Virus record (IMG/VR): IMGVR_UViG_2563366840_000010 | Coordinates: 1 to 45,700 of that record | DNA from: a virus | Lineage: Duplodnaviria; Heunggongvirae; Uroviricota; Caudoviricetes | Reading direction: 5' to 3' (one strand) | Length of the DNA: 45,700 bases | Shown here: positions 1 to 45,700 of the stretch, in pieces | How positions within the stretch are numbered: the stretch's first letter is position 1 | How the letters are laid out: every line of letters begins with the position of its first letter | Position numbers and translations under genes: made by a program | The notes under the pieces: model-generated | Databases searched by the model: none | Seen by the model: the letters and a program-made list of their open reading frames with translations, nothing else | What the model was told of the DNA's origin: nothing

Positions 1-1194
1 ATGATCACCGACACAAAGCTCAGGAAGGCGCTCGGCAAGAAAAGAGATGATATCGAGATTATTTCTGATTCGCACGGGCTCAACGCCAGAATCAGCCAGG
101 CCGGAAAAATATCATTTTTCTATCGGTATCGCTGGGCCGGTAAAGCGGTAAAACTCAATGTTGGTGATTATCCTGCAATGAGTATCACCCAGGCAAGAGA
201 GCGTCGCCAACAATTCAGAAACTGGTTAACTGAGGGACTGGATCCGCGAGAGCAGGTGAAGCTGGATAAGCAGACCCGACAGGAAGCGATGTCCGTTGCC
301 GAAGCGTTCAATTACTGGATTGAAAGGCACTGTATCGCTAACGGGCTAGTTAAAGTCGATTACTATCGCCAGGTGTTTGAGAAACATATCGCCGAACCGA
401 TGAAGAATGTCAAAGTCGATAACACAGCGAAAATGCACTGGATCAACGTCTTCGATTCTATAGAAAGCAGGGTGATGGCTCATTACATGCTTTCGCTGTG
501 CAAACGGGCGTTTAGGTTCTGCGTTAACAGAAGTGTGATCGCCTCAAACCCACTCGAGGGATTACTGCCATCTGATGTCGGGCAAAAGCCTAAAAAGAGA
601 ACTCGCAGGATGGACGATGACGATCTGCGCAAAATCTATCAGTGGTTGAAAAGCCATATGTCGATAGAGTCCGTTTTCCTGGTGAAATTTATTATGCTTA
701 CCGGATGCCGTACGGCTGAGATTCGACTTAGTGAGAGATCATGGTTTCGATTGGATGATAATGAGTGGGTCGTGCCTGCGGGCAGTTATAAAACTCGGGT
801 ACATATTAGAAGGGGACTCTCAGACGCCGCCGTTAACCTGGTCAGAAATCACCTCAAGAAAATAAACACCAATCACCTGGTGACTTCACAACGTAAAATT
901 GATGGCGGGATCAAAGATTCGCCCGTTCATTCACCTGTGGCATCCAATTACGCCCGTTCTATTTGGAATGGAACAGGTATGGCAGAGTGGTCGCTTCATG
1001 ATATGAGGCGGACGATAGCCACAAATCTCTCTGAGTTAGGTTGCCCGCCGCACGTAATTGAAAAGCTGCTCGGGCATCAGATGGTGGGGGTTATGGCGCA
1101 TTACAACCTTCATGACTATATCGATGATCAGAAACACTGGCTCCGCGTTTGGCAGAGCCATCTTGAAGAGATCATCGGAGAGCCCTTCAGTTAA
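1..1194 (+). CDS. int: phage integrase, tyrosine recombinase (397 aa)
   Basis: Complete ORF from ATG at 1; C-terminal region (HDMRRT...LLGH...MAHYNLHDY) fits the R-H-R-Y catalytic layout of tyrosine integrases. Confidence 0.9.
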
Positions 1195-1433
1195 TTTATC
1201 TTCTTTTTATCCTCCCACTCTTTGATTGACTCAGAGCGCCAGCGGTTAGGGTTGCCGGGCCAGTCAGGGGGTGGGAACGGGCATACGAAGCCCCGAGGCA
1301 TTGTGTCTGCACTTTGCCATGACCAAAGGGTTTTGCGTGAAATTTTGTAGCGACTGGTCAGGTCTGACGTTACCAAAATATCATCCATAGCTCTCTCCAG
1401 TTGCCCGTTCGGGCCATTCAAAATCTTTTTCAA
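1191..1433 (-). CDS. putative excisionase-like DNA-binding protein (80 aa)
   Basis: Small ORF convergent with int; FVCPFPPP segment resembles the FPPP motif of lambda Xis; position next to int. Confidence 0.5.
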
Positions 1434-1672
1434 CCAACCTGCCCGGGCAGGGAGCGGAGACGGCGCATGCCGGTCATCGCTGTGGCCACGTAGCTCGCCT
1501 TTCGGTTCACCACCTCCACCCAGACTTTCACGCCTTCAACCTTCACCGTATAAGTCTCTTTCATCTTGCTTCGCCCATAGTCGCCATATGTTTGCAAGTG
1601 AGCTGCCAGCGCGATGTCGCATGCTTGGCGAGCTAAAGGTGATTGCTTACTTCCTCGATTGATCAGTCGCAT
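1430..1672 (-). CDS. hypothetical small phage protein (80 aa)
   Basis: ORF with AGGAG 5 nt upstream of ATG at 1672; stop overlaps the xis-like start (operon-like). Confidence 0.45.
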   Translation of the reverse strand: MRLINRGSKQSPLARQACDIALAAHLQTYGDYGRSKMKETYTVKVEGVKVWVEVVNRKASYVATAMTGMRRLRSLPGQVG

Positions 1673-1710
1673 ATAATCTCCTTGAGGGAGGGGTACCCCT
1701 CCCGGTTTCG

Positions 1711-2829
1711 TCAGGCCACGTATTCCGGTTTCATATCCGCCAGGGTGATGCTGAATTGATCGTGCAGTTCATCGCCTAAGTGACGCTTTGAAGATGCAAG
1801 CATGCGCTCGGCTTCAGCGAACCGTTCGGCTGCATGCGGCTCGTCGGGCTGGGGCAGGGATTTAATAGCCTCCTCAACCTTGTTGCGTGCATCCACTAGG
1901 TAATAACGCTTTACGGCTTTGTTTTTCAGCTCGGTGAATAGTGCGGATCCCAGCGTAGCTTTCGCCGTTTCAATGTCGGCACGCAGCGATTTGGCGCTAT
2001 CCACGTCCTGAGCAGATTCGATGCGTTCGCGGAAATCATCGGCAAGAGAGTCGACATTTACCGACGATTCCTGTGCGCTTTGCGTGGTTGTGACGGTGTC
2101 ACCTGAGATATCAGCCAGGCTAACGCGTTGCGGCGTTGGGTTGATCTCTTTTTCTGTGCGCTGTTCAATCTCATCAGGGGTGTACACACCAAGAACAACT
2201 GCAGGGCAATATAGGCGCGCCCAGTATTTGAGTGCCAGATAAGCGATCTGCTGTTTCGGGTTTGATACCCAAAGTGGAGAATTACGTGTGATTACGCTGG
2301 AGAGGAAAACAGGCTCTCCCCAGGTGATATCACTTTCACCGCGAATAACGGCACCTACCCGTACCGACAGTCCTTGTTCATCAGCACTTTCCCAACCGCG
2401 TACCATTTCTTTCTTGTCGTACGTCCCGCCACCTTTCGCAGGCTTTTTAACGGTTATCTCGCGGCTGCTGGCACATTTCGACCAGTCGCCCTCGTACTCA
2501 TAGTGAAAGCGGCCAACGATGGCGTTTGAGCTGGAGATCACCGCATTAACCAGTTGCGCTTCGTATCCCAGGACACCGTTAACCAGGTGCGTCTTTTGCG
2601 CCACGGCGTAAGGGTTCATACCCCACTGCATCGCCTGCATGATGATGGCCATGCAGTCTGCCGGATTGCCGCGGAGGTGCTCAGGCACCGTTACGGCTGC
2701 CTGTGCCATCAACCCGGCGACAGACTGAAGCTGGGTTAAAGCCTGCACGTTGAAAATGGCATTGCTGGCTGAGATCGTGTTTGGAGTCTGCTGTTCAGCG
2801 GTTACGATATTCGTGTTTTCCATCATCAT
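1711..2829 (-). CDS. recT: RecT-like single-strand annealing recombinase (372 aa)
   Basis: Start overlaps the stop of the upstream RecE-like gene as in recET operons; central region has RecT-like character by eye; family call is from motif recollection only. Confidence 0.65.
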   Translation of the reverse strand: MMMENTNIVTAEQQTPNTISASNAIFNVQALTQLQSVAGLMAQAAVTVPEHLRGNPADCMAIIMQAMQWGMNPYAVAQKTHLVNGVLGYEAQLVNAVISSSNAIVGRFHYEYEGDWSKCASSREITVKKPAKGGGTYDKKEMVRGWESADEQGLSVRVGAVIRGESDITWGEPVFLSSVITRNSPLWVSNPKQQIAYLALKYWARLYCPAVVLGVYTPDEIEQRTEKEINPTPQRVSLADISGDTVTTTQSAQESSVNVDSLADDFRERIESAQDVDSAKSLRADIETAKATLGSALFTELKNKAVKRYYLVDARNKVEEAIKSLPQPDEPHAAERFAEAERMLASSKRHLGDELHDQFSITLADMKPEYVA

Positions 2830-2834
2830 TCCCC

Positions 2835-5800
2835 TTATGCCTGAGTACGCAGCGCTTCAAGGCGGCGCAGGTCGAAGTCGTTCAGTTCGTCGGTGTAGTC
2901 AGCAGTGATTGGCGCTGGCCATTCACCTGTGTCGAATCCGGTTGCGATATTGCGCATCGCTTTGCGGTACTCGAGCATACCCAGCTCCAGTAGTTCAGCG
3001 GATGCCTCGATGATGGCGATCCAGTGGTAGTTCTCGTCTTTGTTGACGAAAATCCAGAAGAACTGATCCAGCGCTGCGGTTTCGCAGTACATAGCCGCGC
3101 TCAGGTGATAATCACGTTCAATAATTTCCCGGTGTAGCCTGGCGCGCAGGCTTTCCTGCTTAACATTCCACATGCTGATGGTTTTCAGGTCTGCACCTAT
3201 ACGCACGCCATCCAGGTCGATCTCAAGGTCAGGGCGCACACGAACTTCCAAGCCCGTCTCCTCGTCAAAACCAAAGTAGCTCACCTCAACGGCTCGGCTA
3301 GGGTGGGTCAGCAGCATGCCGGCGGTCGGGTGTGCCAGAAGCGCTTTTTGAATATTCAGCGCGGTGCTCAGCTGCTGGCGGGTGACCAGCACTTTTCCTT
3401 CCGGGTTATCGCGCCAGGCATCCAGCAGTTCGTCGGCAAATACGGCATCTGGTTTGACTGCCTTCACGGCCTGGATCATGTCTGCTTTGGTACCGGACAC
3501 TTTCAGTGGTGCCGGTTTCTGTGCTTCCTGAGCCACAAGGTCAGGGTTGATGATTGCCAACTGCTCCAGTAGCGCGTCACGGCTGCCGCTGGTTTTAACC
3601 GGCGGCGGCAGGGTGGCGTTGTACTCTTTAATGCATGCCTTCATTGCCGTCGCCGTCTGCTTCTGGTCACCATCAATACGCTGGAAGTCAGCTGGCAGCG
3701 CCATATAGTTCTGTGCCGTTTCTTCCAGGTTAGCGCCAAGCGGAACCTGCGGCGGCAGGGTGGCGTTGTACTCTTCCAGTAACACCTTGATGTCGTCGGC
3801 AGACAGCAGCGCCGGCAGGCTGGCATTGTGCTCATCGATAAAGGCGCGCAGGGTCGCGGCCGTTGTGAATGCGCCTTCAGGGATCACCGGTTCAACGCTG
3901 AATTCTGCGTCCAGTAGTTCAGGCTGCAACGCCAGCGCATGCACCAAGTTGCCCATGTCCAGCACCGCTGAGCGCTCTTTGACGATGGTTTTCTCTACGT
4001 GGCGCGCATTGAAGTACATCAGCGAAACGCGCGCATCTTTCACCTGGGTTGAGCTGATGCCGTTGGCGGCGTGGTAAACCTCGTTTGGCAGCCCTTCATA
4101 GCGGCCTGGCTCGAAATAAGCGGGATAAACAACAGCTGGTTCGTCAGATTGCGCTTCTGGCTCGGTTTGTGCTGCAACTGGTTCGGTTTGGCTTACAGAA
4201 TCGCTATTTTTGGCGACAGAATCCGTATTCTGGTTTACATCGTCCTTCTGGCTGGTATCTGACTCTTCACCAGACTCCAGACTGCTTTCGCCTGGCTGTA
4301 CTTCATCACCAGCTTGTTTTTCATCACTGACAGTTTCTTGAACCTGCACATTGCTGGTGGTCTCCGAAGCCTTTTTCGTGCCATGAGTTGCTGAGTTCTG
4401 CAGCAAAGCCGTAACGTCGAATATTCCGTTGCCGACATTTTTAACCAGTTCTTGTTCGACTTTCTGCGGTTGTGCTGCCGCTTCCTCTGCGCGGCGGCGT
4501 GCTCCTTCTTCACGCACGCGTTGCAGGTTCTCTTCGTGAGTGCAGAAGGATTTGCGCGGAGACTCCTTACCTTCAGGTTGGGGAATTTCCTGTGCTGCGG
4601 GTTCAGCCTCATGCAACGGCAATAACTCGACCGCGGAATTGAACGCGGCTGTCATGGTCTGGTTAACAAATTCCAGGTGAGCGACAGGAGTTAAATGAAT
4701 ATTTTCCGGTGCGATACGTACCAGGTTAAAAATAGCCGTGCGGTTAACACCCAGAACGCCTGGCTGATTGCGCAGGATGTTGCTCCATGATTTCCATGGT
4801 TCTTCTTTTTTGGTCACGATTTCTTTAGCGCGACGAAGAATGCTGCCCGGGATCTCGAAGTGGTTGAAGTCCATAGGCAGAAGGGCACACGCAATCTCTA
4901 AATCGAGAGTGTCCAGTGTGTGGTGTGCGTCAGGTCCACGGTCAGTGACGTAACCGCCGTCGGCATTAGTGCCGGAATCAGTACGCTGCACACTACTGAT
5001 GCGATTACCGGCGGCCCATTCGCGAACGAGGATACCGCGGTCGATGTGAACTGTAGCGAACCACAATTTCAAAAACTGGATTAAGGTTGCGAGTTCAGGG
5101 ATTTTTCCATCGACAGGGAAGACTTTCTTAACGGCATTCACGACTTTATGAATATCGTGCTCAATGGCTTTTTTGAATGCTTCCACATTCTCAGCTGCCA
5201 GCAGCAGGTTCTGGACGTACGCGTCATCGGTGTCCATCTCAAGGCGGACAATCTCATTTTTCTGCCCTGCGTCGATGTGATAGAGATATTCACCATCACC
5301 GATGAACTGAGCCAGTACGCGCTGGCGGAATGGCAGGGTGGCAACAACGATCAGGTTCGGTTGCTGTGTCTGCTGGGATTGCTCTTCGGTATCGACTTCA
5401 CCATCAACGACGCCACCTTCTGCCCGGCCGTTCTCGTCGGTCTGGATACCGTCCTCAACAGTGAGATCTTGACCCGTTGTAACGTCAGCAGCGTTGCTGG
5501 TTTCAGTTTTGAGCAACTGCAACTTACCACTGCGCCAGTCTTCTACCAGTTGATTGCGGTCACCGGCATCGGTGTTCACCCAGTCAGACATGAATGCAGC
5601 GATCAATCTTGGTTCGTGCTCTTCGTCTGGTGTGAAAATGTCCTTAACCGCCCGAATCATTTTCCACTCAGCATTCAGGCTGAGTTTGGCGGTCGCGGGC
5701 ACATCGTTCCTTGCCACAAGCAGGCTATGGAGATATGTATTGCCTTCATCCAGTGACATTTCGCTGGCAGCCAACTGCTGCTCTTTAGTGACGTGGGTTT

Positions 5801-6224
5801 GGTATTTATCGTTCATCAGATGGACGGCAAAGCGGACCGCTGGAGTACGGTTTTCAACCGGGACAATTTCGGACGCAGTCGCATCTTCAACGATTACGGT
5901 CGGAGTAGGTGTGTAGGGGGCGTCAACGGAACCAGTAGACACACCAGCGGCTTTTGGCAGCCAGGTGCGCCCATCGTCCTGAAGCTCGTAGCGATCACAC
6001 CAGGTAAAATCAACTTCACCTTCTTTCGGCAGGCCGTCGACAACTGGGAAATCAGTGCGAATCGGTTTGGCGTAGTCCTTACCCCGACCTGTTTCGATAC
6101 CTGCATCTTCCAGCGCAACATCCAGCATCAGATTGGCGCGAGCCTCGGTTTTAGCAGTGAACCAGACCACTGCATCTTGCTTTCCGGATTTCTGAGTGGC
6201 TTTAACCACATTAAAGAATTCCAT
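2835..6224 (-). CDS. recE: RecE-like exodeoxyribonuclease VIII (1129 aa)
   Basis: N-terminal DFPVVDGLPKEGEVDFTW, mid GNRISSVQRTDSGTNADGGYVTDRG and C-terminal nuclease-domain region GLPNEVYHAANGISSTQ resemble E. coli Rac RecE as I recall it; sits directly upstream of the recT-like gene. Confidence 0.85.
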   Translation of the reverse strand: MEFFNVVKATQKSGKQDAVVWFTAKTEARANLMLDVALEDAGIETGRGKDYAKPIRTDFPVVDGLPKEGEVDFTWCDRYELQDDGRTWLPKAAGVSTGSVDAPYTPTPTVIVEDATASEIVPVENRTPAVRFAVHLMNDKYQTHVTKEQQLAASEMSLDEGNTYLHSLLVARNDVPATAKLSLNAEWKMIRAVKDIFTPDEEHEPRLIAAFMSDWVNTDAGDRNQLVEDWRSGKLQLLKTETSNAADVTTGQDLTVEDGIQTDENGRAEGGVVDGEVDTEEQSQQTQQPNLIVVATLPFRQRVLAQFIGDGEYLYHIDAGQKNEIVRLEMDTDDAYVQNLLLAAENVEAFKKAIEHDIHKVVNAVKKVFPVDGKIPELATLIQFLKLWFATVHIDRGILVREWAAGNRISSVQRTDSGTNADGGYVTDRGPDAHHTLDTLDLEIACALLPMDFNHFEIPGSILRRAKEIVTKKEEPWKSWSNILRNQPGVLGVNRTAIFNLVRIAPENIHLTPVAHLEFVNQTMTAAFNSAVELLPLHEAEPAAQEIPQPEGKESPRKSFCTHEENLQRVREEGARRRAEEAAAQPQKVEQELVKNVGNGIFDVTALLQNSATHGTKKASETTSNVQVQETVSDEKQAGDEVQPGESSLESGEESDTSQKDDVNQNTDSVAKNSDSVSQTEPVAAQTEPEAQSDEPAVVYPAYFEPGRYEGLPNEVYHAANGISSTQVKDARVSLMYFNARHVEKTIVKERSAVLDMGNLVHALALQPELLDAEFSVEPVIPEGAFTTAATLRAFIDEHNASLPALLSADDIKVLLEEYNATLPPQVPLGANLEETAQNYMALPADFQRIDGDQKQTATAMKACIKEYNATLPPPVKTSGSRDALLEQLAIINPDLVAQEAQKPAPLKVSGTKADMIQAVKAVKPDAVFADELLDAWRDNPEGKVLVTRQQLSTALNIQKALLAHPTAGMLLTHPSRAVEVSYFGFDEETGLEVRVRPDLEIDLDGVRIGADLKTISMWNVKQESLRARLHREIIERDYHLSAAMYCETAALDQFFWIFVNKDENYHWIAIIEASAELLELGMLEYRKAMRNIATGFDTGEWPAPITADYTDELNDFDLRRLEALRTQA

Positions 6225-6355
6225 GTGAGATCCTCATTTTTGGGTGTTAGAATCCCCGGACCATTGATAGCGCCCATTGGGTTAACTTTGGTTTTAATGT
6301 TGTTTCCGGTGTAACTTTGGTCGGTACCACCGGAGCCTTTCAGCATTGCGCTGGG

Positions 6356-6859
6356 TTATGAATTCCTGGCAAATGAACCATGATTCGCTTTGCGGAAGTC
6401 GCGTATTGCTTCCGCAGCCTTTTCTAATTCAATAAAAGTTCCTACCGTGAATCTTTTGCCATTAACTCGGCACATGGCTGTCCAGCGTTGTTTCCCTTTG
6501 TGCCAATAAACTCCTTTCACTCCGCTCGTATTATTTTTCTGAAGCGGTTTATTGAAGTTATTCTGTGAGCAAGTAGCCTCGCGGAGATTCTCCAGCCTGT
6601 TGTCAGAGCAATTTCCATTCACATGGTCAATCTGGTCTTCAGGCCATTTTCCGTGTGTATAAAGCCAGGCCAAGCGGTGTGCTCTGTATTTCTTTCCATC
6701 GATGATGATTCGTACATAGCCGCGCGTATCTAAATTTCCAGCAAAATCACCTGCGGTTATCCGTCCGCGATTTTTGAGCCATGTGAATGCTCCTGTTTCA
6801 GGCGAGTAGCTGAGCAATTCCTTCAGTCGTGCCAGTGATAATTTTTCTCGCATATTCAT
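6356..6859 (-). CDS. HNH endonuclease with AP2-like DNA-binding domain (~167 aa from internal ATG; ORF extends to 6913)
   Basis: HNH motif region DHVNGNCSDNRLENLREATCSQNN plus GVKGVYWHKGKQRWTA..EKAAEAI AP2-type segment. Confidence 0.8.
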   Translation of the reverse strand: MNMREKLSLARLKELLSYSPETGAFTWLKNRGRITAGDFAGNLDTRGYVRIIIDGKKYRAHRLAWLYTHGKWPEDQIDHVNGNCSDNRLENLREATCSQNNFNKPLQKNNTSGVKGVYWHKGKQRWTAMCRVNGKRFTVGTFIELEKAAEAIRDFRKANHGSFARNS

Positions 6860-6864
6860 CACCG

Positions 6865-7026
6865 TTAGCCTTCGTGAGCCATCTGGTCGTGCGAAGCGCA
6901 ACGTTTGGAGCAATACTCTTTTTCTTTGCGCGCCAGCTGTGAGCCGTTGCGATAGAGAAGGGTGCTCTTGATTACTTCCTCCGTTTTAACCGGCTTGCCG
7001 CAATATCCGCATTTCTTGTCTAACAT
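6865..7026 (-). CDS. small zinc-ribbon protein (53 aa, CxxC...CxxxC)
   Basis: Unlisted short ORF MLDKKCGYCGKPV...CSKRCASHDQMAHEG; GGAGG 7 nt upstream of the ATG; fits between two co-oriented genes. Confidence 0.5.
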   Translation of the reverse strand: MLDKKCGYCGKPVKTEEVIKSTLLYRNGSQLARKEKEYCSKRCASHDQMAHEG

Positions 7027-7037
7027 GACATCCTCCG

Positions 7038-7388
7038 CTAGTGGCTGAGTCCATGCCCCAGACCGTTCAGATAAACTTCAACCAGCAAATCCTTGGTGTA
7101 AGTCATTTCTACGCCGCGATGCAGATACAAACGTCCGCGAGCGTTAGCTGATGCCGTCCAGGTTGAGTCTTTGTGTTTGACGAGCATCCCCGGCTGAACT
7201 GCGCCGCGGTTTACTGTCTGTGTACCGTAGTGCTGATGAACCATGATGTTCTCCAGTTTTTCTGAGTGAACTTCGCTGGTGGTGCCGCGGCGCTGATCTT
7301 CACAGTTGAGCGTTTTAACTCTGCAATTCACCACCGCGAAGCTCACTTCTGTGTTTGCCCTTGTCGCCAGGCTGGCGGAACGTTTCAA
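7038..7388 (-). CDS. hypothetical protein (116 aa ORF; alternative start at 7244 gives 68 aa with a better RBS)
   Basis: First gene downstream of the putative pL-like promoter; no recognisable motifs. Confidence 0.35.
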   Translation of the reverse strand: MKRSASLATRANTEVSFAVVNCRVKTLNCEDQRRGTTSEVHSEKLENIMVHQHYGTQTVNRGAVQPGMLVKHKDSTWTASANARGRLYLHRGVEMTYTKDLLVEVYLNGLGHGLSH

Positions 7389-7493
7389 ACCTACTGCGCG
7401 TTAATATCACCACCTCATTCCGGTTTTCGTATGCCCCGGACGGCTACTTCGTGGGCTCCATGCCTGGGTGGTTCGTGGTGCGTCTTGGTGAGT

Positions 7494-7523
7494 TAGATTA
7501 AATCACTGGTTTATATATATGTC
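7494..7523 (-). promoter_or_regulatory. putative leftward early promoter (pL-like): TTGACA-17-TTTAAT on the minus strand
   Basis: Reverse complement of 7518..7523 is TTGACA, of 7495..7500 is TTTAAT; overlaps an operator-like site. Confidence 0.45.
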
Positions 7524-7562
7524 AACTTAAGGTTGGTGTTAATTGTAAATCTGAGGTTTATG
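7496..7562. promoter_or_regulatory. two operator-like sites (oL): TAAAT-N5-GTTTAT at 7496..7514 and 7544..7562
   Basis: Same motif recurs twice between cI-like and cro-like genes. Confidence 0.45.
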
Positions 7563-7599
7563 TGGCTGGGTTTTGTGACACGTCTGCAGAATCGCAGGC

Positions 7600-7640
7600 A
7601 AAAAAAATCCCGACGCTAAGGTCGAGATCGGGGACTTCGT
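7600..7640 (-). terminator. intrinsic terminator (hairpin + T8 on minus strand)
   Basis: Reverse complement reads CCCGA..TCGGG stem followed by TTTTTTTT. Confidence 0.5.
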
Positions 7641-7680
7641 GGCTGGGTGTTGGCGGCTGAGATGGTGGGTGAGGGTGTAA

Positions 7681-7712
7681 AAAACCCGGCGCTGTGGCCG
7701 GGTTTTTTCATT
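7681..7712 (-). terminator. intrinsic terminator, bidirectional (CCCGGC-gctgtg-GCCGGG flanked by A/T runs)
   Basis: aaaaaCCCGGCgctgtgGCCGGGtttttt; downstream of the AT-rich gene on the minus strand. Confidence 0.7.
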
Positions 7713-7832
7713 ACTGCTGGTTAAATCCTTTCGGCGAGTGCTGCTGTTCTTTATTACCAAATTTTTGATTTACAATGATTTTATAAGCGTTATTGAGAGC
7801 TTGCTTTATAGACATTAATATCTCCTTATGTG

Positions 7833-9236
7833 TTATTGACGATTAAAGTAGTTAGAGTTTAGCTCTTTAGGGAAGTAGTGTTTACGATTTACCCAAACAA
7901 ATCCATCAACTTTTGATATCACAGCGACATCAACAGGCCCACCGACAGTTTCATAATCATGTGATACTTTTCTTTTGAATGCAGTGATGTTCACTAATGA
8001 TTCGGCCATATACGCAAGATCTGCCTTCCCAAGTGATTGCAACATCGATATCATTTTATTTGTATGGTTATTAACAATATAGCTTTCAAGTTTAGTATCG
8101 TGATCTTGTAAAAGTACGTTTTTGAGTTCCTCAATTTCACTGGAGAAGTGATTGGCTAGTACTCCATTGTTCATTGCAGGGAAAATATTGCTAGAAACAT
8201 AATGATTAAGCCGATCAAAAACTTCCTCTGTAAGAGTTCTGTTAAAATTAATGATGTTAGGGTTGCACCCATCAATGAAAGTTACTACTTCATCTTCTTG
8301 AGCAAATGGTATAACAAACCCCATATTGGTTACCTCATTATGGGATTTATCATCAATATTATGGATCATCAATTTGTTTTTAAAAATGCCGTAGATATGA
8401 AGAGTGCAAATGGAAGGGTAATATTCTTCCTCTCCATAACCTGTTATAACAATCCCTGAATATGTACGACTAGCATGGACTTTGAAAATTAAACAAGTGG
8501 AATATAATATGACTTTTTCCATAAGCTCTTGCTGTATATTTTCACAGTTATCAAGAACAATAATTGATGAAATGTATGGCGATATTAAATCTTGTATATA
8601 TGCTAAAGCATCATTAAACTCTTCTGTATCAAACCCTTCGAAAAAGAGATTATTCCTTAAGATTCCTATCTCTAAATCAAAGGCTTGCTTAACTATGTTT
8701 TGAAAAATAACATTGTCGAGTTCAACGGCGGGGTTCATTGTTAAATAGTTTACTACATTATTATCATTAATGTATCTCATCAAACCTTTGAGGTTATCAA
8801 CAACAAGGTTTATAACGCAAGCCTCTCTCATTTCATTTGTTATAAGGTCTGAGTTACCATTGATGAATTTTACAAAGTCATTAACATATTCTTTAATGGT
8901 AGGGAAACTAGTTTTCCCCAATTGTTTTCTATAGGATTTAATTATAAGTTCCCACGGTGCGCCACCCAGTGTCGCATTATTATAAATCATGATCCCCACG
9001 GGATGGTGTTTAGATAGTTCGAATAGTTTTTCCGCACTATTATTTATTTTTACTAATCTATTATGCTCTGTGGTGACTGCAGAGTCAGCAGCAAGGGCGA
9101 TTCCAGTATTATTTATTACAACAATCTCAGCTGTCATTGCAAAACATCCCGTGTAGTAGTGATAAATATTAATTAAATTGATAGTTTTTTTCAATCTAAC
9201 ATAAATGGCGGAATCACCCCCCAGTAAAGACATCAT
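7833..9236 (-). CDS. AT-rich accessory (moron) protein with proteasome-beta/HslV-like motifs; likely true start at 9137 (434 aa)
   Basis: Long ORF co-oriented with and 43 bp downstream of the repressor gene; visibly AT-rich; internal start gives MTAEIVVINNTGIALAADSAVTT; C-terminal VGGPVDVAVISKVDGFVWV. Confidence 0.7.
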   Translation of the reverse strand: MMSLLGGDSAIYVRLKKTINLINIYHYYTGCFAMTAEIVVINNTGIALAADSAVTTEHNRLVKINNSAEKLFELSKHHPVGIMIYNNATLGGAPWELIIKSYRKQLGKTSFPTIKEYVNDFVKFINGNSDLITNEMREACVINLVVDNLKGLMRYINDNNVVNYLTMNPAVELDNVIFQNIVKQAFDLEIGILRNNLFFEGFDTEEFNDALAYIQDLISPYISSIIVLDNCENIQQELMEKVILYSTCLIFKVHASRTYSGIVITGYGEEEYYPSICTLHIYGIFKNKLMIHNIDDKSHNEVTNMGFVIPFAQEDEVVTFIDGCNPNIINFNRTLTEEVFDRLNHYVSSNIFPAMNNGVLANHFSSEIEELKNVLLQDHDTKLESYIVNNHTNKMISMLQSLGKADLAYMAESLVNITAFKRKVSHDYETVGGPVDVAVISKVDGFVWVNRKHYFPKELNSNYFNRQ

Positions 9237-9278
9237 TGTCTCATGGGAACTAAAAATTCAGGACAAACCTAAAGCGAT

Positions 9279-9662
9279 TCAGTCCCCCTGCGAGCGAATC
9301 CGCCCCTTCATGTACTTCTCGTACAGCTCATCTAACTCTTTCAGGCGAAGCGCAAAAATGCGGAGCATGTTCTGCTGCTCTTCTTCCGGTAACTGGCGGT
9401 AGAGCTCGAGCAAACGCTGTTCGTCCGGTTTGAGACCGTCTTTCTCTCCAACGTCTTCACCGAGTAGCCAGGCGACAGAAATACCAACAGCGTCGGCTAT
9501 GGCCAGTGCCGATTTCTTACTAATCACGCCTTTTTTGAACCAGCCGTTTACGGCCTGAGGGGTGACTCCAGCTATTCTTGCCATGTCTGCTTTGGTAACG
9601 CCGCGATCAGTGATCTCAGTAAGGCGCTCCACCAGAACGAGGTTGGGTTCTTCTTTTCTCAT
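9279..9662 (-). CDS. CI-like prophage repressor, HTH-XRE type, no peptidase domain (127 aa)
   Basis: HTH segment KADMARIAGVTPQAVNGWFKKG; divergent from cro-like gene; the listed 217-aa ORF is an upstream extension without RBS. Confidence 0.8.
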   Translation of the reverse strand: MRKEEPNLVLVERLTEITDRGVTKADMARIAGVTPQAVNGWFKKGVISKKSALAIADAVGISVAWLLGEDVGEKDGLKPDEQRLLELYRQLPEEEQQNMLRIFALRLKELDELYEKYMKGRIRSQGD

Positions 9663-9670
9663 ATGGTCAT

Positions 9671-9736
9671 TGTAAATATTTGGTTTATGCACGCAATAAA
9701 TCCAAAGTTTGCATGAAGTATAAATCTGTGGTTTAC
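9671..9736. promoter_or_regulatory. oR-like operator region: TGTAAATatttgGTTTATG (9671..9689) and TATAAATctgtgGTTTAC (9719..9736) plus divergent promoters
   Basis: Repeated sites matching the oL copies; candidate pR TTGCAT-17-TTTACT upstream of cro. Confidence 0.5.
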
Positions 9737-9764
9737 TTCTGCTATCAATAAGCAGGAGAAGCAC

Positions 9765-9983
9765 ATGTCCGCACTCGATAAAGCAATTAAAGCCGCTGGC
9801 TCTGCCAGAAAGCTCAGCATCGCGCTTGGTGTGACGAGTATGTCTGTAAGTCATTGGAAGAATCGTGACCAAGGGATCGTCCCGCCAAGCTATATCTTCC
9901 CGATTTTCAAAATGACAGGCGTAACCCCCCACGAGCTGCGCCCTGATCTCTATCCAAATCCCACTGACGGATTACCAAAGTAG
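9765..9983 (+). CDS. Cro-like / YdaS-family HTH regulator (72 aa)
   Basis: AGGAGAAG RBS; small HTH protein divergent from the repressor. Confidence 0.8.
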   Translation: MSALDKAIKAAGSARKLSIALGVTSMSVSHWKNRDQGIVPPSYIFPIFKMTGVTPHELRPDLYPNPTDGLPK

Positions 9984-9994
9984 GAGCACTGACA

Positions 9995-10552
9995 ATGCAA
10001 ACACTTTCTTTTCAACAGAATAACAGAGCGCCATCAGAGCACCTGAAATTCCAGTATCAACACAGTGAGGCTGAAGGCCAGCCGGTCGATCACCGGGCTA
10101 TCTGTTCTGCCGTCCGCGCCTGGGCGGCGGCAGAGGGCCGCGTGGCGGTCGCTCTGGCGATTAAAGAGGCTGCCGAACAGGCCGAGCTTGACAGCATTGA
10201 CATGACCGGCAGCGCCGATGTGTGGAACGTGAAGCTGTTTCGCTGGCTGGACAACCACGAGAAATCACCGGCCTACCGGGCGAACGTCGAGCAGCTGGCG
10301 CCGGTAATAATTTCGGTTCTGCCGCTGGCGTACCGGGATCGCGTGATTAAGCACGACTGCTTTGCGGTTCGTGTCGCCAGGTCGGTGAAAGAAGACGCTG
10401 AGGCGATACAGGCTGTCGTCCTCAAAGCCCCCAGACACGAACGGATGAAGGAAATCAGCGAGAGCATCGTAGCCAAGCTCTACCTGGACGGACCTGATTC
10501 TGTGGCGCCCATTATGGCGATGGTTACAACGATGCTGGGTGGTGCGCTATGA
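9995..10552 (+). CDS. YdaT-like / CII-position regulatory protein (185 aa)
   Basis: Follows the cro-like gene with AGGAG RBS; segment FRWLDNHEKSP..LAPVIISVLPLAYRDRV resembles Rac YdaT from memory. Confidence 0.6.
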   Translation: MQTLSFQQNNRAPSEHLKFQYQHSEAEGQPVDHRAICSAVRAWAAAEGRVAVALAIKEAAEQAELDSIDMTGSADVWNVKLFRWLDNHEKSPAYRANVEQLAPVIISVLPLAYRDRVIKHDCFAVRVARSVKEDAEAIQAVVLKAPRHERMKEISESIVAKLYLDGPDSVAPIMAMVTTMLGGAL

Positions 10553-10636
10553 CGGGCTCAGAAATGGCGAAAGCCGCGGTGCTCGAACACCAACGGCTTT
10601 CAGGTGCAAAAACTGTGCGTAATTGCGGAGAACAGT

Positions 10637-11545
10637 ATGTCAAATACCGCTGAAATAATCAATTTCCCAAATAAAACCGAACAACCGGGAGGTCGTATGG
10701 CCGACCTGTCGAACGGGTATACCAAGGTCGCTAACGAGATCCAACAGCTTAAGCCTCGCCTGAGACTGTCAGGCCGGGAATGGCAATGTTTTGAGGCGGT
10801 GATCTGGCTTACCTACGGCTGGAACAAGAAACAGGACCGCGTGACAAATACGGTTATTGCCGAGCTTACGGGCCTGAGCGATACGCATGTATCGGACGCG
10901 CTTAAGTCTCTCGCAGAACGCAAAATCATCTTTTCACAGAAGCAGGGCATGATGAAAATCGTCGGTGTAAACACTGACCTTTCAGCATGGATTTTAGACA
11001 AACCGGAAACGGGAAGAAAATTCCCGAAAACGGGAAAATCCTTCCCGAAATCAGGAATAACCTTCCCGAAAACGGTAGACACCCAATACAAGAACAAGAA
11101 CAGTATTAAAAGATCTTCGTCCGAGAATTCTGACGAATCCTCTGACGCACGTCTGAAGAAATTTTTATCAACTCATCCTGAAGCTGCGGTCTACACACCA
11201 TCCGGTGCGAAGTGGGGCTCTGCTGAAGACCTCGAGACAGCTAAGTGGATTTCCTCCAGGGTGAAGCTGATTAACCCAACCTGCAAAGCCCCGGACATGA
11301 CCTCCTGGTCTAACACTGTTCGCCTGATGCGCCAGATAGACAACCGGTCGCACCAGGACATCTGCGCGCTGTATGACTGGGCTAGCAAACACCACTTCTG
11401 GCAGACCAACATCCTGAGTCCCGAAAGCCTGCGTAAGCAGTGGGACAAGCTGACAATGCAGCGTAACGCCGGAGGTGAGCAGCGCGCTGTCAAGCCAGAT
11501 CTGGACTTCAACAACACTGACTGGGCCTATGGGGTGATCCGATGA
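10637..11545 (+). CDS. O: replication initiator, lambda O-like (302 aa)
   Basis: N-terminus MSNTAEIINFPN parallels lambda O MTNTAKILNF; GGAGAA RBS; iterons inside the gene. Confidence 0.8.
   Translation: MSNTAEIINFPNKTEQPGGRMADLSNGYTKVANEIQQLKPRLRLSGREWQCFEAVIWLTYGWNKKQDRVTNTVIAELTGLSDTHVSDALKSLAERKIIFSQKQGMMKIVGVNTDLSAWILDKPETGRKFPKTGKSFPKSGITFPKTVDTQYKNKNSIKRSSSENSDESSDARLKKFLSTHPEAAVYTPSGAKWGSAEDLETAKWISSRVKLINPTCKAPDMTSWSNTVRLMRQIDNRSHQDICALYDWASKHHFWQTNILSPESLRKQWDKLTMQRNAGGEQRAVKPDLDFNNTDWAYGVIR
11003..11075. repeat. origin iterons: four copies of TTCCCGAAAACGGGAA-like inverted-repeat units at ~20 bp spacing, followed by an A/T-rich tract
   Basis: Seen directly at 11004..11017, 11021..11038, 11041..11057, 11061..11075; encodes the GRKFPKTGKSFPKSGITFPKT protein repeat. 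Confidence 0.65.
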
Positions 11546-12231
11546 AATCTCTTGCAGAGCAGATGCGTAACCACGACCGCGAGCAGATGAGCCGCATGGC
11601 CCATAACCTGCCAGAGCAGTACCAGGAGTGCGCGCCGGTCGAGCAGGTGGCGCAGGTATTCAACAAGCTGTTCAACGAGCTGCGCGCCGCGTTCCCGGCC
11701 AGCATGGCGAACTTCCGCACCCAGGAAGACCTGAACGAATTCCGCCGTCAGTGGCTGCTGGCGTTTCAGGAGAACGGGATCCACACCATGGCTCAGGTCG
11801 ATGCCGGCATGCGCATTGCCCGCCGCCAGGAGCGCCCATTCCTGCCGTCGCCGGGCCAGTTCGTCGCCTGGTGCAAGCAGAGCGGCGGCGCGCTGGGCGT
11901 CAACGTTGACCAGGTGATCGCCGAATACTGGGACTGGCGTAACCGCTCGTTCGAATTCATCTCCAGCGAGCAATTTCCATGGTCGCAGCCGGTCATGTAC
12001 CACATTTGCGTAGAATTGCGCCACCGCAGCACCGAGCGCCAGTTAACGCATGGTGAACTGGCACGCGAGGCAGGCGATCTGCTGGACATGTGGGAAAGGC
12101 GCGTCACCGAGGGTAAGCCAGTGCCGCCGGTACGCCGGGCTATTGCCGCACCAGCTGCCGAGCAAGGGCCGACGCCGATCCAGCTGCTGCTGGCCAAGTA
12201 CAACCGCAACAAGTCGAACGGGATGGTGTGA
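11542..12231 (+). CDS. P: replication protein P-like helicase loader (229 aa)
   Basis: Start overlaps O stop; position and size as lambda P. Confidence 0.7.
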   Translation: MKSLAEQMRNHDREQMSRMAHNLPEQYQECAPVEQVAQVFNKLFNELRAAFPASMANFRTQEDLNEFRRQWLLAFQENGIHTMAQVDAGMRIARRQERPFLPSPGQFVAWCKQSGGALGVNVDQVIAEYWDWRNRSFEFISSEQFPWSQPVMYHICVELRHRSTERQLTHGELAREAGDLLDMWERRVTEGKPVPPVRRAIAAPAAEQGPTPIQLLLAKYNRNKSNGMV

Positions 12232-12290
12232 CATGAACATAACAATCCGTGAGCAGGTGCTGGCAGCCCTGCGCAACAACCCAGGGTTGA

Positions 12291-12473
12291 ACAACGCCAA
12301 ACTGGCAGGGCTTCCCGGAGTGGTACATCATCGATCAGGACTATCGGGGGCAGAAGTACGCGAAGGACAAGCAGGTTGCGCGTTGTGGCAACGCAGTTCC
12401 GCCGCCATTCGCCGAGGCACTGGTGAGGGCTAATTTACCGGAGCTTTGTCAGCAGAAAGAGATCGCAGCTTAA
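12291..12473 (+). pseudogene. remnant of a DNA cytosine methyltransferase 3' end (...ARCGNAVPPPFAEALVRANLPELCQQKEIAA)
   Basis: Frame opens after a stop at 12288 with no start codon; GNAV motif-X-like tail; overlaps a 66-aa ORF from 12233 in another frame. Confidence 0.5.
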
Positions 12474-12537
12474 TGTCCGAGTTTCAGAACATGGTGTAAC
12501 AAATCCTGCTACTTCAATGACGTAGATTCAAACCTGA

Positions 12538-12543
12538 TATAAT
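12538..12543 (+). promoter_or_regulatory. TATAAT -10 hexamer of a putative promoter for the 78-aa gene
   Basis: Perfect TATAAT 30 bp upstream of the ATG, with a TGAC-containing -35-like region. Confidence 0.4.
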
Positions 12544-12572
12544 TAGGCTCTTCACAACACGAGGAGCCTAAA

Positions 12573-12809
12573 ATGCACCATTACATGATCCCTATCAACG
12601 GAACTGTTCACCTGATCAAGACTGACTCTCTAATCCCTGAAGGGACTGAGTATAGCTTTGAAGGAGAAAGTCTAATCTGCGCTCATGCCACTTTTAAATC
12701 TGGGACGTATGGCTTCCTGATACCAAAGGGAAATCAGTTGAATAGAGAGCATGCGTTCTGGCATGTAAGTGGAATTCACCCTAATCCCCTGGGAATGGAT
12801 AAATCGTAA
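12573..12809 (+). CDS. hypothetical small protein (78 aa), moron
   Basis: GAGGAG RBS; lies between two diverged copies of the methyltransferase 3' end. Confidence 0.6.
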   Translation: MHHYMIPINGTVHLIKTDSLIPEGTEYSFEGESLICAHATFKSGTYGFLIPKGNQLNREHAFWHVSGIHPNPLGMDKS

Positions 12810-12827
12810 TCCATAATATGCATGCCA

Positions 12828-12864
12828 TCGTCCTGAACATACGGTGGCATGCATCCGGCACTAC
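12828..12864 (+). terminator. 13-bp-stem hairpin (ATGCATGCCATCG...CGGTGGCATGCAT) just after the 78-aa gene; no T-tract
   Basis: Inverted repeat with one mismatch seen directly. Confidence 0.4.
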
Positions 12865-12920
12865 AACAGAAACGTTAAAGTGCAAACAATACAATTCGAG
12901 CAATATTCAACCTGTCACAG

Positions 12921-13064
12921 ATGGCGAATACCACCGCCATTTCGTGCATTCTGTGGTTTCTATTACCCATTGCGTTAATGCTGTCCAATCATCAGCTCGC
13001 TGAGGCGCTGGTTAGGGCTAACCTACAGGAGCTTTGTCAGCAGAAACAAATAGCGGCGTAATAA
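12921..13064 (+). pseudogene. second methyltransferase 3'-end remnant (47-codon ORF ending ...AEALVRANLQELCQQKQIAA)
   Basis: ~80% identical at DNA level to 12411..12472. Confidence 0.4.
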
Positions 13065-13078
13065 AACATCGCTAATTC

Positions 13079-13106
13079 AACCCGCTACGGCGGGTTTTCT
13101 TTTTTT
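13079..13106 (+). terminator. intrinsic terminator (CCCGC-tacg-GCGGG + T-rich run)
   Basis: Seen directly. Confidence 0.65.
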
Positions 13107-13168
13107 ACTACTGACAGAAAATTAACAATTTGTGCTCTTAAAGCGTTGATCATTTCCGCGCATAGGTA

Positions 13169-13188
13169 TACTGTATAAAAACACAGTA
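13169..13188. promoter_or_regulatory. LexA (SOS) box TACTGTATAAAAACACAGTA
   Basis: Exact CTGT-N8-ACAG with TA flanks, 19 bp upstream of the dinI-like ATG. Confidence 0.8.
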
Positions 13189-13206
13189 AATGCAATGGGG
13201 GCCATT

Positions 13207-13440
13207 ATGAAAGTTGAATTAACCATTGATCGCATGAAAGAACTTCCTAAAGGCGCAGTACCAGCACTGGAGAAAGAACTGCTTAAGCGCCTGAATGATC
13301 ACTATGACAATTGCAGGCTCACAATCCGCCGTGCCGGGGCCGATGGGTTAAGTGTTTTTGGTGGTGACAAGGACGATAAAAAGAAAATTGAATCAATCCT
13401 CCAGGATACCTGGGAAAGCGCTGACGACTGGTTTTATTAG
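13207..13440 (+). CDS. dinI: DinI-like SOS-inducible protein (77 aa)
   Basis: MKVELTIDR...ILQDTWESADDWFY closely parallels E. coli DinI including the WESADDWF C-terminus. Confidence 0.85.
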   Translation: MKVELTIDRMKELPKGAVPALEKELLKRLNDHYDNCRLTIRRAGADGLSVFGGDKDDKKKIESILQDTWESADDWFY

Positions 13441-13557
13441 AATTGCGCTTAAGGCTGGCGCGCATTTTTCAGAATACCGCAATTTGCGTAACCCTCTGAT
13501 GCTGCTGCCGACAATCTTTAATCGCGTCTGTTAGTCGCTCGAAGGGAGAACATAAAT

Positions 13558-13806
13558 GTGAGTGATTCAGCTTTGCAAACGTCAGAAGACAACTGGTATG
13601 ACATTGTAAGAAGGTCTGACGGCTGCGTGGTGTTTAGCTTTCCTTCATCGGGCAGGCATCTAATTTATCGCGTCAATGGCATGGTTTCTATGCGGCCTTT
13701 GCTGGATGATGAAGAGGTCTTTACTCCTAATGGTTTTATGCAGTTTATTCACCGTCTCGGCTACCGGGTAACCCCACCTTCTGATAATATGAAATCAACG
13801 GTCTGA
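13558..13806 (+). CDS. hypothetical protein (82 aa, GTG start); candidate LexA-controlled antirepressor
   Basis: GAAGGGAGAA RBS; directly downstream of dinI in the same unit. Confidence 0.45.
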   Translation: MSDSALQTSEDNWYDIVRRSDGCVVFSFPSSGRHLIYRVNGMVSMRPLLDDEEVFTPNGFMQFIHRLGYRVTPPSDNMKSTV

Positions 13807-13840
13807 ACAACCGTAACCTACTGCGCCACGGAGAGAAACC

Positions 13841-14440
13841 ATGGCGCACGAACTACAACTCATCAAGCATTCCTCAGGAATCCTGATCCCCGCTACGCCG
13901 GAGACCAGTGATTTACTGCAATCAAAAATCAAACTCGGCTCCGTACTGGTGGCTGAGTTCCGGCAGGTACGCAACCCGGCCTTTCACCGTCGTTTCTTCG
14001 CGTTACTCAATCTCGGTTTCGAATACTGGGAACCCACCGGCGGGGCAATCTCCTCCAACGAACGCAAGCTGGTAACCGGCTATGCCAAGTTCCTTGCCTC
14101 ATTCGCGGGAAGTGAAGCAGCACTCCTGGATGCTGCTGAGCAATATCTGGACCGCATCGCCGATAAGCGCGCCGGTAGTATCAGCATCTGCAAATCCTAT
14201 GACGCATATCGTGCATGGGTGATCATCGAGTCTGGCCACTACGACGCCATACAGCTTCCCGACGGCACCCTTCGCAAACACCCCCGCAGCATTGCCTTTG
14301 CCAACATGGACGAAACCGAGTTCCAGCAGCTGTACAAAGCCGCGCTCGATGTTCTGTGGCGCTGGGTATTGTCCCGGGCATTCAAGGACCAGCGTGAAGC
14401 GGAAAACGCCGCATCGCAGCTCATGAGCTTTGCGGGGTGA
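13841..14440 (+). CDS. conserved phage protein of unknown function, nin-region (199 aa)
   Basis: Clean ORF with plausible start. Confidence 0.6.
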   Translation: MAHELQLIKHSSGILIPATPETSDLLQSKIKLGSVLVAEFRQVRNPAFHRRFFALLNLGFEYWEPTGGAISSNERKLVTGYAKFLASFAGSEAALLDAAEQYLDRIADKRAGSISICKSYDAYRAWVIIESGHYDAIQLPDGTLRKHPRSIAFANMDETEFQQLYKAALDVLWRWVLSRAFKDQREAENAASQLMSFAG

Positions 14441-14646
14441 TGGCGATGAAATATTCCTGGTTCCACCATCACGAATGCACAACCGATCAGGCCGACGAGC
14501 TGGTGGCCAGTTACCGTCGTCGTGGCGCCACGGTAGAACGTAGCCTGAATCGCGACAACATCACCTGGACTATCAGCGCAAAATTGCCTGAATGCGAGCA
14601 TCCGGCGCGTACACCAAGAACCTTTCGACAAAAGGTCTGGGGGTGA
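14437..14646 (+). CDS. hypothetical small protein (69 aa)
   Basis: Start overlaps upstream stop; ends just before the ninG start. Confidence 0.4.
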   Translation: MMAMKYSWFHHHECTTDQADELVASYRRRGATVERSLNRDNITWTISAKLPECEHPARTPRTFRQKVWG

Positions 14647-14648
14647 TT

Positions 14649-15260
14649 ATGGCTAAGTTACCGCGCCGGAAGTGCGCCAACAAGGAATGCCGCCAGTGGT
14701 TCAATCCAGTACGCGACACGCAGACCGTCTGCGGTTATGAGTGCGCCAGCGCCGTCGGGAAAGAGCAGACCAGAAAAGCCCGGGAGGCTGCACAACGCAA
14801 AGAGTCTGCCAAGCAGCGCGCCACTGAGAAGAAAGAACGTGCAGCCTGGCGCCAGCGTAAAGCTGCAGTTAAGCCGCTGAAGCACTGGATTGACCTGACT
14901 CAGCGTGCCTTCAACGACTGGCGGCGTGAAATGCTGCTGGCCGCCGGGCACGGCTGTATCTCCTGCGGAACCAAGACTGCGTTTGCCTGGCATGCCGGGC
15001 ATTACCGGACCACGGCAGCCGCACCACAGCTTCGCTTTAACCTGGACAATATCTGGCTTCAGTGCTCCGCCTGCAACGTCCACAAATCCGGAAACATCGA
15101 GGCGTACCGAGCCGCGCTGGTGGAACGTTATGGCGAAGAGCTGGTACTAGCGCTCGAGAACAATAACGCTCCGCATCGTTGGACTATTGAAGAACTGAAG
15201 GAAATCAGACTGACCGCGCTGGCTGACCTGCGCGCGCTGAAAAAGCAGGAGGCAGCATGA
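14649..15260 (+). CDS. ninG: NinG/Rap-like recombination protein (203 aa)
   Basis: Cys-rich motifs (CANKEC, CGYEC, CISCG, CSACN); listed ORF start trimmed to the ATG with GGGGGTG RBS. Confidence 0.75.
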   Translation: MAKLPRRKCANKECRQWFNPVRDTQTVCGYECASAVGKEQTRKAREAAQRKESAKQRATEKKERAAWRQRKAAVKPLKHWIDLTQRAFNDWRREMLLAAGHGCISCGTKTAFAWHAGHYRTTAAAPQLRFNLDNIWLQCSACNVHKSGNIEAYRAALVERYGEELVLALENNNAPHRWTIEELKEIRLTALADLRALKKQEAA

Positions 15261-15397
15261 CATTCGAATCCTATTTTGCCGATCACCTCCGCGTTCGCTG
15301 GCAGCGGCTTCGCTTATACCACTTTCCCGGCTCTGTGCTAACGGACTACCGGATACTGAAGAATTACGTGAAAACTTATGCTGGAGAAGCGCTATGA
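15257..15397 (+). CDS. small protein (46 aa) translationally coupled between ninG and Q
   Basis: ATG overlaps the ninG stop; stop overlaps the Q ATG. Confidence 0.35.
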   Translation: MTFESYFADHLRVRWQRLRLYHFPGSVLTDYRILKNYVKTYAGEAL

Positions 15398-16176
15398 ACC
15401 TTGAAAACACAGTGAAATACCACTTCGCTAAATCCACACTGATTAGCGATTCTCCGCGCGCTACCGCCTCCGATTCACTGACCGGTACCGACATAATGGC
15501 TGCCATGGGCATGACGCAGGAACGCGCCGCAATGGGTTACAGCGCCTTCCTCGGCAAGATGGGCATAAGCAATAACGACCGGGATCGGGCGATCGGTCTG
15601 CTGGCTGAGTACGCGATGACAAAATGCGACAAGGTTGCCGCACTGCGTAAGCTCGGTGCCGCGGTTAAACCTCAGGTGATGCACCAGTTGGCCACCTTCG
15701 CTTTTGAGGACTATTCCCGCAGCGCTGCCAGCGTGAAGCAGTGCGATTGTTGTGACGGTCAGGGCTTCATTGAGGCTGACGTGTTTACCAATAAATTCCG
15801 TAAGCCAGAAGGGAGAATGACCGTGTCCGGGATGGTGAAGGTCAAAGAATCCATCAAAGTGCTATGCAAAAAGTGTAATGGCTCTGGTGTGGTTAGTGCT
15901 TCTTGCAGTGATTGCCATGGGCGCGGCAAGGCAGTGAACCAGGCTCTTACTGAGAAACAGGGCGTTCCTGTTCTGGCTGACTGTAAGCGCTGCGGAGGGC
16001 GTGGGTATGAACGACTTCCGTCGACTGAAGCCTATGCTGCTGTATGCCAGATTACTGACGCCATTAGCCTGGACACCTGGAAAAAGTCTGTTAAGCCATT
16101 CTACGACCTGCTGATCACGAAATTTGATATCGAAGAGTCCTGGGCCGAAAAACAGCTTAAGCAGATAACGCGGTAA
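15394..16176 (+). CDS. Q: late antiterminator Q, lambda-Q family (260 aa)
   Basis: SDSPRATASDSLTGTDIMAAMGM matches lambda Q; zinc-finger CxxC pairs; followed by a pR'/qut-like sequence. Confidence 0.85.
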   Translation: MNLENTVKYHFAKSTLISDSPRATASDSLTGTDIMAAMGMTQERAAMGYSAFLGKMGISNNDRDRAIGLLAEYAMTKCDKVAALRKLGAAVKPQVMHQLATFAFEDYSRSAASVKQCDCCDGQGFIEADVFTNKFRKPEGRMTVSGMVKVKESIKVLCKKCNGSGVVSASCSDCHGRGKAVNQALTEKQGVPVLADCKRCGGRGYERLPSTEAYAAVCQITDAISLDTWKKSVKPFYDLLITKFDIEESWAEKQLKQITR

Positions 16177-16224
16177 CGCCTATAGCGATAGCCTATGATT
16201 TTGTCTTGGGCTATTTACTTTTCC

Positions 16225-16300
16225 CGAATCTGTGTTAATTTTGTCCCAACGATGGGTTAATTCGCTCGTTGTGGTAGTGAGATAAAAAGAGGCGGCGCTT
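16225..16300 (+). promoter_or_regulatory. late promoter pR' / qut-like region
   Basis: caacgatgggttaattcgctcgttgtggtagtgagat... appears near-identical to the lambda pR'-qut sequence as I recall it. Confidence 0.5.
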
Positions 16301-16381
16301 ACTACCGATTCCGCCTAGTTGGTCACTTCGACGTATCGTCTGGAACTCCAACCATCGCAGGCTGAGAGGTCTGCAAATGCA

Positions 16382-16441
16382 ATCCCGAAACAGTTCGCAG
16401 GTAATAGTTAGAGCCTGCATAACGGTTTCGGGATTTTTTAT
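16382..16441 (+). terminator. tR'-like terminator (long hairpin atcccgaaac...gtttcgggat + T-run), end of a 6S-like leader
   Basis: Seen directly; matches the lambda tR' region from memory. Confidence 0.75.
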
Positions 16442-16443
16442 TT

Positions 16444-16518
16444 GGGTCAGTCGTATAAAGGTCATTACGGAAGGCTGTTAACCTTCTTATCGTGGTTCGA
16501 GTCCACGCTGTCCCGCCA
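16444..16518 (+). tRNA. tRNA-Asn (anticodon GTT), phage-encoded
   Basis: Hand-folded cloverleaf: acceptor stem with one T-T mismatch, D-loop with GG, anticodon stem GAAGG/CCTTC and loop CTGTTAA, T-arm CGTGG-TTCGAGT-CCACG, discriminator G, CCA. Confidence 0.55.
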
Positions 16519-16554
16519 AACATGCTGGTTTAGCTCCAATGGTAGAGGTGGTAA

Positions 16555-16980
16555 ATGCCGAGCAAAGATTACTATCTTAATCGAAGGGCTAGGCTTGCTA
16601 AGGCCGTGGAAAAGTTGGGTGGTCGTTGCGCGAGTTGCGGATCCGAATATTCGCTTCAGTTTGACCACATAGACCCTTCCACCAAATCAGCAAATGTAAG
16701 CGAGATGCACTATCACTCAGATTCGGTGTTTTATGCTGAGGTTGAAAAGTGCCAACTACTATGTTCTGCATGCCACATTCAGAAAACCAAATTTGACCTT
16801 AGCTACTTAGTAGCTGGTGAGCTGAATGGTATGAGCAAGCTAACAATGGACAGCGTCCAGTTCATCAGAGAAAACTACATTCCACGACATAAGGTTTATG
16901 GAGCCAGAGGGCTAGGGAGAATGTTTGGTGTAACACATCAAACAGTGCTTTCAGCCTTAAATGGCGAAACCTGGAAATAA
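16555..16980 (+). CDS. HNH endonuclease (141 aa)
   Basis: CASCGS...DHIDP...CQLLCSACH HNH motif. Confidence 0.8.
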   Translation: MPSKDYYLNRRARLAKAVEKLGGRCASCGSEYSLQFDHIDPSTKSANVSEMHYHSDSVFYAEVEKCQLLCSACHIQKTKFDLSYLVAGELNGMSKLTMDSVQFIRENYIPRHKVYGARGLGRMFGVTHQTVLSALNGETWK

Positions 16981-17397
16981 GCTGCGCGTCAGAGGTTCGA
17001 TTCCTTTGCCCGCTCCAGTAAAAGCTTTCCAGTCTGCGATGATGGGTTCCCCGGAGTGACTGGAAAGCGACCTGGTTTTGAATGGGCGCTGCTTTTTGCA
17101 AAATTGCTGTGTGAAAATACTGACCTTTGGGTTCAGCGCTCATCCAAAAGCATCACGTGAATTCACCAACGCTCATGTACTCTCCAGGAAACAATAAGTG
17201 ATTCTGAAAAGTTCCGGTTAGATATTGCCCCGGTCACCGGATGATTTTATCTTTTGGTTCGTGGTGAATCCCCCTATGCGGCGGGGCGTCCAGTCAAACT
17301 TTTTTGTCCAGGTTTGTTTGCGCGGAACTAGTCGGCTGGGGCTGTTCCACCGGGAGGCACCCGGCGCCACCTCCTTGACGGTATTGTTATTTTTCAT

Positions 17398-17424
17398 GCC
17401 TGTTCGTCCGAGCAGGCTTTTTTT
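17398..17424 (+). terminator. intrinsic terminator (GCCTG-ttcgtccgag-CAGGC + T7)
   Basis: Seen directly; no convincing plus-strand CDS upstream. Confidence 0.6.
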
Positions 17425-17455
17425 GCCCGCATTATCTTCATTGAAAACTGGCAAC

Positions 17456-17626
17456 TCAGAGAATCATCCAAATTAAAAAAGCAGCAACGAGAGCGATTAC
17501 TAATACATTCTTCGCTTTTTCTCTTCTGCTGGCCTTCACAAAAGGATTCACTATCCGGCAGTGGCTACACACAAGTGATTCTGGGTTAATTAACTTTCCG
17601 CAGTAGGGGCAGGGCTTGATAATCAT
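17456..17626 (-). CDS. possible small zinc-ribbon membrane protein (56 aa)
   Basis: Unlisted ORF MIIKPCPYCGKLINPESLVCSHCRIV... with hydrophobic C-terminus; no clear RBS. Confidence 0.25.
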   Translation of the reverse strand: MIIKPCPYCGKLINPESLVCSHCRIVNPFVKASRREKAKNVLVIALVAAFLIWMIL

Positions 17627-17833
17627 TGGTACTAATTAAGTTGTGAGAACGTAGTCTCATTTAACCACATTTATCGAGTTGTTTTACTAATGGTCTAGTT
17701 ATTTCAGACATATTCATCAATTTCAGGCTCACGGGAATCATCCGCTACGTGCTTTGTTGATAAATCCAGCCCGTGAAGCCTGACCCTTTTCAAACACACA
17801 CACAGCGCCATCCGAAAAATCGGAGGTGAGGCT

Positions 17834-18112
17834 ATGACCAGAATGAGCACCATTTACAGCAGACTTTCATATGGAACAGGAACCACGCTGACCGGCTGCG
17901 GTGTATCAGCGAAGGCATATGCCGAAACAGCTAAAACAGCAAAAGAGGTGTCCTGGATGTTGGCCGACAGAATTGCAGGGTTAAGCCTGAGCGACTGGGC
18001 AATTATTGTCGGTATCGCATGCACTGTTATTACCTGTGCAGTGAACTGGTATTTCCGCTGGAAAGAACGGGAGGATCGGCGCAATGGCTATGCCACCAAA
18101 GCTGAAGAATAG
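17834..18112 (+). CDS. pinholin, phage-21 S21-like (92 aa)
   Basis: GGAGGTGA RBS; two TMDs; C-terminus [11 protein letters not shown] parallels S21 YFKIREDRRK. Confidence 0.8.
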
Positions 18113-18656
18113 CGTTATTGCAGCGATACCCGCTGGCGCTATTGCTATCGCTGCGGCGTTGATTACTGGCCCAACGGGTAATGATGGCCTTGAAGGTGTA
18201 CGCTATCAGCCTTATCGGGATGTTGTTGGAGTGTGGACTGTATGCTGGGGCCATACTGGTAAAGATATTATCCTCGGCAAGACCTACACCAAAGCAGAGT
18301 GCCAGGCGCTGCTGGATAAAGACCTGAATATTGTCGCCCGACAGATTAACCCATATATCAATGCTCCGATCCCCGAAACGATGAGAGGGGCGCTGTACTC
18401 ATTTGCGTATAACGTAGGCGCGGGAAACTTCAAAACCTCCACACTGTTACGAAAAATCAACCAGGGTGATTCGAAAGGCGCATGCGAACAACTGCGGCGC
18501 TGGATCTATGCTGGTGACAAACAGTGGAAGGGTTTAATCACGAGGCGTGAGATTGAGCGTGAAGTTTGCCTGTGGGCAGAGAAACCTCAGGTTCTGGGGG
18601 ATGGACTCGGGCCGCTTAACCCTGGCATTCCGGTATCAGTTCCGGGGGTATTCTGA
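18084..18656 (+). CDS. SAR endolysin, GH24 lysozyme, R21-like (190 aa)
   Basis: N-terminal signal-anchor [27 protein letters not shown] and lysozyme core close to phage 21 R as recalled. Confidence 0.85.
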
Positions 18657-19192
18657 TGAAACCCAGAAAAATTACGATTGTTGCGGTTCTGCTGGTGGCT
18701 GTCGTAATCATTATTGCAGTGCTTAGCGTATTACTGGTTCGTAGCCGCTCAGCTCTTGAAACAGAACAGAGTGAGAATCGGGTATTACGTAATGATAACG
18801 CGCTGCAGGCGACGGTGATAACTACACAGGCTTTCAACTTCAATCGGTTTAACCAGATAGCAGAGAACGCCAACCGCCTTAACTCGCTGATCGATGCCGG
18901 TACTGAGAAAACTGTCATCGAATACCGGGAGATTCTCCGACGTGAAAAGACCTGTGATCTGCCTGTTCCTGCTGATGTCGCTGGTGGGCTGCTCAAATAC
19001 GCGTACCGTTTACGTGCCAGCGCAATGCACCCCGATACCGGGAACACTAACGCAACCGATGATAGTACCGCTGCCGCCAGCTCAATGACGTATTGCCAGG
19101 CCGTCCTCTGGATTGAACCTTTGCTGGCTGTTATTGAGAAGGGCAACAATAACCTGGCGGGTATACGAGAGATTGAGAAGTTACGAAAATGA
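18656..19192 (+). CDS. i-spanin (Rz-like), N-terminal TMD (178 aa)
   Basis: ATG overlaps the endolysin stop; embedded lipoprotein ORF in +1 frame. Confidence 0.6.
   Translation: MKPRKITIVAVLLVAVVIIIAVLSVLLVRSRSALETEQSENRVLRNDNALQATVITTQAFNFNRFNQIAENANRLNSLIDAGTEKTVIEYREILRREKTCDLPVPADVAGGLLKYAYRLRASAMHPDTGNTNATDDSTAAASSMTYCQAVLWIEPLLAVIEKGNNNLAGIREIEKLRK
18894..19088 (+). CDS. o-spanin (Rz1-like) lipoprotein embedded in Rz; start possibly GTG at 18942
   Basis: Lipobox LVGC, Pro-rich C-terminus. Confidence 0.55.
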   Translation: MPVLRKLSSNTGRFSDVKRPVICLFLLMSLVGCSNTRTVYVPAQCTPIPGTLTQPMIVPLPPAQ

Positions 19193-19454
19193 ATAATGTC
19201 CGTTGACATTGTTAGGGTGATTCTCATTTAACAACCTCAACTGCTACATTACAGTGCTTCATCATGCAATTAGCTTTTTCACCAATGGCTTAGATCCAGT
19301 GAAAGTTACTGACGTTATCTAATGACAAGATGAACGTAGCTTTTGTGTAGTTTTTCAGCGAATAGGATTATCTGAATTTAGCATTTTTGGCTTGTATAAA
19401 CTGTGGGTAAGTAGCTATAGTCACGTCATAGATAGTATTTTTGCATCTTTTTCA

Positions 19455-19480
19455 AGCCTCTTTTGAGGCTTTTTGCACAT
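19455..19480 (+). terminator. hairpin AAGCCTC-tttt-GAGGCTT + TTTTG
   Basis: Seen directly, ~260 bp after Rz. Confidence 0.4.
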
Positions 19481-19562
19481 TTAAATATGACAACAATGGC
19501 ACATATAGTATGTCCCCCTTGGCACAGGCACTATATGTAGCGCTATAAAAGGAGCTATCATT

Positions 19563-19763
19563 ATGACCCCAGCTGAGTTCTACGATGTTTACAATATCAA
19601 ACCGGCAGAAATGTTGACTGGTGAAACTGTTAACAACTTCGCTTCTCGTGTAATGGCACAGCAAACTAGTACGAGTGGAAACACAGGTGTTTGGTACTCA
19701 CAAGGTACCGCTACACAATCGAAGCAAAACCAAACTACAAGTCATCAACTTTACACGTACTGA
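19563..19763 (+). CDS. hypothetical small protein (66 aa), first gene of an AT-rich two-gene cassette
   Basis: AAAGGAG RBS; Q/T/S-rich C-terminus. Confidence 0.6.
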   Translation: MTPAEFYDVYNIKPAEMLTGETVNNFASRVMAQQTSTSGNTGVWYSQGTATQSKQNQTTSHQLYTY

Positions 19764-19766
19764 TTT

Positions 19767-20669
19767 ATGCCTAATTGGAGCGACGTACTGGGCGAGATAA
19801 CGGCTCTCGCCCATAAAAGTCCTATGGATGAGGTTCGCCGTAAATACTTATCTCAACTTTCGAATCATACTGGAAGAAATGTAATCACATATTACTCAGG
19901 GTGGTTACAGCATGGTGGTGCAGAAGTACGCCATCTTACTCAGATGACTGATGATGATAAGAACGGGTTGATGACAGCCATCAATGGTTTAGATGTATCA
20001 AAAGGGTTGGATTTGATACTTCATACTCCAGGTGGTGATATTGCCGCTTTGGAATCAATCGGGCATTACTTAAGGTCGAAGTTTGGAACTAACATCAGAG
20101 CAATTGTTCCTATGATTTCAATGTCCTGCGGAACTATGCTTGCATGTTGTGCCAATGAAATCATCATGGGTAAACAGTCCAACATTGGCCCAATTGATCC
20201 TCAGTTCAACGGTTTCTCCACCCATGCCATCATTGAAGAATGGAATCGTGCGCAGACGGAAATTTTTCAAAATCCCGCAGCTGTTCAGATGTGGCAGTTC
20301 ATTCTTCAAAAGCTAAACCCGACGATCATCGGCGAGTGTGAGAAAGCAATCAAATGGGCAAATGAGATTGTTAAGCATTGGCTTATGACAGGCATGTTTG
20401 ATAATGATCCTGAGGCAGAATCAAAAGCAACACATGTTTGTTCAGAGTTAAACAACCATCACACAACCTATACCCACTCGCGTCATATTCATTTTGATAA
20501 GGCGCAGAAAATTGGGTTGAATGTTACCGAACTTGAAAGTGATCAAGTACTTCAAGATTTGGTTTTGACTATACATCACAGCTACATGCATTCTTTTGGT
20601 GGAGCACCACTGGCAAAAATCATTGAAAATCATAACGGTAACGCAATGATTTGGAATATCCAGTCTTAA
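19767..20669 (+). CDS. ClpP/S49-fold (SDH-type) serine peptidase-like protein (300 aa)
   Basis: LHTPGGDIAALESIGHYL and SMSCGTMLACCANEI segments resemble ClpP/SppA-fold peptidases; start 3 nt after the upstream stop. Confidence 0.65.
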   Translation: MPNWSDVLGEITALAHKSPMDEVRRKYLSQLSNHTGRNVITYYSGWLQHGGAEVRHLTQMTDDDKNGLMTAINGLDVSKGLDLILHTPGGDIAALESIGHYLRSKFGTNIRAIVPMISMSCGTMLACCANEIIMGKQSNIGPIDPQFNGFSTHAIIEEWNRAQTEIFQNPAAVQMWQFILQKLNPTIIGECEKAIKWANEIVKHWLMTGMFDNDPEAESKATHVCSELNNHHTTYTHSRHIHFDKAQKIGLNVTELESDQVLQDLVLTIHHSYMHSFGGAPLAKIIENHNGNAMIWNIQS

Positions 20670-20687
20670 TCCCCCCTGTCTGATTCC

Positions 20688-20716
20688 AGCCTCGCCTATG
20701 CGGGGCTTTTTTATTT
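20688..20716 (+). terminator. intrinsic terminator (AGCCTCGC-ctat-GCGGGGCT + TTTTTTATTT)
   Basis: Seen directly after the cassette. Confidence 0.7.
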
Positions 20717-20790
20717 GCGGTACGCAGCACACAGAACCCACTACCTGGGACCCTTCGGCCAGAGAGCCGACATTGCCTTACCCTCACATT

Positions 20791-20816
20791 GCCAGCCTGT
20801 CGCTGGCTTTTTTATT
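20791..20816 (+). terminator. second intrinsic terminator (GCCAGC-ctgtc-GCTGGC + TTTTTTATTT)
   Basis: Seen directly. Confidence 0.7.
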
Positions 20817-20889
20817 TGCGATGTCCGGTCGTTGTTTCCTGGCATCCTTCCACTCTACACAAACAGCACCCCGTTCCTTCGGAGGTGAT

Positions 20890-21207
20890 ATGGCAAAGCG
20901 TATGAATGACGACCACAAAATTGTAGGCCTGTCCTGGTTAGTCCTGCTCGGCATTGCATGCTGGGGCGGTTTAGTTCGCTACCTGATCGACGTAAAGCAG
21001 AATAAAGCGACATGGAGCTGGATAAACGCGCTGGCACAGATCGCTGTCTCCGGCTTTACCGGTTTGATTGGCGGGTTGATAAGCGTGGAGAGTGGGTTGA
21101 GTTTTCACATGATCCTTGTCACGTCCGGCATTAGCGGGGCGATGGGTTCAGTGGCTCTGACCTATTTCTGGGAACGCTTGACGGGGATGAAGAATGCAAA
21201 CCAGTGA
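20890..21207 (+). CDS. holin, class I, 3 TMD (105 aa), second lysis cassette
   Basis: GGAGGTGA RBS; three hydrophobic segments, charged C-terminus. Confidence 0.7.
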   Translation: MAKRMNDDHKIVGLSWLVLLGIACWGGLVRYLIDVKQNKATWSWINALAQIAVSGFTGLIGGLISVESGLSFHMILVTSGISGAMGSVALTYFWERLTGMKNANQ

Positions 21208-21634
21208 TAAAGGCATTGCCCTGATCAAAGAGTTCGAAGGTTGCAAGCTCACTGCCTATCAGGACAGCGTCGGCGTTTGGACGATCGGTTATGGCTGGAC
21301 TCAGCCCGTCGACGGGAAACCAATCCGTGCCGGGATGACAATTAAGCAGGAAACGGCAGAACGCCTGCTGAAGACAGGAATGGTCAGTTACGAAAGTGAC
21401 GTGTCACGACTGGTTAAAGTTGGCCTGACTCAGGGGCAATTCGATGCCCTGGTGTCGTTCACGTATAACCTCGGTGCGCGGTCATTGTCGACATCGACTC
21501 TCCTGCGAAAACTCAACGCCGGAGATTACGCTGGTGCAGCCGATGAGTTCCTGCGCTGGAATAAAGCTGGTGGGAAGGTGCTGAATGGGCTGACACGTCG
21601 GCGGGAGGCAGAGCGGGCTCTGTTCCTGTCATGA
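21194..21634 (+). CDS. soluble endolysin, GH24 lysozyme (146 aa)
   Basis: EFEGCKLTAYQDSVGVWTIGYG catalytic region typical of T4/P22-type lysozymes. Confidence 0.85.
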   Translation: MQTSDKGIALIKEFEGCKLTAYQDSVGVWTIGYGWTQPVDGKPIRAGMTIKQETAERLLKTGMVSYESDVSRLVKVGLTQGQFDALVSFTYNLGARSLSTSTLLRKLNAGDYAGAADEFLRWNKAGGKVLNGLTRRREAERALFLS

Positions 21635-22101
21635 TTGGCGCGCTGGTTAAGCGTTACTGGCTGCAACTGATTGTGGTGTCGGTAATCGGCGTGCTGGCGT
21701 TCTTCGTTAACCACTACCGCGACAACGCCATCACCTACAAAGACCAGCGCGACAAGGCAATTGAGAATCTCAGCCTTGCGAAAAATACCATCGATGACAT
21801 GAAGGTGCGCCAGCGTGATGTCGCTGCACTGGATGCCAAATACACCGGAGAACTGGCTGATGCGAAAGAAACCATTGAGCGTCTGCATAGCGATGTCATT
21901 GCTGGCCGTAAGCGGCTGCAGCTCAACGCAAACTGTCCCGCGAACGGAACGACCAGCACCGGCGGCCTGGGCGATGTTACCGGCCCCCGACTTACTGACT
22001 CCGCTGAACGGGATTATTTCACCCTCAGAGAGCGAATCGTCACAGTGACGAAACAGGTTGGATATTTGCAGGAATACATCAAAGAGCAGTGCTTAAATTG
22101 A
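21631..22101 (+). CDS. i-spanin Rz (156 aa)
   Basis: N-terminal TMD, coiled-coil-like body, embedded Rz1. Confidence 0.7.
   Translation: MIGALVKRYWLQLIVVSVIGVLAFFVNHYRDNAITYKDQRDKAIENLSLAKNTIDDMKVRQRDVAALDAKYTGELADAKETIERLHSDVIAGRKRLQLNANCPANGTTSTGGLGDVTGPRLTDSAERDYFTLRERIVTVTKQVGYLQEYIKEQCLN
21860..22048 (+). CDS. o-spanin Rz1 lipoprotein (62 aa)
   Basis: Lipobox LLAVSGC; C-terminal TPLNGIISPSE matches lambda Rz1. Confidence 0.7.
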   Translation: MRKKPLSVCIAMSLLAVSGCSSTQTVPRTERPAPAAWAMLPAPDLLTPLNGIISPSESESSQ

Positions 22102-22133
22102 TGTTAAATTAACCTTTTACATACGGAGGGGTT

Positions 22134-22538
22134 ATGCAAATAGATCAAGAATACCTTAAAGGTTTGCTCGAGGCTTTCGAGGCATCGGATTCACCTGATA
22201 CCGATATTATTCGATTAAATGATTTAGGGTTCAATTGTGAAACTGACACATTTGTGTTTCATATGCGTTTGCTTGAGGATAGAGGGCTGATTATCAGGAG
22301 TGATGGAGAGCCCGGCTTTGGTGCTATTCAGTCTTTAGACGGAATGACTCACTGGGCTGTAATGCCCTTGCGATTGACCGCGATGGGGCATGACTTCTTG
22401 GATGCTCTCCGTAACAAAGAGGTTTGGGCAACATTAAAAACCGGATTCAAAGATGCCAGTATGGGCACGCTGATGACAGTTTCGAAGGAGCTGTTTAACC
22501 GAGCTCTAGCTAAGCAACTTGATAAAATGTTCGACTAA
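22134..22538 (+). CDS. hypothetical protein (134 aa), moron-like
   Basis: Lower-GC ORF followed immediately by a terminator. Confidence 0.6.
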   Translation: MQIDQEYLKGLLEAFEASDSPDTDIIRLNDLGFNCETDTFVFHMRLLEDRGLIIRSDGEPGFGAIQSLDGMTHWAVMPLRLTAMGHDFLDALRNKEVWATLKTGFKDASMGTLMTVSKELFNRALAKQLDKMFD

Positions 22539-22560
22539 CCGCCTACGGGCGGTTTTTTAT
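22539..22560 (+). terminator. intrinsic terminator (CCGCC-tacg-GGCGG + T6)
   Basis: Seen directly. Confidence 0.75.
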
Positions 22561-22614
22561 TGTCAACTTTATGAGCAAACTGATCTTAATTACTGTAACT
22601 AGGTGGTCAATGAT

Positions 22615-23253
22615 ATGGCAACGCTTAAGGACCTTTCCAGTCAGTTAAGACAGCTGCAGAAGCAAATACCGTTTGCGACTGCCCAGGCTATGACTAAAGT
22701 GGTTCGCCAGATAGAAGCGGCCCAAAAAACAGCATTTGAGCGGAATCTGGATAATCCAACACCTTTTACAGTTAAATCGGTTGGGTCAGTTGGTGCCAGG
22801 AAAAACAGCCTTCGTGCGAAGGTGTTTGTTCGTGATACTGCTGCTGGTTACCTTGAACCCTTCGAGTTCGGCGGAGAGCACAAGCTTAATGGAAGTGCTT
22901 TGCTTAACCCGAAAGACATAAAGCTTAATAAATACGGCAACCTGCCGCGTAATAAGCTCTCACAGCTTAAAGCAAAGGAAAATGTATTCGTAGGTGAGGT
23001 TGATGGCGTTAACGCTGTCTGGCAGCGTAAGAAGCCGATGAAAGCTAAGAAGCGACGGGCCAAACGTTCCGCTAACGGGACGCGAAGACCGAAACGCAAA
23101 CAGCGTTCTCCAAAGCTTTTGATCCGGTTTGGTGATGCGCTACCTGTGACTCCAGTGCTGGGGTATATGGATAGGGCCCGTACCATGGCGAACGCACTGC
23201 TACCGTCTGCTTTAAATCAGGCGATAGCAGAAGCCATCAGGACGGCAAAATAA
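22615..23253 (+). CDS. hypothetical phage protein, basic C-terminal region (212 aa from ATG; ORF opens at 22603)
   Basis: AGGTGG RBS before ATG 22615. Confidence 0.5.
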   Translation: MATLKDLSSQLRQLQKQIPFATAQAMTKVVRQIEAAQKTAFERNLDNPTPFTVKSVGSVGARKNSLRAKVFVRDTAAGYLEPFEFGGEHKLNGSALLNPKDIKLNKYGNLPRNKLSQLKAKENVFVGEVDGVNAVWQRKKPMKAKKRRAKRSANGTRRPKRKQRSPKLLIRFGDALPVTPVLGYMDRARTMANALLPSALNQAIAEAIRTAK

Positions 23254-23263
23254 AAGCAGTAAC

Positions 23264-23767
23264 TTATAAGTTAATTTCGCAAGCTTTTATGAAGCTGTTT
23301 ACTGCAGTTGTCGATCCAGAAACATTGGCTGACATGGAATGCTGGTTTCCGCCATCCTTTGTTTGCACACCAACTAACACTTTGGATTTCGCCCCCTGAA
23401 GCTGCTTAAGCACTGTTTTTAGTTGGTCCGCGTCATCCGATTGAATCTGGAGGCTCTGAACATTACGTCTTGAAAGGGTAGCATCGAGCTTCACTGCGGT
23501 ATTCCCGTCGACCTTCATTATCAGGTCCATTGGTACCTCTGATAGTGATTCGGTGCTTTTATCCATTTCAACGTATGCCGCCGATAGCTTTTCTTTAGTG
23601 CAGTCAAACACAATGGCGCCATTGTCGGATGAAACCTCGCCAAGCATCATTGCTTTCTTACCACCAGAGAAAAGGTCATCTTCAGTATTAGTTACCCACT
23701 GGGCATGAGCAATTGGTGATGCCAGCACTGCGGCTACGAAAGTTATTTTGATTATATTGTTACCCAT
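23264..23767 (-). CDS. secreted hypothetical protein with signal peptide (167 aa)
   Basis: MGNNIIKITFVAAVLASPIAHA-QW signal peptide; AGGAGA RBS; opposite strand to the late operon. Confidence 0.6.
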   Translation of the reverse strand: MGNNIIKITFVAAVLASPIAHAQWVTNTEDDLFSGGKKAMMLGEVSSDNGAIVFDCTKEKLSAAYVEMDKSTESLSEVPMDLIMKVDGNTAVKLDATLSRRNVQSLQIQSDDADQLKTVLKQLQGAKSKVLVGVQTKDGGNQHSMSANVSGSTTAVNSFIKACEINL

Positions 23768-23910
23768 TACATTCTCCTTGTATTGAATAGGAATAATCAT
23801 AGTCGGAGCGAATGGTCGAAGCCATTAAAAAAATGGGTCCTTCCTGAGACTTTTGTAAGGTACGGGCATTGCGCGCCGCGGTGTTTTCCTAGCTACAACT
23901 TTCAGATTTG

Positions 23911-24058
23911 TGTCCCATGTCCCACCTCTGGCGATCATTACGGACACCTCGCCAGCTCTGGCTATTCCAGTTTATTCCAGTGGGACATTCTGGTGGGACA
24001 TGGCAAAAATGTCCCAGGCGAATGTCCCACCCCAGAAAATGTCCCAGGTGATGTCCCA
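23911..24058. repeat. array of eight ATGTCCCA-type heptamer repeats (six direct, two inverted) upstream of the small terminase gene; candidate cosB-like sites
   Basis: TGTCCCA at 23911, 23919, 24010, 24023, 24039, 24052; TGGGACA at 23981, 23994. Confidence 0.5.
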
Positions 24059-24627
24059 TGACCACGATGAACCAGAGTCAGTACGCACAACATTCAGGTG
24101 TGGATCGCAAAACAATTGGCCGGTGGATTAAAGCCGGGCGCTTCATTGTGATGGACGGAGACCTGATTGACGTAGAGGCCAGCGATGCGGCATTGAAGAA
24201 AAACCGCGATGGCAAAGACCCGCGCGCCTCGAACGCGAAGAAAAAGAAAACTCCCGTCGTTAGCGATAACGATGATGACGGTGATGAAATCAATAAAACT
24301 GTCCGCCAGATAATGCTCACTGAAGGGGCAGATCTTTCGAGAGAGGAAGCGGGACGTATCCGCGAGAATTACATGGCCCTGCAGGCAAAGCTGCAGTATG
24401 AAAAAGACAGCGGCCAGCTTATTGAGCTGACAGCAGCCGAGGAGGTTTTATTCAACGCCTTTCGCCAACAGCGTGATGCCTGGCTTAACTGGCCGTCCAG
24501 GGTGGCGCCGCTAATGGCTGCTGATCTGGATGTACCGGCGGACAGGATGACAGAGGTGCTGATTGAACATGTCCACAAACACATCTCAGTCCTCGGAGAG
24601 CCAGAGTTTAACCCGGCAGAAGATTGA
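24058..24627 (+). CDS. terminase small subunit, Nu1-like (189 aa)
   Basis: N-terminal HTH (RKTIGRWIKAG) and position before the gpA-like large subunit. Confidence 0.7.
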   Translation: MTTMNQSQYAQHSGVDRKTIGRWIKAGRFIVMDGDLIDVEASDAALKKNRDGKDPRASNAKKKKTPVVSDNDDDGDEINKTVRQIMLTEGADLSREEAGRIRENYMALQAKLQYEKDSGQLIELTAAEEVLFNAFRQQRDAWLNWPSRVAPLMAADLDVPADRMTEVLIEHVHKHISVLGEPEFNPAED

Positions 24628-26692
24628 GCGTCTTGAATTAAGCGTCCGCAAAGGCTGGACACCCCCGCCGCGTATCAGTGTGCCGCAGTGGGCAGATGAC
24701 TATCGTAAGCTGGCAAAAGAGGCTGGGAGCACTTCGGGAAACTGGGAAACATCGACGGTAGAAATTGCCCGCGGACCGATGCTTGCCGCGACGGAGTCCG
24801 GGGTTCATATCATCACTGTAATGTGCTGTACCCAGTTGATGAAGACAGCACTGCTGGAAAACCTTTTTGGCTATTTTGCCCACCTCGATCCTTGTCCGAT
24901 ACTGCTGCTGCAGCCGAAAGAAGAAGCCGCTGAACAGTTTTCGAAAGAGCGTATTAGCCCGCTGGTAAGGGTGACGCCGGTACTGCGTAAAATCATCGGT
25001 GATTCGAAACAGAAAAGCTCGAAAGAAACCATTCTTTACAAGGCATTCACTGGCGGATTTCTGGCGCTGGCGGGTGCTGGTAGCCCTGATAACCTTGCGC
25101 GTCGTCCGATTCGTGTCCTGCTGGCGGATGAAGTGGACAAGTACCCGATAACCCGCGAAGGCGATCCAATTGCGCTGGCCGAAGAGCGTACAGCGACATT
25201 TGGCCTGACCTGGCTGTCTGTACGCGCCTGTTCGCCGACGGTGGAGGATGAGAGCCGCATTGCTGACAGCTACGCCGACTCCGATCAGCGCCGGGCATCT
25301 GTGGTTTGCCCGCACTGTGGCCACCGCCAGTTCCCCGACTTTTTCAAACACGTTCAGTGGCCGAAAGAGGGAGATAAACACCTGACTAAATCGGCGATGC
25401 TCTATTGCGAATGCTGTGGTAGTGGCTGGTCCGAAGGACAGCGCCTCAGAGCTCTGCACACTATTCGATGGCATCAGACGCGCCCATTTGAGTGCTGCGG
25501 GGAGCGGCACTCACCGCTGATGGATTATGACCTTGCCTGGCGGGCGGCAGACGAGGGCAGCGTTGAAAAGGTCTGGCAATGGTCAGAGTCGGAACGGCAT
25601 GCGGTCTATCGCGCAATCTGCCCCTCCTGTGGAAAGGAGGCAGTCGATAACCACCACGCGGGGTACCAGGCATCCAAGCTTTTCAGCCCCTGGCAAAAAG
25701 ATAAGCCGTCGGATATTGCGAAAAAATATATCGATGCGAAGGGCGATCCGGATAAGGAACAGGCGTGGTGGAATACCCAGATGGGGCTTCCGCACCGACC
25801 TAATCATGGGAAACAGCTCCCTGTTGATGTTCTGCTGGCGCGCCGGGAAATATTTCCGGCCGTCGTTCCGGACGGGGTGGCATTGTTAACAGCTGGAGTT
25901 GATACCCAGGACGATCGCTTCGAAATTACGATCACCGGCTGGGGGAGAGATGAAGAATCGTGGTCGGTCGCGCATGACGTTATTTATGGTGACCTTGAGA
26001 CGGAAGAACCCTGGAAGCGACTGGATGCATACCTGAAACAGATCTGGCGACGTGGTGACGGGCGCGGCCTGAATATCATGGCAACGTGCATGGACTCCGG
26101 CGGCCACCATACGCAGAAGGTATACGAATTCGCCAAAGAGCGTCTTGGCCGTCGTGTCTGGGCAATTAAGGGGGAGTCTGCACAGGGAGGCAAACGCAAT
26201 CCTGTCTGGCCGACCAAACGACCATCATCGAAAAGCAAAGCCAGTTTCCGCCCTGTCATTCTGGGGGTTAACTCAGCGAAAGACGTGATACGCGGTCGCC
26301 TGCATCTTGAGCCACCCAAACCTGGCGCCGCCGCTGCGGGTTATATGCATTTTCCTGACGATCGCGATCTCGGGTACTTCAATCAGCTGCTGGCGGAGCG
26401 ACTGGTTTACAAAGTCATTTCCGGGCAGCGGTACAGTATCTGGGAAGCAATACCAGGACGAGCTAACGAAGCGCTTGACTGCCTCGTTTACAGCTATGCC
26501 GCGCTGTGCGGTCTCAAACATATGGGGTTAAAACTCAACGTCCGGGCCGCCAACCTCGAAGCCGATCCGGATAAGTTCCTGCCAGCGCCAGTTGGACAGG
26601 AAGAAAAAATCAATTACGAGCTGCCGGGTGCGGTTATTGAAGAACCAGCGCCGGTCAAACGTAAGCGAATATCGCAACTCCTGCCGAAATAA
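24563..26692 (+). CDS. terminase large subunit, lambda gpA family (709 aa)
   Basis: N-terminus MNMSTNT..VPQWADDYRKL parallels lambda A; CPHCGHRQF zinc-finger region. Confidence 0.9.
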   Translation: MNMSTNTSQSSESQSLTRQKIERLELSVRKGWTPPPRISVPQWADDYRKLAKEAGSTSGNWETSTVEIARGPMLAATESGVHIITVMCCTQLMKTALLENLFGYFAHLDPCPILLLQPKEEAAEQFSKERISPLVRVTPVLRKIIGDSKQKSSKETILYKAFTGGFLALAGAGSPDNLARRPIRVLLADEVDKYPITREGDPIALAEERTATFGLTWLSVRACSPTVEDESRIADSYADSDQRRASVVCPHCGHRQFPDFFKHVQWPKEGDKHLTKSAMLYCECCGSGWSEGQRLRALHTIRWHQTRPFECCGERHSPLMDYDLAWRAADEGSVEKVWQWSESERHAVYRAICPSCGKEAVDNHHAGYQASKLFSPWQKDKPSDIAKKYIDAKGDPDKEQAWWNTQMGLPHRPNHGKQLPVDVLLARREIFPAVVPDGVALLTAGVDTQDDRFEITITGWGRDEESWSVAHDVIYGDLETEEPWKRLDAYLKQIWRRGDGRGLNIMATCMDSGGHHTQKVYEFAKERLGRRVWAIKGESAQGGKRNPVWPTKRPSSKSKASFRPVILGVNSAKDVIRGRLHLEPPKPGAAAAGYMHFPDDRDLGYFNQLLAERLVYKVISGQRYSIWEAIPGRANEALDCLVYSYAALCGLKHMGLKLNVRAANLEADPDKFLPAPVGQEEKINYELPGAVIEEPAPVKRKRISQLLPK

Positions 26693-26700
26693 GGAAAATC

Positions 26701-26964
26701 ATGTTCAACCGGAACACCAGCCTGCTTGCCGGCGCAATGACTGACGATCAGCTCAGGGATGCGCTTGCGAAAGCTCAGCAGGCGTACATTGATTTAGCAA
26801 CCGGGAGCCACGGTGTTTCGTTTTCCTATACGCAGGGAGACGGGACGCGATCAGTGTCCTATCAGCAAAGCACCCTGGCTGATCTGCTGGCCCTGATTCA
26901 ACTTCTGCAGGCGCAACTGGGGATTATCTCTCGTCCCCGGAAACCAGCGAGGTTTAGATTCTGA
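26701..26964 (+). CDS. head-tail joining protein, gpW-like (87 aa)
   Basis: Size and position; C-terminus RPRKPARFRF resembles lambda W. Confidence 0.65.
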   Translation: MFNRNTSLLAGAMTDDQLRDALAKAQQAYIDLATGSHGVSFSYTQGDGTRSVSYQQSTLADLLALIQLLQAQLGIISRPRKPARFRF

Positions 26965-37623: not shown

Positions 37624-37650
37624 AAACCGCCGACATGGCGGTTTTTTTAT
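37624..37650 (+). terminator. intrinsic terminator (ACCGCC-gacat-GGCGGT + T7)
   Basis: Seen directly. Confidence 0.7.
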
Positions 37651-37663
37651 TTCCGGAGGCGTG

Positions 37664-39067
37664 ATGCCGTCAATTATCCAGGACGCAATAACTTCTCTTT
37701 TGGGGGGAGATACCAGCGATGACTGGCAGGGGCAGTTACGGCCCAGCTCATTCAGAGGTGTGCCATTTGCAATTGTTGCTGAGGAAGGGAGCCACGGCCG
37801 ACGCCAGGCGGTACATGAATATCCCTACCGTGATACAGCCTGGATAGAGGATATCGGGCGGGCAACACGGCGATTTGTTATTCGCGGTTTCTTGATCCAG
37901 AACAGCCAGGTTTACGGCGGCGGCGATGCTATCACGCAGCGCCAGTCACTGATTGAAGCCTGTGAACAAAAAGGTAGCGGTACGCTTGTCCATCCGACAC
38001 TGGGCGAATTAACGGTTTCCATCCCTGAGAATGGTTTGCGTATTTCCGGTTCGATGGAGAACGGGCGAGTATTTGAATTTACCCTGATGGCAATTGAATC
38101 AGGGCTTAAAGTGTTTGCTGTCACGGGCAGTACCGTTGCAGGCGCCACGGTGAAAACCAACTATCTGAAACTGGTCAGCACTGCTGTGCTGAGCACGATT
38201 GCCAGAGTTAAGAGTGAAATCCGCGGTGTCACACAGGCTATAAACACCATCAGAGGCACGGTCACGTTCTGGACTAACATGGTTGACAGCACCATCAGTC
38301 AGGTCACGAATCTCAGCAATGTCCTGAACTCCACGTTCGGGAATACCCGGTACGGACGTTACAGTAAAGGCTCTGTGGGCGGTAGTTCCTCTGCTGTTGC
38401 TGGCAAATCGTCAGTTGCTGATGTGGATGATGAGAGAGCACTGGCTGACAAGGTAACAGCCCAGTCGGTAATGGACCGGAAAAATGTTACCGACAGGTCG
38501 AGCCAGCTTAGCAGCTCCAACACACCTGATGAGTTTGTCCAGGGCGTCGCCGACGTGGTAAACGCAATTCTTAACAGCGCCGGCAGCGTTAATGACCGAA
38601 TCACAGCGCTGGAAAAACTGGCTAATTCAATCAGCACGGAGTACCAGCAGTCCGACAGCAGCAAAGCGATTTCGGCGACCATGAACACGCTGATTGTTGT
38701 GCTATGTACTGGTGCCATGACCAGTGCCGCTGCGGACTCCAGACCAGCCAGTACAGACGAGGCAGAAGAGTTAACTCAACGAGTTTCTGTGCAACTTGAT
38801 ACGGCGCTGGTTCTGGCTGGAGACCGCGCGGACGATGATATGTATAACGCGCTTCTCGCCGTCAGATCGGCATTCCTTTCTACGATGAGTGAGCGTGCTT
38901 CTGGTCTGAGCGAGCTTCTGCAGGTTACTACCGCTCAGCCGCTTCCGGCGCTGACGCTGGCAAACCGATTATACCAGGATGCCACCCGTGCAGATGAACT
39001 GGTACAGGAAGCGCGCGTACCGCATCCGGCGTTTATGCCGACAACCATGAAGGTACTGAGGCAATGA
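37664..39067 (+). CDS. DNA circulation protein, Mu gpN-like (467 aa)
   Basis: GGAGG RBS before ATG 37664; position after tape measure in a Mu-type tail module. Confidence 0.75.
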   Translation: MPSIIQDAITSLLGGDTSDDWQGQLRPSSFRGVPFAIVAEEGSHGRRQAVHEYPYRDTAWIEDIGRATRRFVIRGFLIQNSQVYGGGDAITQRQSLIEACEQKGSGTLVHPTLGELTVSIPENGLRISGSMENGRVFEFTLMAIESGLKVFAVTGSTVAGATVKTNYLKLVSTAVLSTIARVKSEIRGVTQAINTIRGTVTFWTNMVDSTISQVTNLSNVLNSTFGNTRYGRYSKGSVGGSSSAVAGKSSVADVDDERALADKVTAQSVMDRKNVTDRSSQLSSSNTPDEFVQGVADVVNAILNSAGSVNDRITALEKLANSISTEYQQSDSSKAISATMNTLIVVLCTGAMTSAAADSRPASTDEAEELTQRVSVQLDTALVLAGDRADDDMYNALLAVRSAFLSTMSERASGLSELLQVTTAQPLPALTLANRLYQDATRADELVQEARVPHPAFMPTTMKVLRQ

Positions 39068-40149
39068 ATGCAGACAGCGATCTGGATGTTGTTTCTTTGA
39101 CGGTCGACGGCAAAATCATCGAGGGGTGGGATTCTGTCCGGGTAACGCGGGGTATTGAGCGTTTTCCCTCTGATTTCGATCTTGGGCTAATGGATTACTT
39201 CCCTGGCAACGAAGATCGTCAACTTGTTGAAGAGGGAATGTCTTGTGAAGTTCGTATCGGAGATGATCTGACACTGACGGGATATGTTGATGACTGGGAA
39301 CCCGCACTATCGCGCTCCCGCCATGAGGTCCGCGCCACGGGCAGGAGCAAATGTCAGGACCTGGTGGATTGCTCAGCCGAGTGGCCTAACAACGTCATCA
39401 ATGCCAGTAATGCGCTTGAAATTGCTTCTCGCCTGGCATCCTACTACGGCATCACCGTAACCACGGATGTTGATGAACTTGTGAAGGTACCCCAGTTCAC
39501 TCTGAACTGGGGTGAGTCTCCGCAAGAAGTCATCGATCGGGTGGCCAGATGGTCTGCTCTGCTTTACTACGATCAGCCCGATGGAAACCTGTTACTGACC
39601 CGGGTGGGAACACGTCGTGCGGCAAGTGGGATAGCCGAAGGGGTAAATGTCGAGCAGGCATACTACCGCAAATCGATGGCTGACAGGTTTTCAGATTATG
39701 TCGGTGTATCAATGAGCGTTTCTCCAATTGCAGGGTATTCGCCTGATACGGCCTATGACGCTGTGACTCTGGCAACGGCGAGAGATCCGGAGGCCGCCCG
39801 CATGCGGTACCGAAAACATATATCGATTGTGGAAAGTACCCTGATGGCTACTCAACAGGCACAAAGTGCGATCGACTGGGAAATGAACCGGCGGTACGGA
39901 CGTTCAAAACAGCTCTCGGTAACCATCGATTCCTGGCGGGATAAAGACGGGAAACTGTGGGAACCAAACACATTGATCCCCGTTGATCTTCCCACCTTAC
40001 GGTTGCCGAAGACTGAATTGCTACTGGCAGAAGTCACCTATATGCGCGATGACTACGGCACCCATGCACGCATGACGCTGATGCCGCCTGAAGCATTCTC
40101 CGTTCAGCCATATGCCTTCTACCAGAACCTGGCGGGATTCAATACATGA
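39064..40149 (+). CDS. baseplate hub protein, Mu gpP / P2 gpD-like (361 aa)
   Basis: Position and size in a Mu-type tail gene order. Confidence 0.75.
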   Translation: MNADSDLDVVSLTVDGKIIEGWDSVRVTRGIERFPSDFDLGLMDYFPGNEDRQLVEEGMSCEVRIGDDLTLTGYVDDWEPALSRSRHEVRATGRSKCQDLVDCSAEWPNNVINASNALEIASRLASYYGITVTTDVDELVKVPQFTLNWGESPQEVIDRVARWSALLYYDQPDGNLLLTRVGTRRAASGIAEGVNVEQAYYRKSMADRFSDYVGVSMSVSPIAGYSPDTAYDAVTLATARDPEAARMRYRKHISIVESTLMATQQAQSAIDWEMNRRYGRSKQLSVTIDSWRDKDGKLWEPNTLIPVDLPTLRLPKTELLLAEVTYMRDDYGTHARMTLMPPEAFSVQPYAFYQNLAGFNT

Positions 40150-40730
40150 AGCAACTATTTAAACATGCAGCGATCAGGATCGCCGGCATGCTGGGGATTG
40201 GCCGGATCACGGCTATGAAAGATGGTGGGGTGGTGCAGTCTATCCAGTACCAGACTCCGCTGGAGGTGGCCAGCGCTCCGCGGATGGCAGAATTTGGCTT
40301 TTCATCCGGCCTGCCGTCAGGGACTGACGTGGTTCTGGCTTTTATTGGCGGTGATCGTTCCAGCGCGGTGGTAATTGCGTCCAACCATCAGGGGTTCCGT
40401 CATACAGGCCTGAAAGCGGGCGAAACGGTCATGTATAACCAGTGGGGCCTTAATATTCTCCTGACGGAGAAGGGGATCTTCCTGGATGCAAAGGGCCAGA
40501 ATGTTGAGGTCAATAACGCCACTAACGTGACCATCAATGCCAGCCAGGGGATCCTTGCAAATACCCCGATCCTGAGGTGCACGGGTGACATTGTTGATAA
40601 CTGTGAAACCAATACCCGAACACTGAAAGAGCTGCGGGATGCACATAATGACCATGATCATGTGGTTAAAAATGCCCAGAGTGGCAATGACAATATCCGC
40701 AGCCAAAAAACAGAGGATCAGGTGACATGA
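40146..40730 (+). CDS. baseplate spike/assembly protein V-like (194 aa)
   Basis: Position and size. Confidence 0.7.
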   Translation: MKQLFKHAAIRIAGMLGIGRITAMKDGGVVQSIQYQTPLEVASAPRMAEFGFSSGLPSGTDVVLAFIGGDRSSAVVIASNHQGFRHTGLKAGETVMYNQWGLNILLTEKGIFLDAKGQNVEVNNATNVTINASQGILANTPILRCTGDIVDNCETNTRTLKELRDAHNDHDHVVKNAQSGNDNIRSQKTEDQVT

Positions 40731-41164
40731 GTGACATCGCTTCATTCTGGAATGTGGATGAGATGTTTGCTGACTGGCAGAAAGGGCTGGGTGAACTCAC
40801 CACGGGGAACGATTTACAGACTGCAATACTGGACAGCCTGTTTACCGACAGGCTGGCGCGCGCTGACGATGATTATGAGGATAGCGATCGCCGCGGCTGG
40901 TGGGGGGATTCCGGGGAGGAATCCCAACTGGGATCCCGGCTGTGGCTGCTACGGCGGAAAAAACTGACCCCGGATGTAGCAAAAAAAGCGGAGGAATACT
41001 CGAGTGAAGCGCTCAACTGGTTAAAGGTTGATGGCGTTGTCAGCGAGGTTATTCCTGTTGCAAGGATCGTCCTGCCTGACCGGCTCAATCTCATTATCCG
41101 CTATCAGGCACCGGGGAAGGACTGGCAGGAATTCAGGTTTTACTGGATATGGGAGCAACGTTAA
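40727..41164 (+). CDS. baseplate protein, Mu gp46 / gpW-like (145 aa)
   Basis: Position and size. Confidence 0.7.
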   Translation: MSDIASFWNVDEMFADWQKGLGELTTGNDLQTAILDSLFTDRLARADDDYEDSDRRGWWGDSGEESQLGSRLWLLRRKKLTPDVAKKAEEYSSEALNWLKVDGVVSEVIPVARIVLPDRLNLIIRYQAPGKDWQEFRFYWIWEQR

Positions 41165-41165
41165 T

Positions 41166-42308
41166 ATGCCGTTTAAACGACCGACGCTGAGCGAACTCCG
41201 CGACGAAAACCGGAAATTTATGCAGGCGGAGCTTGAGGATGTTGGTGCGCTCCTGCGCTTCGCGAACCTGAAGGTACTGGCTGACATGGATGCGGGGATG
41301 GGGCATCTGCATTACGCCTACCTTGACTATATTGCCCTGCAGACAAACCCGTTTACCTCTACCGATGAGTATCTCGCCGGGTGGATGGCCCTTAAGCAGG
41401 TATTCAGAAAACCAGCTGCAGCGGCGAAGTCGCCTGCGGTACAGGCTAGTGGCAGTGTTGACTGTATTATCCCTGTTGGCTCGATCATTAACCGCGGGGA
41501 CGGATACCAGTACCGGACGGATGCAGATCTTAAAATTCAGGCAGATGGATTTGGTATCGTCGCGGTGACGGCCATACTGCCGGATATTACCAGTGATGTA
41601 ACGGGTGGAGGCGCGCGCGGTAACGCTGATGCCGGGACCATAATGACCCTGGACGCGAATATTGCTGGCGTGGATCCACAGGTAACGTTACTGTCCGCTG
41701 CGACCGGCGGAGCCGATATTGAAACGGAAGAGGATTTTCGCAGTCGTGGCTTGCTGGCATGGCAGAATCCGCCTCAGGGTGGAAGCGACGCCGATTATAA
41801 AAAATGGGCGCTTGAGGTTTCGGGCGTCACCCGCGCGTGGGTAAAGCGGCGTCTGAACGGGGCCGGGACCGTTGGCGTGTATATCATGTGTGATCGGAAT
41901 GACAATGGTGGGTTTCCGGTCGGTACCGACGGAATATCCCAACTTGAGGACTGGGGGGCTGTTAAAGCCACCGGAGACCAGCTCGCTGTCGCCGACCACA
42001 TCTATCCGCAGCAGACAGACACTGCCATTGTTTTCGTATGTTCCCCGATCAAGAAAGTCATCAATATTGAAATCTCTGGGATCAAAAATGCCGACAGCAC
42101 CACAGTTCAGGGGATAAAAGACGCGCTGACGGCGCTGTTTTTTGATGAAGCTAACCCTGATGGTTCTGGGAAAGTTTACCTCTCTGATATTAACGGGAGT
42201 ATCGGCGGTGTTAGCGGCACGACGGGCTATATTCTTAACTCTCCGACGGCCAATATCACCTTTGCTGTTGGCGAAATTCCGGTGCTTGGCGGGGTGAATT
42301 TTGTATGA
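41166..42308 (+). CDS. baseplate J-like protein, Mu gp47 (380 aa)
   Basis: Listed ORF start trimmed to ATG 41166 just after the upstream stop. Confidence 0.8.
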   Translation: MPFKRPTLSELRDENRKFMQAELEDVGALLRFANLKVLADMDAGMGHLHYAYLDYIALQTNPFTSTDEYLAGWMALKQVFRKPAAAAKSPAVQASGSVDCIIPVGSIINRGDGYQYRTDADLKIQADGFGIVAVTAILPDITSDVTGGGARGNADAGTIMTLDANIAGVDPQVTLLSAATGGADIETEEDFRSRGLLAWQNPPQGGSDADYKKWALEVSGVTRAWVKRRLNGAGTVGVYIMCDRNDNGGFPVGTDGISQLEDWGAVKATGDQLAVADHIYPQQTDTAIVFVCSPIKKVINIEISGIKNADSTTVQGIKDALTALFFDEANPDGSGKVYLSDINGSIGGVSGTTGYILNSPTANITFAVGEIPVLGGVNFV

Positions 42309-42898
42309 GCCTCTTTTCAAAAAATGATTATGCCGGTGCGCTTGGTGCGCTGCTACCGACGGGCAGGGCGTGGCCCCGGTCGCAAAGAACGGTACAGGCT
42401 GCGGTATTACGGGCACTGGGCAGCGCGTTTCAGCGTTCTGACAACGATGCGCAAAGCCTGATTACTGGTGCTTTTCCCCCTACAGCGACGGTAATGTTGT
42501 CAGAATGGGAAAGCTCTCTGGGGTTACCAGATGATTGTGCGATTGGTGAATCCGGTGGCGTCAGCGATCGCCAGCGCGCCGTGGTGGCAAAGTTAATCAG
42601 CACCGGCGGCCTGAACCGCGATTATTACATCCGGGTGGCTGCAGCTCTTGGTTATACCATCACTATCACACAGTTCCGGCCCGCTATGAGTGGCATGTCA
42701 GTATGCGGTGATGCGCTTAACGGTGACGAGTGGCCATTTACCTGGCGGATAAATGCGCCACAAACAACGATCAAGTATTCGCTTGCTGGCGCGTCCTACT
42801 GCGGAGATCCGCTCGCATCGTGGGGCAATAAACAACTGGAGTGTTCAATCAACAAAATTGCCCCATCCCATCTGAACATCATTTTCAATTATTCATAA
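42305..42898 (+). CDS. tail protein, Mu gp48 / YmfQ-like (197 aa)
   Basis: Position before tail fibre, as in e14 ymfQ. Confidence 0.7.
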   Translation: MSLFSKNDYAGALGALLPTGRAWPRSQRTVQAAVLRALGSAFQRSDNDAQSLITGAFPPTATVMLSEWESSLGLPDDCAIGESGGVSDRQRAVVAKLISTGGLNRDYYIRVAAALGYTITITQFRPAMSGMSVCGDALNGDEWPFTWRINAPQTTIKYSLAGASYCGDPLASWGNKQLECSINKIAPSHLNIIFNYS

Positions 42899-42949
42899 CT
42901 GATATTTCCCCCTCTGATTTTATCGCTTAACACTAAGTGAGGATTAACT

Positions 42950-43282
42950 ATGCTCCGAATCGGGCAAGTCGAAGCCACTGCAACGCAGGATGGCAAATAT
43001 ACTGATGGAAGTGTTGCTGGTGGTATTGCCGCAACGAGGCTGCGGGCAGCAGCGTTTAATGCCATGCAGGAAGAGTTAGCGCATATCGTAGAGTCAGCAG
43101 GATTGGCGCTCGACATTAACGATATGACTCAGGTTTTAAAAGCCATTCAAAAACTCACACTGAGCCGTGCAAACCCATTTGCCGATATCAAATCAGATGG
43201 TGCAGCGGCGATTTCTACGGCTCTCACAAACCTTGGTTTGGGAGAAGCGGCAGCACTACATGTTGGGATACCTGAAACGTAG
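42950..43282 (+). CDS. tail fibre, conserved N-terminal part only (110 aa), stops 13 codons after the inversion crossover site
   Basis: Prophage tail-fibre N-terminal character; crossover site lies inside the coding sequence. Confidence 0.6.
   Translation: MLRIGQVEATATQDGKYTDGSVAGGIAATRLRAAAFNAMQEELAHIVESAGLALDINDMTQVLKAIQKLTLSRANPFADIKSDGAAAISTALTNLGLGEAAALHVGIPET
43221..43246. promoter_or_regulatory. left inversion crossover site (gix/hix-like): CTCTCACAAACC-TT-GGTTTGGGAGAA
   Basis: 26-bp imperfect palindrome with AAACC-NN-GGTTT core. Confidence 0.6.
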
Positions 43283-45079
43283 ACTCCGGCCACGCCCTCA
43301 ACAGCCTGGGGTAATTGAAAGGTTACGTCTCTCACTGGTAAAATCCACCCAGATCTGGCTGAGGCTGTCCCGACGAATATATCGCCGCAATCACGGAGAG
43401 ATTCTTTCCGTAGCTGTGTTCATAGGCGCGCGGAGTGCGCCATGCGTGGTTTGTTGGCTTATGGCGATCCTCCTTTAGCCTCTGGTGGGGGGTTGGTTAA
43501 GAATTCCTATGGCCTAACAGGTATCGACCCAAAGGGAGGTTACTGAGCGTTAACGACCGGTGCTATGGTAGAGATGAATAACACATGTTCAATTTTTGGT
43601 GAGTCATTTTATTGAGGGTAATCCATACCAAGGAACGTGTCTTTTAACTAAGTCATAATGCCTTTCTCCTGATTAATGCCGTTGTAAATAACGAACTAGA
43701 GGGATGGAAGGCATCAGACGCTAACGAATAGAATTTAAATGCTAACAGGAAGGTTTAGGCTGCACCGCCACACGAAAAAATCCTTATTGCTGGCGATATT
43801 CCGCCGCATTCCTGTTCAGATGTTCCTCCACTCAATCAGGCTGGGCTTACTGTCTTCCCTGCATCAGATATAAAGTTATTGAAAAATCTGGCCAACGAAC
43901 ACGGTAACAGCATACATAGCCCCGAAAAAGGAGCTTCGGATGGTCTGAAAGCTCCGGAACTGTAGCCAGATAATATGACCCCTAATGACCCGTTCACGCC
44001 GTACCTGGATGGTGATGCCGGGGAATCGGATATTGAAAGGCCTACGCAGCCGGCAGTTCCGGTAGGCGCGGAAGAGGCGCGGCGCCAGTAACTGATTGCG
44101 TCAGCGCGTCCATCTAACCGACCGCATCAGTTGGACTGGCAGGTCCGACGTGAACCAGCGTACGTACAACCTACCATCTCTAATGCAGTGCACGGATGGA
44201 TGGAATCGCTGCATGAAACAGTGACCGGCGCTGCGCTTGTTCTCCGTTTGCCGCAGCAGTCGGCTGCGTAGCAGTTTCCATAACTGGTTTACCACAATCA
44301 TCATCCTGCTATAGGGTATACAGATCGATAGTGGTCATATTTTCAGGCGACTGTTCCTGACCTTTGAGTTGTCTCGAAGCTGCCGTTTCGGGCCTATATA
44401 TGCTTTCAACGCGATGGTTTGCCAGATATTTCAATAATTTTCTTTCTGATGCAGTAAATTCAATATGACCAGCATTCGTGGGACCAGGAATATCTGACCA
44501 CGCAGGCGCCGCAATACCGACGGCCACACGAATATATTCTGTTGGCGGTTAAAGATTAAACTCCCTCACAATATTTTGATTATCATCGGTAGCATCTCAT
44601 GAATCCGAACCATCGGATTTATTTTTAACAATGACTTCCATCATCAGGAAGGCATTATGCTATGGGCTATAGAGATGTTCGTTCGTATGATTCCCCCACA
44701 ATCAACCTATACCCTAACAATTCACTTAGTGTAATTCAGCGCTACCATGTCACTAGCTGATGATATGCTGCGACCAGAAGTTGAATCGGAACACGTTGGC
44801 GCATCGTCCGTGACCACGCACCGCCGCTCAGAGCCAAAAAAAGCGTCGCGAGAAGCAGAAAAAGTAAGCGTGGAGCAGACCCCTCGCTTGGCATACGAGA
44901 TGCTGAATATAACACTGCGTATATGAGGCAATTTAGTTGGCGTATACGCCTTTGCCAGATCCGGCTGTACTTCCGCGGTAAGAAACGCCACATAGCATTT
45001 AAGACTGGCAGAAGACGGAGTGGCCGAAATCCGAGGTTCCCCCGTCCCAACAGGTAATGCTGAGCCTTCTCCCAAACCA
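43234..45079. other. ~1.85 kb invertible segment between inverted crossover sites; no intact ORF >125 aa
   Basis: Flanking sites share 15 nt (cttctcccaaaccaa) in inverted orientation; central dinucleotides TT and AA. Confidence 0.5.
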
Positions 45080-45092
45080 ACCTTTTTTATAA
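45067..45092. promoter_or_regulatory. right inversion crossover site: TTCTCCCAAACC-AA-CCTTTTTTATAA
   Basis: About 20/26 match to Salmonella hixL as recalled; inverted relative to the left site. Confidence 0.55.
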
Positions 45093-45151
45093 CCATCAAA
45101 AATCTGGTGATGCTTCGCCGTTTCTCCTGTTTTCATAACAGGAGAAATCCC

Positions 45152-45700
45152 ATGATTTACGGTTATGCCCGAGTATCAACAAACCACCAGGACACTGAAT
45201 TGCAACTAACGGCGCTCAAGTCAGCGGGTTGTGAGAAAATTTTTGAAGAGCATGCCAGCGGGAGGAAATCGAATCGGCCGGTTCTAAAACGGCTGATCGC
45301 CACTATGCAGCCGGGGGATGAACTGGTGGTCTGGAAGCTGGACAGGATAGGCCGCAACGTTCTGCATGCGCTGTTGATGTTCCAGCAGTTACAGGAAAAG
45401 GGTATCAACTTCCGCAGTATTACCGATGGCGTGGATCTCAAAACAGCCAGCGGCCGCTATAACTTTCGTAACATCCTTTCCGCAGCACAATATGAATCTG
45501 ATCTTAATAGCGAACGTACCTTAGCAGGGCTGGCCGTAGCCAGGGCAAAAGGGCGAGTTGGTGGTCGCAGGCCTAAGTTCACGGATGAGCAATGGCGGGA
45601 AATGGGGGAGCGGATGGCAACCGGTGAATCACGACAAAGCGTATCAAAAACGTATGGAGTAGGGCTCTCAACTCTGTATAAAAAGTTTCCAGCTAGCTGA
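45152..45700 (+). CDS. serine DNA invertase, Hin/Gin/Pin/Cin family (182 aa)
   Basis: MIYGYARVSTNHQ catalytic-Ser start, LVVWKLDRIGRN, C-terminal HTH; AGGAGAAA RBS. Confidence 0.9.
   Translation: MIYGYARVSTNHQDTELQLTALKSAGCEKIFEEHASGRKSNRPVLKRLIATMQPGDELVVWKLDRIGRNVLHALLMFQQLQEKGINFRSITDGVDLKTASGRYNFRNILSAAQYESDLNSERTLAGLAVARAKGRVGGRRPKFTDEQWREMGERMATGESRQSVSKTYGVGLSTLYKKFPAS

Follow-up and report, generated by a model that had tools for sequence, protein, structure and literature searches.

A probable E. coli prophage with lambdoid control, a lambda-family head, a Mu-type tail and a fibre switch whose orientations appear mixed in the record

The phi80-like left half

The window, by which we mean the whole stretch of 45,700 nucleotides that was analysed, begins with an integrase gene and ends with a DNA invertase gene. 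Gene families were assigned by Pfam and PHROG profile matches and compared with named phages in a gene-by-gene table of amino-acid identities; coordinates refer to the + strand unless a minus sign is given. Families, gene order and identities are direct observations, and by open reading frames and family matches the order is that of lambda, with integrase and excisionase followed by recombination genes, a divergent repressor/cro pair, replication genes, nin, Q, lysis, cos, head and tail. Blocks of DNA that are 97-99.6% identical are shared with lambda, phi80, mEp237 and HK225.

At the left end a tyrosine integrase of the phi80 type (1..1194; Arm-DNA-bind_3 and Phage_integrase domains) has 100% amino-acid identity to phi80 Int, and the adjoining excisionase (1191..1433, -) is 99% identical at the amino-acid level to the phi80 xis region. 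The RecT and RecE recombination genes (1711..6224, -; RecT, Exonuc_VIII and PDDEXK domains) lie in DNA with 97.5-99.5% identity to mEp237 and HK225, phi80-like siphoviruses that are 97-99.5% identical to the early half of the window; over positions 1-5065 the DNA identity to mEp237 is 99.5%. A Kil-like cell-division inhibitor (7038..7388, -; phrog_294, E 1e-35) and a low-GC accessory gene of 467 aa (7833..9236, -; GC about 39%; phrog_5990) follow, the latter with no match in Pfam or PADLOC. Relatives of the prophage are located between kch and yciI/tonB, which is the phi80 attachment locus.

The control genes comprise a repressor and Cro, O, P, NinG and Q, together with a lambda-like putative pR' region. 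The repressor lies in an ORF at 9279..9932 (-) with an HTH_3 domain and a weak CI_repr match, and Pfam revealed no S24 self-cleavage domain in it; its start is likely near 9692, giving about 137 aa, and the region is 99.7% identical to one of strain CUWW10 that encodes a 139-aa HTH protein. A Cro-like gene of the YdaS type and then a YdaT-type gene at the cII position (9765..10552; PF15943, PF06254) make the immunity genes of the RacR/YdaS/YdaT type, the YdaT-type protein having 39% identity to phi80 cII. The replication genes O and P (10604..12231; Phage_rep_O, PF04492, and Phage_lambda_P, PF06992) encode proteins with 100% amino-acid identity to phi80 gp15 and gp14 and 39-47% to lambda O and P, and their DNA is 99.4% identical to that of phi80. 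Downstream are NinG/Rap (14592..15260; PF05766, E 5e-79) and the late antiterminator Q (15394..16176; PF03589), which shares 38-42% of its amino acids with Q of lambda, phi80 and SfV (38% with lambda Q). The region 3' of Q (16236..16441) is 97.1% identical to lambda 44575-44781 (207 nt), just downstream of the lambda Q gene, and from what is known of lambda we take it to be the late promoter and leader region (pR'). The family match, the identity to lambda Q and the matching downstream region point to Q-type late antitermination. No N homologue was recognised among the ORFs scanned, nor did Rfam return an element for N-type antitermination or nut sites; two small ORFs, 6128-6346 and 7539-7760, received no family assignment. 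A tRNA-Asn gene (16444..16518; ARAGORN, Rfam) comes next.

The window holds two lysis cassettes, the first encoding a holin, a lysozyme and a spanin (17834..19192; Holin and Phage_lysozyme in Pfam; phrog_214), with 91.8% DNA identity to HK225, and the second a LydA-type holin, a lysozyme and Rz (20698..22101; PF16083, PF00959, PF03245); an SDH-type ClpP-like serine protease gene (19767..20669; PF01972) lies between them. Just 5' of cos a conserved gene (22603..23253) matches phrog_1924, 'minor tail protein'; its product has 70-79% amino-acid identity to BZS1 p72 and the phiNP homologue (79% for phiNP) and is possibly a minor tail or neck protein.

The cos site, the head and the tail

The cohesive end of Serratia phage BZS1, GCATTGCGCGCC, was determined experimentally and makes lambda-like 12-nt ends (PMC7556043). 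The cos cleavage site of the window (23866..23877), whose identity is likewise observed directly, is an exact match to this 12-nt end, lying in a 103-nt stretch with 79% identity to the cos junction of BZS1 and followed by ATGTCCCA repeats up to about 24060.

Homologues of lambda Nu1, A, W, B, C, D, E and FII follow in lambda order. They are the small terminase subunit at the Nu1 position (24058..24627; phrog_57, E 5e-36), the large subunit of the gpA family (24569..26692; GpA_ATPase and GpA_nuclease), the gpW head-tail adaptor (26701..26964; PF02831, phrog_75), a lambda-family portal (26964..28601; PF05136, E 7e-100), an S49 head maturation protease resembling gpC (28598..29464; PF01343; 288 aa), the gpD-family head decoration protein (30056..30460; PF02924), the gpE-family major capsid protein (30558..31607; PF03864), which is 92% identical in amino acids to that of BZS1 and 89% to that of phiNP, and an FII-type head closure protein (31994..32353; PF05354, phrog_82). 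At the Nu3 position a scaffold-like protein of 196 aa (29466..30056; phrog_6382) also matches, more weakly, the C-terminal regions of head proteases; protease and scaffold are two separate genes here, whereas in lambda Nu3 is nested in C. No FI homologue was detected, the ORF at the FI position (31609-31989) having no FI match. An earlier note on this DNA had called the head lambda-like, which holds at the level of families, but the identity to the head proteins of lambda and phi80 is only 27-38%.

The tail genes begin with an ORF (32350..32895) that, by an AlphaFold model of moderate confidence (pLDDT 66.5), is predicted to have a tail-terminator fold: the model matches the terminators of lambda (gpU), R4C, T5 and P74-26, and that of Mu (9khy_1) more weakly, and sequence similarity to Mu gp37 was not found. 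Mu gp38, L, M, gp41, gp42, N, P, gp45, gp46, gp47 and gp48 all have counterparts here, arranged collinearly. A DUF2635 protein equivalent to gp38 (32899..33096; PF10948) precedes the contractile tail sheath (33093..34595), which has sheath Pfam domains and shares 37-41% of its amino acids with Mu L and with the sheath of SfV. Its match to the solved Mu sheath (PDB 9khy, E 2e-93) rules out a siphovirus-type tail, the finding that the earlier note had named as fatal to its reading. The tail tube (34599..34970; PF10618) is followed by a tail assembly chaperone (34972..35399; PF10109), whose gene likely has a -1 frameshift extension, as the sequence holds TTTTTTG at 35229 and the -1 frame is open to 35399. 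The tape measure protein (35392..37320; phrog_2276, E 3e-152), a DNA circulation protein of the Mu gp43/N type (37664..39067; PF07157, DNA_circ_N) and the baseplate genes equivalent to gp44 (P), gp45, gp46, gp47 and gp48, in this order (39064..42898; GpP, Mu_Gp45, GP46, Baseplate_J, Mu_Gp48), complete the series. For a tail completion (Neck1) protein, no confident candidate emerged.

From this gene content we infer how the virion would be expressed and assembled. Q-dependent late transcription would extend across the lysis genes and cos and on to the virion genes, and the lambda-family terminase would cut the 12-nt cos and fill a capsid made with the lambda-family portal, S49 protease, scaffold, gpE and gpD. 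After completion by gpW and the FII-type head closure protein, the head would dock on the tail terminator, capping a Mu-type tube and contractile sheath built on a baseplate of the Mu gp43-gp48 type.

The invertible fibre segment

In the tail fibre gene, the constant part (42950..43247) encodes an N-terminus with 48% amino-acid identity to those of the SfV fibre and e14 StfP. Two Pin crossover sites, observed directly, form an inverted pair, the left (43228..43247) inside the fibre gene and the right at 45066..45085 (-); they are the sole two matches in the window, against 0.02 expected by chance, and have the common core TTGGTTTGGGAGAAG. The 1.8-kb segment that they flank (43248..45065, no strand assigned) would, by comparison with a reference, carry a pair of alternative fibre C-termini as well as two genes for tail fibre assembly. 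Beyond it the Pin DNA invertase (45152..45700), a serine recombinase with Resolvase and HTH_7 domains, has 99% amino-acid identity to phi80 PinL and 51-55% to Mu Gin and e14 PinE, and the pin DNA is 93.6-99.8% identical to that of phi80-like phages.

As recorded, the segment has 15 in-frame stops, none of its ORFs over the 1.8 kb exceeds 75 aa, and E. coli genomes gave no high-identity match to it. It is 62.5% identical to the reference segment and 62.6% to the flipped copy of that segment; these two are only 26% alike, and 98.9% of the recorded bases equal one or the other. The choice between the orientations, base by base, falls 664 to 670, and the number of runs is 670, where independent coin flips would give 667. 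The segment aligns to the reference without indels over 1841 nt, transitions and transversions stand at 249:442, the 12 substitution types are roughly equally frequent, the three codon positions are hit equally, and other prophages match the flanks at 99-100% identity. On these patterns we read the recorded 43248-45065 as a per-base 1:1 chimera of both orientations, an artefact rather than gene decay, and we attribute the in-frame stops to it because their pattern fits a two-orientation mix. When the segment is rebuilt from the 98.9%-matching reference, in either orientation, fibres of 218 and 239 aa and assembly proteins of 147 and 200 aa are intact, and the constant fibre N-terminus is directly seen to run in frame into the rebuilt segment in both orientations. 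We propose that Pin flips the 1.8-kb segment and so fuses the constant N-terminus to either of two C-termini, each coming with its own assembly chaperone, and that this inversion would switch the host range.

A 1:1 mixture at the level of single bases implies that both orientations contributed to the record. That the mixing was purely computational, a consensus of two oppositely oriented records or assemblies, or deliberate editing, is conceivable, though we hold it the less probable origin; the record would then reflect no mixed culture, and nothing would be learned from it of Pin activity in the sequenced strain. The independent, nearly even and indel-free choices do have the pattern of random tie-breaking, and the exact sequence is absent from the viral, genome and metagenome collections searched. 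However, orientations at about 1:1 with noisy reads or superimposed traces would look identical, mixed orientation is expected in cultures for segments of the Pin type (Gin, Cin, Pin), and the same fibre cassette occurs in two E. coli genomes in opposite orientations relative to pin.

The stops could also be taken to mean that the same mosaic genome is a defective (cryptic) prophage that yields no infectious particles, like e14, and both the degraded fibre regions of some relatives, such as the Z22-7 prophage, and the duplicated lysis cassettes, which point to recent rearrangement, would agree with this. We consider it unlikely, as the stop pattern is that of a two-orientation mix and not of decay, int, xis, O, P, Q and cos are intact, and outside the fibre segment all virion genes are full length, mostly at 97-101% coverage, when compared with phiNP and BZS1. 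That the recorded segment is real sequence, an old decayed pseudogene or a hypermutated cassette, would account for the lack of long ORFs and of an E. coli match, but it is scarcely credible beside the indel-free alignment, the even substitutions, the coin-flip choice between two orientations and the well-conserved flanks.

The prophage and its relatives

Based on these data we propose, with a probability of roughly 0.9, that the window is a single complete temperate E. coli prophage at the phi80 attachment locus, extending from int to pin. Its left half is very probably a lambdoid early region of the phi80/mEp237/HK225 type and its right half a virion module of the phiNP/BZS1 type. Two adjacent elements, a lambdoid remnant beside a Mu-like prophage or tailocin cluster, could as neighbours mimic lambda-type early genes with Mu-type tail genes, but this is most improbable given one integrase, one cos site, no transposase or Mu A/B matches, lambda-type head genes (small and large terminase, W, portal, S49 protease, D, E and FII) that continue unbroken into Mu-type tail genes, the same contiguous module making virions in phiNP and BZS1, and relatives delimited as a single unit by kch and yciI. 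Among 5426 complete E. coli genomes, at least 32 contain 80% or more of the late half. A prophage of E. coli Z22-7, flanked by yciI/tonB, has 99.1% identity to 22614-43247. The Z22-7 prophage has a partial fibre gene and just one fibre/assembly gene set.

The homology search upheld the joining of lambdoid regulation to a lambda-family head and a Mu-type tail that the earlier note had described, and every gene class it named was found where expected; its likening of the combination to SfV and e14 holds in part, and phages much closer than these have been described. Among characterised phages the closest are Citrobacter phage phiNP and Serratia phage BZS1, and 24 of the 24 virion genes, small terminase through gp48, keep the same order in both (33-93% amino-acid identity to phiNP, 34-92% to BZS1). 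phiNP (OR565852), a C. rodentium prophage, shares 89% of the capsid, 93% of the tube and 72% of the sheath amino acids with the window, and is likewise lambdoid in regulation (O, Q, holin/Rz); it is temperate, has a contractile tail by electron microscopy and infects E. coli K-12 derivatives (PMC6456863). It differs in its integrase, its attachment site (ssrA) and its early, immunity and lysis genes, it is without a Pin invertase or invertible fibre segment, and the DNA identity of its virion module to that of the window is only 69-74%. BZS1 (vB_SspM_BZS1, MT843275) has the same virion module, the sequence around its identical 12-nt cohesive end resembles that of the window, and its genes are laid out in lambdoid fashion (CI/Cro, O, Q, S/R/Rz). 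Electron microscopy showed it to be a temperate myovirus, and mass spectrometry confirmed 13 virion proteins (PMC7556043). Unlike the window it has a P22-like integrase, integrates into tRNA-Lys, carries an unrelated early region, and has O-antigen acetylase genes beside the fibre and no invertase. The contractile tails were seen in phiNP and BZS1 particles, and by analogy the tail of the window, known from its genes, would be contractile as well.

phi80, mEp237 and HK225 resemble the window in attachment locus, Int/Xis, O/P and Pin (93.6-100%), whereas the virion genes of these phi80-like siphoviruses are of the lambda/N15 type with non-contractile tails (Z, U, V, G, T, H, M, L, K, I, J). Next to pin, phi80 and mEp237 carry a 143-bp flipped relic of the invertible fibre segment of the window. 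Attachment site, Int/Xis, O/P and Pin are common to both. We tentatively suggest, as a view that is itself doubtful, that the prophage and the phi80-like siphoviruses are alternative virion versions of one lambdoid lineage, in which the block from cos to the fibre switch was exchanged between a lambda/N15-type non-contractile and a phiNP-type contractile form. If so, the relic beside pin would be the scar of the replacement, and one recombination joint would lie inside the Pin-invertible segment.

The likeness to SfV and e14 stands for the lambdoid layout, for the Mu-type tail in the gene order of the window (tail proteins 25-50% identical, also for SfV alone) and for the Q homologue in SfV, but it fails for the head: that of SfV is of another type, the head proteins of the window having no match in SfV, and the SfV terminase, portal and capsid none in the window. 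SfV carries gtr serotype-conversion genes and is without an invertase. e14, a remnant of the SfV type with 92-98% identity to SfV but only 31-55% to the window, ends as the window does, with ymfQ, fibre, tfa, tfa', fibre' and pin.

The Mu A/B transposase and early region have no match in the window. Unlike Mu, the window has O/P replication, site-specific integration and cos packaging, and is without a Mu-type head, repressor, late regulators or mom. The combination of lambdoid control, a lambda-family head and a Mu-type contractile tail is a mosaic type already described, and the prophage is a further member of that type, ordinary apart from the mixed record of its fibre segment. With Mu it shares the order of the tail genes gp38-gp48, at 30-39% identity, and its Pin switch has the same design as the Gin/G-segment switch by which Mu changes its host range.

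Fibre segment recorded as a blend of two orientations

The ORF of the fibre gene, which starts at 42950, ends after 110 codons, and no ORF longer than 75 aa is found in the 1.8 kb beyond. This stretch has no close match in any E. coli genome, though both of its flanks match at 99-100%, and a 42-mer taken from it has no exact match in viral, genome or metagenome collections. In translated searches both strands showed assembly genes and C-terminal fibre sequences, without indels and with many in-frame stops. A sensitive search aligned the whole stretch without net gap, at ~63% identity, to invertible fibre cassettes that other E. coli prophages carry. With the invertible cassette of E. coli TW10690 as the reference for per-base tests, the segment (43248-45065) proved 62.5% identical to the cassette in an ungapped alignment and 62.6% identical to its reverse complement in mirror register. 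The base is that of the reference or of its flipped copy at 98.9% of positions, and these two are only 26% alike. The blend is bounded exactly by inverted sites at 43228-43247 and 45066-45085, the only two matches to the crossover site in the window (0.02 expected by chance). Within it, the per-base choice of orientation is that of a fair coin (664 versus 670 calls; 670 runs, 667 expected); mirror positions are uncorrelated, and no base is preferred. As the bases match either orientation, the choice is coin-like and the blend ends at the crossover sites, the recorded fibre segment is a superposition of both orientations of the Pin-invertible segment, an artefact and not a biological sequence.

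In-register base or consensus calling of a roughly 1:1 mixed population would be expected to give such a blend, and we infer that the segment was being inverted in the sequenced culture by Pin, the serine invertase encoded at the right end of the window. Alternatively, the blend could have arisen by a computational merge of two sequences. Pseudogene decay or hypermutation of the segment is rejected by the substitution spectrum relative to the TW10690 cassette (transition:transversion 249:442, all twelve types about equally frequent), by the equal involvement of the three codon positions and by the absence of indels. The 15 in-frame stops counted in this comparison are false stops created by the superposition of orientations, and they give the fibre genes an appearance of decay. 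If an inverton is active or polymorphic, it can enter the sequence record as a per-base blend; such a blend mimics a degenerate pseudogene, and the prophage would be misjudged as defective. A simple test that exposes these cases is to compare every base with a reference and with the flipped copy of that reference.

With the constant part of the window's fibre joined to the TW10690 segment, the fibre is open in both orientations, at 218 or 239 aa, and the assembly protein encoded next is 147 or 200 aa long. The G segment of Mu and the P segment of e14 share this design. The 1.84-kb cassette (3001-4841 in the E. coli TW10690 and OkiPb01716 loci, L004 and L005) lies in opposite orientations relative to pin in these two strains, where its hosts are one P2-like prophage and one e14-like element. 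As the window adds a tail of the type found in Citrobacter phage phiNP, the cassette evidently travels from one kind of tail to another that is unrelated.

Virion genes and the head-tail joint

Profile searches bore out every gene class named in the earlier note, which had described lambdoid regulation and head genes joined to a Mu-type contractile tail. Early and regulatory genes encode an integrase, a DUF4060 protein, RecT, RecE, an HNH-AP2 nuclease and Kil; in the immunity region an HTH repressor gene diverges from a YdaS-type Cro-like gene followed by a YdaT-type gene at the cII position, and O (PF04492), P (PF06992), DinI, DUF1367, NinG and Q (PF03589) lead from replication to late control. 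Packaging and head genes comprise small terminase (phrog_57), gpA-family large terminase, gpW, lambda-family portal, S49 protease, a separate scaffold-like protein, gpD, gpE and FII. They are followed by tail genes (DUF2635, sheath, tube, assembly chaperone, tape measure, DNA_circ_N), baseplate genes (GpP, Mu_Gp45, GP46, Baseplate_J, Mu_Gp48) and, as the last gene of the window, a resolvase-type invertase. As the order from DUF2635 to Mu_Gp48 is exactly that of Mu gp38-gp48 and the sheath matches the solved Mu sheath (PDB 9khy, E 2e-93), a siphovirus-type tail is ruled out.

Every window protein was compared with lambda, phi80, Mu, SfV, e14, Serratia phage BZS1, phiNP, mEp237 and HK225. The head proteins share 27-38% amino-acid identity with lambda and phi80 and have no match in SfV; the tail proteins share 25-50% with Mu and SfV, and the last baseplate genes, the fibre N-terminus and Pin share 31-55% with e14. 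The virion genes from small terminase to gp48 are collinear, 24 of 24, with those of both phiNP (33-93% amino-acid identity) and BZS1 (34-92%), which alone among 50,697 phage records have close homologues of both capsid (89-92%) and sheath (65-72%), the next-best records reaching 59% and 48%, respectively. As a literature search on e14 and SfV gave nothing usable, we measured their relation directly and found them 92-98% identical; e14 is itself an SfV-type remnant. The mosaic proposed in the earlier note is right in substance, and its likeness to SfV and e14 gives way to the phiNP/BZS1 lineage with its lambda-family head. The phage is a lambdoid-Mu mosaic of this lineage, not of that of SfV and e14, with an early region and attachment site of the phi80 family.

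BZS1 and phiNP are temperate myoviruses whose contractile tails were seen by electron microscopy (PMC7556043; PMC6456863). BZS1 has 12-nt 5' cohesive ends, and 13 of its virion proteins were confirmed by mass spectrometry (PMC7556043); phiNP shows spontaneous release and has E. coli K-12 derivatives among its hosts (PMC6456863). For the window's phage, we infer expression, assembly and contractility.

Four ORFs lie between capsid and sheath: an unassigned ORF at the FI position, FII, ORF 32350-32895 and DUF2635. Neither FII nor ORF 32350-32895 found a match in PDB sequence searches, and the latter shows no BLASTP similarity to Mu gp37; this ORF, Mu gp37 and SfV orf9 fall into three different PHROG families. 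Its AlphaFold model (34 homologues, pLDDT 66.5, pTM 0.63) matches in a fold search the tail terminators of R4C (TM 0.60-0.75), lambda (gpU), T5 (p142) and P74-26, and more weakly the Mu terminator 9khy_1 and T4 gp15, so that the ORF, identified by fold search only, is a predicted tail terminator. The head-tail chain would likely run from portal through gpW, FII and the terminator to tube and sheath, and the switch from lambda-type to Mu-type sequence lies between FII and DUF2635. The gene for the tail assembly chaperone has a slippery heptamer TTTTTTG close to its end, at 35229, from which the -1 frame is open to 35399, up to the tape measure start; this fits a putative programmed frameshift, as is usual for such chaperones.

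The window has a single copy of the BZS1 cohesive-end sequence GCATTGCGCGCC, at 23866-23877. Its context is conserved, with the small terminase gene 180 nt downstream, and repeated ATGTCCCA motifs follow it. ORF 22603-23253, which adjoins cos upstream, is conserved in phiNP (79%) and BZS1 (70%) and belongs to phrog_1924 'minor tail protein', to which lambda gpZ is weakly linked; BLASTP and PDB searches gave no match between the ORF and gpZ. This ORF may supply the tail completion protein that is otherwise missing, from the distal end of the genome as packaged.

Early region, tandem lysis cassettes and accessory genes

Two complete lysis cassettes stand in tandem, holin-lysozyme-spanin at 17834-19192 and LydA-type holin-lysozyme-Rz at 20698-22101, separated by a gene for an SDH-type ClpP-like protease (19767-20669). 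The arrangement is real, because an independent IMG/VR contig has it at 99.96% identity, and it probably marks a recombination joint. A 44-mer across the junction (20704-20747) has matches in eight IMG/VR contigs and is absent among genome representatives. Contig UViG_2778261573_000004 matches 17261-27086 at 99.96% and 41114-43247 at 99.95%, ending 402 nt into a different fibre-cassette allele, and because of this allele it is a close relative and not the source. Upstream, 16236-16441 is 97.1% identical over 207 nt to lambda 44575-44781, directly downstream of the lambda Q gene; a tRNA-Asn gene (16444-16518) and a match to the STnc100 sRNA family (17236-17428; RF02076, 71.7 bits) follow.

Between kil and the repressor lies a 467-aa gene of ~39% GC (7833-9236, minus strand) assigned to PHROG 5990 (unknown function) and without a Pfam match. 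Neither this gene nor any of seven further accessory genes gave a PADLOC hit to a defence system. Its position is that of rex in lambda and of gp40A in phi80, and it may serve in exclusion or defence. The immunity region (9279-10552) is of Rac type, with a short HTH repressor, a YdaS-like Cro and a YdaT-like protein. As the repressor has no recognisable S24 self-cleavage domain, induction may depart from the lambda CI route.

Attachment locus and modular evolution

The 45.7-kb window runs from the start codon of a tyrosine integrase to the stop codon of the serine invertase. Since the equivalent unit in close E. coli relatives sits between kch and yciI/tonB, the phi80 attachment locus, the window is a single prophage in prophage order, with the attachment sites just beyond its ends. 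In megablast searches of phage records, the phi80-like siphoviruses mEp237 and HK225 match the left half at 95-98% over 46-49% of the first 23 kb, phi80 matches it as well, and no close record was found for the right half. At least 80% of the right half is present in at least 32 of 5426 complete E. coli genomes, at 98-99.8% identity; an E. coli counterpart of the phiNP/BZS1 virion type is hereby identified.

At the DNA level, 1-5065 is 99.5% identical to mEp237 and 1-6325 is 97.5% identical to HK225, O/P is 99.4% identical to phi80, the first lysis cassette 91.8% to HK225, 22614-43247 99.1% to the Z22-7 prophage, and pin 93.6-99.8% to phi80, mEp237 and HK225. Given these identities, one set of attachment site, integrase, replication genes and invertase occurs with either of two particle types: non-contractile and of lambda/N15 type in the phi80 group, contractile and of phiNP type in the window. 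Beside pin, phi80 (L010, 23737-23879) and mEp237 (L013, 22441-22583) carry a flipped fragment of 143 bp that matches the invertible fibre segment at its left end with 95.8% identity. This fragment is the relic of a once complete fibre switch; a literature search on the phi80 pinL relic gave nothing usable. The phage is a textbook case of modular evolution, in which near-identical early regions and one attachment site go with a siphovirus or a myovirus particle depending on the strain, and tail morphology is a poor guide to kinship among temperate coliphages.

Follow-up and report, generated by a model that had tools for sequence, protein, structure and literature searches.

The window analyzed here, a 45.7-kb (45,700-nucleotide) stretch of DNA, contains an immunity region centered on a gene (9279..9662, minus strand) for a 127-aa repressor, which combines a 434/P22 c2-like helix-turn-helix (HTH) domain with a C-terminal helical domain. 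HTH_3 was the only Pfam match in this protein; Pfam gave no match to Peptidase_S24, the protein is too short and its C terminus helical, and this short HTH repressor lacks the self-cleavage (S24) domain of the CI/LexA type. An AlphaFold model (pLDDT 84) consists of a five-helix domain and two C-terminal helices, one of them long, and Foldseek superposed the N-terminal domain on the P22 c2 and 434 domains at 1.7-2.0 Å over 60-64 residues. A PDB sequence search returned weak matches to the 434 repressor and no close solved relative; matches to poly-ubiquitin in the same search were spurious, being due to a short DGLKPDEQRL stretch. Homologues of the repressor occur throughout the Enterobacteriaceae and are 90-91% identical on at least 1000 Salmonella contigs. 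The cluster names of the repressor, the cargo protein, and the candidate antirepressor described below were all "hypothetical" or generic; for one cluster member, the source gives the name DicA.

The slot between the repressor gene and the left operators is occupied by an AT-rich gene (7833..9236, minus strand; GC 0.34) encoding a 467-aa protein (phrog_5990) that matched nothing in Pfam or PADLOC. Relatives carry other genes in this slot, whose length varies from 0.6 to 2.7 kb, and these mosaic comparisons show it to be an exchangeable cargo site. Tandem terminators on the minus strand (7598..7710), namely, a scan-detected hairpin at 7629-7606 with a T-run and a two-way hairpin read from the sequence at ~7683-7709, would stop the repressor-cargo transcript short of OL and PL. 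An Rfam search of the window and of 7000-10000 found nothing in the immunity region; sub-threshold Rfam matches fall on the terminators.

On the other side of the repressor gene, the plus strand encodes a 72-aa Cro analogue of the YdaS family (9765..9983; Pfam YdaS_toxin, 1.4e-13; phrog_35) and a CII-like activator of the YdaT family (9995..10552; Pfam YdaT_toxin; phrog_163 [CII-like transcriptional activator], 3e-40). The position of these genes after PR, the CII-like PHROG label, and the experiments on CP-933P favor a Cro/CII reading over a YdaS/YdaT toxin-antitoxin reading.

Outside the immunity region and downstream of the replication genes lies a candidate induction module (13169..13806, plus strand). 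It starts with a LexA box (TACTGTATAAAAACACAGTA, 13169-13188) that is preceded by a terminator and followed by a dinI homologue (13195-13440; phrog_189, 3.5e-27), a small GTG-started open reading frame (ORF) of 82 aa (13558-13806), and then a DUF1367 (irsA-like) gene; the relative L010 has the same gene order. The 82-aa ORF, whose family has no annotated function, is a candidate antirepressor by its position, size, and start codon. A second CTGT-N8-ACAG at 8532 was judged to be due to chance, as it lies in AT-rich cargo DNA that is also present in a prophage of a different immunity class.

A repeated motif and the predicted promoters

The first-pass annotation had described four sites of the form T(G/A)TAAAT-N5-GTTTA(T/C), two at each end of the immunity region, and had proposed a motif scan of the whole prophage. 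When both strands of the entire 45.7 kb were scanned, the core TAAAT-N5-GTTTA matched exactly four times (7499-7513, 7546-7560, 9673-9687, and 9721-9735), all in the left and right clusters, relative to 0.06 matches expected; four or more matches occurred in 0 of 100 shuffles of the window. The longer pattern is exact at 7544, 9671, and 9719, whereas the first site (7497-7514, ATTAAATCACTGGTTTAT) has two mismatches to it in the 5' flank. With a weight matrix trained solely on sites from two relatives, the four sites scored 25.8-28.6 bits, and the next-best position in the window, at 9174, scored 14.6 bits. We judged this position to be a chance match; it falls in the AT-rich cargo DNA, which a prophage of another immunity class also carries. 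The 1.4-kb cargo gene between the two clusters also served as a control for AT-richness: at 34% GC it is close to the operator patches, and it contains no exact match to the core and a single one-mismatch match. The same roughly palindromic site thus recurs on either side of the repressor gene and is absent elsewhere in the window. Taking all the evidence presented here together, we consider it very probable that the repeats are predicted binding sites forming the two operator sets, left and right, of a lambda-like switch. A control region of this kind is ordinary and already understood.

In the left cluster, OL1 (7499..7513, TAAATCACTGGTTTA) has the exact core, scores 28.6 bits, and is invariant at 14 of 15 positions in an alignment of 11 same-class loci. 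It lies on the spacer and -10 hexamer of the predicted promoter PL (7497..7525, minus strand), which comprises TTGACA (7525-7520), a 17-nt spacer, and TTTAAT (7502-7497), with TGn before the -10; the -35 is conserved in the 11 loci, and PL reads leftwards into kil, an HNH/AP2 gene, and recE. OL3 (7546..7560, TAAATCTGAGGTTTA; 25.8 bits) also has the exact core, its half-sites are conserved in the same alignment, and it lies clear of the promoter, 20 bp upstream of the PL -35. The left sites had initially been described as overlapping the TTGACA-17-TTTAAT promoter; the promoter is present, and OL1 and the degenerate OL2 lie on it, but OL3 is upstream. OL2 (~7522..7536, TCAACTTAAGGTTGG), read from the sequence and the spacing, covers the PL -35 at a distance of 23 bp from OL1 and 24 bp from OL3. 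Four of its 10 core positions are mismatched, and the equivalent position holds a one-mismatch match in Kp4865-4 and a two-mismatch match in PHB10. OL2 is a putative operator, proposed from its spacing and these relatives, and it is the weakest part of the map. When folded, the conserved PL leader (7389-7490, minus strand) gave a z-score of 0.38, which does not support a structured RNA of the nut or put type.

In the right cluster, OR3 (9673..9687, TAAATATTTGGTTTA; 26.6 bits) and OR1 (9721..9735, TAAATCTGTGGTTTA; 26.3 bits) have the exact core and are conserved in the 11-locus alignment. Exactly midway between them, 24 bp from each, lies OR2 (9697..9711, TAAATCCAAAGTTTG), which has one mismatch and scores only 9.7 bits; the alignment contains a conserved block at this position (CAATAAAT...TTG). 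OR3 covers the -10 and spacer of a predicted PRM-like promoter (9669..9696, minus strand), which consists of TTGCGT (9696-9691), a 16-nt spacer, and TACAAT (9674-9669). Six nucleotides separate this -10 from the A of the repressor ATG at 9662, which implies a leaderless repressor mRNA; in the 11 loci, this 6-nt gap is conserved along with the -10 and the TTG portion of the -35. In many database annotations, the repressor instead begins at GTG 9692, 10 codons farther upstream; if this start were right, the gene would not be leaderless. OR1 covers the spacer and -10 of the predicted promoter PR (9709..9737, plus strand; TTGCAT at 9709-9714, a 17-nt spacer, and TTTACT at 9732-9737, with TGn before the -10), whose TTG and -10 are conserved in the alignment and which reads into cro and then the cII-like ydaT gene. 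OR2 adjoins the PRM -35 and overlaps the PR -35.

The right sites therefore start at 9673, 9697, and 9721 (24 + 24 bp) and the left sites at 7499, ~7522, and 7546 (23 + 24 bp), that is, about three sites per side, approximately two helical turns apart, on predicted divergent PR/PRM promoters and a leftward PL. Each operator side is most likely tripartite, with 23-24 bp between site centers, even though OL2 and OR2 may be weak or nonfunctional. The strong pairs of the first-pass annotation are real, but its count of two sites per side missed these middle ones. PL, PR, and PRM were all missing from the output of a consensus promoter scan of 7300-9900, which we attribute to -10 hexamers without the usual A at position 2 (TTTAAT in PL and TTTACT in PR); the three promoters were assigned by direct reading and conservation.

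Co-variation of the operators with the repressor and Cro

The 11 same-class loci came from Escherichia, Enterobacter, Leclercia, Atlantibacter, Pseudocitrobacter, Pseudescherichia, and Phytobacter. The invariant columns of their alignment are the half-sites and the promoter hexamers, and the spacers vary. In a broader comparison of 60 loci, a motif was derived from each locus's own OR1 and OR3 and sought downstream of its repressor relative to an equal-sized control flank. The motif was found downstream of the repressor in 53 of the 60 loci, compared to 5 in the control flank, and as a pair of sites 44-50 bp apart in 33 loci, compared to none. The outer sites of these 33 loci are spaced 46-47 bp apart on the left and 47-49 bp on the right. 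Loci of the mEp237 type often failed the strict left-flank test, and their left sites were found by looser scans.

At least eight specificity classes are represented among the 60 loci, with operators that include TAAAT..GGTTTA, TAAA..GCTTTA, TAAAC..GTTTA, TAAG..GCTTA, and ACAC..GTGT, among others. The left and right sites change together with the HTHs of the repressor and Cro, and the operator sequence is therefore specific to the immunity type. Operator class also tracks substitutions in repressor helices 2 and 3 (in the TAAG class, for example, KSD and PQSV replace KAD and PQAV), and the repressor C-terminal domain is conserved across heteroimmune classes. A natural swap is provided by E. 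coli AREA_C483, which in a windowed identity profile matches the window at ~100% identity outside two patches, 7479-7597 and 9317-10579. The former is the sole left-side segment that differs and delimits an immunity-specific left patch around the left operators; the latter runs from the repressor to ydaT. Both patches carry TAAG-class sequences in AREA_C483, and its repressor joins a TAAG-class N-terminal domain to a window-like C-terminal domain and sits with TAAG operators. The likeness to lambda OL and OR that had been proposed is thus supported by the uniqueness of the sites, their position on promoters, their conservation, their co-variation, and this natural two-patch swap. The immunity module is split, with two small specificity patches on either side of an exchangeable cargo cassette.

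Since the repressor and Cro were exchanged together in every comparison, co-variation is silent on which of the two, or whether both, reads the sites. We consider it improbable that the sites are read mainly or only by the YdaS-like Cro (9765-9983), with the repressor acting at a different or overlapping element of the same regions. This alternative can draw on the joint exchange and on the Cro HTH, which also differs between classes, and the authors of the CP-933P study saw two kinds of repeat with no unique assignment to PaaR2 or YdaS. However, the operator-region alignments contain no second conserved repeated element, and the repressor N-terminal domain is of the standard dimer-type 434/P22 c2-like kind that suits a 15-bp inverted repeat. 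Sharing of operators by repressor and Cro in lambda, 434, P22, and CP-933P also argues against this alternative, as does the hybrid AREA_C483 repressor, whose TAAG-class portion is the N-terminal domain and whose operators are of the TAAG class.

The repeats could also be mere shared promoter elements, with PL and PR being duplicated modules that share a -10-like TTTA(A/C)T, but OL3 lies upstream of the PL -35, where no promoter was assigned, and OR3 overlaps another promoter, read from the opposite strand. Unlike a promoter element, moreover, the motif forms an inverted repeat, and sigma-70 elements would not co-vary with the recognition helix of a phage repressor; in AREA_C483, the sites change to the TAAG class while a usable -35 and -10 (TTGACA-17-TTAATA) stay. 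We consequently find this explanation very unlikely, even though OL1 and OR1 each lie on a -10 preceded by TG and the PL and PR of CP-933P have identical -35 and -10 hexamers. Least credible of all, in our estimation, is binding by a host factor such as IHF instead of phage proteins: OL1 (AATCACTGGTTTA) is, by our reading, one mismatch from the textbook IHF consensus WATCAANNNNTTR, but the resemblance is confined to OL1, and a host site would not switch between TAAA, TAAG, and ACAC with the phage repressor within one host species.

The operators of the class found here share a conserved asymmetry: a left half of TAAAT is paired with a right half complementary to TAAAC, and the strong sites all have the same chromosomal orientation at OL and OR. 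It is conceivable, though rather unlikely, that this asymmetry is functional, for example, through differing affinities for repressor and Cro or through the geometry of an OL-OR loop across the cargo slot of variable length. If it were, the family, with its split immunity module, would offer a natural setting in which to study how far operator specificity and looping withstand the insertion of cargo.

Related switches and a proposed mechanism

In lambda, there are three operators per side with ~23-24 bp between centers; OR1 and OR2 lie on PR, OR2 beside the PRM -35, OR3 on PRM, and OL on PL. The lambda repressor gene is leaderless, and rexAB lies between it and OL. The region studied here resembles lambda in its operator layout, predicted leaderless repressor gene, accessory gene slot between repressor and OL, and OL-OR distance of ~2.2-2.4 kb. 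It differs in that the lambda sites are 17 bp rather than 15 bp and of another sequence, the repressor here has no S24 domain, the Cro analogue is a YdaS-family protein, and the CII analogue is a YdaT-family protein; nor is there an evident N gene downstream of PL. As with the 434 operator (ACAA-N6-TTGT) and that of P22 c2, outer half-sites of 4-5 bp would be contacted and the central spacer is unconserved, whereas the 434 and P22 c2 repressors are only 22-25% identical to this one and have a cleavable C-terminal domain.

An experimentally studied precedent with the same architecture is CP-933P (Sp12) of E. coli O157:H7, whose PaaR2/YdaS/YdaT region has been analyzed by footprints and reporter fusions and has a leaderless repressor mRNA (PMC8630535). 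Both have divergent PRM and PR promoters (in an intergenic region of 97 bp there and 102 bp here), repeated OR operators, a second operator set with PL beyond cargo downstream of the repressor, a YdaS-type Cro, and a YdaT-type CII; leaderlessness is proven for PaaR2 (PMC8630535) and predicted here. In CP-933P, by contrast, the repeats are different, being four inverted repeats with the consensus GTTTAGTAA (PMC8630535), the cargo is a ParE toxin-antitoxin pair rather than a 467-aa protein, and the prophage is cryptic. PaaR2, whose gene we located through a published primer, is likewise a short repressor with a C-terminal helical domain bearing an LPE-EQ motif. It was rejected as a close homologue, since identity reaches only 19% and is confined to the C-terminal 81 residues, and is better described as an analogue and remote relative from another family.

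Gifsy-1 and Gifsy-3 of Salmonella encode repressors (GfoR and GfhR) of ~136 aa without a cleavage domain, compared to 127 aa here, and these phages share the lambdoid arrangement in which recE lies to the left and the cII-like and O/P replication genes lie to the right (PMC3121763). The sequence of terminator, LexA box, dinI, small GTG ORF, and DUF1367 (irsA-like) gene is likewise shared with Gifsy-1, -2, and -3, and GfoA and GfhA are the LexA-controlled antirepressors of Gifsy-1 and Gifsy-3 (PMC3121763). The prophage here, by contrast, is from E. coli and carries another cargo gene. In the Gifsy study, the only gel shift was with GtgR, a distant relative, and operator sequences were not given for the repressors (PMC3121763). 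The operators described here may not be those of Gifsy-1 or Gifsy-3. A literature search for GfoR, GfhR, and mEp237 operators found no sequence-level description; the mEp237 relative is annotated as similar to a regulator of S. Typhimurium 14028S. Cross-reaction of a single antirepressor with two repressors has been published, and the conservation of the repressor C-terminal domain across heteroimmune classes would agree with it. DicA/DicC of Qin and RacR/YdaS of Rac also resemble the present system in having short, uncleaved repressors; Qin further has three operators at PR-like and PL-like promoters, and its DicA is controlled by the antirepressor Rem. They differ in identity (27-28%; 27% by tblastn for the dicA-annotated repressor of a Rac-phage record), in operator sequence, and in belonging to defective prophages. 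The repressor studied here is of the short Gifsy/DicA type and, having no self-cleavage domain, is not CI-like in its inactivation.

From this layout, we infer how binding, site occupancy order, activation, looping, and antirepressor function may be arranged. The four strong operators OL1, OL3, OR3, and OR1 would form a bistable lambda-style switch of a Gifsy-type lambdoid E. coli prophage. The sites are 15-bp pseudo-palindromes, TAAAT(C)-N3-(G)GTTTA, each presumably read by a dimer of the 127-aa repressor via its HTH domain, and the YdaS-type Cro most likely reads the same sites. In the lysogen, repressor at OR1 and OR2 would block PR (cro, the cII-like gene, and replication), and repressor at OL1 and OL2 would block PL (kil and recE). 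Binding at OR2, beside the PRM -35, could stimulate the repressor's own promoter, and binding at OR3, over the PRM -10, could silence PRM when the repressor is abundant; the transcript of the repressor gene would begin at the ATG itself. Dimerization and cooperativity would come from the conserved C-terminal helical domain, which might also allow OL-OR looping across the 2.2-kb cargo segment. Since the repressor lacks an S24 domain, induction would not proceed by RecA-stimulated cleavage; instead, the LexA-controlled dinI-antirepressor operon (13169-13806) may supply a small protein that strips the uncleaved repressor off the DNA.

These findings leave current understanding unchanged, adding one more member to the picture given by lambda, CP-933P, and Gifsy. 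In the searchable literature, we did not find the operator sequences of the Gifsy/DicA-type short-repressor family spelled out. The analysis provides a testable switch map for these very common enterobacterial prophages, with six operator sites and three promoters together with a leaderless start and an induction module. Furthermore, a table of operator class versus recognition-helix residues could predict from sequence alone which prophages are homoimmune and which are heteroimmune.

Probable operator sites at the two ends of the immunity region

Exact matches to TAAAT-N5-GTTTA occur four times when both strands of the 45,700-base window are searched (7499-7513, 7546-7560, 9673-9687 and 9721-9735), against an average expectation of 0.06, and none of 100 shuffles that kept the dinucleotide content gave four. 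The motif that the first-pass annotation had reported at both ends of the immunity region is thus real, and its coordinates were otherwise correct, although the fuller pattern proposed, T(G/A)TAAAT-N5-GTTTA(T/C), is exact at only three sites, the first site (ATTAAATCACTGGTTTAT) carrying two mismatches in its 5' flank. When the whole window was scanned with a weight matrix built exclusively on the equivalent sites in two relatives (phage PHB10 and E. coli P27_L1), the four sites scored 25.8 to 28.6 bits and the runner-up position 14.6 bits; the motif was not found at similar density elsewhere. Since the 1.4-kb gene between the clusters has a GC content (34%) close to that of the operator patches yet contains no exact core match, local AT-richness does not account for the clustering.

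The right cluster occupies the 102-bp gap between the divergent genes for the repressor and for the YdaS-family Cro analogue. A search that allowed one mismatch located a middle site in this gap, OR2 (TAAATCCAAAGTTTG, 9697-9711), exactly 24 bp from each of its neighbours, OR3 (9673) and OR1 (9721). On the left, a degenerate sequence at ~7522-7536 (TCAACTTAAGGTTGG), designated OL2, lies 23 and 24 bp from OL1 (7499) and OL3 (7546) and coincides with the -35 element of the leftward promoter, PL. Given that three left and three right sites are all recognisable in Klebsiella phage Kp4865-4, each side is most likely tripartite (OL1, OL2, OL3 and OR3, OR2, OR1), rather than bearing the two sites originally described.

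Three promoters were assigned by reading the sequence, and these predictions are supported by conservation. PL (minus strand) consists of TTGACA (7525-7520), a 17-nt spacer and TTTAAT (7502-7497), with a TG two bases before the -10 hexamer. OL1 covers its spacer and -10, and OL2 its -35; OL3, which had also been described as overlapping this promoter, instead lies 20 bp upstream of the -35. The rightward promoter, PR (plus strand; TTGCAT at 9709-9714, 17 nt, TTTACT at 9732-9737), has a TGn before the -10; OR1 covers its spacer and -10, and OR2 extends into its -35. The predicted repressor promoter (minus strand; TTGCGT at 9696-9691, 16 nt, TACAAT at 9674-9669) has its -10 under OR3 and its -35 adjoined by OR2. 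An automatic consensus promoter scan listed none of the three, which weakens the assignment; the scan missed them because PL and PR have no A at position 2 of the -10 hexamer.

Only six nucleotides separate TACAAT from the A of the repressor ATG at 9662, and each of the 11 aligned relatives has a gap of the same length but varying sequence. Since this gap is too short for a ribosome-binding site and its length is conserved, the repressor mRNA is probably leaderless and its product the 127-aa protein begun at ATG 9662. The lambda cI mRNA is leaderless. A leaderless mRNA has been shown experimentally for PaaR2, the repressor of CP-933P (PMC8630535). Many database entries give the repressor as 137 aa from a GTG at 9692, whose first 10 codons would span OR3 and the repressor promoter (9663-9692); the conserved six-nucleotide gap argues against this start and for the leaderless 127-aa protein.

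The PL leader (~245 nt, 7245-7490, minus strand), which runs up to the likely kil start at ATG 7244, is highly conserved, and its 7400-7477 part is 94-96% identical in mEp237, SEN34 and SW-37, phages of other immunity classes. The initial ~100 nt of the leader (7389-7490) fold no better than shuffled sequence (z = 0.38), and no N-like gene is evident.

Co-variation of the sites with the repressor

The strongest support for reading the sites as operators is comparative. For a phylogenetic footprint, operator regions were aligned from 11 loci with repressors of the window's specificity (from Escherichia, Enterobacter, Leclercia, Atlantibacter, Pseudocitrobacter, Pseudescherichia and Phytobacter). 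Columns without variation were those of the half-sites, the -10 hexamers and the TTG in every -35, whereas the DNA between sites was variable. We then considered 60 loci (7 phage records, 3 E. coli chromosomes, 49 genomes of other species and the window), deriving a motif for each from its own two best right-hand sites and searching for it in the 4 kb downstream of the repressor, with the 4 kb beyond cro as the control. The locus's own motif recurred downstream of the repressor at 53 of the 60 loci, compared with 5 in the control flank, and recurred as a pair 44-50 bp apart at 33 loci, compared with none. At these 33 loci OL1 and OR1 are separated by 579 to 2662 bp, whereas spacing within a cluster is constant at 46-49 bp.

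The motifs fall into specificity classes: TAAAT..GGTTTA (the window), TAAA..GCTTTA (mEp237), TAAAC..GTTTA (ST974-OXA48phi18.2), TAAG..GCTTA (SEN34) and, in distant relatives, ACAC..GTGT. Differences between classes follow amino-acid changes in repressor helices 2 and 3, as positioned by the AlphaFold model, for example from TKADMARIAGVTPQAVNGW in the window to TKSDMARVAGITPQSVNGW in the TAAG class. Strong sites of the window's class (7499-7560 and 9673-9735) are consistently asymmetric, with a left half TAAAT and a right half that is the complement of TAAAC, and all have the same orientation on the chromosome, so that OL1 and OR1 meet their promoters with opposite halves. OL1 and OR1 of the TAAG class, unlike those of the window's class, are mirror images.

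A natural exchange of specificity is found in E. coli AREA_C483, which is ~100% identical to window positions 6999-10700 outside two patches, both holding TAAG-class sequences. One (7479-7597) tightly brackets OL1-OL3 and PL, and the other (9317-10579) takes in OR, cro, ydaT and the greater part of the repressor gene. The resulting repressor is chimeric, with a TAAG-class N-terminal domain and 61 window-like C-terminal residues, which assigns specificity to the N-terminal domain.

Because the repressor and Cro analogue are always exchanged as a unit, co-variation is compatible with sites read by the Cro analogue alone and does not by itself decide against this; the domain type of the repressor and the AREA_C483 chimera speak against it, however, and make it unlikely. 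Nor do the data fit repeats that are mere promoter elements, a reading at odds with the existence of OL3 and OR3, with the inverted-repeat symmetry and with class switches that retain usable promoter hexamers. Binding by a host factor such as IHF likewise does not fit, given that the sites co-vary with a phage protein inside one host species.

Repressor type, candidate induction module and cargo slot

The repressor (127 aa, 9662-9279, minus strand) matches Pfam HTH_3 and, weakly, Phage_CI_repr, with no peptidase or other self-cleavage domain in Pfam. Its AlphaFold model (mean pLDDT, 84) consists of a five-helix domain (8-66), a linker, a short helix (79-89) and a long helix (93-125), and the N-terminal domain can be superposed at 1.7-2.0 Å on the P22 c2 and 434 repressor DNA-binding domains. 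Some 940 bp beyond the replication genes lies a module (within and after 13081-13806) composed of a terminator, a near-consensus LexA box (TACTGTATAAAAACACAGTA, 13169-13188), a dinI homologue (13195-13440), an 82-aa ORF with a GTG start (13558-13806; phrog_340, of unknown function) and a DUF1367 gene, an order shared by a further related locus. The 82-aa protein is present on at least 1000 contigs and is "hypothetical" in every source. The arrangement matches that described for Gifsy-1, -2 and -3 of Salmonella, in which an antirepressor, the product of the small GUG-started ORF between dinI and irsA, binds the short repressor and frees it from DNA (PMC3121763); a single antirepressor is able to act on two heteroimmune repressors (PMC3121763). 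Conservation between heteroimmune classes is high in the C-terminal half of the repressor, which would fit such dual action. Judged by the layout of the module, the repressor is probably not cleaved but controlled by an antirepressor, for which the 82-aa ORF is the candidate.

Gene order is lambdoid: PL operon, OL, accessory genes, repressor, OR, cro, cII, O and P. The Cro analogue (72 aa, 9765-9983, plus strand; YdaS family by Pfam) is followed by a YdaT-family protein, labelled a CII-like activator in PHROGs, and then by the replication genes. On the minus strand beyond the left cluster come kil, a gene with HNH and AP2 domains and then a RecE-like gene of 1129 aa; the HNH_3 and AP2 ORF (6356-6913), of homing-endonuclease type, is missing from the equivalent position in AREA_C483 and M172-1. 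Upstream of the late genes, Rfam identified an STnc100 sRNA homologue (17236-17428, 71.7 bits) and a tRNA gene (16444-16515, 55.3 bits).

Between the repressor and OL lies a 467-aa cargo gene (7833-9236, minus strand; GC 0.34, versus 0.51 for the window) of phrog_5990, whose function is unknown. It is present on at least 80 E. coli contigs, its product has no Pfam or PADLOC match, and a role in defence or lysogenic conversion is possible. In this position lambda holds rexAB and CP-933P a toxin-antitoxin pair. Two minus-strand terminators, one found by scan and the other by direct reading, separate the cargo gene from the left cluster. Over 6999-10700, E. coli M172-1 is identical to the window save for 7599-9284, where the cargo gene is replaced, and the terminator region and the 3' end of the repressor gene, both conserved, look like recombination arms for cargo exchange. 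An operator-like 14.6-bit sequence just upstream of the cargo gene (9174-9188) and a second CTGT-N8-ACAG match within it (8532-8547) are probably due to chance, since the cargo DNA is AT-rich and shared with a prophage of different immunity class.

A probable lambda-like switch of the Gifsy type

Taken together, the sites, their uniqueness and geometry, promoter overlap, conservation and co-variation support, with small corrections, the lambda oL/oR-like logic first suggested, and from them we infer repressor binding, occupancy order, activation, looping and antirepressor action. PR and PL would stay off in the lysogen, with repressor dimers on OR1 and OR2 and on OL1 and OL2, while repressor on OR2, next to the -35 of its own promoter, may stimulate that promoter and OR3 would restrain it at high repressor concentration. 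The Cro analogue would take the same sites in the reverse order of preference. The C-terminal helices of the repressor would provide dimerisation and cooperativity and could permit looping between OL and OR over the cargo segment; the analogous PaaR2 forms octamers (PMC8630535). DNA damage would free the dinI-antirepressor operon of LexA, and the antirepressor would strip repressor from its sites.

By layout, the closest family is the Gifsy type, with short repressors and induction by antirepressor, and homologues of the window's repressor at 90-91% identity are found on at least 1000 Salmonella contigs. DicA/DicC of Qin and RacR/YdaS of Rac fall within the same broad class, and lambda shares the logic but differs in how its repressor is inactivated. 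Among switches that have been dissected by experiment, the nearest one built from the same parts is that of CP-933P of E. coli O157:H7, which comprises PaaR2, YdaS, YdaT, OR, OL, PL, cargo between repressor and OL and a leaderless repressor mRNA (PMC8630535), although PaaR2 is a remote relative (19% identity over the C-terminal part) and the CP-933P repeats differ. In the literature searched, we found no paper that spells out the operator sequences of the window's repressor family. The switch adds one further case to an already known type; what it chiefly offers is a clean map of the operators, together with a table of specificities, for a prophage family that is widespread, and it is a clear example of a split immunity module enclosing an exchangeable cargo slot.

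Follow-up and report, generated by a model that had tools for sequence, protein, structure and literature searches.

The window (the whole 45,700-nt stretch of prophage DNA that was analysed) carries a two-gene operon between a homologue of kil, encoding the FtsZ inhibitor, and the prophage repressor gene, all on the minus strand. The kil homologue, at 7038..7244 (PHROG 294 Kil, E 9.6e-36; RefSeq CDS mapped from L001), is the conserved left flank of this slot. On the other side lies the CI-like repressor gene, at 9279..9692 with its stop codon at 9279-9281 (HTH_3/Phage_CI_repr by Pfam and PHROG matches; RefSeq CDS WP_001568769.1), and beyond it a divergent YdaS/Cro-like gene at 9765..9983 on the plus strand (an ORF that is also a RefSeq CDS). 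The larger of the two genes in between, at 7833..9137 (stop codon 7833-7835), encodes a 434-aa homologue of proteasome-type Ntn (Thr1) hydrolases with two helical inserts. The smaller, at 7711..7815, starts 17 nt past the stop codon of the larger, encodes 34 aa (MSIKQALNNAYKIIVNQKFGNKEQQHSPKGFNQQ) followed by a stop, and is absent from the RefSeq annotation. An intrinsic terminator at 7681..7712 (minus strand), whose hairpin as judged by RNA folding begins directly after the stop of the small ORF, is the single terminator that serves both genes in the window.

Together with a candidate promoter, the two genes and their terminator make up a low-GC variable cargo cassette (7709..9282), the boundaries of which are given by blastn: against Rac-like prophages without the gene, homology stops on the left at 7616-7708 and resumes on the right at 9283-9307. 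Elsewhere the slot holds other material, different genes in KL53 and 1368KP and sieB-ydaF-ydaG in K-12 Rac, where kilR has the same relative position as the kil of the window. In this Rac-like lambdoid prophage the cassette replaces sieB/ydaFG-type content between kil and the repressor gene. Its GC content is 33.9%, against 51.6% for the rest of the window; taken 300 nt at a time, the gene runs at 30-37% and its flanks at about 50%, and the bin 8001-9000 is the lowest-GC kilobase of all (0.332, the next-lowest being 0.423). This bears out the AT-richness to which an earlier note on this DNA had drawn attention. The note had also placed the gene beside the repressor and co-oriented with it, as it is (the ORF 7833..9236 lies 42 nt downstream), and had credited it with two terminators. 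The proximal one (7712..7681) stands: its GC hairpin is perfect and runs into U6, with dG -18.9 kcal/mol and z -4.5. The distal one (stem 7629..7606, then U8) is a pattern-scan match whose fold is only modestly better than that of shuffles (z -1.5); it sits in the conserved flank, outside the cassette.

The ORF that contains the large gene occupies 7833..9236 on the minus strand and counts 467 aa from its first ATG; the strings TAEIVVINNTGIALAADSAVTT, ITGYGEEEYYP and VGGPVDVAVISKVDGF, singled out in the earlier note, are all found in its translation. The real start is nevertheless the internal Met at 9137 that the note had preferred. Residues 34-467 of the 467-aa product cover all 427 positions of PHROG 5990 (a profile annotated as 'unknown function'), 76/76 cross-phylum homologues of the large protein start with M-T, and the match begins at residue 1 or 2 in 146 of the top 150 library representatives. 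The ATG at 9236 is ruled out as a start by the beginning of the PHROG profile at Met34, by the M-T starts of the homologues and by the annotated length of 434 aa of Enterobacter members of the same 90% cluster. The 33 codons in question (9138..9236, minus strand), which PGAP includes in its E. coli calls (466-467 aa), are present in no homologue, and this 5' extension is most likely a non-coding leader. A pattern scan places within it a sigma-70-like candidate promoter (TTGAAA-17-TAATAT, 9166..9194, minus strand; a consensus match only), whose position upstream of Met 9137 and within the cassette would fit a promoter of the cassette's own. Since no terminator separates the repressor gene from the large gene, read-through is also possible. 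An ORF of 434 codons at 34% GC, whose homologues make up over 6,000 clusters (at 50% identity) in bacteria and archaea, is far beyond chance.

The fold, the aligned triad and the M-T start all support the reading of the product, made in the earlier note, as an enlarged relative of proteasome beta subunits and HslV. The AF2 model (pLDDT 87.7) has the proteasome-type alpha-beta-beta-alpha sandwich fold, and hhalign pairs the core, once the inserts are spliced out, with the mature archaeal beta profile at E 2e-5 to 1e-4 (181-189 columns); in this alignment T1 falls on T1, D17 on E17 and K36 on K33 (mature numbering). The Ntn-hydrolase fold is thus recovered by profile and by structure. The archaeal beta profile and the removal of the inserts are both needed, profile-versus-single-sequence hhalign being too weak: in that form E. 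coli HslV yields no match, and archaeal beta is matched by the C-terminal motif only (E 2e-4). PF00227 (Proteasome) matches neither the full protein at E<=1 nor the spliced 235-aa core at E<=10, so the homology is visible solely by profile-profile and structure comparison. Pfam, NCBIfam and PADLOC have no family for the full-length protein, and the BFVD fold library has no member of its family.

The codons of the predicted catalytic triad fall within 9027..9134 (minus strand): Thr2 (9134-9132), which would be Thr1 after removal of Met, Asp18 (9086-9084) and Lys37 (9029-9027). Each of T2, D18 and K37 reaches a conservation of at least 97% across 77 bacterial and archaeal sequences, and on these alignments the putative Thr1-Asp17-Lys33 triad is intact and near-invariant. 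There being no propeptide and a Met-Thr start, methionine aminopeptidase should expose Thr1, as in HslV; the free Thr1 amine is predicted from the specificity of that enzyme. The position of the canonical Ser169 is Val398 in the large protein (hhalign), that of Asp166 aligns with a non-acidic residue (E396, four residues off, is at least 97% conserved), and the Ser129 region aligns with SG-x-PFAQ in the sequence alignment. ITGYGEEEYYP, which the earlier note had likened to the GSG motif, is ruled out in that capacity by the hhalign alignment of the spliced core with the archaeal beta profile.

The two inserts add about 200 residues and double the size of the protein. Insert 1 (aa 98-220; 8478..8846, minus strand), which is missing from the proteasome beta alignment, is in the model a set of four helices (aa 101-218) between helix 81-94 and strand 227-233, after core helices H1/H2 and hence at the pore-loop site. 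Insert 2 (aa 293-368; 8034..8261, minus strand) is modelled as two long helices (293-322 and 325-368) between core helices H3 and H4, flanked by helices 281-289 and 371-392. Strands 38-40 and 47-53 of the model are adjacent, and there is no S3/S4 insertion. The inserts would accordingly be placed at the pore-lining and ring-ring contact sites of canonical proteasome subunits, and it has been argued that insertions at such sites may preclude canonical barrels (PMC8665760). Mean top-residue frequencies of 0.28 (insert 1) and 0.30 (insert 2), against 0.50-0.78 for the core, make the inserts roughly half as conserved as the core, as would be expected of a sensor surface; weak constraint could also be all that this reflects.

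This combination of features is that of the PMI proteins (Proteasome homologs with Multiple Insertions) of Fuchs, Alva and Lupas (2021; PMC8665760): a proteasome-like core, a Thr1/Asp17/Lys33 triad, no propeptide, insertions after H1/H2 and between H3/H4, no AAA+ partner, and a wide, patchy distribution (bacterial phyla, Euryarchaeota and phages). The site of insert 2 is the insertion site of PMI-2 to PMI-6 in that report. The long insertion after H1/H2, the H3-H4 insertion and the absence of an S3-S4 insertion are PMI-3/PMI-4 features, the last of them separating these two groups from PMI-5/6 and Connectase, and the distribution and abundance of the family agree with PMI-4 in Table 1 of the same paper. 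Among known families the large protein comes closest to the PMI proteins, and probably to PMI-4 (representative HDY66466.1; that of PMI-3 is OGZ26396.1), the subgroup being judged by its published description. From the 20S proteasome beta subunit (MEROPS T1, PF00227) it is set apart by the missing PF00227 match, the extra residues and the Val in place of Ser169, and by having neither propeptide nor alpha subunit. HslV (ClpQ) has about 175 aa and a pore loop that is very short, and its partner is the AAA+ HslU encoded next to it; the large protein, in contrast, is indeed more than twice that size, as the earlier note had it, and has two inserts, a micro-protein partner and no hslU-like neighbour. 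Connectase (MJ0548) has no H1/H2 and bears a two-helix signature insertion between S3 and S4, whereas the large protein keeps H1/H2 and has its inserts elsewhere. No informative genomic context was reported for PMI proteins when they were catalogued in 2021, and nothing in their surroundings was said to hint at function. Such context is now supplied, and the conserved downstream micro-ORF, the two-gene low-GC cassette and its occupancy of cargo slots in prophages and satellites are what is new here.

The small ORF is preceded, 7 nt upstream of its start, by a consensus AAGGAG Shine-Dalgarno sequence. This is a perfect site, whereas the large gene in the window has none, so the partner would be in excess. 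An ORF in the matching position after the Klebsiella orthologue is 54% identical (tblastn E 1.5e-7). Among 80 diverse loci from more than 20 phyla, 76 have a downstream ORF of at least 45 aa starting between -30 and +60 nt from the stop codon; reverse-complement controls yield 13/80 and shuffled ones 190/1600 (Fisher p=3e-26). The small ORFs start -29 to +42 nt from the large-gene stop, with frequent overlaps of 4-29 nt, and at many loci the micro-protein appears from this arrangement to be translationally coupled to the large gene. Partner ORFs are 34-70 codons long (34 aa in the window, with a median of 61 aa elsewhere), and their peptides have the motif ...S-x-x-E-[FWY]-E-K-x-[YF]-[FL]-P...DPxx[LI]GxxLA... 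in common. The product is a helical, lysine-rich micro-protein, of which a canonical member is modelled by AF2 as three helices (pTM 0.38); Pfam finds no family above threshold in eight partner peptides. The 34-aa peptide of the window scores -0.9 against the cross-phylum partner HMM, which is not significant, so that its membership rests on its position, the Klebsiella orthologue and a bridging motif; since it is truncated and divergent as well, what it does in this prophage is less certain. Otherwise the surroundings vary from locus to locus, 140 flanking genes being spread over 124 Pfam families, and the micro-protein gene is the only conserved neighbour of the large gene.

What might a protease want with so small a companion? 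The micro-protein could be its substrate, cleaved or ligated in the manner of Connectase to make a bioactive peptide or a protein tag, with regulation playing no part. That is improbable, in that partner sequences are very divergent for a recognition substrate and the Connectase signature, insertion between S3/S4 and loss of H1/H2, is missing from the large protein. The D-P dipeptide, considered as a Connectase-like cleavage site in the partner, fails by not being invariant: it varies (DT, DA, NI), is absent in the enteric subtype and resembles a helix N-cap. A C-terminal activator motif of the HbYX or HslU-tail type, suggested by the AFSL, TFSM and YFSG of gamma-proteobacterial partners, was likewise discarded, canonical partners having no such motif.

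Adjacent and often overlapping genes with, in the window, a single terminator after both also bring type II toxin-antitoxin systems to mind. The pair might be a selfish addiction module, a toxic protease neutralised by the micro-protein and maintained by post-segregational killing, with no specific anti-phage role. Its autonomy and apparent translational coupling, its patchy horizontal distribution and its low GC content would all agree with this, as would carriage on plasmids and satellites (beside RelBE in Javan421) and the presence of Zeta toxins among the neighbours. However, the partner has no DNA-binding domain recognisable as that of an antitoxin (HTH, RHH, AbrB and similar; Pfam, eight peptides), a 434-aa enzyme is an unusually large toxin, and occupancy of exclusion-gene slots suits defence at least equally. 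We consider such a module rather improbable; since many toxin-antitoxin systems are defence systems, it also overlaps the main explanation given below.

The proteasome fold and the intact triad might suggest, more prosaically, a self-compartmentalising housekeeping protease of the HslV, Anbu or BPH type that has hitch-hiked on to mobile DNA. ATP-independent clearance roles have been discussed for uncharacterised homologues (Fuchs et al., PMC8665760), and outside the enteric bacteria many of the genes beside it have plain housekeeping roles (CTP synthase, ThiC, Hsp70, PGK). A role in general proteostasis is nonetheless very unlikely. The cassette is present in only 13/5,426 complete E. coli genomes; the GC content of the gene is below that of its flanks in 72/74 loci (median -9.7 points, p=1e-13); and family members are 30-38% identical whatever the phylum, which argues for horizontal transfer and not vertical housekeeping descent. 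The inserts are placed at ring-contact sites, and no AAA+ partner is seen among the most frequent neighbour families or in the flanks of the window, nor was one reported for PMI proteins (PMC8665760).

The cassette is an autonomous, horizontally mobile two-gene operon carried as prophage cargo. In four prophage backbones that differ from one another, the gene immediately following an S24 cI repressor is the Klebsiella orthologue. Other homologues lie in antisense orientation in the gap from Q to holin or between the genes for lysis and injection, and others again in an int-AlpA-primase island. In Streptococcus, seven satellite records have the gene, either within the accessory region or terminally, and two prophages have it at their end. 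The two-gene module is spread over bacteria and archaea, and in the enteric, streptococcal and phage records examined it is placed in slots that phages and satellites use for anti-phage cargo. The gene might serve the prophage or satellite itself, for example by counter-defence, by degrading a host factor or by governing the switch between lysis and lysogeny. Temperate phages and satellites do carry it, it adjoins the repressor gene in the window, and in a Providencia phage Q/dam and holin flank the pair, which reads in the direction of the late genes. But most members are chromosomal, in bacteria and archaea of great diversity, and have no phage genes next to them, and the prophages of Enterobacter, Cronobacter and Klebsiella carry the gene on the strand opposite to the late operon, as is typical of lysogen-expressed morons. 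The odds on a benefit of that kind are slim.

We favor, with a probability of roughly 0.45, the view that the large gene encodes a protease which lysogens make for exclusion or abortive infection, under the control of the micro-protein. The slots point this way: the sieB slot of Rac, the position downstream of cI, the Q-holin gap and the accessory ends of PICI-like elements are sites of exclusion and defence genes in enteric and streptococcal elements. The likeness to SieB (Rac, lambda) and RexAB (lambda) is one of position, sieB being what fills the kil-repressor slot in K-12 Rac; the Rex, SieB and Lit families are not among the Pfam or PHROG matches of the large protein. Type I R-M, Avs1a, LmuA, SoFic, DRT, PDC-S02/S03 and Zeta toxin are among the immediate neighbours, a possible defence-island signal to be set against the many plain housekeeping neighbours in non-enteric genomes.

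In a lysogen the pair would be transcribed either from a promoter of its own or by read-through of repressor-gene transcripts, and it would serve to exclude phages or abort their infections. The micro-protein would bind the protease stoichiometrically, restraining or directing its activity. An incoming phage might be sensed by the variable helical inserts, or by the micro-protein running out as host expression ceases. Once released, the enzyme would use Thr1 to cut either a protein of the phage or one essential to the host, blocking productive infection in the manner of Lit. Lit, of the e14 prophage, is a prophage-encoded protease that aborts infection; it is a zinc metalloprotease and not an Ntn hydrolase, and the analogy is one of function. 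That the partner is an inhibitor or adaptor, and what the trigger is, we purely infer.

The earlier note knew of no described phage immunity or defence protein with this architecture, and that has held up: PADLOC-DB v2.0.0 returns 0 families at E<=1 for the large protein, the family is not found in the DefensePredictor supplements, and no functional or defence description of it was found in the literature. It is possible, if somewhat doubtful, that this is a widespread two-gene system of immunity or conflict that has so far escaped recognition, in which a micro-protein gates the proteasome-family Thr1 protease with which it is co-translated. Should the defence reading be true, Ntn threonine proteases would be a new enzymatic class in bacterial immunity, the proteasome fold would be tied to prokaryotic antiviral conflict, with the first proteasome-type enzyme in such defence, and PMI proteasome homologues would have their first function. 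Even if it is wrong, a conserved pair of protease and micro-protein that occurs in over 20 phyla offers a tractable way into a branch of the proteasome family that has yet to be characterised.

The small gene is also a concrete case of gene callers systematically overlooking a functional partner gene. A database search with the partner peptide, aimed at fusions and annotated relatives, brought only 13 matches, all of 54-72 aa; two of these are labelled 'PrpC phosphatase' by JGI, which is implausible for a 70-aa protein, and the others are unnamed or 'hypothetical'.

The minus-strand ORF at 7833..9236 is real, and every string that the earlier note had quoted from it occurs in its translation. 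The AT-richness claimed for it is borne out: its GC content (300-nt windows) is 30-37%, against ~50% in the flanks, and the bin 8001-9000, with a GC fraction of 0.332, is the minimum among the 45 one-kb bins of the window. The gene was also said to lie just downstream of a CI-like repressor, and an HTH/CI-type repressor gene (9279..9692) is indeed co-oriented with it, 42 nt upstream of the ORF. Divergent from the repressor are a YdaS/Cro-like gene and, beyond it, YdaT and genes for replication; on the far side of the large gene are kil, an HNH endonuclease and RecE. The host element is a Rac-like lambdoid prophage. Of two terminators proposed to close off the gene, the proximal one (7712..7681, minus strand; dG -18.9 kcal/mol, z -4.5, U6) is robust; the distal one (7629..7606, minus strand), a terminator-like hairpin with U8 behind it, matches the terminator pattern more weakly and lies in a conserved flank. 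That flank, the stretch between kil and the cassette at 7389-7640 (minus strand), ends in the distal hairpin and has no Rfam match; in K-12 Rac the corresponding place, upstream of kilR, is taken by the small RNA KilS.

Sequence comparison places the true start of the large gene at the internal Met at 9137, as had been proposed, giving a product of 434 aa that begins Met-Thr. The entire 427-position profile of PHROG 5990 ('unknown function') aligns to residues 34-467 of the long ORF (E 2.7e-178), 76 of 76 cross-phylum homologues have M-T at the N-terminus, and 146 of the top 150 library representatives are matched from residue 1 or 2. Within the same 90% cluster, Enterobacter members are annotated at 434 aa and E. 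coli records carry a 33-codon N-terminal extension (9138-9236, minus strand) that buries the catalytic Thr1. Since the homologues and the PHROG profile put the start at Met 9137, the RefSeq/PGAP call of 466-467 aa in E. coli is a systematic start-site mis-annotation. A pattern match inside the extension, the sigma-70-like TTGAAA-17-TAATAT, is a candidate promoter. Removal of the Met would expose Thr1, as is to be expected from MetAP specificity and the HslV precedent.

The product had been taken for a proteasome-beta-like N-terminal-nucleophile protein, with profile searching proposed as the check. In a profile search of PDB sequences the Thermoplasma beta subunit takes the top three places via TVGGPIDVAVISKGDGFI / ASGGMIDVAVITRKDGYV, at E about 0.9. 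When both inserts are spliced out of the family profile and the remainder is compared by hhalign with a mature archaeal beta-subunit profile, the two align end to end over 181-189 columns (E 2e-5 to 1e-4). Thr1 of the family pairs with archaeal Thr1, Asp17 with Glu17, Thr21 with Thr21 and Lys36 (Lys37 with the Met) with Lys33; T2, D18, T22 and K37 are at least 97% conserved in 77 sequences from bacteria and archaea. Position 169 of the proteasome beta alignment is Val in the large protein. By sequence and model, the fold of the large protein is of the proteasome Ntn type, it has no propeptide, and its Thr1/Asp17/Lys33 triad is intact and nearly invariant. The structure proposed earlier is supported, with the exception of one motif: likening ITGYGEEEYYP to the GSG motif was a mis-assignment, and hhalign pairs GYGEEEYYP with GGIDTAPH. 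The sole low-confidence AF2 segment (pLDDT below 50), aa 22-32 (about 9042-9074, minus strand), lies beside the active site and holds T22 and K30, both at least 97% conserved; it could be a loop that stays mobile until substrate or partner binding orders it.

The predicted structure attributes the enlargement of the product to two helical inserts, one of four helices (aa 98-220) after H2 and one of two long helices (aa 293-368) between H3 and H4. In canonical subunits the corresponding sites form the pore lining and the contacts between rings. Conservation is much lower in the inserts than in the core (mean top-residue frequency 0.28-0.30, compared with 0.50-0.78). Among the 22 new proteasome-homologue families catalogued by Fuchs, Alva & Lupas in 2021 (PMC8665760) are the 'multiple insertions' (PMI) proteins, whose insertion sites are exactly those of the large protein. 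PMI-3 and PMI-4 have insertions after H1/H2 and between H3 and H4, and lack the S3/S4 insertion of PMI-5/6 and Connectase; PMI-4 is abundant and found in most bacterial phyla, Euryarchaeota and phages (PMC8665760). Because its insert sites are those of PMI-3 and PMI-4, of which PMI-4 is the abundant and widely spread one, our family is very probably PMI-4, matched by the published description of that group. The authors of the catalogue reported no function-suggesting genomic context or co-occurrence and no AAA+ partner (PMC8665760), and our full-text literature searches (including accessions and 'phrog_5990') and a search of the DefensePredictor supplements yielded no functional description of the family. 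The fold family is thus known from a sequence catalogue without function; its partner gene and its association with cargo slots are new, and they make the family directly testable.

A word-indexed search returned 6,150 matches, all 'hypothetical' and without a Pfam domain; an exhaustive search returned 6,074 clusters at 50% identity, 3,384 of them at E<=1e-30, and the top 150 cluster representatives are uniformly 417-457 aa long. Scanning one genome per species yielded at least 511 confirmed loci. The best 80 of these are spread over Gammaproteobacteria, Bacillota, Bacteroidota, Cyanobacteria, Planctomycetota, Nitrospirae, Actinomycetota, Chloroflexi, CPR and others, and over archaea (Methanosaeta, ANME-1/2 and Woesearchaeota among them), all with 30-38% full-length identity to the E. 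coli protein. The GC content of the gene is below that of its flanks at 72 of 74 loci (median -9.7 points, p=1e-13): the AT-richness is a property of the whole family. This and the near-constant divergence, whatever the phylum, indicate pervasive horizontal transfer.

Comparison with Rac-like prophages lacking the large gene bounds the cassette at ~7709..9282, beginning directly after the repressor stop codon. The same slot holds other small genes in those relatives (and an IS3 in one), and the superinfection-exclusion gene sieB with ydaF and ydaG in K-12 Rac. Only 13 of 5,426 complete E. coli genomes carry the cassette. In 12 other E. coli genomes (hits H3-H14) it is 97% identical to the window together with the 3' ~330 nt of the repressor gene, and homology ends at about 9605, within that gene (9283-9605 compared with 9606-9950); their repressor and Cro/YdaS proteins are different alleles (WP_001619339.1, WP_021543299.1). 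These sequences suggest that recombination within the repressor gene re-assorts immunity specificity and cargo. In four prophages that differ in their replication and recombination modules, the Klebsiella orthologue (70% identical) immediately follows an S24-type cI repressor gene in the same orientation. Elsewhere the homologue lies in antisense orientation between antiterminator Q and holin genes (Enterobacter, Cronobacter). Other homologues are found between lysis and injection genes (a Klebsiella prophage and its Stenotrophomonas phage relative), behind an integrase-AlpA-primase module (Serratia) or beside a filamentous prophage (Vibrio). The gene also occurs near or at one end of seven Streptococcus satellite records, at the very end of two Streptococcus prophages, and on ten plasmids. 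A phage-benefit function for the protein is quite unlikely in our estimate. At 9297-12658 of Javan421, the sole satellite inspected, the pair lies in the accessory region, with a HAD hydrolase and then a RelB/RelE toxin-antitoxin pair behind it. Immediate neighbours in a diverse set include type I R-M, Zeta toxins, Avs1a, LmuA, SoFic, DRT, PDC-S02/S03, mad2 and CI repressors, and also housekeeping genes; that the protein is itself a housekeeping protease we hold to be hardly probable. Prophages and satellites carry this autonomous, low-GC, horizontally mobile module in their cargo slots.

The partner is a 34-codon ORF (7815 to 7711, minus strand), without RefSeq annotation, that starts 17 nt after the large gene's stop, is preceded by a consensus AAGGAG and abuts the terminator hairpin. 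A small same-strand ORF occupies the equivalent position in all enteric loci examined, as well as in the Streptococcus satellite, the Stenotrophomonas phage and a Providencia phage, whose annotation lists it as a hypothetical protein of 58 aa. Micro-ORFs of 34-70 codons, almost never annotated, directly follow the large gene in the window and at retrieved loci L003, L008, L012, L015-17, L021-L024, L025, L030-L109 and L112-L114. An ORF of at least 45 aa starting within -30..+60 nt of the large gene's stop is present in 76 of the 80 cross-phylum loci, compared with 13/80 in the reverse-complement control and 190/1600 shuffles (Fisher p=3e-26); of the four exceptions, two have a truncated copy of it. 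The partner (median 61 aa) often starts 4-29 nt inside the large gene, overlapping its stop codon. There is no other conserved neighbour, the 140 flanking genes falling into 124 Pfam families. The large gene is obligately linked to a helical micro-protein and often translationally coupled to it. Such a pair might be a purely selfish, TA-like addiction module, which we think improbable, or a dedicated enzyme-substrate or ligase pair, which is likewise unlikely.

The peptides share a recognisable pattern (HMM consensus MKKKKKNKKVFKSIEEVEKEYFPKSVEKEKLIKEKEDPEEIGEILAEKSLEKVRKQLEKAKK), and a canonical member is modelled by AF2 as three helices (pLDDT 77.5, pTM 0.38). They have no Pfam family and are almost absent from protein databases, whose 13 matches are all 54-72 aa long, none fused to another domain. 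Gammaproteobacterial members keep an E-W-x-K-x-F-x-P core but have, in place of the last helix, a polar tail with an aromatic residue close to its end. The window's 34-aa peptide, the most reduced form, is 54% identical to its Klebsiella counterpart (E 1.5e-7) and resembles the Enterobacter bridge sequence MKELEKTIIVNKF; since its score against the cross-phylum HMM is not significant, its membership of the partner family is probable, not proven.

We put at about 0.45 the probability that the large protein is a lysogen-expressed exclusion or abortive-infection protease. In the lysogen, either a promoter within the cassette or transcription running on from the repressor gene would drive expression; the variable inserts would provide a sensing surface, and the micro-protein would regulate the protease stoichiometrically, as an inhibitor or an adaptor. 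The small ORF of the window has a perfect SD and the large gene none, which would put the micro-protein in excess; the across-locus SD comparison, which is biased towards the small ORF, is no more than suggestive.

Other features of the prophage deserve mention. The HNH endonuclease (6356-6913, minus strand; PHROG 99, E 4e-72), between recE and ydaE/kil, has an AP2 DNA-binding domain, an architecture typical of homing endonucleases. The RecE-like ORF (2835-6224, minus strand) encodes 1,129 aa, and the N-terminal two thirds of the product contain long stretches of low complexity, acidic and Q-rich; K-12 RecE is considerably shorter (CDS 2,601 nt, about 866 aa). Downstream of the replication region, Rfam identifies a tRNA gene (16444-16515, plus strand) and a full-length STnc100 sRNA (17236-17428, plus strand).

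What the first reader, a model, noticed from the sequence alone, without database searches (positions are those of the whole stretch)
11003..11115. Replication origin iterons embedded in the O-like gene
Four TTCCCGAAAACGGGAA-like units at ~20-bp spacing, followed by an A/T-rich stretch, lie inside the O coding sequence, as in lambda ori.
Basis: partly seen in the sequence, partly recalled or inferred. Interest (0 to 1): 0.4.

Follow-up and report, generated by a model that had tools for sequence, protein, structure and literature searches.

The report
Phage phi80-type replication origin

Summary
Confirmed and already known. Window 11000-11078 holds four dyad-symmetric 16-bp units (consensus TTCCCGAAAACGGGAA) in exact 21-bp register. 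A 38-bp stretch follows (11079-11116, 68% A+T, A-rich on the + strand), then a conserved imperfect palindrome (11116-11146). All of this lies in the linker-coding middle of an O-type initiator gene (10637-11545, Pfam Phage_rep_O), which is followed by a lambda-P-type helicase-loader gene (11542-12231). The 241 bp around the array are 100% identical to phage phi80 and mEp237. In the phi80 GenBank record (JX871397) these same four units are annotated as gp15 binding sites. The array aligns unit for unit with the four annotated iterons, AT-rich tract and palindrome of lambda ori. In 27 related prophages from about 18 enterobacterial genera all four units are kept while the 5-nt spacers vary. All 9 four-fold-degenerate codon positions inside the units are invariant, against 7 of 32 in the flanking coding sequence (p = 3e-5). 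The constraint is therefore on the DNA, not on the encoded peptide. The most likely mechanism is the lambda one: initiator dimers bind the iterons, the AT-rich tract opens, and P delivers DnaB. Nothing departs from the known system, so interest is low.

The parts
10637..11545 (+). Initiator gene, the O analogue (phi80 gene 15 homologue, 302 aa). The ORF lister's GTG start at 10604 is probably not the one used.
   Evidence: Pfam Phage_rep_O at 6e-25 and PHROG 277 at 3e-122. 99.7% DNA identity to phi80 gene 15, mEp237 and HK225 O. The phi80 and mEp237 records annotate a 909-nt CDS. 39% amino-acid identity to lambda O.
11000..11015 (.). Iteron 1, AAACCGGAAACGGGAA, with a degenerate outer (left) half-site
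   Evidence: In 21-bp register with the other units. Corresponds to phi80 protein_bind 'gp15' 36663-36677, which maps to window 11001-11015. Kept in all 27 relatives.
11021..11036 (.). Iteron 2, TTCCCGAAAACGGGAA, a perfect 6+4+6 dyad
   Evidence: Corresponds to phi80 protein_bind 'gp15' 36683-36698. Conserved in relatives.
11042..11057 (.). Iteron 3, TTCCCGAAATCAGGAA
   Evidence: Corresponds to phi80 protein_bind 'gp15' 36704-36719. Conserved in relatives.
11063..11078 (.). Iteron 4, TTCCCGAAAACGGTAG, with a degenerate outer (right) half-site
   Evidence: Corresponds to phi80 protein_bind 'gp15' 36725-36739. Nearly invariant in relatives.
11079..11116 (.). A+T-rich, A-skewed tract; inferred DNA-unwinding element
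   Evidence: 68% A+T, with 20 A against 6 T. Least stable 40-bp window in the gene and top 2% of the whole window. Aligns with the lambda AT-rich tract. Highly conserved in relatives.
11116..11146 (.). Conserved right arm: imperfect palindrome TTCGTC-CG-AGAATTCT-GACGAA plus TCCTCTGAC. It is also the junction between the exchangeable halves of the module.
   Evidence: 31 bp exactly shared with several lambda-like phages (H19-H25). Aligns with lambda at 29 of 31 positions. Homology to PHB10 and Meifeng ends at 11140-11146, and homology to the Klebsiella phages begins at 11085. Hairpin potential as single-stranded DNA is not significant (z = -1.4).
11542..12231 (+). Helicase-loader gene, the lambda P analogue (phi80 gene 14 homologue, 229 aa); its start overlaps the stop of the initiator gene
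   Evidence: Pfam Phage_lambda_P at 2e-49 and PHROG 109 'P-like helicase loader' at 2e-84. 47% identity to lambda P.

Best explanation
This is the phi80-type lambdoid origin of replication, embedded in the linker-coding middle of the initiator gene. Transcription from the early rightward promoter makes the initiator (O/gp15) and the loader (P/gp14).

The inferred steps, taken from the lambda system, are:
1. Dimers of the initiator's N-terminal winged-helix domain bind the four dyad-symmetric iterons.
2. The iterons stand exactly two helical turns apart, on one face of the DNA, and the bound dimers assemble into a wrapped 'O-some'.
3. The strain in the O-some opens the adjacent A+T-rich tract.
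4. The initiator's C-terminal domain recruits the P-DnaB complex.
5. Host chaperones release DnaB, and bidirectional theta replication starts.

Shown here: the anatomy, the identity to phi80 ori, the homology of the two proteins, and DNA-level purifying selection on the iterons. Inferred from lambda and phi80 work: initiator binding, unwinding, DnaB loading, and actual origin firing in this element.
For: 1. Four units lie in exact 21-bp register, far beyond chance.
2. The array lies between the N- and C-terminal halves of a Phage_rep_O protein, followed by a Phage_lambda_P protein.
3. Window 10960-11200 is 100% identical to phi80 and mEp237. The phi80 record JX871397 annotates the four units as gp15 protein-binding sites.
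4. The region aligns one-to-one with lambda's four annotated ori iterons, AT-rich tract and palindrome.
5. All 27 prophage relatives, from about 18 genera, keep four units in register, and variation is concentrated in the 5-nt spacers.
6. Four-fold-degenerate sites are invariant at 9 of 9 positions inside the iterons, against 7 of 32 in the N-domain coding sequence (Fisher p = 3e-5).
7. The Morganella and Photobacterium relatives carry the symmetric change TTACCG..CGGTAA in their units, as expected for a dimer on a dyad site.
8. The AT-rich tract is the duplex-stability minimum of the gene.
9. The lambda mechanism is taken from PMC5043065, PMC6022878 and PMC7466680.
Against: Nothing in the sequence argues against this reading. 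The limits are these. No experiment was done on this element. Protein-DNA binding is taken from a database annotation and from the lambda literature, not measured here. The window may be a resident prophage whose origin is intact but currently unused. The relatives used for the conservation test share ancestry, so the p-value overstates independence.
Confidence: 0.93

Rival explanations
1. The 21-nt repeat is only a coding tandem repeat. It would encode a heptad peptide repeat (FPKTGKS / FPKSGIT / FPKTVDT) in the flexible linker of the initiator, with no cis-acting role in the DNA.
For: 21 nt is 7 codons and the array is in frame. The encoded peptide is visibly repetitive.
Against: The peptide itself varies among relatives (K/E, T/S, S/V/T/L, F/L/S), whereas the four-fold-degenerate third positions of the cores never vary: 9 of 9 against 7 of 32 in the flanking sequence, p = 3e-5. 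Each unit is a DNA dyad, which coding does not require. The sequence is identical to the annotated phi80 gp15 sites. In lambda, in-frame deletions in the corresponding region are cis-acting ori mutations, and some of them leave O able to complement (PMC6022878).
Confidence: 0.02
2. The sites do bind the initiator, but in this element they serve only as a relic or as a titration/exclusion device. This would be an intact-looking origin in a defective prophage, or ectopic iterons that silence incoming phages of the same replication type, rather than a firing origin.
For: The same ori sequence sits in 126 of 5426 complete E. coli chromosomes, including the DH5alpha phi80 remnant. In lambda, iteron-carrying plasmids inhibit replication of rep-lambda phages (PMC3349717). 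One relative (Kluyvera, L022) has a frameshifting 20-nt unit, so decay does occur.
Against: Here the O and P frames are intact and overlap as in phi80. The whole origin, including the AT-rich tract and right arm, is 100% identical to that of viable phages phi80 and mEp237. The window resembles complete phage genomes over long stretches.
Confidence: 0.04
3. The dyads act as RNA or DNA hairpins, for example a minus-strand intrinsic terminator, rather than as protein-binding sites.
For: Iteron 2 read on the minus strand scores as a terminator-like hairpin followed by a T run.
Against: Only one of the four units scores, and the count in the region (2) is close to the shuffled expectation (1.2). 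The stems are only 6 bp. The exact 21-bp phasing and the half-site conservation fit protein binding on one DNA face. The palindromic right arm does not fold better than shuffles (z = -1.4).
Confidence: 0.01

Closest known systems
Origin of phage phi80 (gp15 binding sites within gene 15; GenBank JX871397 and X13065). The same origin is present in phages mEp237 and HK225.
   Same: Identical sequence over window 10960-11200. The four units are the four annotated gp15 protein_bind features. The initiator gene is 99.7% identical and the same gene-14 (P-like) gene lies downstream.
   Different: Nothing differs within the origin. The surrounding phage is a different mosaic: only 14% of the first 25 kb of the window matches phi80, against 45% for mEp237. 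The immunity region and the leader upstream of 10627 also differ from phi80.
Origin of phage lambda (ori-lambda: iterons ITN1-4, AT-rich tract, palindrome, inside gene O)
   Same: Same position in the middle of the initiator gene. Same architecture: four dyad iterons, an AT-rich tract of about 38-40 bp with A-rich strand bias, and an EcoRI-centred palindrome (29 of 31 identical). The O (39%) and P (47%) proteins are homologous. An oop-like antisense element lies upstream.
   Different: The iteron sequence differs: TTCCCG-N4-CGGGAA here against ATCCCTCAAAACGAGGGA-type 18-19-mers in lambda. Spacing is a regular 21, 21, 21 bp here against 20, 24, 23 bp in lambda. The N-terminal domains are divergent, which fits a different origin specificity.
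Origins of Stx phages (933W, P27)
   Same: Same lambdoid design and the same O/P proteins (PMC7466680).
   Different: Those origins carry six lambda-type iterons. This one has four phi80-type iterons.

Membership tests
Lambdoid phage origin (ori-lambda type) | Origin lies inside the initiator (O) gene, between the regions coding its DNA-binding N-domain and its P-binding C-domain | tested here: met
   The array at 11000-11146 corresponds to codons 122-170 of the 302-codon gene. The Phage_rep_O domain ends just before it (aa 31-129 of the 313-aa ORF). C-half PHROG matches start at about aa 133-150.
Lambdoid phage origin (ori-lambda type) | Four or more dyad-symmetric iterons of about 16-19 bp, spaced about two helical turns apart | tested here: met
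   Four units at 21-bp spacing. Unit 2 is a perfect 6+4+6 dyad.
Lambdoid phage origin (ori-lambda type) | AT-rich tract of about 40 bp immediately to the right of the last iteron | tested here: met
   Window 11079-11116 is 68% A+T and is the duplex-stability minimum of the gene. It aligns with the lambda tract.
Lambdoid phage origin (ori-lambda type) | Conserved palindromic right arm | tested here: met
   Window 11116-11146 is 31 of 31 identical to lambda-like phages and 29 of 31 identical to lambda.
Lambdoid phage origin (ori-lambda type) | Cognate O-family initiator and P-family helicase loader encoded in cis | tested here: met
   Pfam PF04492 and PF06992 above their cut-offs. PHROGs 277 and 109.
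Lambdoid phage origin (ori-lambda type) | Initiator binds the iterons specifically | not testable with these tools
   Rests only on the annotation in the phi80 record and on the lambda literature. Indirect support comes from DNA-level conservation and dyad covariation.
Lambdoid phage origin (ori-lambda type) | Fragment supports O/P-dependent replication, and cis-acting ori mutations map to it | not testable with these tools
   Needs an experiment.
phi80 origin-specificity type | Sequence identity of the iterons and of the initiator N-domain with phi80 | tested here: met
   100% identity over 241 bp of origin. 99.7% identity over the gene.

The most novel reading that the evidence does not exclude
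The only mildly new reading left open comes from the relatives, not from the window. In the Morganella and Photobacterium relatives every iteron carries the symmetric change TTACCG..CGGTAA. This co-occurs with three substitutions (S to N, D to N, Q to R) in and just after the predicted recognition helix of the initiator. This could mark a naturally diverged origin-specificity subtype that would pinpoint the base-contacting residues of O-family initiators, for which a sequence search of the PDB found no homologue. Alternatively, the iteron-encoded heptad peptide might have a function of its own in the linker.
Probability: 0.12. Interest if true: 0.25.

Novelty: already known. Interest (0 to 1): 0.07.

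Why it matters
It matters mainly for annotation. The window carries the replication module of a phi80/mEp237-type lambdoid phage, and its origin can be placed to the base. The result also shows that the first-stage reader can recognise an origin embedded in a gene from sequence alone. The comparative data add a small point: across about 18 enterobacterial genera the iterons are held fixed at synonymous sites while the encoded linker peptide drifts. This is a clean example of a cis-acting DNA element constraining a coding sequence. No open question is advanced.

Tried and rejected
- **phi80 genome paper.** Rotman et al. 2012 (J Bacteriol 194:6802, PMC3510586) is not held in the library. The gp15-site assignment therefore rests on the GenBank features alone.
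- **Solved structures.** A PDB sequence search with the initiator gave only a marginal HTH match (E = 0.009) and no O-family structure.
- **Rfam.** No family matched the origin or the oop-like region.
- **Promoters and terminators.** The promoter scan of 10400-11300 found nothing. The terminator-like hit on iteron 2 was judged a by-product of a dyad next to an A tract.
- **Palindrome folding.** As single-stranded DNA the right-arm palindrome folds no better than shuffles (z = -1.4), so no cruciform claim is made.
- **Consensus count.** The plain count of the consensus with up to 3 mismatches is only weakly significant on its own (2 of 100 shuffles reach 3 hits). The exact 21-bp register carries the signal.
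- **Rivals.** The coding-repeat-only and hairpin readings were considered and rejected, as set out under the rival explanations.

Full report
**Observation**

Window 11000-11078 contains four 16-bp units at exact 21-bp spacing:
- AAACCGGAAACGGGAA at 11000
- TTCCCGAAAACGGGAA at 11021
- TTCCCGAAATCAGGAA at 11042
- TTCCCGAAAACGGTAG at 11063

Tandem Repeats Finder reports a 21-bp period, 3.5 copies, 78% matches and no indels. The repeat finder gives spacings of 21 and 21 and several inverted repeats that reflect the dyad symmetry of each unit. The consensus with up to 3 mismatches occurs nowhere else in the 45.7-kb window (3 hits against 0.35 expected). Four CCG-N4-CRG cores lie in exact 21-bp register, and none of 500 shuffles gave a run longer than 2.

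The following 38 bp (11079-11116) are 68% A+T, with 20 A and 6 T on the + strand. They form the least stable 40-bp duplex window in the gene and rank in the top 2% of the whole window. The spacing is 21 bp rather than about 20, and the first unit is degenerate in its outer half.

**Context**

The array lies in an ORF whose product matches Pfam Phage_rep_O (E = 6e-25) and PHROG 277 'replication initiation O-like' (E = 3e-122). The next ORF, whose start overlaps that ORF's stop, matches Phage_lambda_P (E = 2e-49) and PHROG 109 'P-like helicase loader'. Upstream lie a repressor gene, a Cro-like gene (YdaS type) and a CII-position gene (YdaT type). This is the standard lambdoid early-right operon. 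The proteins are 39% (O) and 47% (P) identical to those of lambda.

**Identity**

The initiator gene is 99.7% identical to gene 15 of phage phi80 and to the O genes of mEp237 and HK225. Window 10960-11200 is 100% identical to phi80 and mEp237. The phi80 genome record JX871397 carries four protein_bind features labelled gp15. With the offset taken from the alignment they map to window 11001-11015, 11021-11036, 11042-11057 and 11063-11077, which are exactly the four units.

The lambda record annotates four 'ori iteron' sites inside O. In the alignment these, the lambda AT-rich tract and the EcoRI-centred palindrome line up with the corresponding parts of the window. The right arm at 11116-11146 is identical over 31 bp to several lambda-like phages (H19-H25).

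The same origin sequence is present in 126 of 5426 complete E. coli genomes, including DH5alpha, which carries a phi80 remnant. As a whole the window is a mosaic closest to mEp237 and HK225.

**Independent comparative test**

A scan of one genome per species found 27 loci encoding relatives of the initiator N-domain (77-99% identity). They come from Enterobacter, Citrobacter, Kluyvera, Klebsiella, Pantoea, Pectobacterium, Morganella, Xenorhabdus and other genera.

All 27 loci carry four units in the same register. Variation is concentrated in the 5-nt spacers and the central 4 nt, while the TTCCCG and CGGGAA half-sites are nearly fixed.

In 18 sequences that align without gaps, all 9 four-fold-degenerate codon positions inside the iterons are invariant. 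In the N-domain coding sequence only 7 of 32 are invariant, with mean diversity 0.35 (Fisher p = 3e-5). Meanwhile the encoded linker peptide does vary. The constraint is therefore on the DNA and not on the peptide. This rules out the reading that the array is merely a coding repeat. The sequences share ancestry, so the p-value is an upper bound on the strength of the evidence.

The Morganella and Photobacterium relatives carry TTACCG..CGGTAA in their units, a change mirrored across the dyad, as expected for a dimeric binder. It co-occurs with S to N, D to N and Q to R substitutions in and just after the predicted recognition helix. This is one lineage and so one event.

**Modularity**

Homology to phages PHB10 and Meifeng covers only the N-half plus the origin and ends at 11140-11146. 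Homology to several Klebsiella phages covers only the C-half and starts at 11085. The conserved AT-rich tract and palindrome thus act as the junction between an 'N-domain + iterons' module and a 'C-domain + P' module. This matches the classical picture that the N-terminus of O recognises ori and the C-terminus recognises P. PMC6022878 summarises that picture and cites Furth and Yates 1978 on lambda-phi80 hybrids.

**Mechanism**

The mechanism is inferred from lambda (PMC5043065, PMC6022878, PMC7466680):
1. Initiator dimers bind each iteron.
2. The four dimers, two helical turns apart, form an O-some that bends and strains the DNA.
3. The adjacent AT-rich tract opens.
4. The C-domain of the initiator recruits P-DnaB.
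5. Chaperones release the helicase.

Shown here are the anatomy, the identity with phi80, the protein homologies and DNA-level selection. Binding, unwinding and firing are not shown.

**Prior knowledge**

The comparative sequence analysis of lambdoid origins is Grosschedl and Hobom 1979 (Nature 277:621) and Moore et al. 1979 (CSH Symp 43:155); both citations were verified. That these papers included phi80 rests on my own recollection. The X13065 record gives the phi80 early region with genes 15 and 14.

**Verdict**

The finding is real, correctly interpreted and already known. Nothing about the origin in this window departs from phi80.

Noticed in passing
window 10553-10636, minus strand (hairpin about 10569-10601): An oop / M3-RNA-like antisense element lies in the gap between the CII-position gene and the initiator gene. 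A TTGACA hexamer overlaps the initiator start codon on the minus strand. A strong hairpin (GAAAGCCG...CGGCTTTC) follows; the 86-nt segment containing it folds at -28.4 kcal/mol (z = -2.6). The arrangement parallels the phi80 M3 RNA and lambda oop regions. There was no Rfam hit.
   Followed up: partly
L031 (Morganella morganii) about 1375-1460 and L033 (Photobacterium indicum contig) about 230-315: The inner iteron half-sites read TTACCG..CGGTAA or a close variant instead of TTCCCG..CGGGAA, and one left half in L033 keeps TTCCCG. This co-occurs with S to N, D to N and Q to R changes in and just after the predicted HTH recognition helix of the initiator (GLNDTHVSNA...FSRKQG). It may be a natural specificity variant.
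   Followed up: partly
L022 (Kluyvera genomosp. 3), second iteron unit: The unit is 20 nt instead of 21, which frameshifts the initiator gene. This is probably a decaying prophage or a sequencing error.
   Followed up: no
window 7833-9236, minus strand: A 467-aa ORF lies directly downstream of the repressor gene, the position held by rexAB in lambda. It has no Pfam or PADLOC match and matches only PHROG 5990, of unknown function (E = 3e-178). It is a candidate lysogen-expressed accessory or exclusion gene.
   Followed up: partly
window 16444-16515 (+) and 17236-17428 (+): A tRNA gene and a match to the sRNA family STnc100 (RF02076, 71.7 bits) lie in the late-regulatory part of the phage.
   Followed up: no
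window 13195-13440 (+): A DinI-like protein gene (Pfam PF06183, E = 4e-26) lies in the nin-region equivalent.
   Followed up: no
window 29574-29672: A 27-nt-period tandem repeat of about 3.4 copies, rich in GAT and GAC codons (consensus unit GAAGATGACGAGCGCGACGATGATGCC). Whether it lies in a gene, and in which frame, was not checked.
   Followed up: no
window 11021-11036, minus strand: Iteron 2 read on the minus strand, together with the adjacent T run, scores as an intrinsic-terminator-like site. This was judged a by-product of dyad symmetry next to an A tract.
   Followed up: yes

What the first reader, a model, noticed from the sequence alone, without database searches (positions are those of the whole stretch)
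12405..13064. Small moron flanked by two diverged remnants of a methyltransferase 3' end
Sequences 12411..12472 and 13003..13064 are ~80% identical and both encode the last ~20 residues of a GNAV-type cytosine methyltransferase without an intact gene. Between them is a 78-aa gene with a TATAAT promoter element, GAGGAG RBS and a 13-bp-stem hairpin. This looks like repeated cassette exchange at the methyltransferase position of the nin region.
Basis: seen in the sequence. Interest (0 to 1): 0.55.

Follow-up and report, generated by a model that had tools for sequence, protein, structure and literature searches.

The report
Prophage moron inside a methyltransferase recombination scar
A small self-contained prophage gene of unknown function sits between two leftover ends of a DNA methyltransferase gene; this is ordinary phage mosaic evolution, but related genomes preserve each step, including loss of the gene by recombination between the two leftovers.

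Summary
12409-12474 and 12997-13062 are a 66-nt direct repeat (55/66 identical, pairwise E 6e-15). Both copies are 3' ends of a phage C5-cytosine methyltransferase (MTase), and a real 78-codon gene (12573-12809) lies between them. "Repeated cassette exchange" is only half right.

- **Tail A (12306-12473):** the last 55 codons of the MTase that natively precedes orf78. The MTase is intact in sister prophages L020/L031. Here it was decapitated by a deletion between two 9-bp repeats (GCAGGGCTT, 12305-12313).
- **Tail B (about 12962-13061):** the true exchange scar. It comes from a different MTase allele and sits next to the terminator and the LexA-controlled dinI.
- **Excision:** four complete E. 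coli genomes keep the same 9-bp junction but lack the 588-bp moron. Their A/B hybrid tails have two different crossover points, so the repeats have recombined at least twice.
- **orf78:** it carries a conserved extended -10 promoter and also occurs next to xis-int without any MTase. Only three diverged alleles were found. No family or fold matches.

The case is well documented but of a known kind. The function of orf78 remains open.

The parts
12233..12433 (+). Chimeric 66-codon ORF: the first 26 codons of the winged-helix ('Ren-like') gene run out of frame into the MTase remnant. RefSeq annotates it as a hypothetical protein; it is a by-product of the deletion.
   Evidence: The exact protein is on at least 1000 public contigs. 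The intact 114-aa wHTH gene is present in mEp237, CUWW10 and L020.
12305..12313 (.). Deletion junction GCAGGGCTT. It is the single surviving copy of a 9-bp direct repeat found twice in the undeleted relatives.
   Evidence: The blastn pieces overlap by 9 nt. The repeat lies at L020 150 and 3733 and at mEp237 (L001) 2306 and 3024. The window equals mEp237/CUWW10 minus 718 bp, or L020 minus 3574 bp.
12306..12473 (+). Tail A: the last 55 codons plus stop of the C5-cytosine MTase, including motif X (GNAVPP). It is a pseudogene fragment.
   Evidence: tblastn against the Klebsiella phage 5 LV-2017 MTase, residues 661-715, 91% identity, E 1e-26. 98% identical to the L023 MTase. Pfam PF00145 at E 0.04 for this fragment and 4e-7 for the mEp237 fragment.
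12409..12474 (+). Direct repeat, copy A (66 nt).
12517..12543 (+). orf78 promoter: -35-like ATGACG (12517-12522), 15-nt spacer, extended -10 TGATATAAT (12535-12543).
   Evidence: Read. Annotated as a promoter in the mEp237 record. The core GATGACGTAGATTyAAACyTGATATAAT is conserved upstream of alleles 1, 2 and 3, although the proteins are only about 40% identical. The generic scan, which requires a 16-18 nt spacer, did not call it. Activity was not tested.
12561..12566 (+). Shine-Dalgarno sequence GAGGAG, 6 nt upstream of the ATG.
12573..12809 (+). orf78: a 78-aa cytoplasmic protein, mostly beta, of unknown function (phrog_30079; identical to mEp237 gp47).
   Evidence: ORF and PHROG hit. Ungapped 78-codon alignment with 39-42% identical alleles. 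Differences by codon position are 30/26/57. AlphaFold2 mean pLDDT 80.5.
12818..12854 (+). Hairpin with 14-nt arms and a 9-nt loop, dG -21.8 kcal/mol, with no U-tract.
   Evidence: The stem is partly kept in variants, but 7 nt of its 5' arm are deleted in L024. It is not called as a terminator.
12855..12961 (.). Spacer of unknown origin that travels with allele 1 of orf78.
   Evidence: No significant similarity to MTase 3' regions or to neighbouring sequences in other contexts. The ORF spanning it in L023 has no homologues. Found only in the mEp237 lineage.
12962..13061 (+). Tail B: a remnant of about 32 codons from a different MTase allele. The 5' third (12962-12996) is degenerate and frame-shifted by one extra base at about 12994. 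The 3' two-thirds (12997-13061) are well conserved.
   Evidence: tblastn residues 684-715 in L022, L023 and L029. The 1-nt difference is visible. The 5' extension is significant. 12997-13060 is 98% identical to the tail in MSB1_9D. 59/61 identical to the L006 tail against 50/61 to tail A.
12997..13062 (+). Direct repeat, copy B (66 nt).
13079..13106 (+). Intrinsic terminator (AACCCGCTACGGCGGGTT plus T-run). It follows intact MTase genes in relatives and is the probable 3' end of the orf78 transcript here.
   Evidence: It is homologous to the terminator directly after the intact MTase of Klebsiella phage 5 LV-2017 and after the remnant in SEN34.
13169..13188 (.). LexA box TACTGTATAAAAACACAGTA, upstream of dinI (13207-13440). 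It marks the start of the downstream module.
   Evidence: Read. Pfam DinI at E 4e-26.

Best explanation
The locus is a moron sitting in a recombination scar in the nin region of a phi80/mEp237-like E. coli prophage. The moron is a self-contained unit of promoter, Shine-Dalgarno sequence and a 78-codon gene (orf78).

1. In the ancestral module, orf78 lies about 100 nt downstream of a large phage C5-cytosine MTase.
2. That MTase-orf78 module was once spliced into the 3' end of another MTase allele that lay just upstream of terminator-LexA box-dinI. The splice probably used one homologous crossover inside the MTase and one illegitimate joint at about codon 683. It left tail B.
3. In this lineage, short-homology deletions later removed the 5' part of the upstream MTase: 13 bp in mEp237 and the 9-bp GCAGGGCTT repeat in the window. 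Tail A was left behind, and the orf78 promoter and gene were untouched.
4. Tails A and B now form 66-nt direct repeats. Homologous recombination across them removes the 588-bp moron.

Shown: steps 1, 3 and 4, through genomes that preserve each state. Inferred: the mechanism of step 2 and the direction of step 4.

Function of orf78 (inferred, weak): it is transcribed on its own from a conserved extended -10 promoter. Because it stays intact while the neighbouring MTase is destroyed repeatedly, it is selected independently of methylation. The most likely role is a prophage accessory or host-interaction protein, such as exclusion, defence or counter-defence.
For: - **Adjacent genes in relatives:** the intact MTase is followed directly by terminator-dinI in Klebsiella phage 5 LV-2017.
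- **Native MTase-orf78 pairing:** an intact MTase of 652-737 aa lies directly upstream of orf78 in L007, L020, L022, L023, L029, L031, L033, L034 and L036.
- **Same lineage with an intact MTase:** in L020/L031 the proteins P, wHTH, orf65, orf78, DinI, orf82 and DUF1367 are all 100% identical to the window's.
- **Deletion junctions:** both are defined to the base.
- **Repeated decapitation:** remnants start at MTase residues 594, 622, 645, 654-656, 661, 674 and 688, so the MTase was truncated several times independently while orf78 stayed intact.
- **Tail B is a different allele:** 59/61 identical to the MSB1_9D tail against 50/61 to tail A. In L026, L027 and L029 tail B differs and leads into a different downstream sequence. 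KL53 and MSB1_9D share the tail but differ downstream of it.
- **Excision:** M172-1, AR_0119, WEM25 and GPEC60-12-649 keep the 9-bp junction but lack orf78. The crossover lies within GAGGC in M172-1, and within GGAGCTTTGTCAGCAGAAA in AR_0119, the only one of the other three whose tail was read.
- **Counts in 5426 complete E. coli genomes:** 31 of the window type, 1 of the mEp237 type, 4 excised.
- **Moron features:** GC 0.40-0.44 against 0.56 in the flanking genes; a conserved promoter; the same module next to xis-int with no MTase in L008/L037.
- **Real coding gene:** codon-position differences of 30/26/57 between alleles.
Against: - No expression data exist, so the promoter is only a conserved consensus match. 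A generic sigma-70 scan did not call it because its spacer is 15 nt.
- The hairpin after orf78 is not a canonical terminator.
- No intact parental MTase carrying an exact B-type tail was recovered; every B-type tail found is itself a remnant.
- The moron-less genomes could in principle be ancestral, or could arise by exchange with a moron-less phage rather than by intramolecular deletion.
- Within allele 1 there are too few substitutions to estimate dN/dS reliably (0.26-1.08).
Confidence: 0.8

Rival explanations
1. One reading: two successive cassette replacements at the MTase position, each leaving a short MTase 3' stub, with the moron brought in as one of the cassettes.
For: The MTase 3' end is a real exchange point. 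KL53 and MSB1_9D differ downstream of a shared tail. SEN34 keeps a tail stub behind an unrelated reverse-strand gene. ECCWS199 keeps one behind other genes.
Against: Tail A continues into an intact MTase in the same lineage (L020/L031) and in 7 other loci. It was produced by a simple internal deletion between 9-bp repeats, not by replacement. orf78 is the MTase's regular downstream neighbour across diverged alleles.
Confidence: 0.1
2. In-situ duplication: inserting the orf78 segment into one MTase gene duplicated about 66-100 nt of target sequence, and copy B then decayed.
For: Direct repeats flank an inserted-looking, lower-GC segment.
Against: - Copy B is much closer to tails in other prophages (59/61 and 58/61) than to copy A (50/61).
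- Its divergence is strongly non-uniform, about 55-65% identity in the 5' third and 82% in the rest.
- No transposase, integrase or terminal inverted repeats are present.
- Target duplications of 66-100 nt are not a feature of known insertion mechanisms (own knowledge).
Confidence: 0.05
3. Tail B is kept because it is functional, for example as part of the orf78 3'UTR and terminator, as a regulatory element of the dinI module, or as a selected homology 'linker' for modular exchange. On this view it is not a neutral scar.
For: The final 61-66 nt are far better conserved than the adjacent 35 nt. A tail stub is kept next to terminator-dinI in several unrelated upstream contexts: SEN34, ECCWS199, KL53 and KMi029. 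It demonstrably mediates recombination.
Against: The better conservation is equally explained by repeated homologous exchange with other phages' MTase ends, since fine-scale mosaicism within the tail is visible. The reading frame is broken in the window, L024, L025 and L028. No Rfam family matches. Physical linkage to the terminator is enough to explain its persistence.
Confidence: 0.1

Closest known systems
Morons of lambdoid phages, as defined for HK97/HK022 (Juhala et al. 2000; cited from my own knowledge, not checked here)
   Same: A single extra gene lies between two genes that are adjacent in relatives. It has its own promoter, a lower GC content than its neighbours, the same orientation as the operon, and occurs at more than one position in different prophages.
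   Different: There is no canonical terminator directly after the gene in this allele; the hairpin lacks a U-tract, and the true terminator lies about 270 nt downstream. Allele 2 does have one directly after the gene. Expression from the prophage was not tested. The cassette is bracketed by 66-nt homologous stubs that allow precise loss.
Enterobacteria phage mEp237 gp47 (YP_007111420.1 / AFM76202.1) with its annotated promoter
   Same: The protein is identical, and the promoter, hairpin, spacer, tail B, terminator and dinI are the same (98-100% DNA identity).
   Different: mEp237 keeps the intact wHTH gene, a 65-aa gene and a longer MTase remnant (residues 594-715). The window has lost a further 718 bp between the GCAGGGCTT repeats. 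The mEp237 record calls gp47 hypothetical and does not mention tail B.
Large phage C5-cytosine MTases of the nin region, such as the Klebsiella phage 5 LV-2017 'putative methylase' ARB15725.1 (Pfam PF00145, TIGR00675 dcm superfamily)
   Same: Tails A and B are homologous to its C-terminus. The position between the replication genes and dinI/DUF1367 is the same.
   Different: The window has no functional MTase, only 55 and about 32 C-terminal codons. No catalytic motif IV or AdoMet-binding motif I is present.
Spontaneous short-homology deletions of the lambda nin region (for example nin5), and mosaic-boundary or 'linker' models of lambdoid evolution (Susskind and Botstein; Hendrix; Clark et al. 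2001; cited from my own knowledge)
   Same: Non-essential nin-region DNA is lost by deletions between short repeats of 9-13 bp. Modules are exchanged at gene ends that are shared between phages.
   Different: Here the shared sequence is a pseudogene stub rather than an intergenic linker, and the intermediate and product genomes are all available in public data.

Membership tests
Moron (independent promoter-gene-terminator unit in a phage genome) | The gene lies between two genes that are adjacent in related phages | tested here: met
   MTase is followed directly by terminator-dinI in Klebsiella phage 5 LV-2017. The tail is followed directly by terminator-dinI in M172-1, AR_0119 and KL53.
Moron (independent promoter-gene-terminator unit in a phage genome) | Own promoter immediately upstream | tested here: inconclusive
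   Sequence level only. The extended -10 TGATATAAT plus ATGACG is conserved across three diverged alleles and is annotated in mEp237. The generic scan did not call it because of the 15-nt spacer. Activity cannot be tested here.
Moron (independent promoter-gene-terminator unit in a phage genome) | Terminator immediately downstream | tested here: inconclusive
   The hairpin 12818-12854 lacks a U-tract. The canonical terminator is at 13079-13106. Allele 2 has a canonical terminator about 40 nt after its stop codon.
Moron (independent promoter-gene-terminator unit in a phage genome) | Base composition differs from the neighbours | tested here: met
   GC is 0.40 (promoter) and 0.44 (orf78) against 0.56-0.57 in O/P, tail A and DUF1367. 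dinI and orf82 are also low, at 0.45-0.47.
Moron (independent promoter-gene-terminator unit in a phage genome) | Expressed from the repressed prophage | not testable with these tools
   No transcriptome data are available.
C5-cytosine DNA methyltransferase (Pfam PF00145) | C-terminal motif X (GNAVPP) and following helix | tested here: met
   Tail A has CGNAVPPPF, with tblastn E 1e-26. Tail B keeps only the last 20 residues in frame, plus a degenerate, frame-shifted CVNAV.
C5-cytosine DNA methyltransferase (Pfam PF00145) | Complete catalytic core (motifs I-VIII, including the PC catalytic cysteine) | tested here: not met
   Only residues 661-715 are present. RefSeq marks the equivalent fragments as partial pseudogenes. 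No functional MTase is encoded here.
Transposable or integrative element with target-site duplication | Transposase or integrase, terminal inverted repeats, short identical direct repeats | tested here: not met
   No such gene lies between the repeats. The only inverted repeat is the internal hairpin. The direct repeats are 66 nt long and 17% diverged.
Known anti-phage defence proteins (PADLOC) and curated families (Pfam, NCBIfam, PHROGs with a function) | Significant profile match of orf78 | tested here: not met
   No hit in Pfam (best E 0.27), NCBIfam or PADLOC. The only match is phrog_30079, of unknown function.
Any solved or predicted fold family | Significant structural match of the orf78 model | tested here: not met

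The most novel reading that the evidence does not exclude
orf78 is a new-fold small effector, either a prophage-encoded exclusion or defence factor or a counter-defence partner of the anti-restriction MTase. It circulates among enterobacterial prophages as a promoter-plus-gene cassette, and the retained MTase 3' stubs act as portable homology arms that let the cassette be gained and lost by homologous recombination.
Probability: 0.2. Interest if true: 0.5.

Novelty: new member of a known kind. Interest (0 to 1): 0.27.

Why it matters
The locus gives an unusually complete natural series for lambdoid mosaic evolution, with every junction defined to the base:
- intact MTase-moron module;
- two different short-homology decapitations of the MTase;
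- two independent precise losses of the moron through pseudogene stubs.

It shows that leftover gene ends can serve as working homology arms for gaining and losing cassettes.

There are also practical consequences for annotation. The 32 complete RefSeq E. coli genomes that carry the moron have no feature annotated over orf78. The frame-fused junction ORF (12233-12433) is annotated as a hypothetical protein, and that exact sequence is on at least 1000 public contigs.

orf78 itself is a widespread gene under selection with no known family or fold, which makes it a reasonable candidate for functional screens. None of this changes current concepts.

Tried and rejected
- **Chance repeat:** rejected (E 6e-15).
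- **Spacer 12810-12996 as further degraded MTase:** local DNA alignment to five MTase 3' regions was no better than shuffles. Only the 35-38 nt next to the repeat show significant in-register similarity.
- **Spacer derived from sequences upstream of tails in L006, L039, L040 or SEN34:** no better than shuffles.
- **Spacer-spanning ORF as a gene:** the 61-aa ORF in the window (80 aa in L023) has no homologue among 5.8 billion proteins apart from itself, has no Shine-Dalgarno sequence, and is frame-broken in several variants. Rejected.
- **"Hotspot" at 12997:** many E. coli hits start exactly at query position 58. That boundary belongs to the query's own junction, so it is not independent evidence. 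Dropped.
- **orf78 family searches:** the k-mer search found only close relatives. The exhaustive HMMER search found 4 true relatives plus repetitive false positives, P0006-P0010. The genome-contig scan found nothing.
- **Known RNA families:** Rfam gave nothing significant in 12200-13250.
- **Literature:** nothing found on mEp237 gp47.
- **Hairpin 12818-12854 as a terminator or conserved RNA:** no U-tract, and only partly conserved. Left unexplained.

Full report
**Context.** The window is a phi80/mEp237-like lambdoid prophage of E. coli. Around the finding lie:
- replication genes O (10604-11545) and P (11542-12231);
- the region of interest;
- a LexA-box-controlled dinI (13207-13440);
- an 82-aa gene, then DUF1367 (13841-14440), NinG and Q.

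The 3-kb segment 11500-14500 is 99.9% identical to prophages in several complete E. coli genomes. It is 97.8% identical to phage mEp237, which carries 718 extra bases.

**The observation.**
- The repeat finder reports 12409-12474 and 12997-13062 as a 66-nt direct repeat, 83% identical (55/66) and 588 nt apart. Pairwise blastn gives E 6e-15.
- Copy A is the end of a longer remnant. In the frame of 12306-12473 it reads GFPEWYIIDQDYRGQKYAKDKQVARCGNAVPPPFAEALVRANLPELCQQKEIAA*. This is 91% identical to residues 661-715 of the intact 715-aa methylase of Klebsiella phage 5 LV-2017 (E 1e-26).
- The longer version in mEp237 hits Pfam PF00145 at E 4e-7, and the intact relatives hit dcm/MTase_II models.
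- Copy B reads AEALVRANLQELCQQKQIAA* and matches MTase residues 696-716 (in L003, which is identical to the window here).
- The 35-38 nt 5' of copy B still match MTase sequences in register at 55-66% (P 1e-4 to 2e-7). They encode a degenerate CVNAV. In L022, L023 and L029 this stretch is in frame with the tail; the window has one extra base at about 12994.
- Between the copies lie the 78-codon ORF 12573-12809, an extended -10 element TGATATAAT (12535-12543), GAGGAG (12561-12566) and the hairpin 12818-12854, dG -21.8 kcal/mol.

**Tail A is not an exchange scar.**
- IMG/VR loci L020 and L031 belong to the same lineage. Their P, wHTH, orf65, orf78, DinI, orf82 and DUF1367 proteins are all 100% identical to the window's.
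- Their gene order is P, wHTH, orf65, five small ORFs, an intact 652-aa MTase, orf78, spacer, tail B, terminator, dinI.
- The window equals L020 minus 3574 bp, or mEp237/CUWW10 minus 718 bp. The junction falls in a 9-bp sequence, GCAGGGCTT, which occurs once in the wHTH gene and once in the MTase of the undeleted genomes.
- The deletion fuses 26 wHTH codons out of frame to the MTase tail. The result is the 66-codon ORF 12233-12433, which RefSeq annotates as a hypothetical protein.
- mEp237 arose from an L020-like genome by a different 2852-bp deletion between GGC(C/G)GGTGGGCTG repeats.
- Across all related loci the upstream MTase is either intact (9 loci) or truncated at residues 594, 622, 645, 654-656, 661, 674 or 688. 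The promoter and orf78 are always intact. The MTase is therefore lost repeatedly while orf78 is retained.

**Tail B is the real scar, and it is an exchange point.**
- Tail B is present even where the upstream MTase is intact (L022, L023, L029), so it pre-dates the decay of the MTase.
- It is not a decayed copy of A. It is 59/61 identical to the tail in E. coli MSB1_9D and 58/61 to that in ECCWS199, but only 50/61 to tail A.
- It is followed by the same terminator that directly follows the intact MTase of Klebsiella phage 5 LV-2017 and the stub in Salmonella phage SEN34.
- KL53 and MSB1_9D share the same left junction and tail. KL53 then continues with terminator-dinI, while MSB1_9D continues with promoter-orf78'-terminator-theta.
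- In L026, L027 and L029 tail B is a different allele (about 79% identical) and leads into a different downstream sequence, although orf78 and the spacer are 92-99% identical to the window's.
- The simplest history is that an MTase-orf78 module was joined to an MTase-terminator-dinI module by one homologous crossover and one illegitimate crossover, and that further homologous exchanges followed within the tail. The joining mechanism is inferred. No intact parent with an exact B-type tail was found.

**The repeats recombine.**
- Four complete E. coli genomes (M172-1, AR_0119, WEM25, GPEC60-12-649) carry P, the same wHTH-MTase 9-bp junction, a single hybrid tail, the terminator and dinI, with no orf78.
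- In M172-1 the switch from A-type to B-type bases lies within GAGGC (12414-12418 / 13002-13006).
- In AR_0119 it lies within the 19-nt identical block GGAGCTTTGTCAGCAGAAA (12440-12458 / 13028-13046).
- The 588-bp moron has therefore been removed at least twice independently by recombination between the tails.
- Among 5426 complete genomes there are 31 of the window type, 1 of the mEp237 type and 4 excised.
- The direction (loss rather than gain) rests on parsimony. An exchange with a moron-less phage would give the same product.

**orf78.**
- It is a real gene. Alleles only 39-42% identical align over 75-78 codons without internal gaps. Nucleotide differences fall 30/26/57 on codon positions 1/2/3.
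- Invariant residues include C36, H38, Y46, G47 and a C-terminal PNPL motif.
- The family is very small. An exhaustive HMMER search of 1.84 billion representatives found four true relatives, plus the allele seen in MSB1_9D.
- The exact protein is nevertheless on at least 1000 public contigs, from E. coli and Citrobacter, and is always named hypothetical.
- The promoter core GATGACGTAGATTyAAACyTGATATAAT is conserved upstream of all three diverged alleles. L007 has its own extended -10, TGGTATAAT.
- In L008 and L037 the same promoter-gene unit sits next to xis-int with no MTase nearby. It is therefore a free-standing cassette with lower GC (0.40-0.44 against 0.56), which is the definition of a moron.
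- AlphaFold2 gives five beta strands and a C-terminal helix (pLDDT 80.5).
- My functional proposal is an independently expressed prophage accessory protein, selected independently of methylation. This is inference only.

**Comparison and verdict.**
- The locus fits the known moron concept and the known pattern of mosaicism and short-homology deletion in the nin region (own knowledge).
- The gene and its promoter are already annotated, as hypothetical, in mEp237.
- What is new is modest: the reconstruction of the two tails, the base-level junctions, the two independent excisions, and the annotation gaps noted above.
- Interest is low to moderate. The open question is what orf78 does.

Noticed in passing
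window 12573-12809: The 32 complete RefSeq E. coli genomes that carry this moron at 99.8% identity or better have no feature annotated over it. The same protein is annotated in mEp237 and in many GenBank records, and the 42% allele has a WP_ accession.
   Followed up: partly
window 12233-12433: RefSeq annotates a 66-aa 'hypothetical protein' (WP_001299077.1) that is a deletion artefact: 26 codons of a winged-helix gene read out of frame into the MTase remnant. The exact sequence is on at least 1000 public contigs.
   Followed up: yes
window 13169-13188 and 13207-13440: A near-consensus LexA box (TACTGTATAAAAACACAGTA) lies just upstream of a prophage dinI homologue (Pfam DinI, E 4e-26). The box is conserved in SEN34 and in Klebsiella phage 5 LV-2017.
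   Followed up: partly
window 12543-12572: The sequence TTAGGCTC...GAGCCTAA can form an 8-bp stem that sequesters the orf78 Shine-Dalgarno sequence. A weaker equivalent (GCTCC/GGAGC) exists in allele 2. The predicted transcription start falls inside the 5' arm, so the stem would form only in read-through transcripts from upstream. This was read by eye and not folded.
   Followed up: no
window 12475-12572 vs L006 3000-3098: The promoter and 5'UTR are about 81% identical between alleles 1 and 2, including a 33-nt identical block, while the coding sequences are too diverged to align as DNA (42% aa identity). This points either to strong constraint on the regulatory region or to a mosaic boundary at the start codon.
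   Followed up: partly
P0003 (142 aa, from the protein library): A predicted protein fuses about 82 residues that resemble (by eye) the N-terminus of the window's 185-aa protein upstream of O (9995-10552, YdaT family in RefSeq) to residues 19-78 of orf78. This implies another large deletion, removing O and P, in some defective prophage.
   Followed up: no
L020 1943-3901; L023 1751-3901; L033 1688-3901: The intact MTases are unusually large (652-737 aa), with several hundred residues between the N-terminal and C-terminal C5-MTase motifs. Length varies between alleles. This might reflect several target-recognition domains.
   Followed up: no
window 12818-12854: A strong hairpin (dG -21.8 kcal/mol) directly after orf78 has no U-tract and contains ATGCAT in both arms. 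The stem is partly kept in variants and partly deleted in L024. Its role is unknown.
   Followed up: partly
window 16444-16518: A tRNA-Asn (GTT) gene lies downstream of the Q antiterminator gene.
   Followed up: no
L040 2350-2441 (E. coli ECCWS199): A related prophage carries a reverse-strand tRNA-Ile and several small genes in place of MTase-orf78, and still keeps a tail-B stub in front of terminator-dinI.
   Followed up: no
window 12475-13800: The low-GC tract (0.38-0.48) covers not only orf78 but also dinI and the 82-aa gene (13558-13806). The whole stretch between tail A and DUF1367 looks like an accessory island inside a roughly 0.56-GC backbone.
   Followed up: no

What the first reader, a model, noticed from the sequence alone, without database searches (positions are those of the whole stretch)
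13169..13806. LexA-box-controlled dinI operon with a possible antirepressor, paired with a non-cleavable repressor
The repressor (9279..9662) lacks a LexA-like peptidase domain, so RecA-stimulated self-cleavage is unlikely. A perfect LexA box sits before a dinI homologue, followed by an 82-aa protein of unknown function. In Gifsy-type Salmonella prophages induction is driven by LexA-controlled small antirepressors, so the 82-aa product is a candidate.
Basis: partly seen in the sequence, partly recalled or inferred. Interest (0 to 1): 0.6.

Follow-up and report, generated by a model that had tools for sequence, protein, structure and literature searches.

The report
SOS-controlled prophage antirepressor operon (Gifsy type)

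Summary
TACTGTATAAAAACACAGTA at 13169-13188 is the only zero-mismatch LexA box in the window. It overlaps a -10 hexamer (TATACT) and sits 18 nt before a DinI gene (13207-13440). An 82-aa GTG-initiated ORF follows (13558-13806), then a DUF1367/irsA-like gene (13841-14440).

The 82-aa protein is not an orphan. It is 76/82 identical to the protein in Salmonella loci that match all four published cloning primers for gfoA and gfoR (Lemire, Figueroa-Bossi and Bossi 2011, PMC3121763). GfoA is the LexA-controlled Gifsy-1 antirepressor.

The repressor (9279-9662, 127 aa, HTH only, no S24 peptidase) is 60% identical to GfoR and 69% to the GfhR-like repressor. Identity rises to 74-82% in the C-terminal half.

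Across fetched loci, 20 of 21 with a GfoA-type antirepressor have this repressor class. All 11 GftA-type loci have the GtgR class.

The same operon (99% nt) is in coliphage mEp237 and in 51 of 5,426 complete E. coli genomes, always annotated "hypothetical".

Verdict: interpretation supported by homology and synteny. It is a member of a known, experimentally characterised system, so interest is low. The only unexplained item is a 90-nt dinI-antirepressor spacer that is better conserved than the genes around it.

The parts
13079..13106 (+). Rho-independent terminator-like hairpin (AACCCGCTACGGCGGGTT) plus T-run. It insulates the SOS operon from upstream early-right transcription.
   Evidence: [quoted passage not shown]
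13146..13172 (+). Putative PdinI promoter: -35 TTGATC (13146-13151), 15-nt spacer, -10 TATACT (13167-13172).
   Evidence: Read. The geometry is the same as Salmonella PdinI-gfoA (TTGAAT-15-TATACT). A -10 SNP in that promoter abolishes Gifsy-1 induction in strain D23580 (PMC5322425). The simple 16-18-nt-spacer scan does not call it.
13169..13188 (.). LexA box TACTGTATAAAAACACAGTA, overlapping the -10 hexamer and the likely transcription start.
   Evidence: (0 mismatches, unique in the window). A box is present at the same position in every related locus where this region could be read.
13207..13440 (+). dinI homologue (77 aa), first gene of the operon.
   Evidence: Pfam DinI 3.8e-26; phrog_189; NCBIfam DinI; 66% aa identity to Gifsy-2 DinI; 32% identity to the C-terminal half of phage 186 Tum.
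13441..13557 (+). dinI-antirepressor spacer. The first 90 nt are highly conserved. It includes a terminator-like hairpin at 13444-13462 followed by CATTTTTC, then the Shine-Dalgarno sequence GAAGGGAGA at 13541-13549.
   Evidence: The first 90 nt are 91% identical to Gifsy-2, against 66% for dinI and 47% for the antirepressor cassette. Hairpin. In the hairpin (13444-13462) the variation among loci is confined to the loop, and substitutions are few across the rest of the spacer. The predicted RNA fold is not unusually stable, z = 0.61. There is no Rfam hit.
13558..13806 (+). gfoA/gfhA-type antirepressor gene (82 aa, GTG start).
   Evidence: 76/82 identical to the GfoA of loci L010/L040. 37 homologous protein clusters, all unnamed. 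phrog_340 at 4.3e-20. Distant link to GftA: hhalign E = 9.7e-5, probability 58%. Purifying selection.
13841..14440 (+). DUF1367 gene, irsA homologue, third gene of the operon.
   Evidence: Pfam DUF1367 2.2e-91. 83% aa identity to Gifsy-2 STM1020. It has the same position as the irsA homologue in the Gifsy operon (PMC3121763).
9279..9662 (-). Prophage repressor of the GfoR/GfhR class (127 aa): N-terminal HTH plus a conserved C-terminal region (LLELYRQLPEEEQQNMLRI..LRLKELDELYEKYM). No S24 peptidase domain.
   Evidence: HTH only; 60% identity to GfoR and 69% to the GfhR-like repressor, with the C-terminal 57 residues at 74% and 82%. 27% identity to GtgR. Weak DicA subfamily hit. 28% identity to DicA.
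9663..9764 (.). Divergent repressor/cro control region with two 15-nt repeats, TAAATATTTGGTTTA (9673-9687) and TAAATCTGTGGTTTA (9721-9735). These are candidate operators.
   Evidence: Their function is inferred only.
9765..10552 (+). cro-like (YdaS family, 9765-9983) and YdaT-like (9995-10552) early-right genes, which the repressor would keep off.
   Evidence: Pfam YdaS_toxin 1.4e-13 and YdaT_toxin 1.5e-17.

Best explanation
The window is an apparently complete lambdoid E. coli prophage running from integrase to tail genes. Its lysogeny switch is of the Gifsy type.

In the lysogen, the 127-aa repressor (9279-9662) holds the early promoters off. Host LexA sits on the box at 13169-13188, which overlaps the -10 of the dinI promoter. 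An upstream terminator (13079-13106) keeps other transcription out.

DNA damage activates RecA and LexA self-cleaves. The operon dinI, 82-aa antirepressor and DUF1367/irsA-like gene is then transcribed. The 82-aa GfoA-type protein accumulates, binds the repressor and takes it off its operators without cleavage. In Gifsy-1 the complex behaves as an A2B2 heterotetramer. Early lytic transcription then starts.

Shown here: the sequence features, the orthology and the co-occurrence of antirepressor type with repressor class. Taken from the literature on the Salmonella orthologues: LexA control, accumulation after mitomycin C, binding and DNA release. Inferred: that the same steps occur with this particular pair, and that the conserved C-terminal half of the repressor is the surface the antirepressor recognises.
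For: - The LexA box is perfect and unique in the window, and it overlaps TATACT.
- The terminator, dinI, GTG-start small ORF and DUF1367 lie in the published Gifsy order, 0.94 kb after replication gene P (PMC3121763).
- The antirepressor is 76/82 identical to the GfoA of loci L010 and L040. Those loci match primers pp866 (annealing part), pp867 (annealing part), le144 and le145.
- The repressor is of the GfoR/GfhR class, with a C-terminal half 74-82% identical, and has no S24 domain.
- Co-occurrence: 20 of 21 loci with a GfoA-type gene and a visible immunity region carry a GfoR/GfhR-class repressor. These cover at least five different N-terminal (immunity) types. All 11 GftA-type loci carry the GtgR class. 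Fisher p = 9e-8, but the loci are not independent.
- Three further E. coli prophages with this operon and other immunity alleles also carry this repressor class.
- Distant homologues (38-67% identity) in Klebsiella, Citrobacter and Salmonella phages still sit directly after a dinI gene, and in the Salmonella and Klebsiella phages also before the gene that occupies the DUF1367 position.
- A -10 SNP in the orthologous Salmonella promoter abolishes Gifsy-1 induction (PMC5322425).
- No Ant, KilA or Bro-type antirepressor was found among the other window genes scanned.
Against: - There is no experiment on this pair.
- The -35/-10 spacer is 15 nt and the generic promoter scan calls nothing.
- The window protein differs from GfoA at 6 residues, and the repressor is only 60-69% identical to the two proven targets, so recognition could in principle be lost.
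- One GfoA-type locus (L041) pairs with a GtgR-like repressor, so pairing is not absolute.
- The structure model of the antirepressor is only moderate (pLDDT 66) and matches nothing solved. No structural support for a binding mode exists.
Confidence: 0.86

Rival explanations
1. The operon is a functional SOS unit, but its antirepressor is not matched to this prophage's own repressor. It would act only in trans on other resident prophages, or on nothing, and this prophage would be induced by some other route.
For: Gifsy antirepressors act in trans and across immunity types, and FsoA of Fels-1 plays no role in inducing its own phage (PMC3121763). The modules are shuffled independently: the operon is 99% identical in mEp237, whose immunity region differs. 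One locus (L041) pairs a GfoA-type gene with a GtgR-like repressor.
Against: The window repressor has the C-terminal region shared by both proven GfoA targets, at 74-82% identity. That class accompanies GfoA-type genes in 20 of 21 loci plus 3 more E. coli prophages. No other antirepressor and no self-cleaving repressor was found in the window.
Confidence: 0.08
2. The 82-aa ORF is not an antirepressor here. It would be an accessory SOS protein working with DinI on RecA, or it would not be expressed because of the GTG start and the terminator-like hairpin in front of it.
For: The hairpin plus T5 at 13444-13462 lies between dinI and the ORF. The start codon is non-canonical. There is no database annotation.
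Against: The characterised orthologues also start at GUG or UUG, lie behind the same conserved spacer, and accumulate after mitomycin C (PMC3121763). The ORF is 93% identical to GfoA and under purifying selection.
Confidence: 0.03
3. The repressor is inactivated by RecA-stimulated self-cleavage as in lambda, and the LexA-controlled operon is incidental.
For: None found beyond the general lambda paradigm.
Against: The protein is 127 aa with only an HTH domain and no Peptidase_S24 hit. The homologous GfoR, GfhR and GtgR are not cleaved during induction (PMC3121763).
Confidence: 0.01

Closest known systems
[quoted passage not shown]
   Same: Same operon order and regulatory layout: terminator, LexA box over the -10, dinI, a conserved spacer, an antirepressor with a non-ATG start, and an irsA/DUF1367 gene. 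The antirepressor is 93% identical. The repressor is of the same class and length, with a near-identical C-terminal half. The operon has the same position relative to the replication genes.
   Different: The host is E. coli. The start codon is GTG rather than TTG. The DinI allele is diverged (66% aa identity to the Gifsy-2 DinI). The repressor's N-terminal DNA-binding part is a different immunity type (49-57% identity). The replication genes are lambda O/P-type rather than O/DnaC-type. Nothing has been tested experimentally for this pair.
GftA with GtgR of Gifsy-2 (same paper)
   Same: Same operon, same conserved dinI-antirepressor spacer (91% nt), same irsA homologue (83% aa), same mechanism.
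   Different: The antirepressor cassette is a different, only remotely related sequence: BLASTP finds nothing and hhalign gives E = 9.7e-5, probability 58%. The repressor class differs (27% identity). GtgR is reported insensitive to GfoA/GfhA.
Tum of coliphage 186 (and AntC of N15)
   Same: A LexA-controlled antirepressor encoded outside the immunity region. The LexA box overlaps the -10. A DinI-like sequence is associated with it: the window DinI is 32% identical to the C-terminal half of Tum.
   Different: In Tum the antirepressor and DinI-like parts are fused, with the antirepressor part first. Here they are two genes with dinI first. The N-terminal half of Tum shows no detectable similarity to the GfoA family (hhalign probability 0.3%). 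AntC was not tested.
Rem with DicA of the Qin cryptic prophage, E. coli K-12 (Ragunathan and Vanderpool 2023, PMC10448788)
   Same: A small antirepressor acting on a short, non-cleavable DicA-type repressor. The window repressor is 28% identical to DicA across the HTH and C-terminal region.
   Different: Rem shows no detectable similarity to the GfoA-family profile. It is not preceded by dinI or a LexA box, and its inducing signal is reported as unknown.

Membership tests
Gifsy-type LexA-controlled dinI-antirepressor-irsA operon | LexA box directly upstream of a dinI homologue, overlapping the promoter | tested here: met
   13169-13188 has 0 mismatches and overlaps TATACT at 13167-13172, 18 nt before the dinI ATG.
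Gifsy-type LexA-controlled dinI-antirepressor-irsA operon | Terminator-like palindrome preceding the LexA box | tested here: met
   13079-13096 plus T-run. The feature is described in PMC3121763.
Gifsy-type LexA-controlled dinI-antirepressor-irsA operon | Gene order dinI, then a small ORF with a non-canonical start, then an irsA homologue, outside the immunity region and downstream of the replication genes | tested here: met
   13207-13440 DinI; 13558-13806 with a GTG start; 13841-14440 DUF1367. Replication P ends at 12231.
GfoA/GfhA antirepressor family | Sequence homology to the experimentally characterised GfoA | tested here: met
   76/82 identical to the ORF in loci L010/L040, which match the published gfoA and gfoR primers. 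The literal GfoA sequence (a figure in the paper) was not available, so the identification rests on the primers and on the paper's description of the start codon (printed 'UGG', read here as a probable misprint for UUG, the TTG found in L010/L040).
GfoA/GfhA antirepressor family | Binds the cognate repressor and releases it from operator DNA. Accumulates after DNA damage. | not testable with these tools
   Shown only for the Salmonella orthologues (PMC3121763).
GfoR/GfhR-class non-cleavable repressors | Short (about 130 aa) HTH protein without an S24 peptidase or cleavage domain, homologous to GfoR/GfhR | tested here: met
   127 aa with HTH_3 only. 60% identity to GfoR and 69% to the GfhR-like repressor.
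GfoR/GfhR-class non-cleavable repressors | Not cleaved during induction | not testable with these tools
   Inferred from the absence of the domain and from the orthologues.
Lambda CI / LexA-type self-cleaving repressors | C-terminal Peptidase_S24 domain with a Ser/Lys dyad and an Ala-Gly cleavage site in a linker | tested here: not met
   No S24 hit at E <= 0.01, and the protein is too short.
Tum (phage 186) antirepressor | Single polypeptide with an N-terminal antirepressor part and a C-terminal DinI-like part | tested here: not met
   There are two separate genes in the reverse order. The GfoA-family profile against Tum gives probability 0.3%. Only the DinI part is similar.

The most novel reading that the evidence does not exclude
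The 90-nt spacer between dinI and the antirepressor gene is kept at about 91% identity across prophages, while dinI (66%) and the antirepressor cassette (47%) diverge or are swapped. It starts with a hairpin plus T5 whose stem is invariant and whose loop varies.

It could be an uncharacterised cis-regulatory element. One option is a partial terminator or attenuator that makes antirepressor output lag behind or stay below DinI output, which would set an SOS threshold for prophage induction. It could at the same time act as the recombination joint through which antirepressor cassettes are exchanged.
Probability: 0.2. Interest if true: 0.35.

Novelty: new member of a known kind. Interest (0 to 1): 0.15.

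Why it matters
Little is new for the field. The mechanism was established in 2011 and has been extended since (Owen 2017; Ragunathan and Vanderpool 2023).

The practical value lies in annotation. The antirepressor has no Pfam or NCBIfam model. It is labelled "hypothetical" in phage mEp237, in the RefSeq records inspected among the 51 complete E. coli genomes that carry it, and in every named one of its 37 protein clusters (the unnamed majority carry no label at all). SOS-inducible prophages of this type are therefore easily misread as having no induction route.

The co-occurrence data point to the repressor's C-terminal half as the specificity determinant. That gives a concrete target for mutagenesis or for a structure of the complex. 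None is solved.

Tried and rejected
- Direct BLASTP of the 82-aa protein against GftA found nothing. This first suggested an unrelated protein. The link came only from the published primer sequences.
- Pfam and NCBIfam have no family for the antirepressor.
- The AlphaFold model was only moderate (pLDDT 66; four strands plus one helix). Foldseek against the PDB gave no hit with E < 1. The profile against PDB sequences gave nothing for either the antirepressor or the repressor.
- hhalign of the GfoA-family profile against Rem and against Tum found no similarity.
- The conserved spacer was tested as an RNA element. The fold z-score is 0.61. Rfam gave no hit beyond a chance isrK match at the upstream terminator, 14.9 bits. 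The spacer frame was only inspected by eye for an ORF. It has too few substitutions to judge, and the idea was not pursued.
- The generic sigma-70 scan found no promoter because of the 15-nt spacer.
- PADLOC gave nothing for the 467-aa gene next to the repressor.
- A literature search for 'mEp237' matched only DOIs of an unrelated journal.

Full report
**1. What is in the sequence**

The window starts with a tyrosine integrase (1-1194). It continues with recT/recE on the minus strand, an immunity region, lambda-type O and P replication genes, a nin-like region with NinG and Q, lysis genes, terminase and tail genes. It is therefore an apparently complete lambdoid prophage. A 5.3-kb stretch covering the immunity region through the SOS operon is 97-99.8% identical to chromosomal prophages of several E. 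coli strains.

The finding's coordinates are correct:
- TACTGTATAAAAACACAGTA at 13169-13188 is the only zero-mismatch match to TACTGT-N8-ACAGTA in 45.7 kb.
- 13207-13440 encodes a 77-aa DinI (Pfam 3.8e-26).
- 13558-13806 is an 82-aa ORF starting at GTG, 9 nt after the GGAG core of the Shine-Dalgarno sequence GAAGGGAGA.
- 13841-14440 is a DUF1367 protein (2.2e-91).
- Upstream, at 13079-13106, there is a GC-rich hairpin followed by a T-run.
- The repressor ORF at 9279-9662 (-) gives a 127-aa protein with only an HTH domain and no S24 peptidase. It is divergent from a YdaS-type cro-like gene (9765-9983) and a YdaT-like gene (9995-10552).

**2. Identification of the 82-aa protein**

Pfam and NCBIfam have no family for it. 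PHROGs places it in phrog_340, of unknown function. A database search found 37 clusters in Salmonella, Citrobacter, Enterobacter, Klebsiella, Lelliottia and E. coli; none that carries a name is called anything but 'hypothetical' or 'uncharacterized'. BLASTP against the Gifsy-2 antirepressor GftA found nothing.

The decisive link came from Lemire, Figueroa-Bossi and Bossi 2011 (PMC3121763). That paper describes the LexA-regulated Gifsy operon as dinI, a small antirepressor gene with a non-canonical start codon, and an irsA homologue. The LexA box is preceded by a terminator-like palindrome and lies downstream of the replication genes.

The paper's cloning primer for gfoA (pp866) anneals with GTAATTCAGCTTTGCAA, which reads S-N-S-A-L-Q. 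The window ORF begins M-S-D-S-A-L-Q. An exact scan of IMG/VR for AGTAATTCAGCTTTGCAA returned 58 loci. Fifty-one of them have TTG as the start codon, which fits the paper's wording (it prints 'UGG', presumably a misprint for UUG), and an 82-aa product.

Two loci, L010 and L040, contain exact matches to four primer sites: the annealing part of the gfoA forward primer, the annealing part of the gfoA reverse primer, and both gfoR primers (le144 and le145). They therefore represent the cloned Gifsy-1 pair. Their antirepressor is MSNSALQKSEDSWYDIVRRSDGCVVFSFPSSGRHLIYRVNGMVSMRPLLDDEEVFTPNGFMHFIRRLGYRVTPPSDNMKSTA, which is 76/82 identical to the window protein.

Between the two genes, 16 codons differ synonymously and 6 non-synonymously, so the ORF is a conserved coding sequence. 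A profile of the family aligns with GftA over 66 columns (hhalign E = 9.7e-5, probability 58%). This fits the paper's statement that the two are "more distantly related".

**3. The repressor**

The GfoR encoded by L010 is 131 aa and starts MKEKTHQIN, as in primer le144. It is 60% identical to the window repressor: 49% over the N-terminal 70 residues and 74% over the C-terminal 57.

The 155-aa ORF type found in many GfoA-carrying loci and in phage mEp237 has an internal in-frame ATG that gives a 127-aa form. This fits the paper's description of GfhR and its longer variant GfhR*. The short form is 69% identical to the window repressor: 57% in the N-terminal part and 82% in the C-terminal part. 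Identity to GtgR is 27%.

The window repressor is thus a new immunity variant of the GfoR/GfhR class. According to the paper, both members of that class are inactivated by GfoA and GfhA even though they recognise different operators.

**4. Co-occurrence test**

I classified the repressor in every fetched locus where the immunity region was within the DNA held.
- Of 21 loci with a GfoA-type antirepressor (including the window and mEp237), 20 have a repressor with the C-terminal signature LLELYRQLP..LRLKELD..Y.KYM. These are spread over at least five distinct N-terminal types. One locus (L041) has a GtgR-like protein.
- All 11 loci with a GftA-type antirepressor have GtgR-class repressors. These include two heteroimmune variants at 46-51% identity that keep the GtgR-type C-terminus.
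- Three more E. coli prophages with this operon and other immunity alleles again have the GfoR/GfhR-class C-terminus.

The loci are not phylogenetically independent, so the Fisher p of 9e-8 overstates the evidence. The pattern across different immunity types is nonetheless clear. It suggests, as an inference, that the conserved C-terminal half is what the antirepressor recognises.

**5. Promoter and LexA control**

In all related loci the LexA box overlaps a hexamer TATACT, with TTGA(A/T)(T/C) 15 nt upstream. The window has TTGATC (13146-13151) and TATACT (13167-13172). The generic scan, which requires a 16-18-nt spacer, calls nothing.

This promoter is functional in Salmonella. Replacing it abolishes mitomycin C induction (PMC3121763). 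A single -10 SNP explains why Gifsy-1 is non-inducible in strain D23580 (PMC5322425). Some IMG/VR loci carry single-base variants of the hexamer. The window has the intact form.

No plus-strand terminator was detected between 13462 and 16637. SOS-driven transcripts might therefore extend into ninG and Q. This is speculation only.

**6. Mechanism**

By orthology, LexA cleavage derepresses the operon. The 82-aa protein accumulates, binds the repressor (A2B2 in Gifsy-1) and removes it from DNA without proteolysis. The process is reversible and acts in trans on co-resident prophages of the same repressor class (PMC3121763). According to the same paper, non-polar dinI and irsA deletions had no measurable effect on induction in Salmonella, so the roles of those two genes remain open.

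The structure model of the antirepressor has four beta-strands and a C-terminal helix, with mean pLDDT 66. It has no significant match to solved structures. No relative of the repressor has a solved structure that the sequence profile can detect.

**7. Comparison with known systems, and novelty**

The module is a member of the Gifsy dinI-antirepressor-irsA family. All sequence-level defining features were tested and met. The biochemical features cannot be tested here.

It resembles phage 186 Tum only in logic and in the DinI part. It resembles Qin Rem/DicA only at the repressor level.

The identical operon (99% nt) is in sequenced coliphage mEp237 and in 51 of 5,426 complete E. coli genomes, always annotated as hypothetical. 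The finding is therefore correct but ordinary. Its value is in annotation, not discovery.

**8. Loose end**

The first 90 nt of the dinI-antirepressor spacer are 91% identical between the window and Gifsy-2. By comparison, dinI is 66% identical, the promoter region 58% and the antirepressor cassette 47%. The spacer begins with a hairpin plus T5 whose stem is invariant and whose loop varies among loci. Its predicted RNA fold is not unusually stable, and Rfam has nothing for it. It may be an attenuator, a recombination joint for cassette exchange, or both. I could not decide between these.

Noticed in passing
window 13441-13530: The spacer between dinI and the antirepressor gene is more conserved (91% nt identity to Gifsy-2) than the genes on either side (dinI 66%, antirepressor cassette 47%). 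It starts with a hairpin plus T5 (13444-13462) whose loop varies while its stem does not. It could be an attenuator or a cassette-exchange joint. The papers read here do not describe it.
   Followed up: partly
window 7833-9236 (-): A 467-aa AT-rich gene lies immediately downstream of the repressor gene, in the position rexAB holds in lambda. It has no Pfam, NCBIfam or PADLOC hit and only phrog_5990 (unknown function). It is a candidate lysogen-expressed moron or defence gene. In Gifsy-1 of strain 14028 the genes in the equivalent slot (STM14_3218-3220) are needed for RtcR activation (PMC9879122).
   Followed up: partly
window 8530-8549: A second LexA-like site, TGCTGTATATTTTCACAGTT, has an intact CTGT-N8-ACAG core and lies inside the coding sequence of the 467-aa gene. 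Two cores in the window against 0.66 expected is compatible with chance (11 of 100 shuffles).
   Followed up: partly
window 9673-9687 and 9721-9735: Two 15-nt repeats, TAAATATTTGGTTTA and TAAATCTGTGGTTTA, lie 48 nt apart in the repressor/cro intergenic region. They are candidate operators.
   Followed up: no
window 13556-13561: ATGTGA, an ATG followed directly by a stop codon, overlaps the GTG start codon of the antirepressor gene. Salmonella versions have AAATTGAGT there instead, with a TTG start.
   Followed up: no
L001 (phage mEp237) 1176-2055 (-); also L008, L022, L037, L048, L053: Several prophages with a GfoA-type operon carry two adjacent paralogous GfoR/GfhR-class HTH genes on the same strand. 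Both have the conserved C-terminal region. The window has only one.
   Followed up: no
window 17236-17428 (+) and 16444-16515 (+): Rfam STnc100 sRNA (71.7 bits), ending in a strong terminator at 17398-17417, and a tRNA gene. Both lie downstream of the Q antiterminator gene (15394-16176).
   Followed up: no
window 18084-22101: The lysis region is split. The lysozyme gene (18084-18656) is separated from a LydA-type holin (20698-21207) and Rz (21631-22101) by an SDH/ClpP-like serine protease gene (19767-20669).
   Followed up: no
window 6356-6913 (-) and 16555-16980 (+): An HNH_3 + AP2-domain endonuclease gene lies in the early-left region, and a weak HNH hit lies after the tRNA. These are possible homing endonucleases.
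   Followed up: no
L041 and L042, L057, L058 (IMG/VR Salmonella loci): These loci carry single-base variants in the TATACT -10 hexamer of PdinI (CATACT, TGTACT, TATGCT). A -10 SNP is known to silence Gifsy-1 in strain D23580. L041 is also the one locus where a GfoA-type gene accompanies a GtgR-like repressor.
   Followed up: no
window 13462-16637 (+): The simple scan found no plus-strand terminator between the dinI spacer hairpin and the region after Q. LexA-controlled transcripts might therefore read into ninG and Q.
   Followed up: partly

Follow-up and report, generated by a model that had tools for sequence, protein, structure and literature searches.

A predicted HNH homing endonuclease gene inside a phage tRNA-Thr gene behind a lambda-type late leader

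Nuclease genes are repeatedly found in the company of phage tRNA genes. SegB of phage T4 homes together with the T4 tRNA region, its recognition site lying inside tRNA genes and including the conserved T-psi-C motif (PMC2330249); it spreads along with the tRNA genes next to it, and across phages its homologs show a statistical association with tRNAs (PMC2330249; PMC13096335). HNH genes are the most widespread coding sequences in tRNA arrays (PMC5966550, PMC8421152, PMC6409571), and it has been proposed that these array-borne HNH genes move or diversify tRNA repertoires (PMC2330249, PMC5966550, PMC8421152, PMC6409571). In the lambdoid and P22-like phages SfI, Sf6, ST64T, PS3, p21, Kapi1, HK446 and mEp506, tandem genes for tRNA-Asn(GUU) and tRNA-Thr(UGU) lie 3' of the Q gene.

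We analysed a stretch of 45,700 nucleotides of an IMG/VR virus record (IMGVR_UViG_2563366840_000010; hereafter the window), in which a Q-type gene, a lambda-type leader, tRNA sequences and an HNH gene lead up to the lysis genes (Table 1). The lambda-type leader is textbook knowledge, and tRNA-Asn/Thr after Q (SfI, Sf6, ST64T, PS3, p21) and HNH genes in tRNA arrays were also known before; the new detail is that the HNH gene sits in, and has broken, tRNA-Thr, as a selfish homing element would. On the sequence evidence, the region is probably the Q-dependent late leader of a lambdoid prophage together with a tRNA module that was invaded by a predicted free-standing homing endonuclease gene.

Table 1. 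Positions of features between the Q gene and the lysis cassette of the window
Feature	Position	Strand	Details
Q antiterminator gene	15394..16176	+	lambda-Q family, 260 aa, extra DnaJ-type CXXCXGXG zinc-finger insertion
Putative late promoter	16214..16241	+	-35 TTTACT 16214-16219, 16-nt spacer, -10 TAATTT 16236-16241
Lambda-type late leader, equivalent to 6S RNA	16248..16441	+	homology and three-way alignment
tRNA-Asn(GUU), intact	16444..16518	+	ARAGORN, Rfam, covariation, annotation in relatives
5' tRNA-Thr(UGU) fragment, ThrA	16524..16547	+	24 nt, acceptor 5' strand and D arm: GCTGGTTTAGCTCCAATGGTAGAG
Left end of HNH cassette, GTGGTAA	16548..16554	+	junction conserved in related prophage loci
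HNH-HTH endonuclease gene	16555..16980	+	141 aa, identical to WP_001568783.1
3' tRNA fragment	16978..17017	+	40 nt; ThrB-type tRNA-Thr fused at TGCCCG to tRNA-Gly end
STnc100-family sRNA homolog	17236..17428	+	Rfam RF02076, 71.7 bits vs gathering score 47
Holin gene, start of lysis cassette	17834..18112	+	Pfam Phage_holin_2_3, 1.7e-11

The late leader and the tRNA-Asn gene

The product of the Q gene matches Pfam Antiterm (1.9e-45), Pfam DnaJ_CXXCXGXG (6.4e-09) and PHROG 127 (4.7e-104), and is 38% identical to lambda Q, with the CXXCXGXG insertion amounting to 53 aa. The leader follows directly 3' of this gene. An earlier reading made from the sequence alone had described the late promoter leader and tR' as nearly identical to those of lambda. 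In a megablast comparison, the match to lambda ran from 16236 to 16441 and corresponded to positions 44575-44781 of lambda J02459, with 97.1% identity over 206 nt (E 5e-93), so that the description stands for the leader and tR' and fails for the -35/Q-binding part. In an alignment of the window, lambda and Kapi1, identity extends from the -10 hexamer via AACGAT to the tR' hairpin and U-tract (16382-16441). The AACGAT element lies at +1 to +6 (16248-16253), as in lambda, and we take it, from its role there, to be the -10-like pause element. Only the -10 end of the putative late promoter falls inside the lambda-identical stretch. The sequence 5' of 16236 has no lambda similarity: the -35 hexamer is TTTACT as against TTGACT in lambda, and the spacer, which in lambda contains the Q-binding element, is unrelated; therefore, the 'pR'/qut' region is lambda-like in part only. 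The non-lambda -35/Q-binding region goes with the diverged Q. A simple sigma-70 consensus scan returned no site at the putative late promoter, which is thus designated by its position and by homology; HK630 has PR' and qut annotated at the corresponding place.

The tRNA-Asn gene starts 2-4 nt past the end of the lambda homology or U-tract. Here the sequence-only reading, which had folded by hand a 75-nt tRNA with anticodon GTT right after the terminator, agrees with both ARAGORN (tRNA-Asn(gtt), 16444-16518) and Rfam (RF00005, 55.3 bits vs a gathering score of 29, E 1e-10). The gene encodes CCA and has G73, and its acceptor stem contains the conserved mismatch U4-U69. The GUU anticodon, G73 and CCA are identity elements of tRNA-Asn. 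Compensatory changes were found in 11 of 23 predicted pairs across six phage tRNA-Asn genes, and the tRNA is annotated in Kapi1, mEp506 and E. coli prophages. The suggestion that this tRNA offsets the codon bias of AT-rich morons found little favour in the codon counts. Asn codons are not rare, at 47 per 1000 in the ORFs of the window (5 of 141 in the HNH ORF), and the AT-rich ORFs that are rich in Asn (7833-9236, 105 per 1000; 6356-6859, 90 per 1000) are encoded on the other strand and a long way from the late operon with the tRNA-Asn; the idea is therefore weak. The SfI paper likewise reported no codon bias that would explain the same tRNA-Asn (PMC3636060).

An HNH gene within tRNA-Thr(UGU)

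The HNH gene had been placed after the tRNA-Asn in the earlier reading; that order is correct, but the gene is embedded in a broken tRNA-Thr(UGU), which had been missed. We found that it sits inside the second phage tRNA gene, tRNA-Thr(UGU), and destroys it. The ThrA fragment on its 5' side has the same sequence as nt 1-24 of the Kapi1 tRNA-Thr, and a tRNA-Thr with these 24 nt trails the tRNA-Asn in Kapi1 and HK446 as well as in hundreds of E. coli prophages. Most IMG/VR matches to the ThrA 24-mer (111/120) run on as intact tRNA-Thr, and nine ThrA/thrU-like hybrid tRNAs without the HNH gene were found. The match of the window to Kapi1, HK446 and mEp506 passes through the tRNA-Asn and 24 nt into the tRNA-Thr, and ends exactly at the HNH cassette. 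The 3' part of ThrA occurs nowhere in the window.

Behind the HNH gene, the 3' fragment comprises the TAA of an anticodon loop, the 3' strand of the anticodon stem, the variable loop and the T arm, followed by the acceptor 3' end and CCA of a tRNA-Gly. It is 99.6% identical to the last 40 nt of tRNA-Thr in E. coli OW1E2, and its tRNA-Gly end matches MS 115-1. The flanks in the window derive from three different tRNAs (ThrA 5', ThrB 3' and a tRNA-Gly acceptor end), which shows that recombination joints in lambdoid mosaicism include tRNA genes.

The cassette is 430 bp long and consists of 7 nt plus the HNH-HTH ORF, with no 3' spacer. Its junctions are base-resolved: the intact ThrB allele reads GCCGGTCTAGTTCAGTGGCAGAACGGCAGCCTTGTAAGCTGCGCG..., and the HNH+ allele reads ...GGCAGAG(GTGGTAA-ATG...AAATAA)GCTGCGCG... 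The tRNA gene contributes to expression signals on both sides. The D stem gives part of the ribosome-binding site, in that the Shine-Dalgarno sequence GAGGTG is formed by AGAG of the tRNA D stem joined to GTGGTAA of the cassette, and the anticodon loop gives the stop codon, TAA at 16978-16980 being T36-A37-A38, the last three bases of the tRNA-Thr anticodon loop. The left junction, AGAG/GTGGTAA ATG, is present in 20 of 21 closely related prophage loci, the remaining one (L034) having GGGG for AGAG. The cassette replaces 12 nt of tRNA-Thr, ACGGCAGCCTTG, which made up the end of the D stem, nucleotide 26, the 5' strand of the anticodon stem and the loop as far as the second anticodon base; the HNH+ allele thus has no intact target sequence.

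Three other accounts of this anatomy were considered and rejected. A history in which the HNH gene once lay beside a complete tRNA-Thr and an internal deletion through CTG microhomology followed was dropped, because the intact ThrB allele (...CCTTGTAAGCTGC...) puts the right junction in the anticodon loop. For a tRNA hidden in the 3' end of the HNH ORF, on the pattern of distant homologs whose ORFs overlap the following tRNA by up to 39 nt, there is no complementary acceptor or anticodon-stem strand, and ARAGORN found none. A tmRNA-like clamp of tRNA halves around the HNH message is not supported in the window, where the halves come from different tRNAs and cannot pair; in most HNH+ loci the halves can pair at 6 of 7 positions.

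The protein encoded by the cassette matches Pfam PF01844 HNH (23.4 bits, cut-off 21.4), as do 10 of 12 family members, and PHROG 4234 'HNH endonuclease' (1.5e-21); the GC content of the ORF is 44.6% vs 51.0% for the window, in keeping with the low-GC HNH endonuclease first read from the letters. Pfam returned HNH alone for this protein, with no GIY-YIG domain. The conserved catalytic His/Asp and zinc-binding cysteines are present in the protein alignment, in which C25, C28, D37, H38, C66, C70 and H74 are invariant. The AF2 model has two domains (pLDDT 86.9). Its best Foldseek matches in the PDB were the HNH domains of Cap5 and ZRANB3, which were not significant (E 0.3-1), and neither sequence nor fold searches of the PDB gave a significant named neighbour. 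A C-terminal helix-turn-helix (HTH) is suggested by weak profile matches, with HTH families matched by some members. The HNH genes have a median dN/dS of 0.22, and variable sites fall 15/6/32 by codon position. Decay also occurs: L026 has a stop at codon 57, C236-04A carries a deletion derivative and one copy is truncated to 94 aa. These sequences suggest an active protein that is kept by purifying selection and decays now and then, and such a mixture of maintained and decaying copies is the life cycle expected of a homing endonuclease gene.

Downstream, the STnc100 homolog has an intrinsic terminator at 17398-17417 followed by a T-run (terminator scan), and belongs to the same late transcription unit, with the tRNA relic on its 5' side and the holin gene on its 3' side. 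The holin gene, annotated as phage holin in KL53 and L6-21, is the downstream end of the Q-to-lysis intergenic module.

Filled and empty alleles and the origin of the insertion

Among 72 IMG/VR loci with the same upstream context, 15 carry the HNH gene and 57 do not. It is rarer still in E. coli genomes, at 4 of 5426; 664 of these genomes match part of the query, and among the matches listed the Asn-Thr pair is intact. The tRNA-Thr halves are unannotated in all E. coli prophage records examined, and the insertion is therefore invisible in them, which exposes a blind spot of annotation.

The position of the junction is common to several tRNA-Thr backbones: ThrA in the window, KL53 and L026, ThrB in most loci, and a third type represented by a 26-nt fragment in the large phages L007-L011. 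Of 44 other viral contigs with this fragment, 31 have it as the 5' part of a tRNA-Thr. In all three types, the left junction lies alike behind the D arm. The ThrA junction could be a microhomology recombinant, AGAG being common to the ThrB junction, and not a second homing event. In large uncultured phages, homologs with 58% identity share the left junction, and a complete tRNA-Thr(UGU) begins directly (0 nt) after them. An intact tRNA-Thr right behind the gene in these phages means that the enzyme cannot cut every tRNA-Thr gene. In more distant viral loci, the ORF stop lies +2 to -39 nt from the next tRNA gene in 17 of 63, and in loci from genomes or MAGs, tRNAs lie within 1.2 kb in 35 of 78.

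Tblastn against isolated phages gave no relative above 60% identity, and GTDB species representatives held no close one, a profile search there yielding distant HNH genes only, which serve as a context sample. Mycobacteriophages and Streptomyces phages carry distant homologs of the HNH protein. At the DNA level, only the tRNAs of the large phage L007 have relatives among isolated phages, and an exact search of IMG/VR with the 5' fragment of L012 gave 0 matches. A regex search for orphan D-arm fragments 5' of distant homologs was noisy and missed known cases.

Our best reading is that the candidate homing endonuclease works like T4 SegB, by analogy, with a nuclease of another family. By analogy with lambda, transcription from the pR'-type promoter would normally stop at tR', and a Q-modified polymerase would read past it into the tRNA-Asn, the HNH message, the STnc100-like RNA and the lysis genes. 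The HTH and HNH domains would then recognise and cut intact tRNA-Thr(UGU) genes near the anticodon arm, the targets being those of lambdoid phages that reside in the same cell or co-infect it. With the HNH+ copy as the template for repair, the HNH gene would spread with flanking DNA, and the HNH+ allele, being without the site, would be immune. Loss of the phage tRNA-Thr may be tolerated, as the host would supply tRNA-Thr(UGU).

The evidence can also be arranged around a stranded passenger, in which the gene entered tRNA-Thr once, long ago, lost the ability to home and has since been carried about by Q-to-lysis recombination at tRNA and terminator sequences. A single ancient insertion with ordinary recombination of the flanks would explain most copies. 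The right junction and the cassette ends are identical in all 21 close copies, and one right-hand junction is shared by all enterobacterial copies; the flanks of HNH+ loci are mosaic, with three Q types, several upstream tRNAs and three downstream contexts. Hybrids between tRNAs that lack the HNH gene (the Thr/Gly tRNA of OW1E2 and the nine ThrA/thrU-like ones) and the decayed copies fit this account as well, as does the result that none of the 70 loci compared (14 HNH+, 56 HNH-) formed an isogenic pair, the best pair having flanks 98.6% identical upstream and 80-93% identical downstream. We nevertheless consider a passenger unlikely, since the low dN/dS and invariant catalytic residues argue for maintained activity, and a single insertion position on three unrelated tRNA-Thr 5' parts is hard to obtain without a site preference, as is the embedding of the whole family in tRNA arrays.

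That the HNH protein instead serves the phage, whether in association with terminase in cos cleavage or as an exclusion nuclease against competitors, with the tRNA position incidental, seems to us very unlikely. HNH proteins do act with terminases in some cos phages, and a gene in the late operon would be made at packaging time, but the gene is missing from 57 of the 72 loci and, among the 664 matching E. coli genomes, is present in 4 only. Its absence from most similar prophages means that it is dispensable. The packaging genes, moreover, lie several kb downstream and do not adjoin it, and the protein bears a putative sequence-reading HTH, typical of homing enzymes. We give next to no credence to a group I intron with its own endonuclease, from which tRNA-Thr would be made by splicing. 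The right junction does lie in the anticodon loop, and group I introns with homing endonucleases are reported from bacterial tRNA anticodon loops (PMC3984707, PMC13011429). Yet the ORF fills the insert: 7 nt precede its ATG and 0 nt follow its stop, which leaves no room for a ribozyme core; no Rfam intron family matched at E up to 10, twelve tRNA nucleotides are missing, two anticodon bases included, and ARAGORN finds no tRNA at the locus. The anatomy of the insert thus refutes an intron.

With homing retained as the preferred reading, we hold a wider proposal more tentatively, at somewhat less than even chances: an HNH-HTH lineage specific for tRNA-Thr(UGU) genes may move between large virulent tRNA-array phages and lambdoid prophages, inserting intron-free with a borrowed ribosome-binding site and stop, and its cuts may shape the mosaic boundary between Q and the lysis genes. 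If homing is confirmed, it would help explain why recombination boundaries are frequent at that place. The locus offers a clean natural case of a homing-type nuclease gene in a tRNA gene, with empty and filled alleles, and the alleles predict a target, namely the anticodon-arm DNA of phage tRNA-Thr(UGU) genes.

Comparison with known systems

From the -10 hexamer to the end of tR', AACGAT included, the region is a close copy of the lambda pR'-qut-6S RNA-tR' arrangement, and it departs from lambda in the -35, the spacer and Q itself. In lambda, no tRNA stands behind tR', whereas the window has one there. The lambdoid and P22-like phages with the Asn/Thr tandem have the same place after the late terminator, the same tRNA-Asn and the same first 24 nt of tRNA-Thr; they have an intact tRNA-Thr and lack the HNH gene, whereas in the window the HNH gene splits the tRNA-Thr.

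In 'fractured genes' (PMC2677866), a free-standing homing endonuclease gene is likewise reported to lie in a host gene, there a protein-coding one, with neither intron nor intein. Split inteins there rejoin the products, whereas the tRNA halves of the window are unjoined, with the 12 nt lost. HNH-family genes wedged in tRNA arrays are known from F-TflI/II/IV of T5, mycobacteriophage clusters and cyanobacterial L-arrays (PMC2330249, PMC5966550, PMC8421152, PMC6409571). Those reports give adjacency, whereas the window has an insertion within a named tRNA gene, with intact alleles for comparison.

T4 SegB shares with this gene the status of a free-standing nuclease gene among phage tRNA genes (PMC2330249; PMC13096335). 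SegB is a GIY-YIG enzyme, whereas the protein of the window combines HNH with a putative HTH. The SegB gene lies between genes, and the enzyme reads the T-psi-C motif, which many tRNA genes carry at their 3' end, whereas the HNH gene lies inside tRNA-Thr, in the region of the D stem and anticodon arm, and the tRNA-Thr is destroyed. The host here is a temperate lambdoid prophage with two tRNA genes only, so that the SegB-type association of tRNAs with homing endonucleases, known from large virulent phages, would also cover temperate lambdoid prophages in E. coli and Enterobacter.

An HNH gene between the halves of a tRNA-Thr gene

Phages HK446, mEp506, Kapi1 and phiv205-1 match the window beyond lambda's end, up to 16547, and their annotation there gives a tRNA-Asn followed by a tRNA-Thr. 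The Kapi1 tRNA-Thr(UGU), a type that we call ThrA, starts with GCTGGTTTAGCTCCAATGGTAGAGCAGTCGCC..., and after 16547 the window departs from Kapi1 with GTGGTAA-ATG, the start of the HNH gene. The 3' part of a Kapi1-type tRNA-Thr was found nowhere in the window. Directly 3' of the HNH stop codon is GCTGCGCGTCAGAGGTTCGATTCCTTTGCCCGCTCCA, and the stop codon TAA together with this sequence corresponds to the 40-nt 3' end of a tRNA-Thr that E. coli OW1E2 carries intact. As a 5' fragment and a 3' fragment flank the ORF, the HNH gene lies between the halves of a broken tRNA-Thr gene. By sequence comparison, the two halves derive from different tRNA-Thr types. The sequence-only reading, which had placed a tRNA and then a low-GC HNH endonuclease here, was right on both genes (GC of the HNH ORF is 44.6%, against 51.0% for the window) but missed the broken tRNA-Thr around the second; its observation is confirmed, and its interpretation is partly supported and incomplete.

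Coordinates of features in and around the late leader and the HNH gene
Feature	Position	Strand	Evidence or description
AT-rich ORF, probably a moron	6356-6859	-	GC 0.45; Asn 90 per 1000 codons
AT-rich ORF, probably a moron	7833-9236	-	GC 0.34; Asn 105 per 1000 codons
Q antiterminator gene, lambda-Q family	15394-16176	+	Pfam Antiterm 1.9e-45
Lambda-type leader and tR'	16236-16441	+	Megablast vs phage genomes; lambda J02459 44575-44781, 97.1% identity, E 5e-93
AACGAT pause element	16248-16253		Alignment with lambda and Kapi1; within lambda-identical stretch
tR' hairpin and U-tract	16382-16441		Same alignment; 3' end of lambda-identical leader
tRNA-Asn(GUU)	16444-16518	+	ARAGORN; Rfam tRNA model, 55.3 bits (gathering score 29)
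tRNA-Thr 5' fragment (ThrA), 24 nt	16524-16547	+	Exact first 24 nt of Kapi1 tRNA-Thr(UGU)
HNH endonuclease ORF, 141 aa	16555-16980	+	Pfam HNH above cut-off; PHROG 4234 'HNH endonuclease', 1.5e-21
3' relic	16994-17017		T arm of the other tRNA-Thr(UGU) type (ThrB) joined at TGCCCG to tRNA-Gly acceptor end; compared with loci L002 (2467-2540) and L003 (MS 115-1; 2451-2525)
STnc100	17236-17428	+	Full-length Rfam sRNA-family match, 71.7 bits (gathering score 47)
Intrinsic terminator	17398-17417		End of STnc100-like block
56-aa ORF	17456-17626	-	Zinc-ribbon/DUF2116 match; hydrophobic C-terminal stretch

The last bases of the 3' fragment are those of a tRNA-Gly of E. coli MS 115-1. The OW1E2 gene that PGAP annotates as tRNA-Thr has the same mismatched acceptor stem as the window's relic and is probably non-functional. 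In nine IMG/VR prophage contigs (L303 and eight others), a tRNA-Thr has the first 26 nt of ThrA and is otherwise like the MS 115-1 tRNA-Thr; its acceptor strands are non-complementary, and its crossover falls in the shared GGTAGAGCA, which is also where the HNH cassette begins. It would seem that tRNA genes act as recombination joints between lambdoid modules. Further downstream in the late operon, the STnc100-like block separates the tRNA relic from the holin gene; it is also found 3' of intact tRNA genes in OW1E2 and MS 115-1. The 56-aa ORF is conserved at the same place in OW1E2.

Residues C25, C28, D37, H38, C66, C70 and H74 of the HNH protein are invariant among twelve full-length relatives, and an AlphaFold model (mean pLDDT 86.9) predicts an HNH domain at the N terminus and a three-helix bundle at the C terminus. 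Some family members match resolvase-type and other helix-turn-helix (HTH) profiles, and a PDB profile search with the protein gave weak HTH matches; Foldseek returned no significant solved neighbour, the best being the HNH domains of Cap5 and ZRANB3 (E 0.3-1). Across ten intact alleles median dN/dS was 0.22, with 15/6/32 variable sites by codon position. Decayed copies comprise locus L026 (stop at codon 57), one 94-aa truncation and a deletion in E. coli C 236-04A. This deletion derivative (L004 2511-2760) keeps the tRNA-Asn and the ThrA fragment but only ~95 nt at the 5' end of the HNH gene, after which it passes directly into the equivalent of window position ~17688, 5' of the holin gene.

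The late promoter and the tRNA-Asn

That the late leader and tR' are lambda-like held on both Megablast and alignment to lambda; for pR'/qut the claimed likeness stood from the -10 hexamer onward and failed upstream of it. In a three-way alignment of the window, lambda and Kapi1, identity to lambda begins at the -10 hexamer, and neither this alignment nor Megablast found lambda similarity 5' of 16236. The -35 hexamer is TTTACT in the window versus TTGACT in lambda, and the -35/-10 spacer is unrelated to that of lambda, which holds lambda's Q-binding element. HK630 is annotated with PR' and qut at the homologous place; a simple sigma-70 scan found no site. Q is only 38% identical to lambda Q, yet precedes a leader 97% lambda-identical from the -10 hexamer on, and further DnaJ-type CXXCXGXG zinc-finger repeats stand in its 53-residue insertion. 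A non-lambda Q-binding half of the promoter fits a Q this diverged. The leader and terminator are lambda's; the Q-specific half of the promoter is not.

The tRNA-Asn, which the sequence-only reading had folded by hand with a GTT anticodon, was the single tRNA called by ARAGORN over the whole window, and starts 2-4 nt past the end of lambda homology. Six phage tRNA-Asn genes of the same kind show compensatory changes at 11 of 23 predicted stem pairs. The gene is intact and is kept in most HNH+ loci examined; a different tRNA stands directly 5' of the HNH module in four loci (L030-L033). We found little support for the suggestion that it offsets the codon bias of AT-rich morons: Asn codons number 47 per 1000 across the window's ORFs and 5 of 141 in the HNH ORF, and the Asn-rich ORFs lie on the opposite strand, outside the late operon. 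For phage SfI, a bias for ACA (Thr) was found and none accounting for tRNA-Asn (PMC3636060). An anti-defence role for the tRNA-Asn is possible.

Alleles with and without the HNH gene

Searching IMG/VR for exact copies of the commoner (ThrB) left flank returned 72 loci, of which 15 have the HNH gene and 57 are empty alleles with an intact 75-nt tRNA-Thr(UGU), GCCGGTCTAGTTCAGTGGCAGAACGGCAGCCTTGTAAGCTGCGCGTCAGAGGTTCGATTCCTTTGCCCGGCACCA. Compared with the empty allele, the cassette replaces 12 nt, ACGGCAGCCTTG, covering the D-stem end, nucleotide 26, the anticodon stem's 5' strand and the loop through the second anticodon base. The third anticodon base, A37 and A38 form the HNH stop codon TAA, and D-stem AGAG joined to cassette GTGG forms the ribosome-binding site. 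Among 21 close copies examined (93-100% protein identity) all share the right junction and 20 the left junction AGAG/GTGGTAA (GGGG in locus L034), in surroundings with three Q/terminator kinds, four upstream tRNA kinds and three downstream kinds. Among these HNH+ copies the ThrA left half occurs only in the window, KL53, OZ510750 and L026; the ThrA 24-mer has at least 120 matches in IMG/VR, all HNH-less among the matches listed. The HNH form is present in 4 of 5426 complete E. coli genomes; the query matches in part 664 E. coli genomes, and among the matches listed, those of this partial kind have an intact Asn-Thr pair.

In its anatomy the locus matches a free-standing homing endonuclease gene inserted into its own target, from which we infer homing. 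This reading draws on the occurrence of both filled and empty alleles at a single site, destruction of the target where the gene is present, insertion at the same position in diverged tRNA-Thr backbones, the pairing of a nuclease domain with one that reads DNA, and purifying selection together with occasional decay. Most likely, the HNH gene would be transcribed only when Q allows polymerase past tR', by analogy with lambda; its protein would cut tRNA-Thr(UGU) genes still intact in related phages that share the cell, and the HNH allele would be copied along with its flanks during repair. Less likely, there was a single insertion and the element is now simply carried by ordinary lambdoid recombination; the one right junction common to close copies, the failure to find an isogenic HNH+/HNH- pair and the existence of tRNA-tRNA hybrids without HNH all favour this view. 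As most related prophages have no HNH gene, it is unlikely to serve packaging or another housekeeping role. An intron is excluded, as the insert has no non-coding room, matches no Rfam intron family and has cost the tRNA 12 nucleotides.

Relatives and known systems

The nearest non-enterobacterial HNH relatives (58% identity, equal length) reside in large uncultured phages, whose contigs span 64-100 kb and have 7-15 tRNA genes in arrays. Their left side is the same as the window's, a tRNA 5' fragment ending just past the D arm, followed by about 10-13 nt with a Shine-Dalgarno before the ATG; on the right, a complete tRNA-Thr(UGU) abuts the stop codon with 0 spacer. In one of them, L007, the fragment is 26 nt long; 44 other viral contigs contain it, and in 31 of these it forms the 5' part of a tRNA-Thr. 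L007 (5107-5181) and another such phage, L012 (4395-4467), also have a tRNA-Asn whose D and anticodon arms closely resemble the window's, a likeness that suggests tRNA-gene exchange between virulent and temperate phages.

In relatives further removed, the shared HNH domain is 37-58% identical. Of 63 viral loci, 17 have the ORF stop at +2 to -39 nt relative to the next tRNA gene, often as the TAG or TAA at tRNA positions 8-10; of 78 bacterial-genome and MAG loci, 35 have tRNA genes no more than 1.2 kb away, mostly in same-strand arrays. One subgroup, whose C-terminal half is different, lies away from tRNAs. In L036, an IMG/VR phage with 20 tRNA genes, the 83 residues of an HNH-domain match (1501-2103) are spread over 573 nt, within which a tRNA-Asn is called; this nuclease gene may itself be interrupted.

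Tandem tRNA-Asn/tRNA-Thr genes after Q have been published for SfI, Sf6, ST64T, PS3 and p21 (PMC3636060), and HNH genes are the most widespread coding sequence of mycobacterial, viral and cyanobacterial tRNA arrays (PMC5966550, PMC8421152, PMC6409571). A literature search of incomplete coverage turned up no description of the present case. T5 has the F-Tfl ORFs within its tRNA cluster, and T4 SegB, a GIY-YIG enzyme, recognises the T-psi-C motif within tRNA genes and takes the tRNA region along when it homes (PMC2330249); SegB homologs are enriched near tRNAs (PMC13096335). The window's HNH would work like SegB but belongs outside its family, and differs in its nuclease family (HNH plus HTH), its target region in tRNA-Thr (the D stem and the anticodon arm), its insertion within rather than between tRNA genes, and its temperate lambdoid host.
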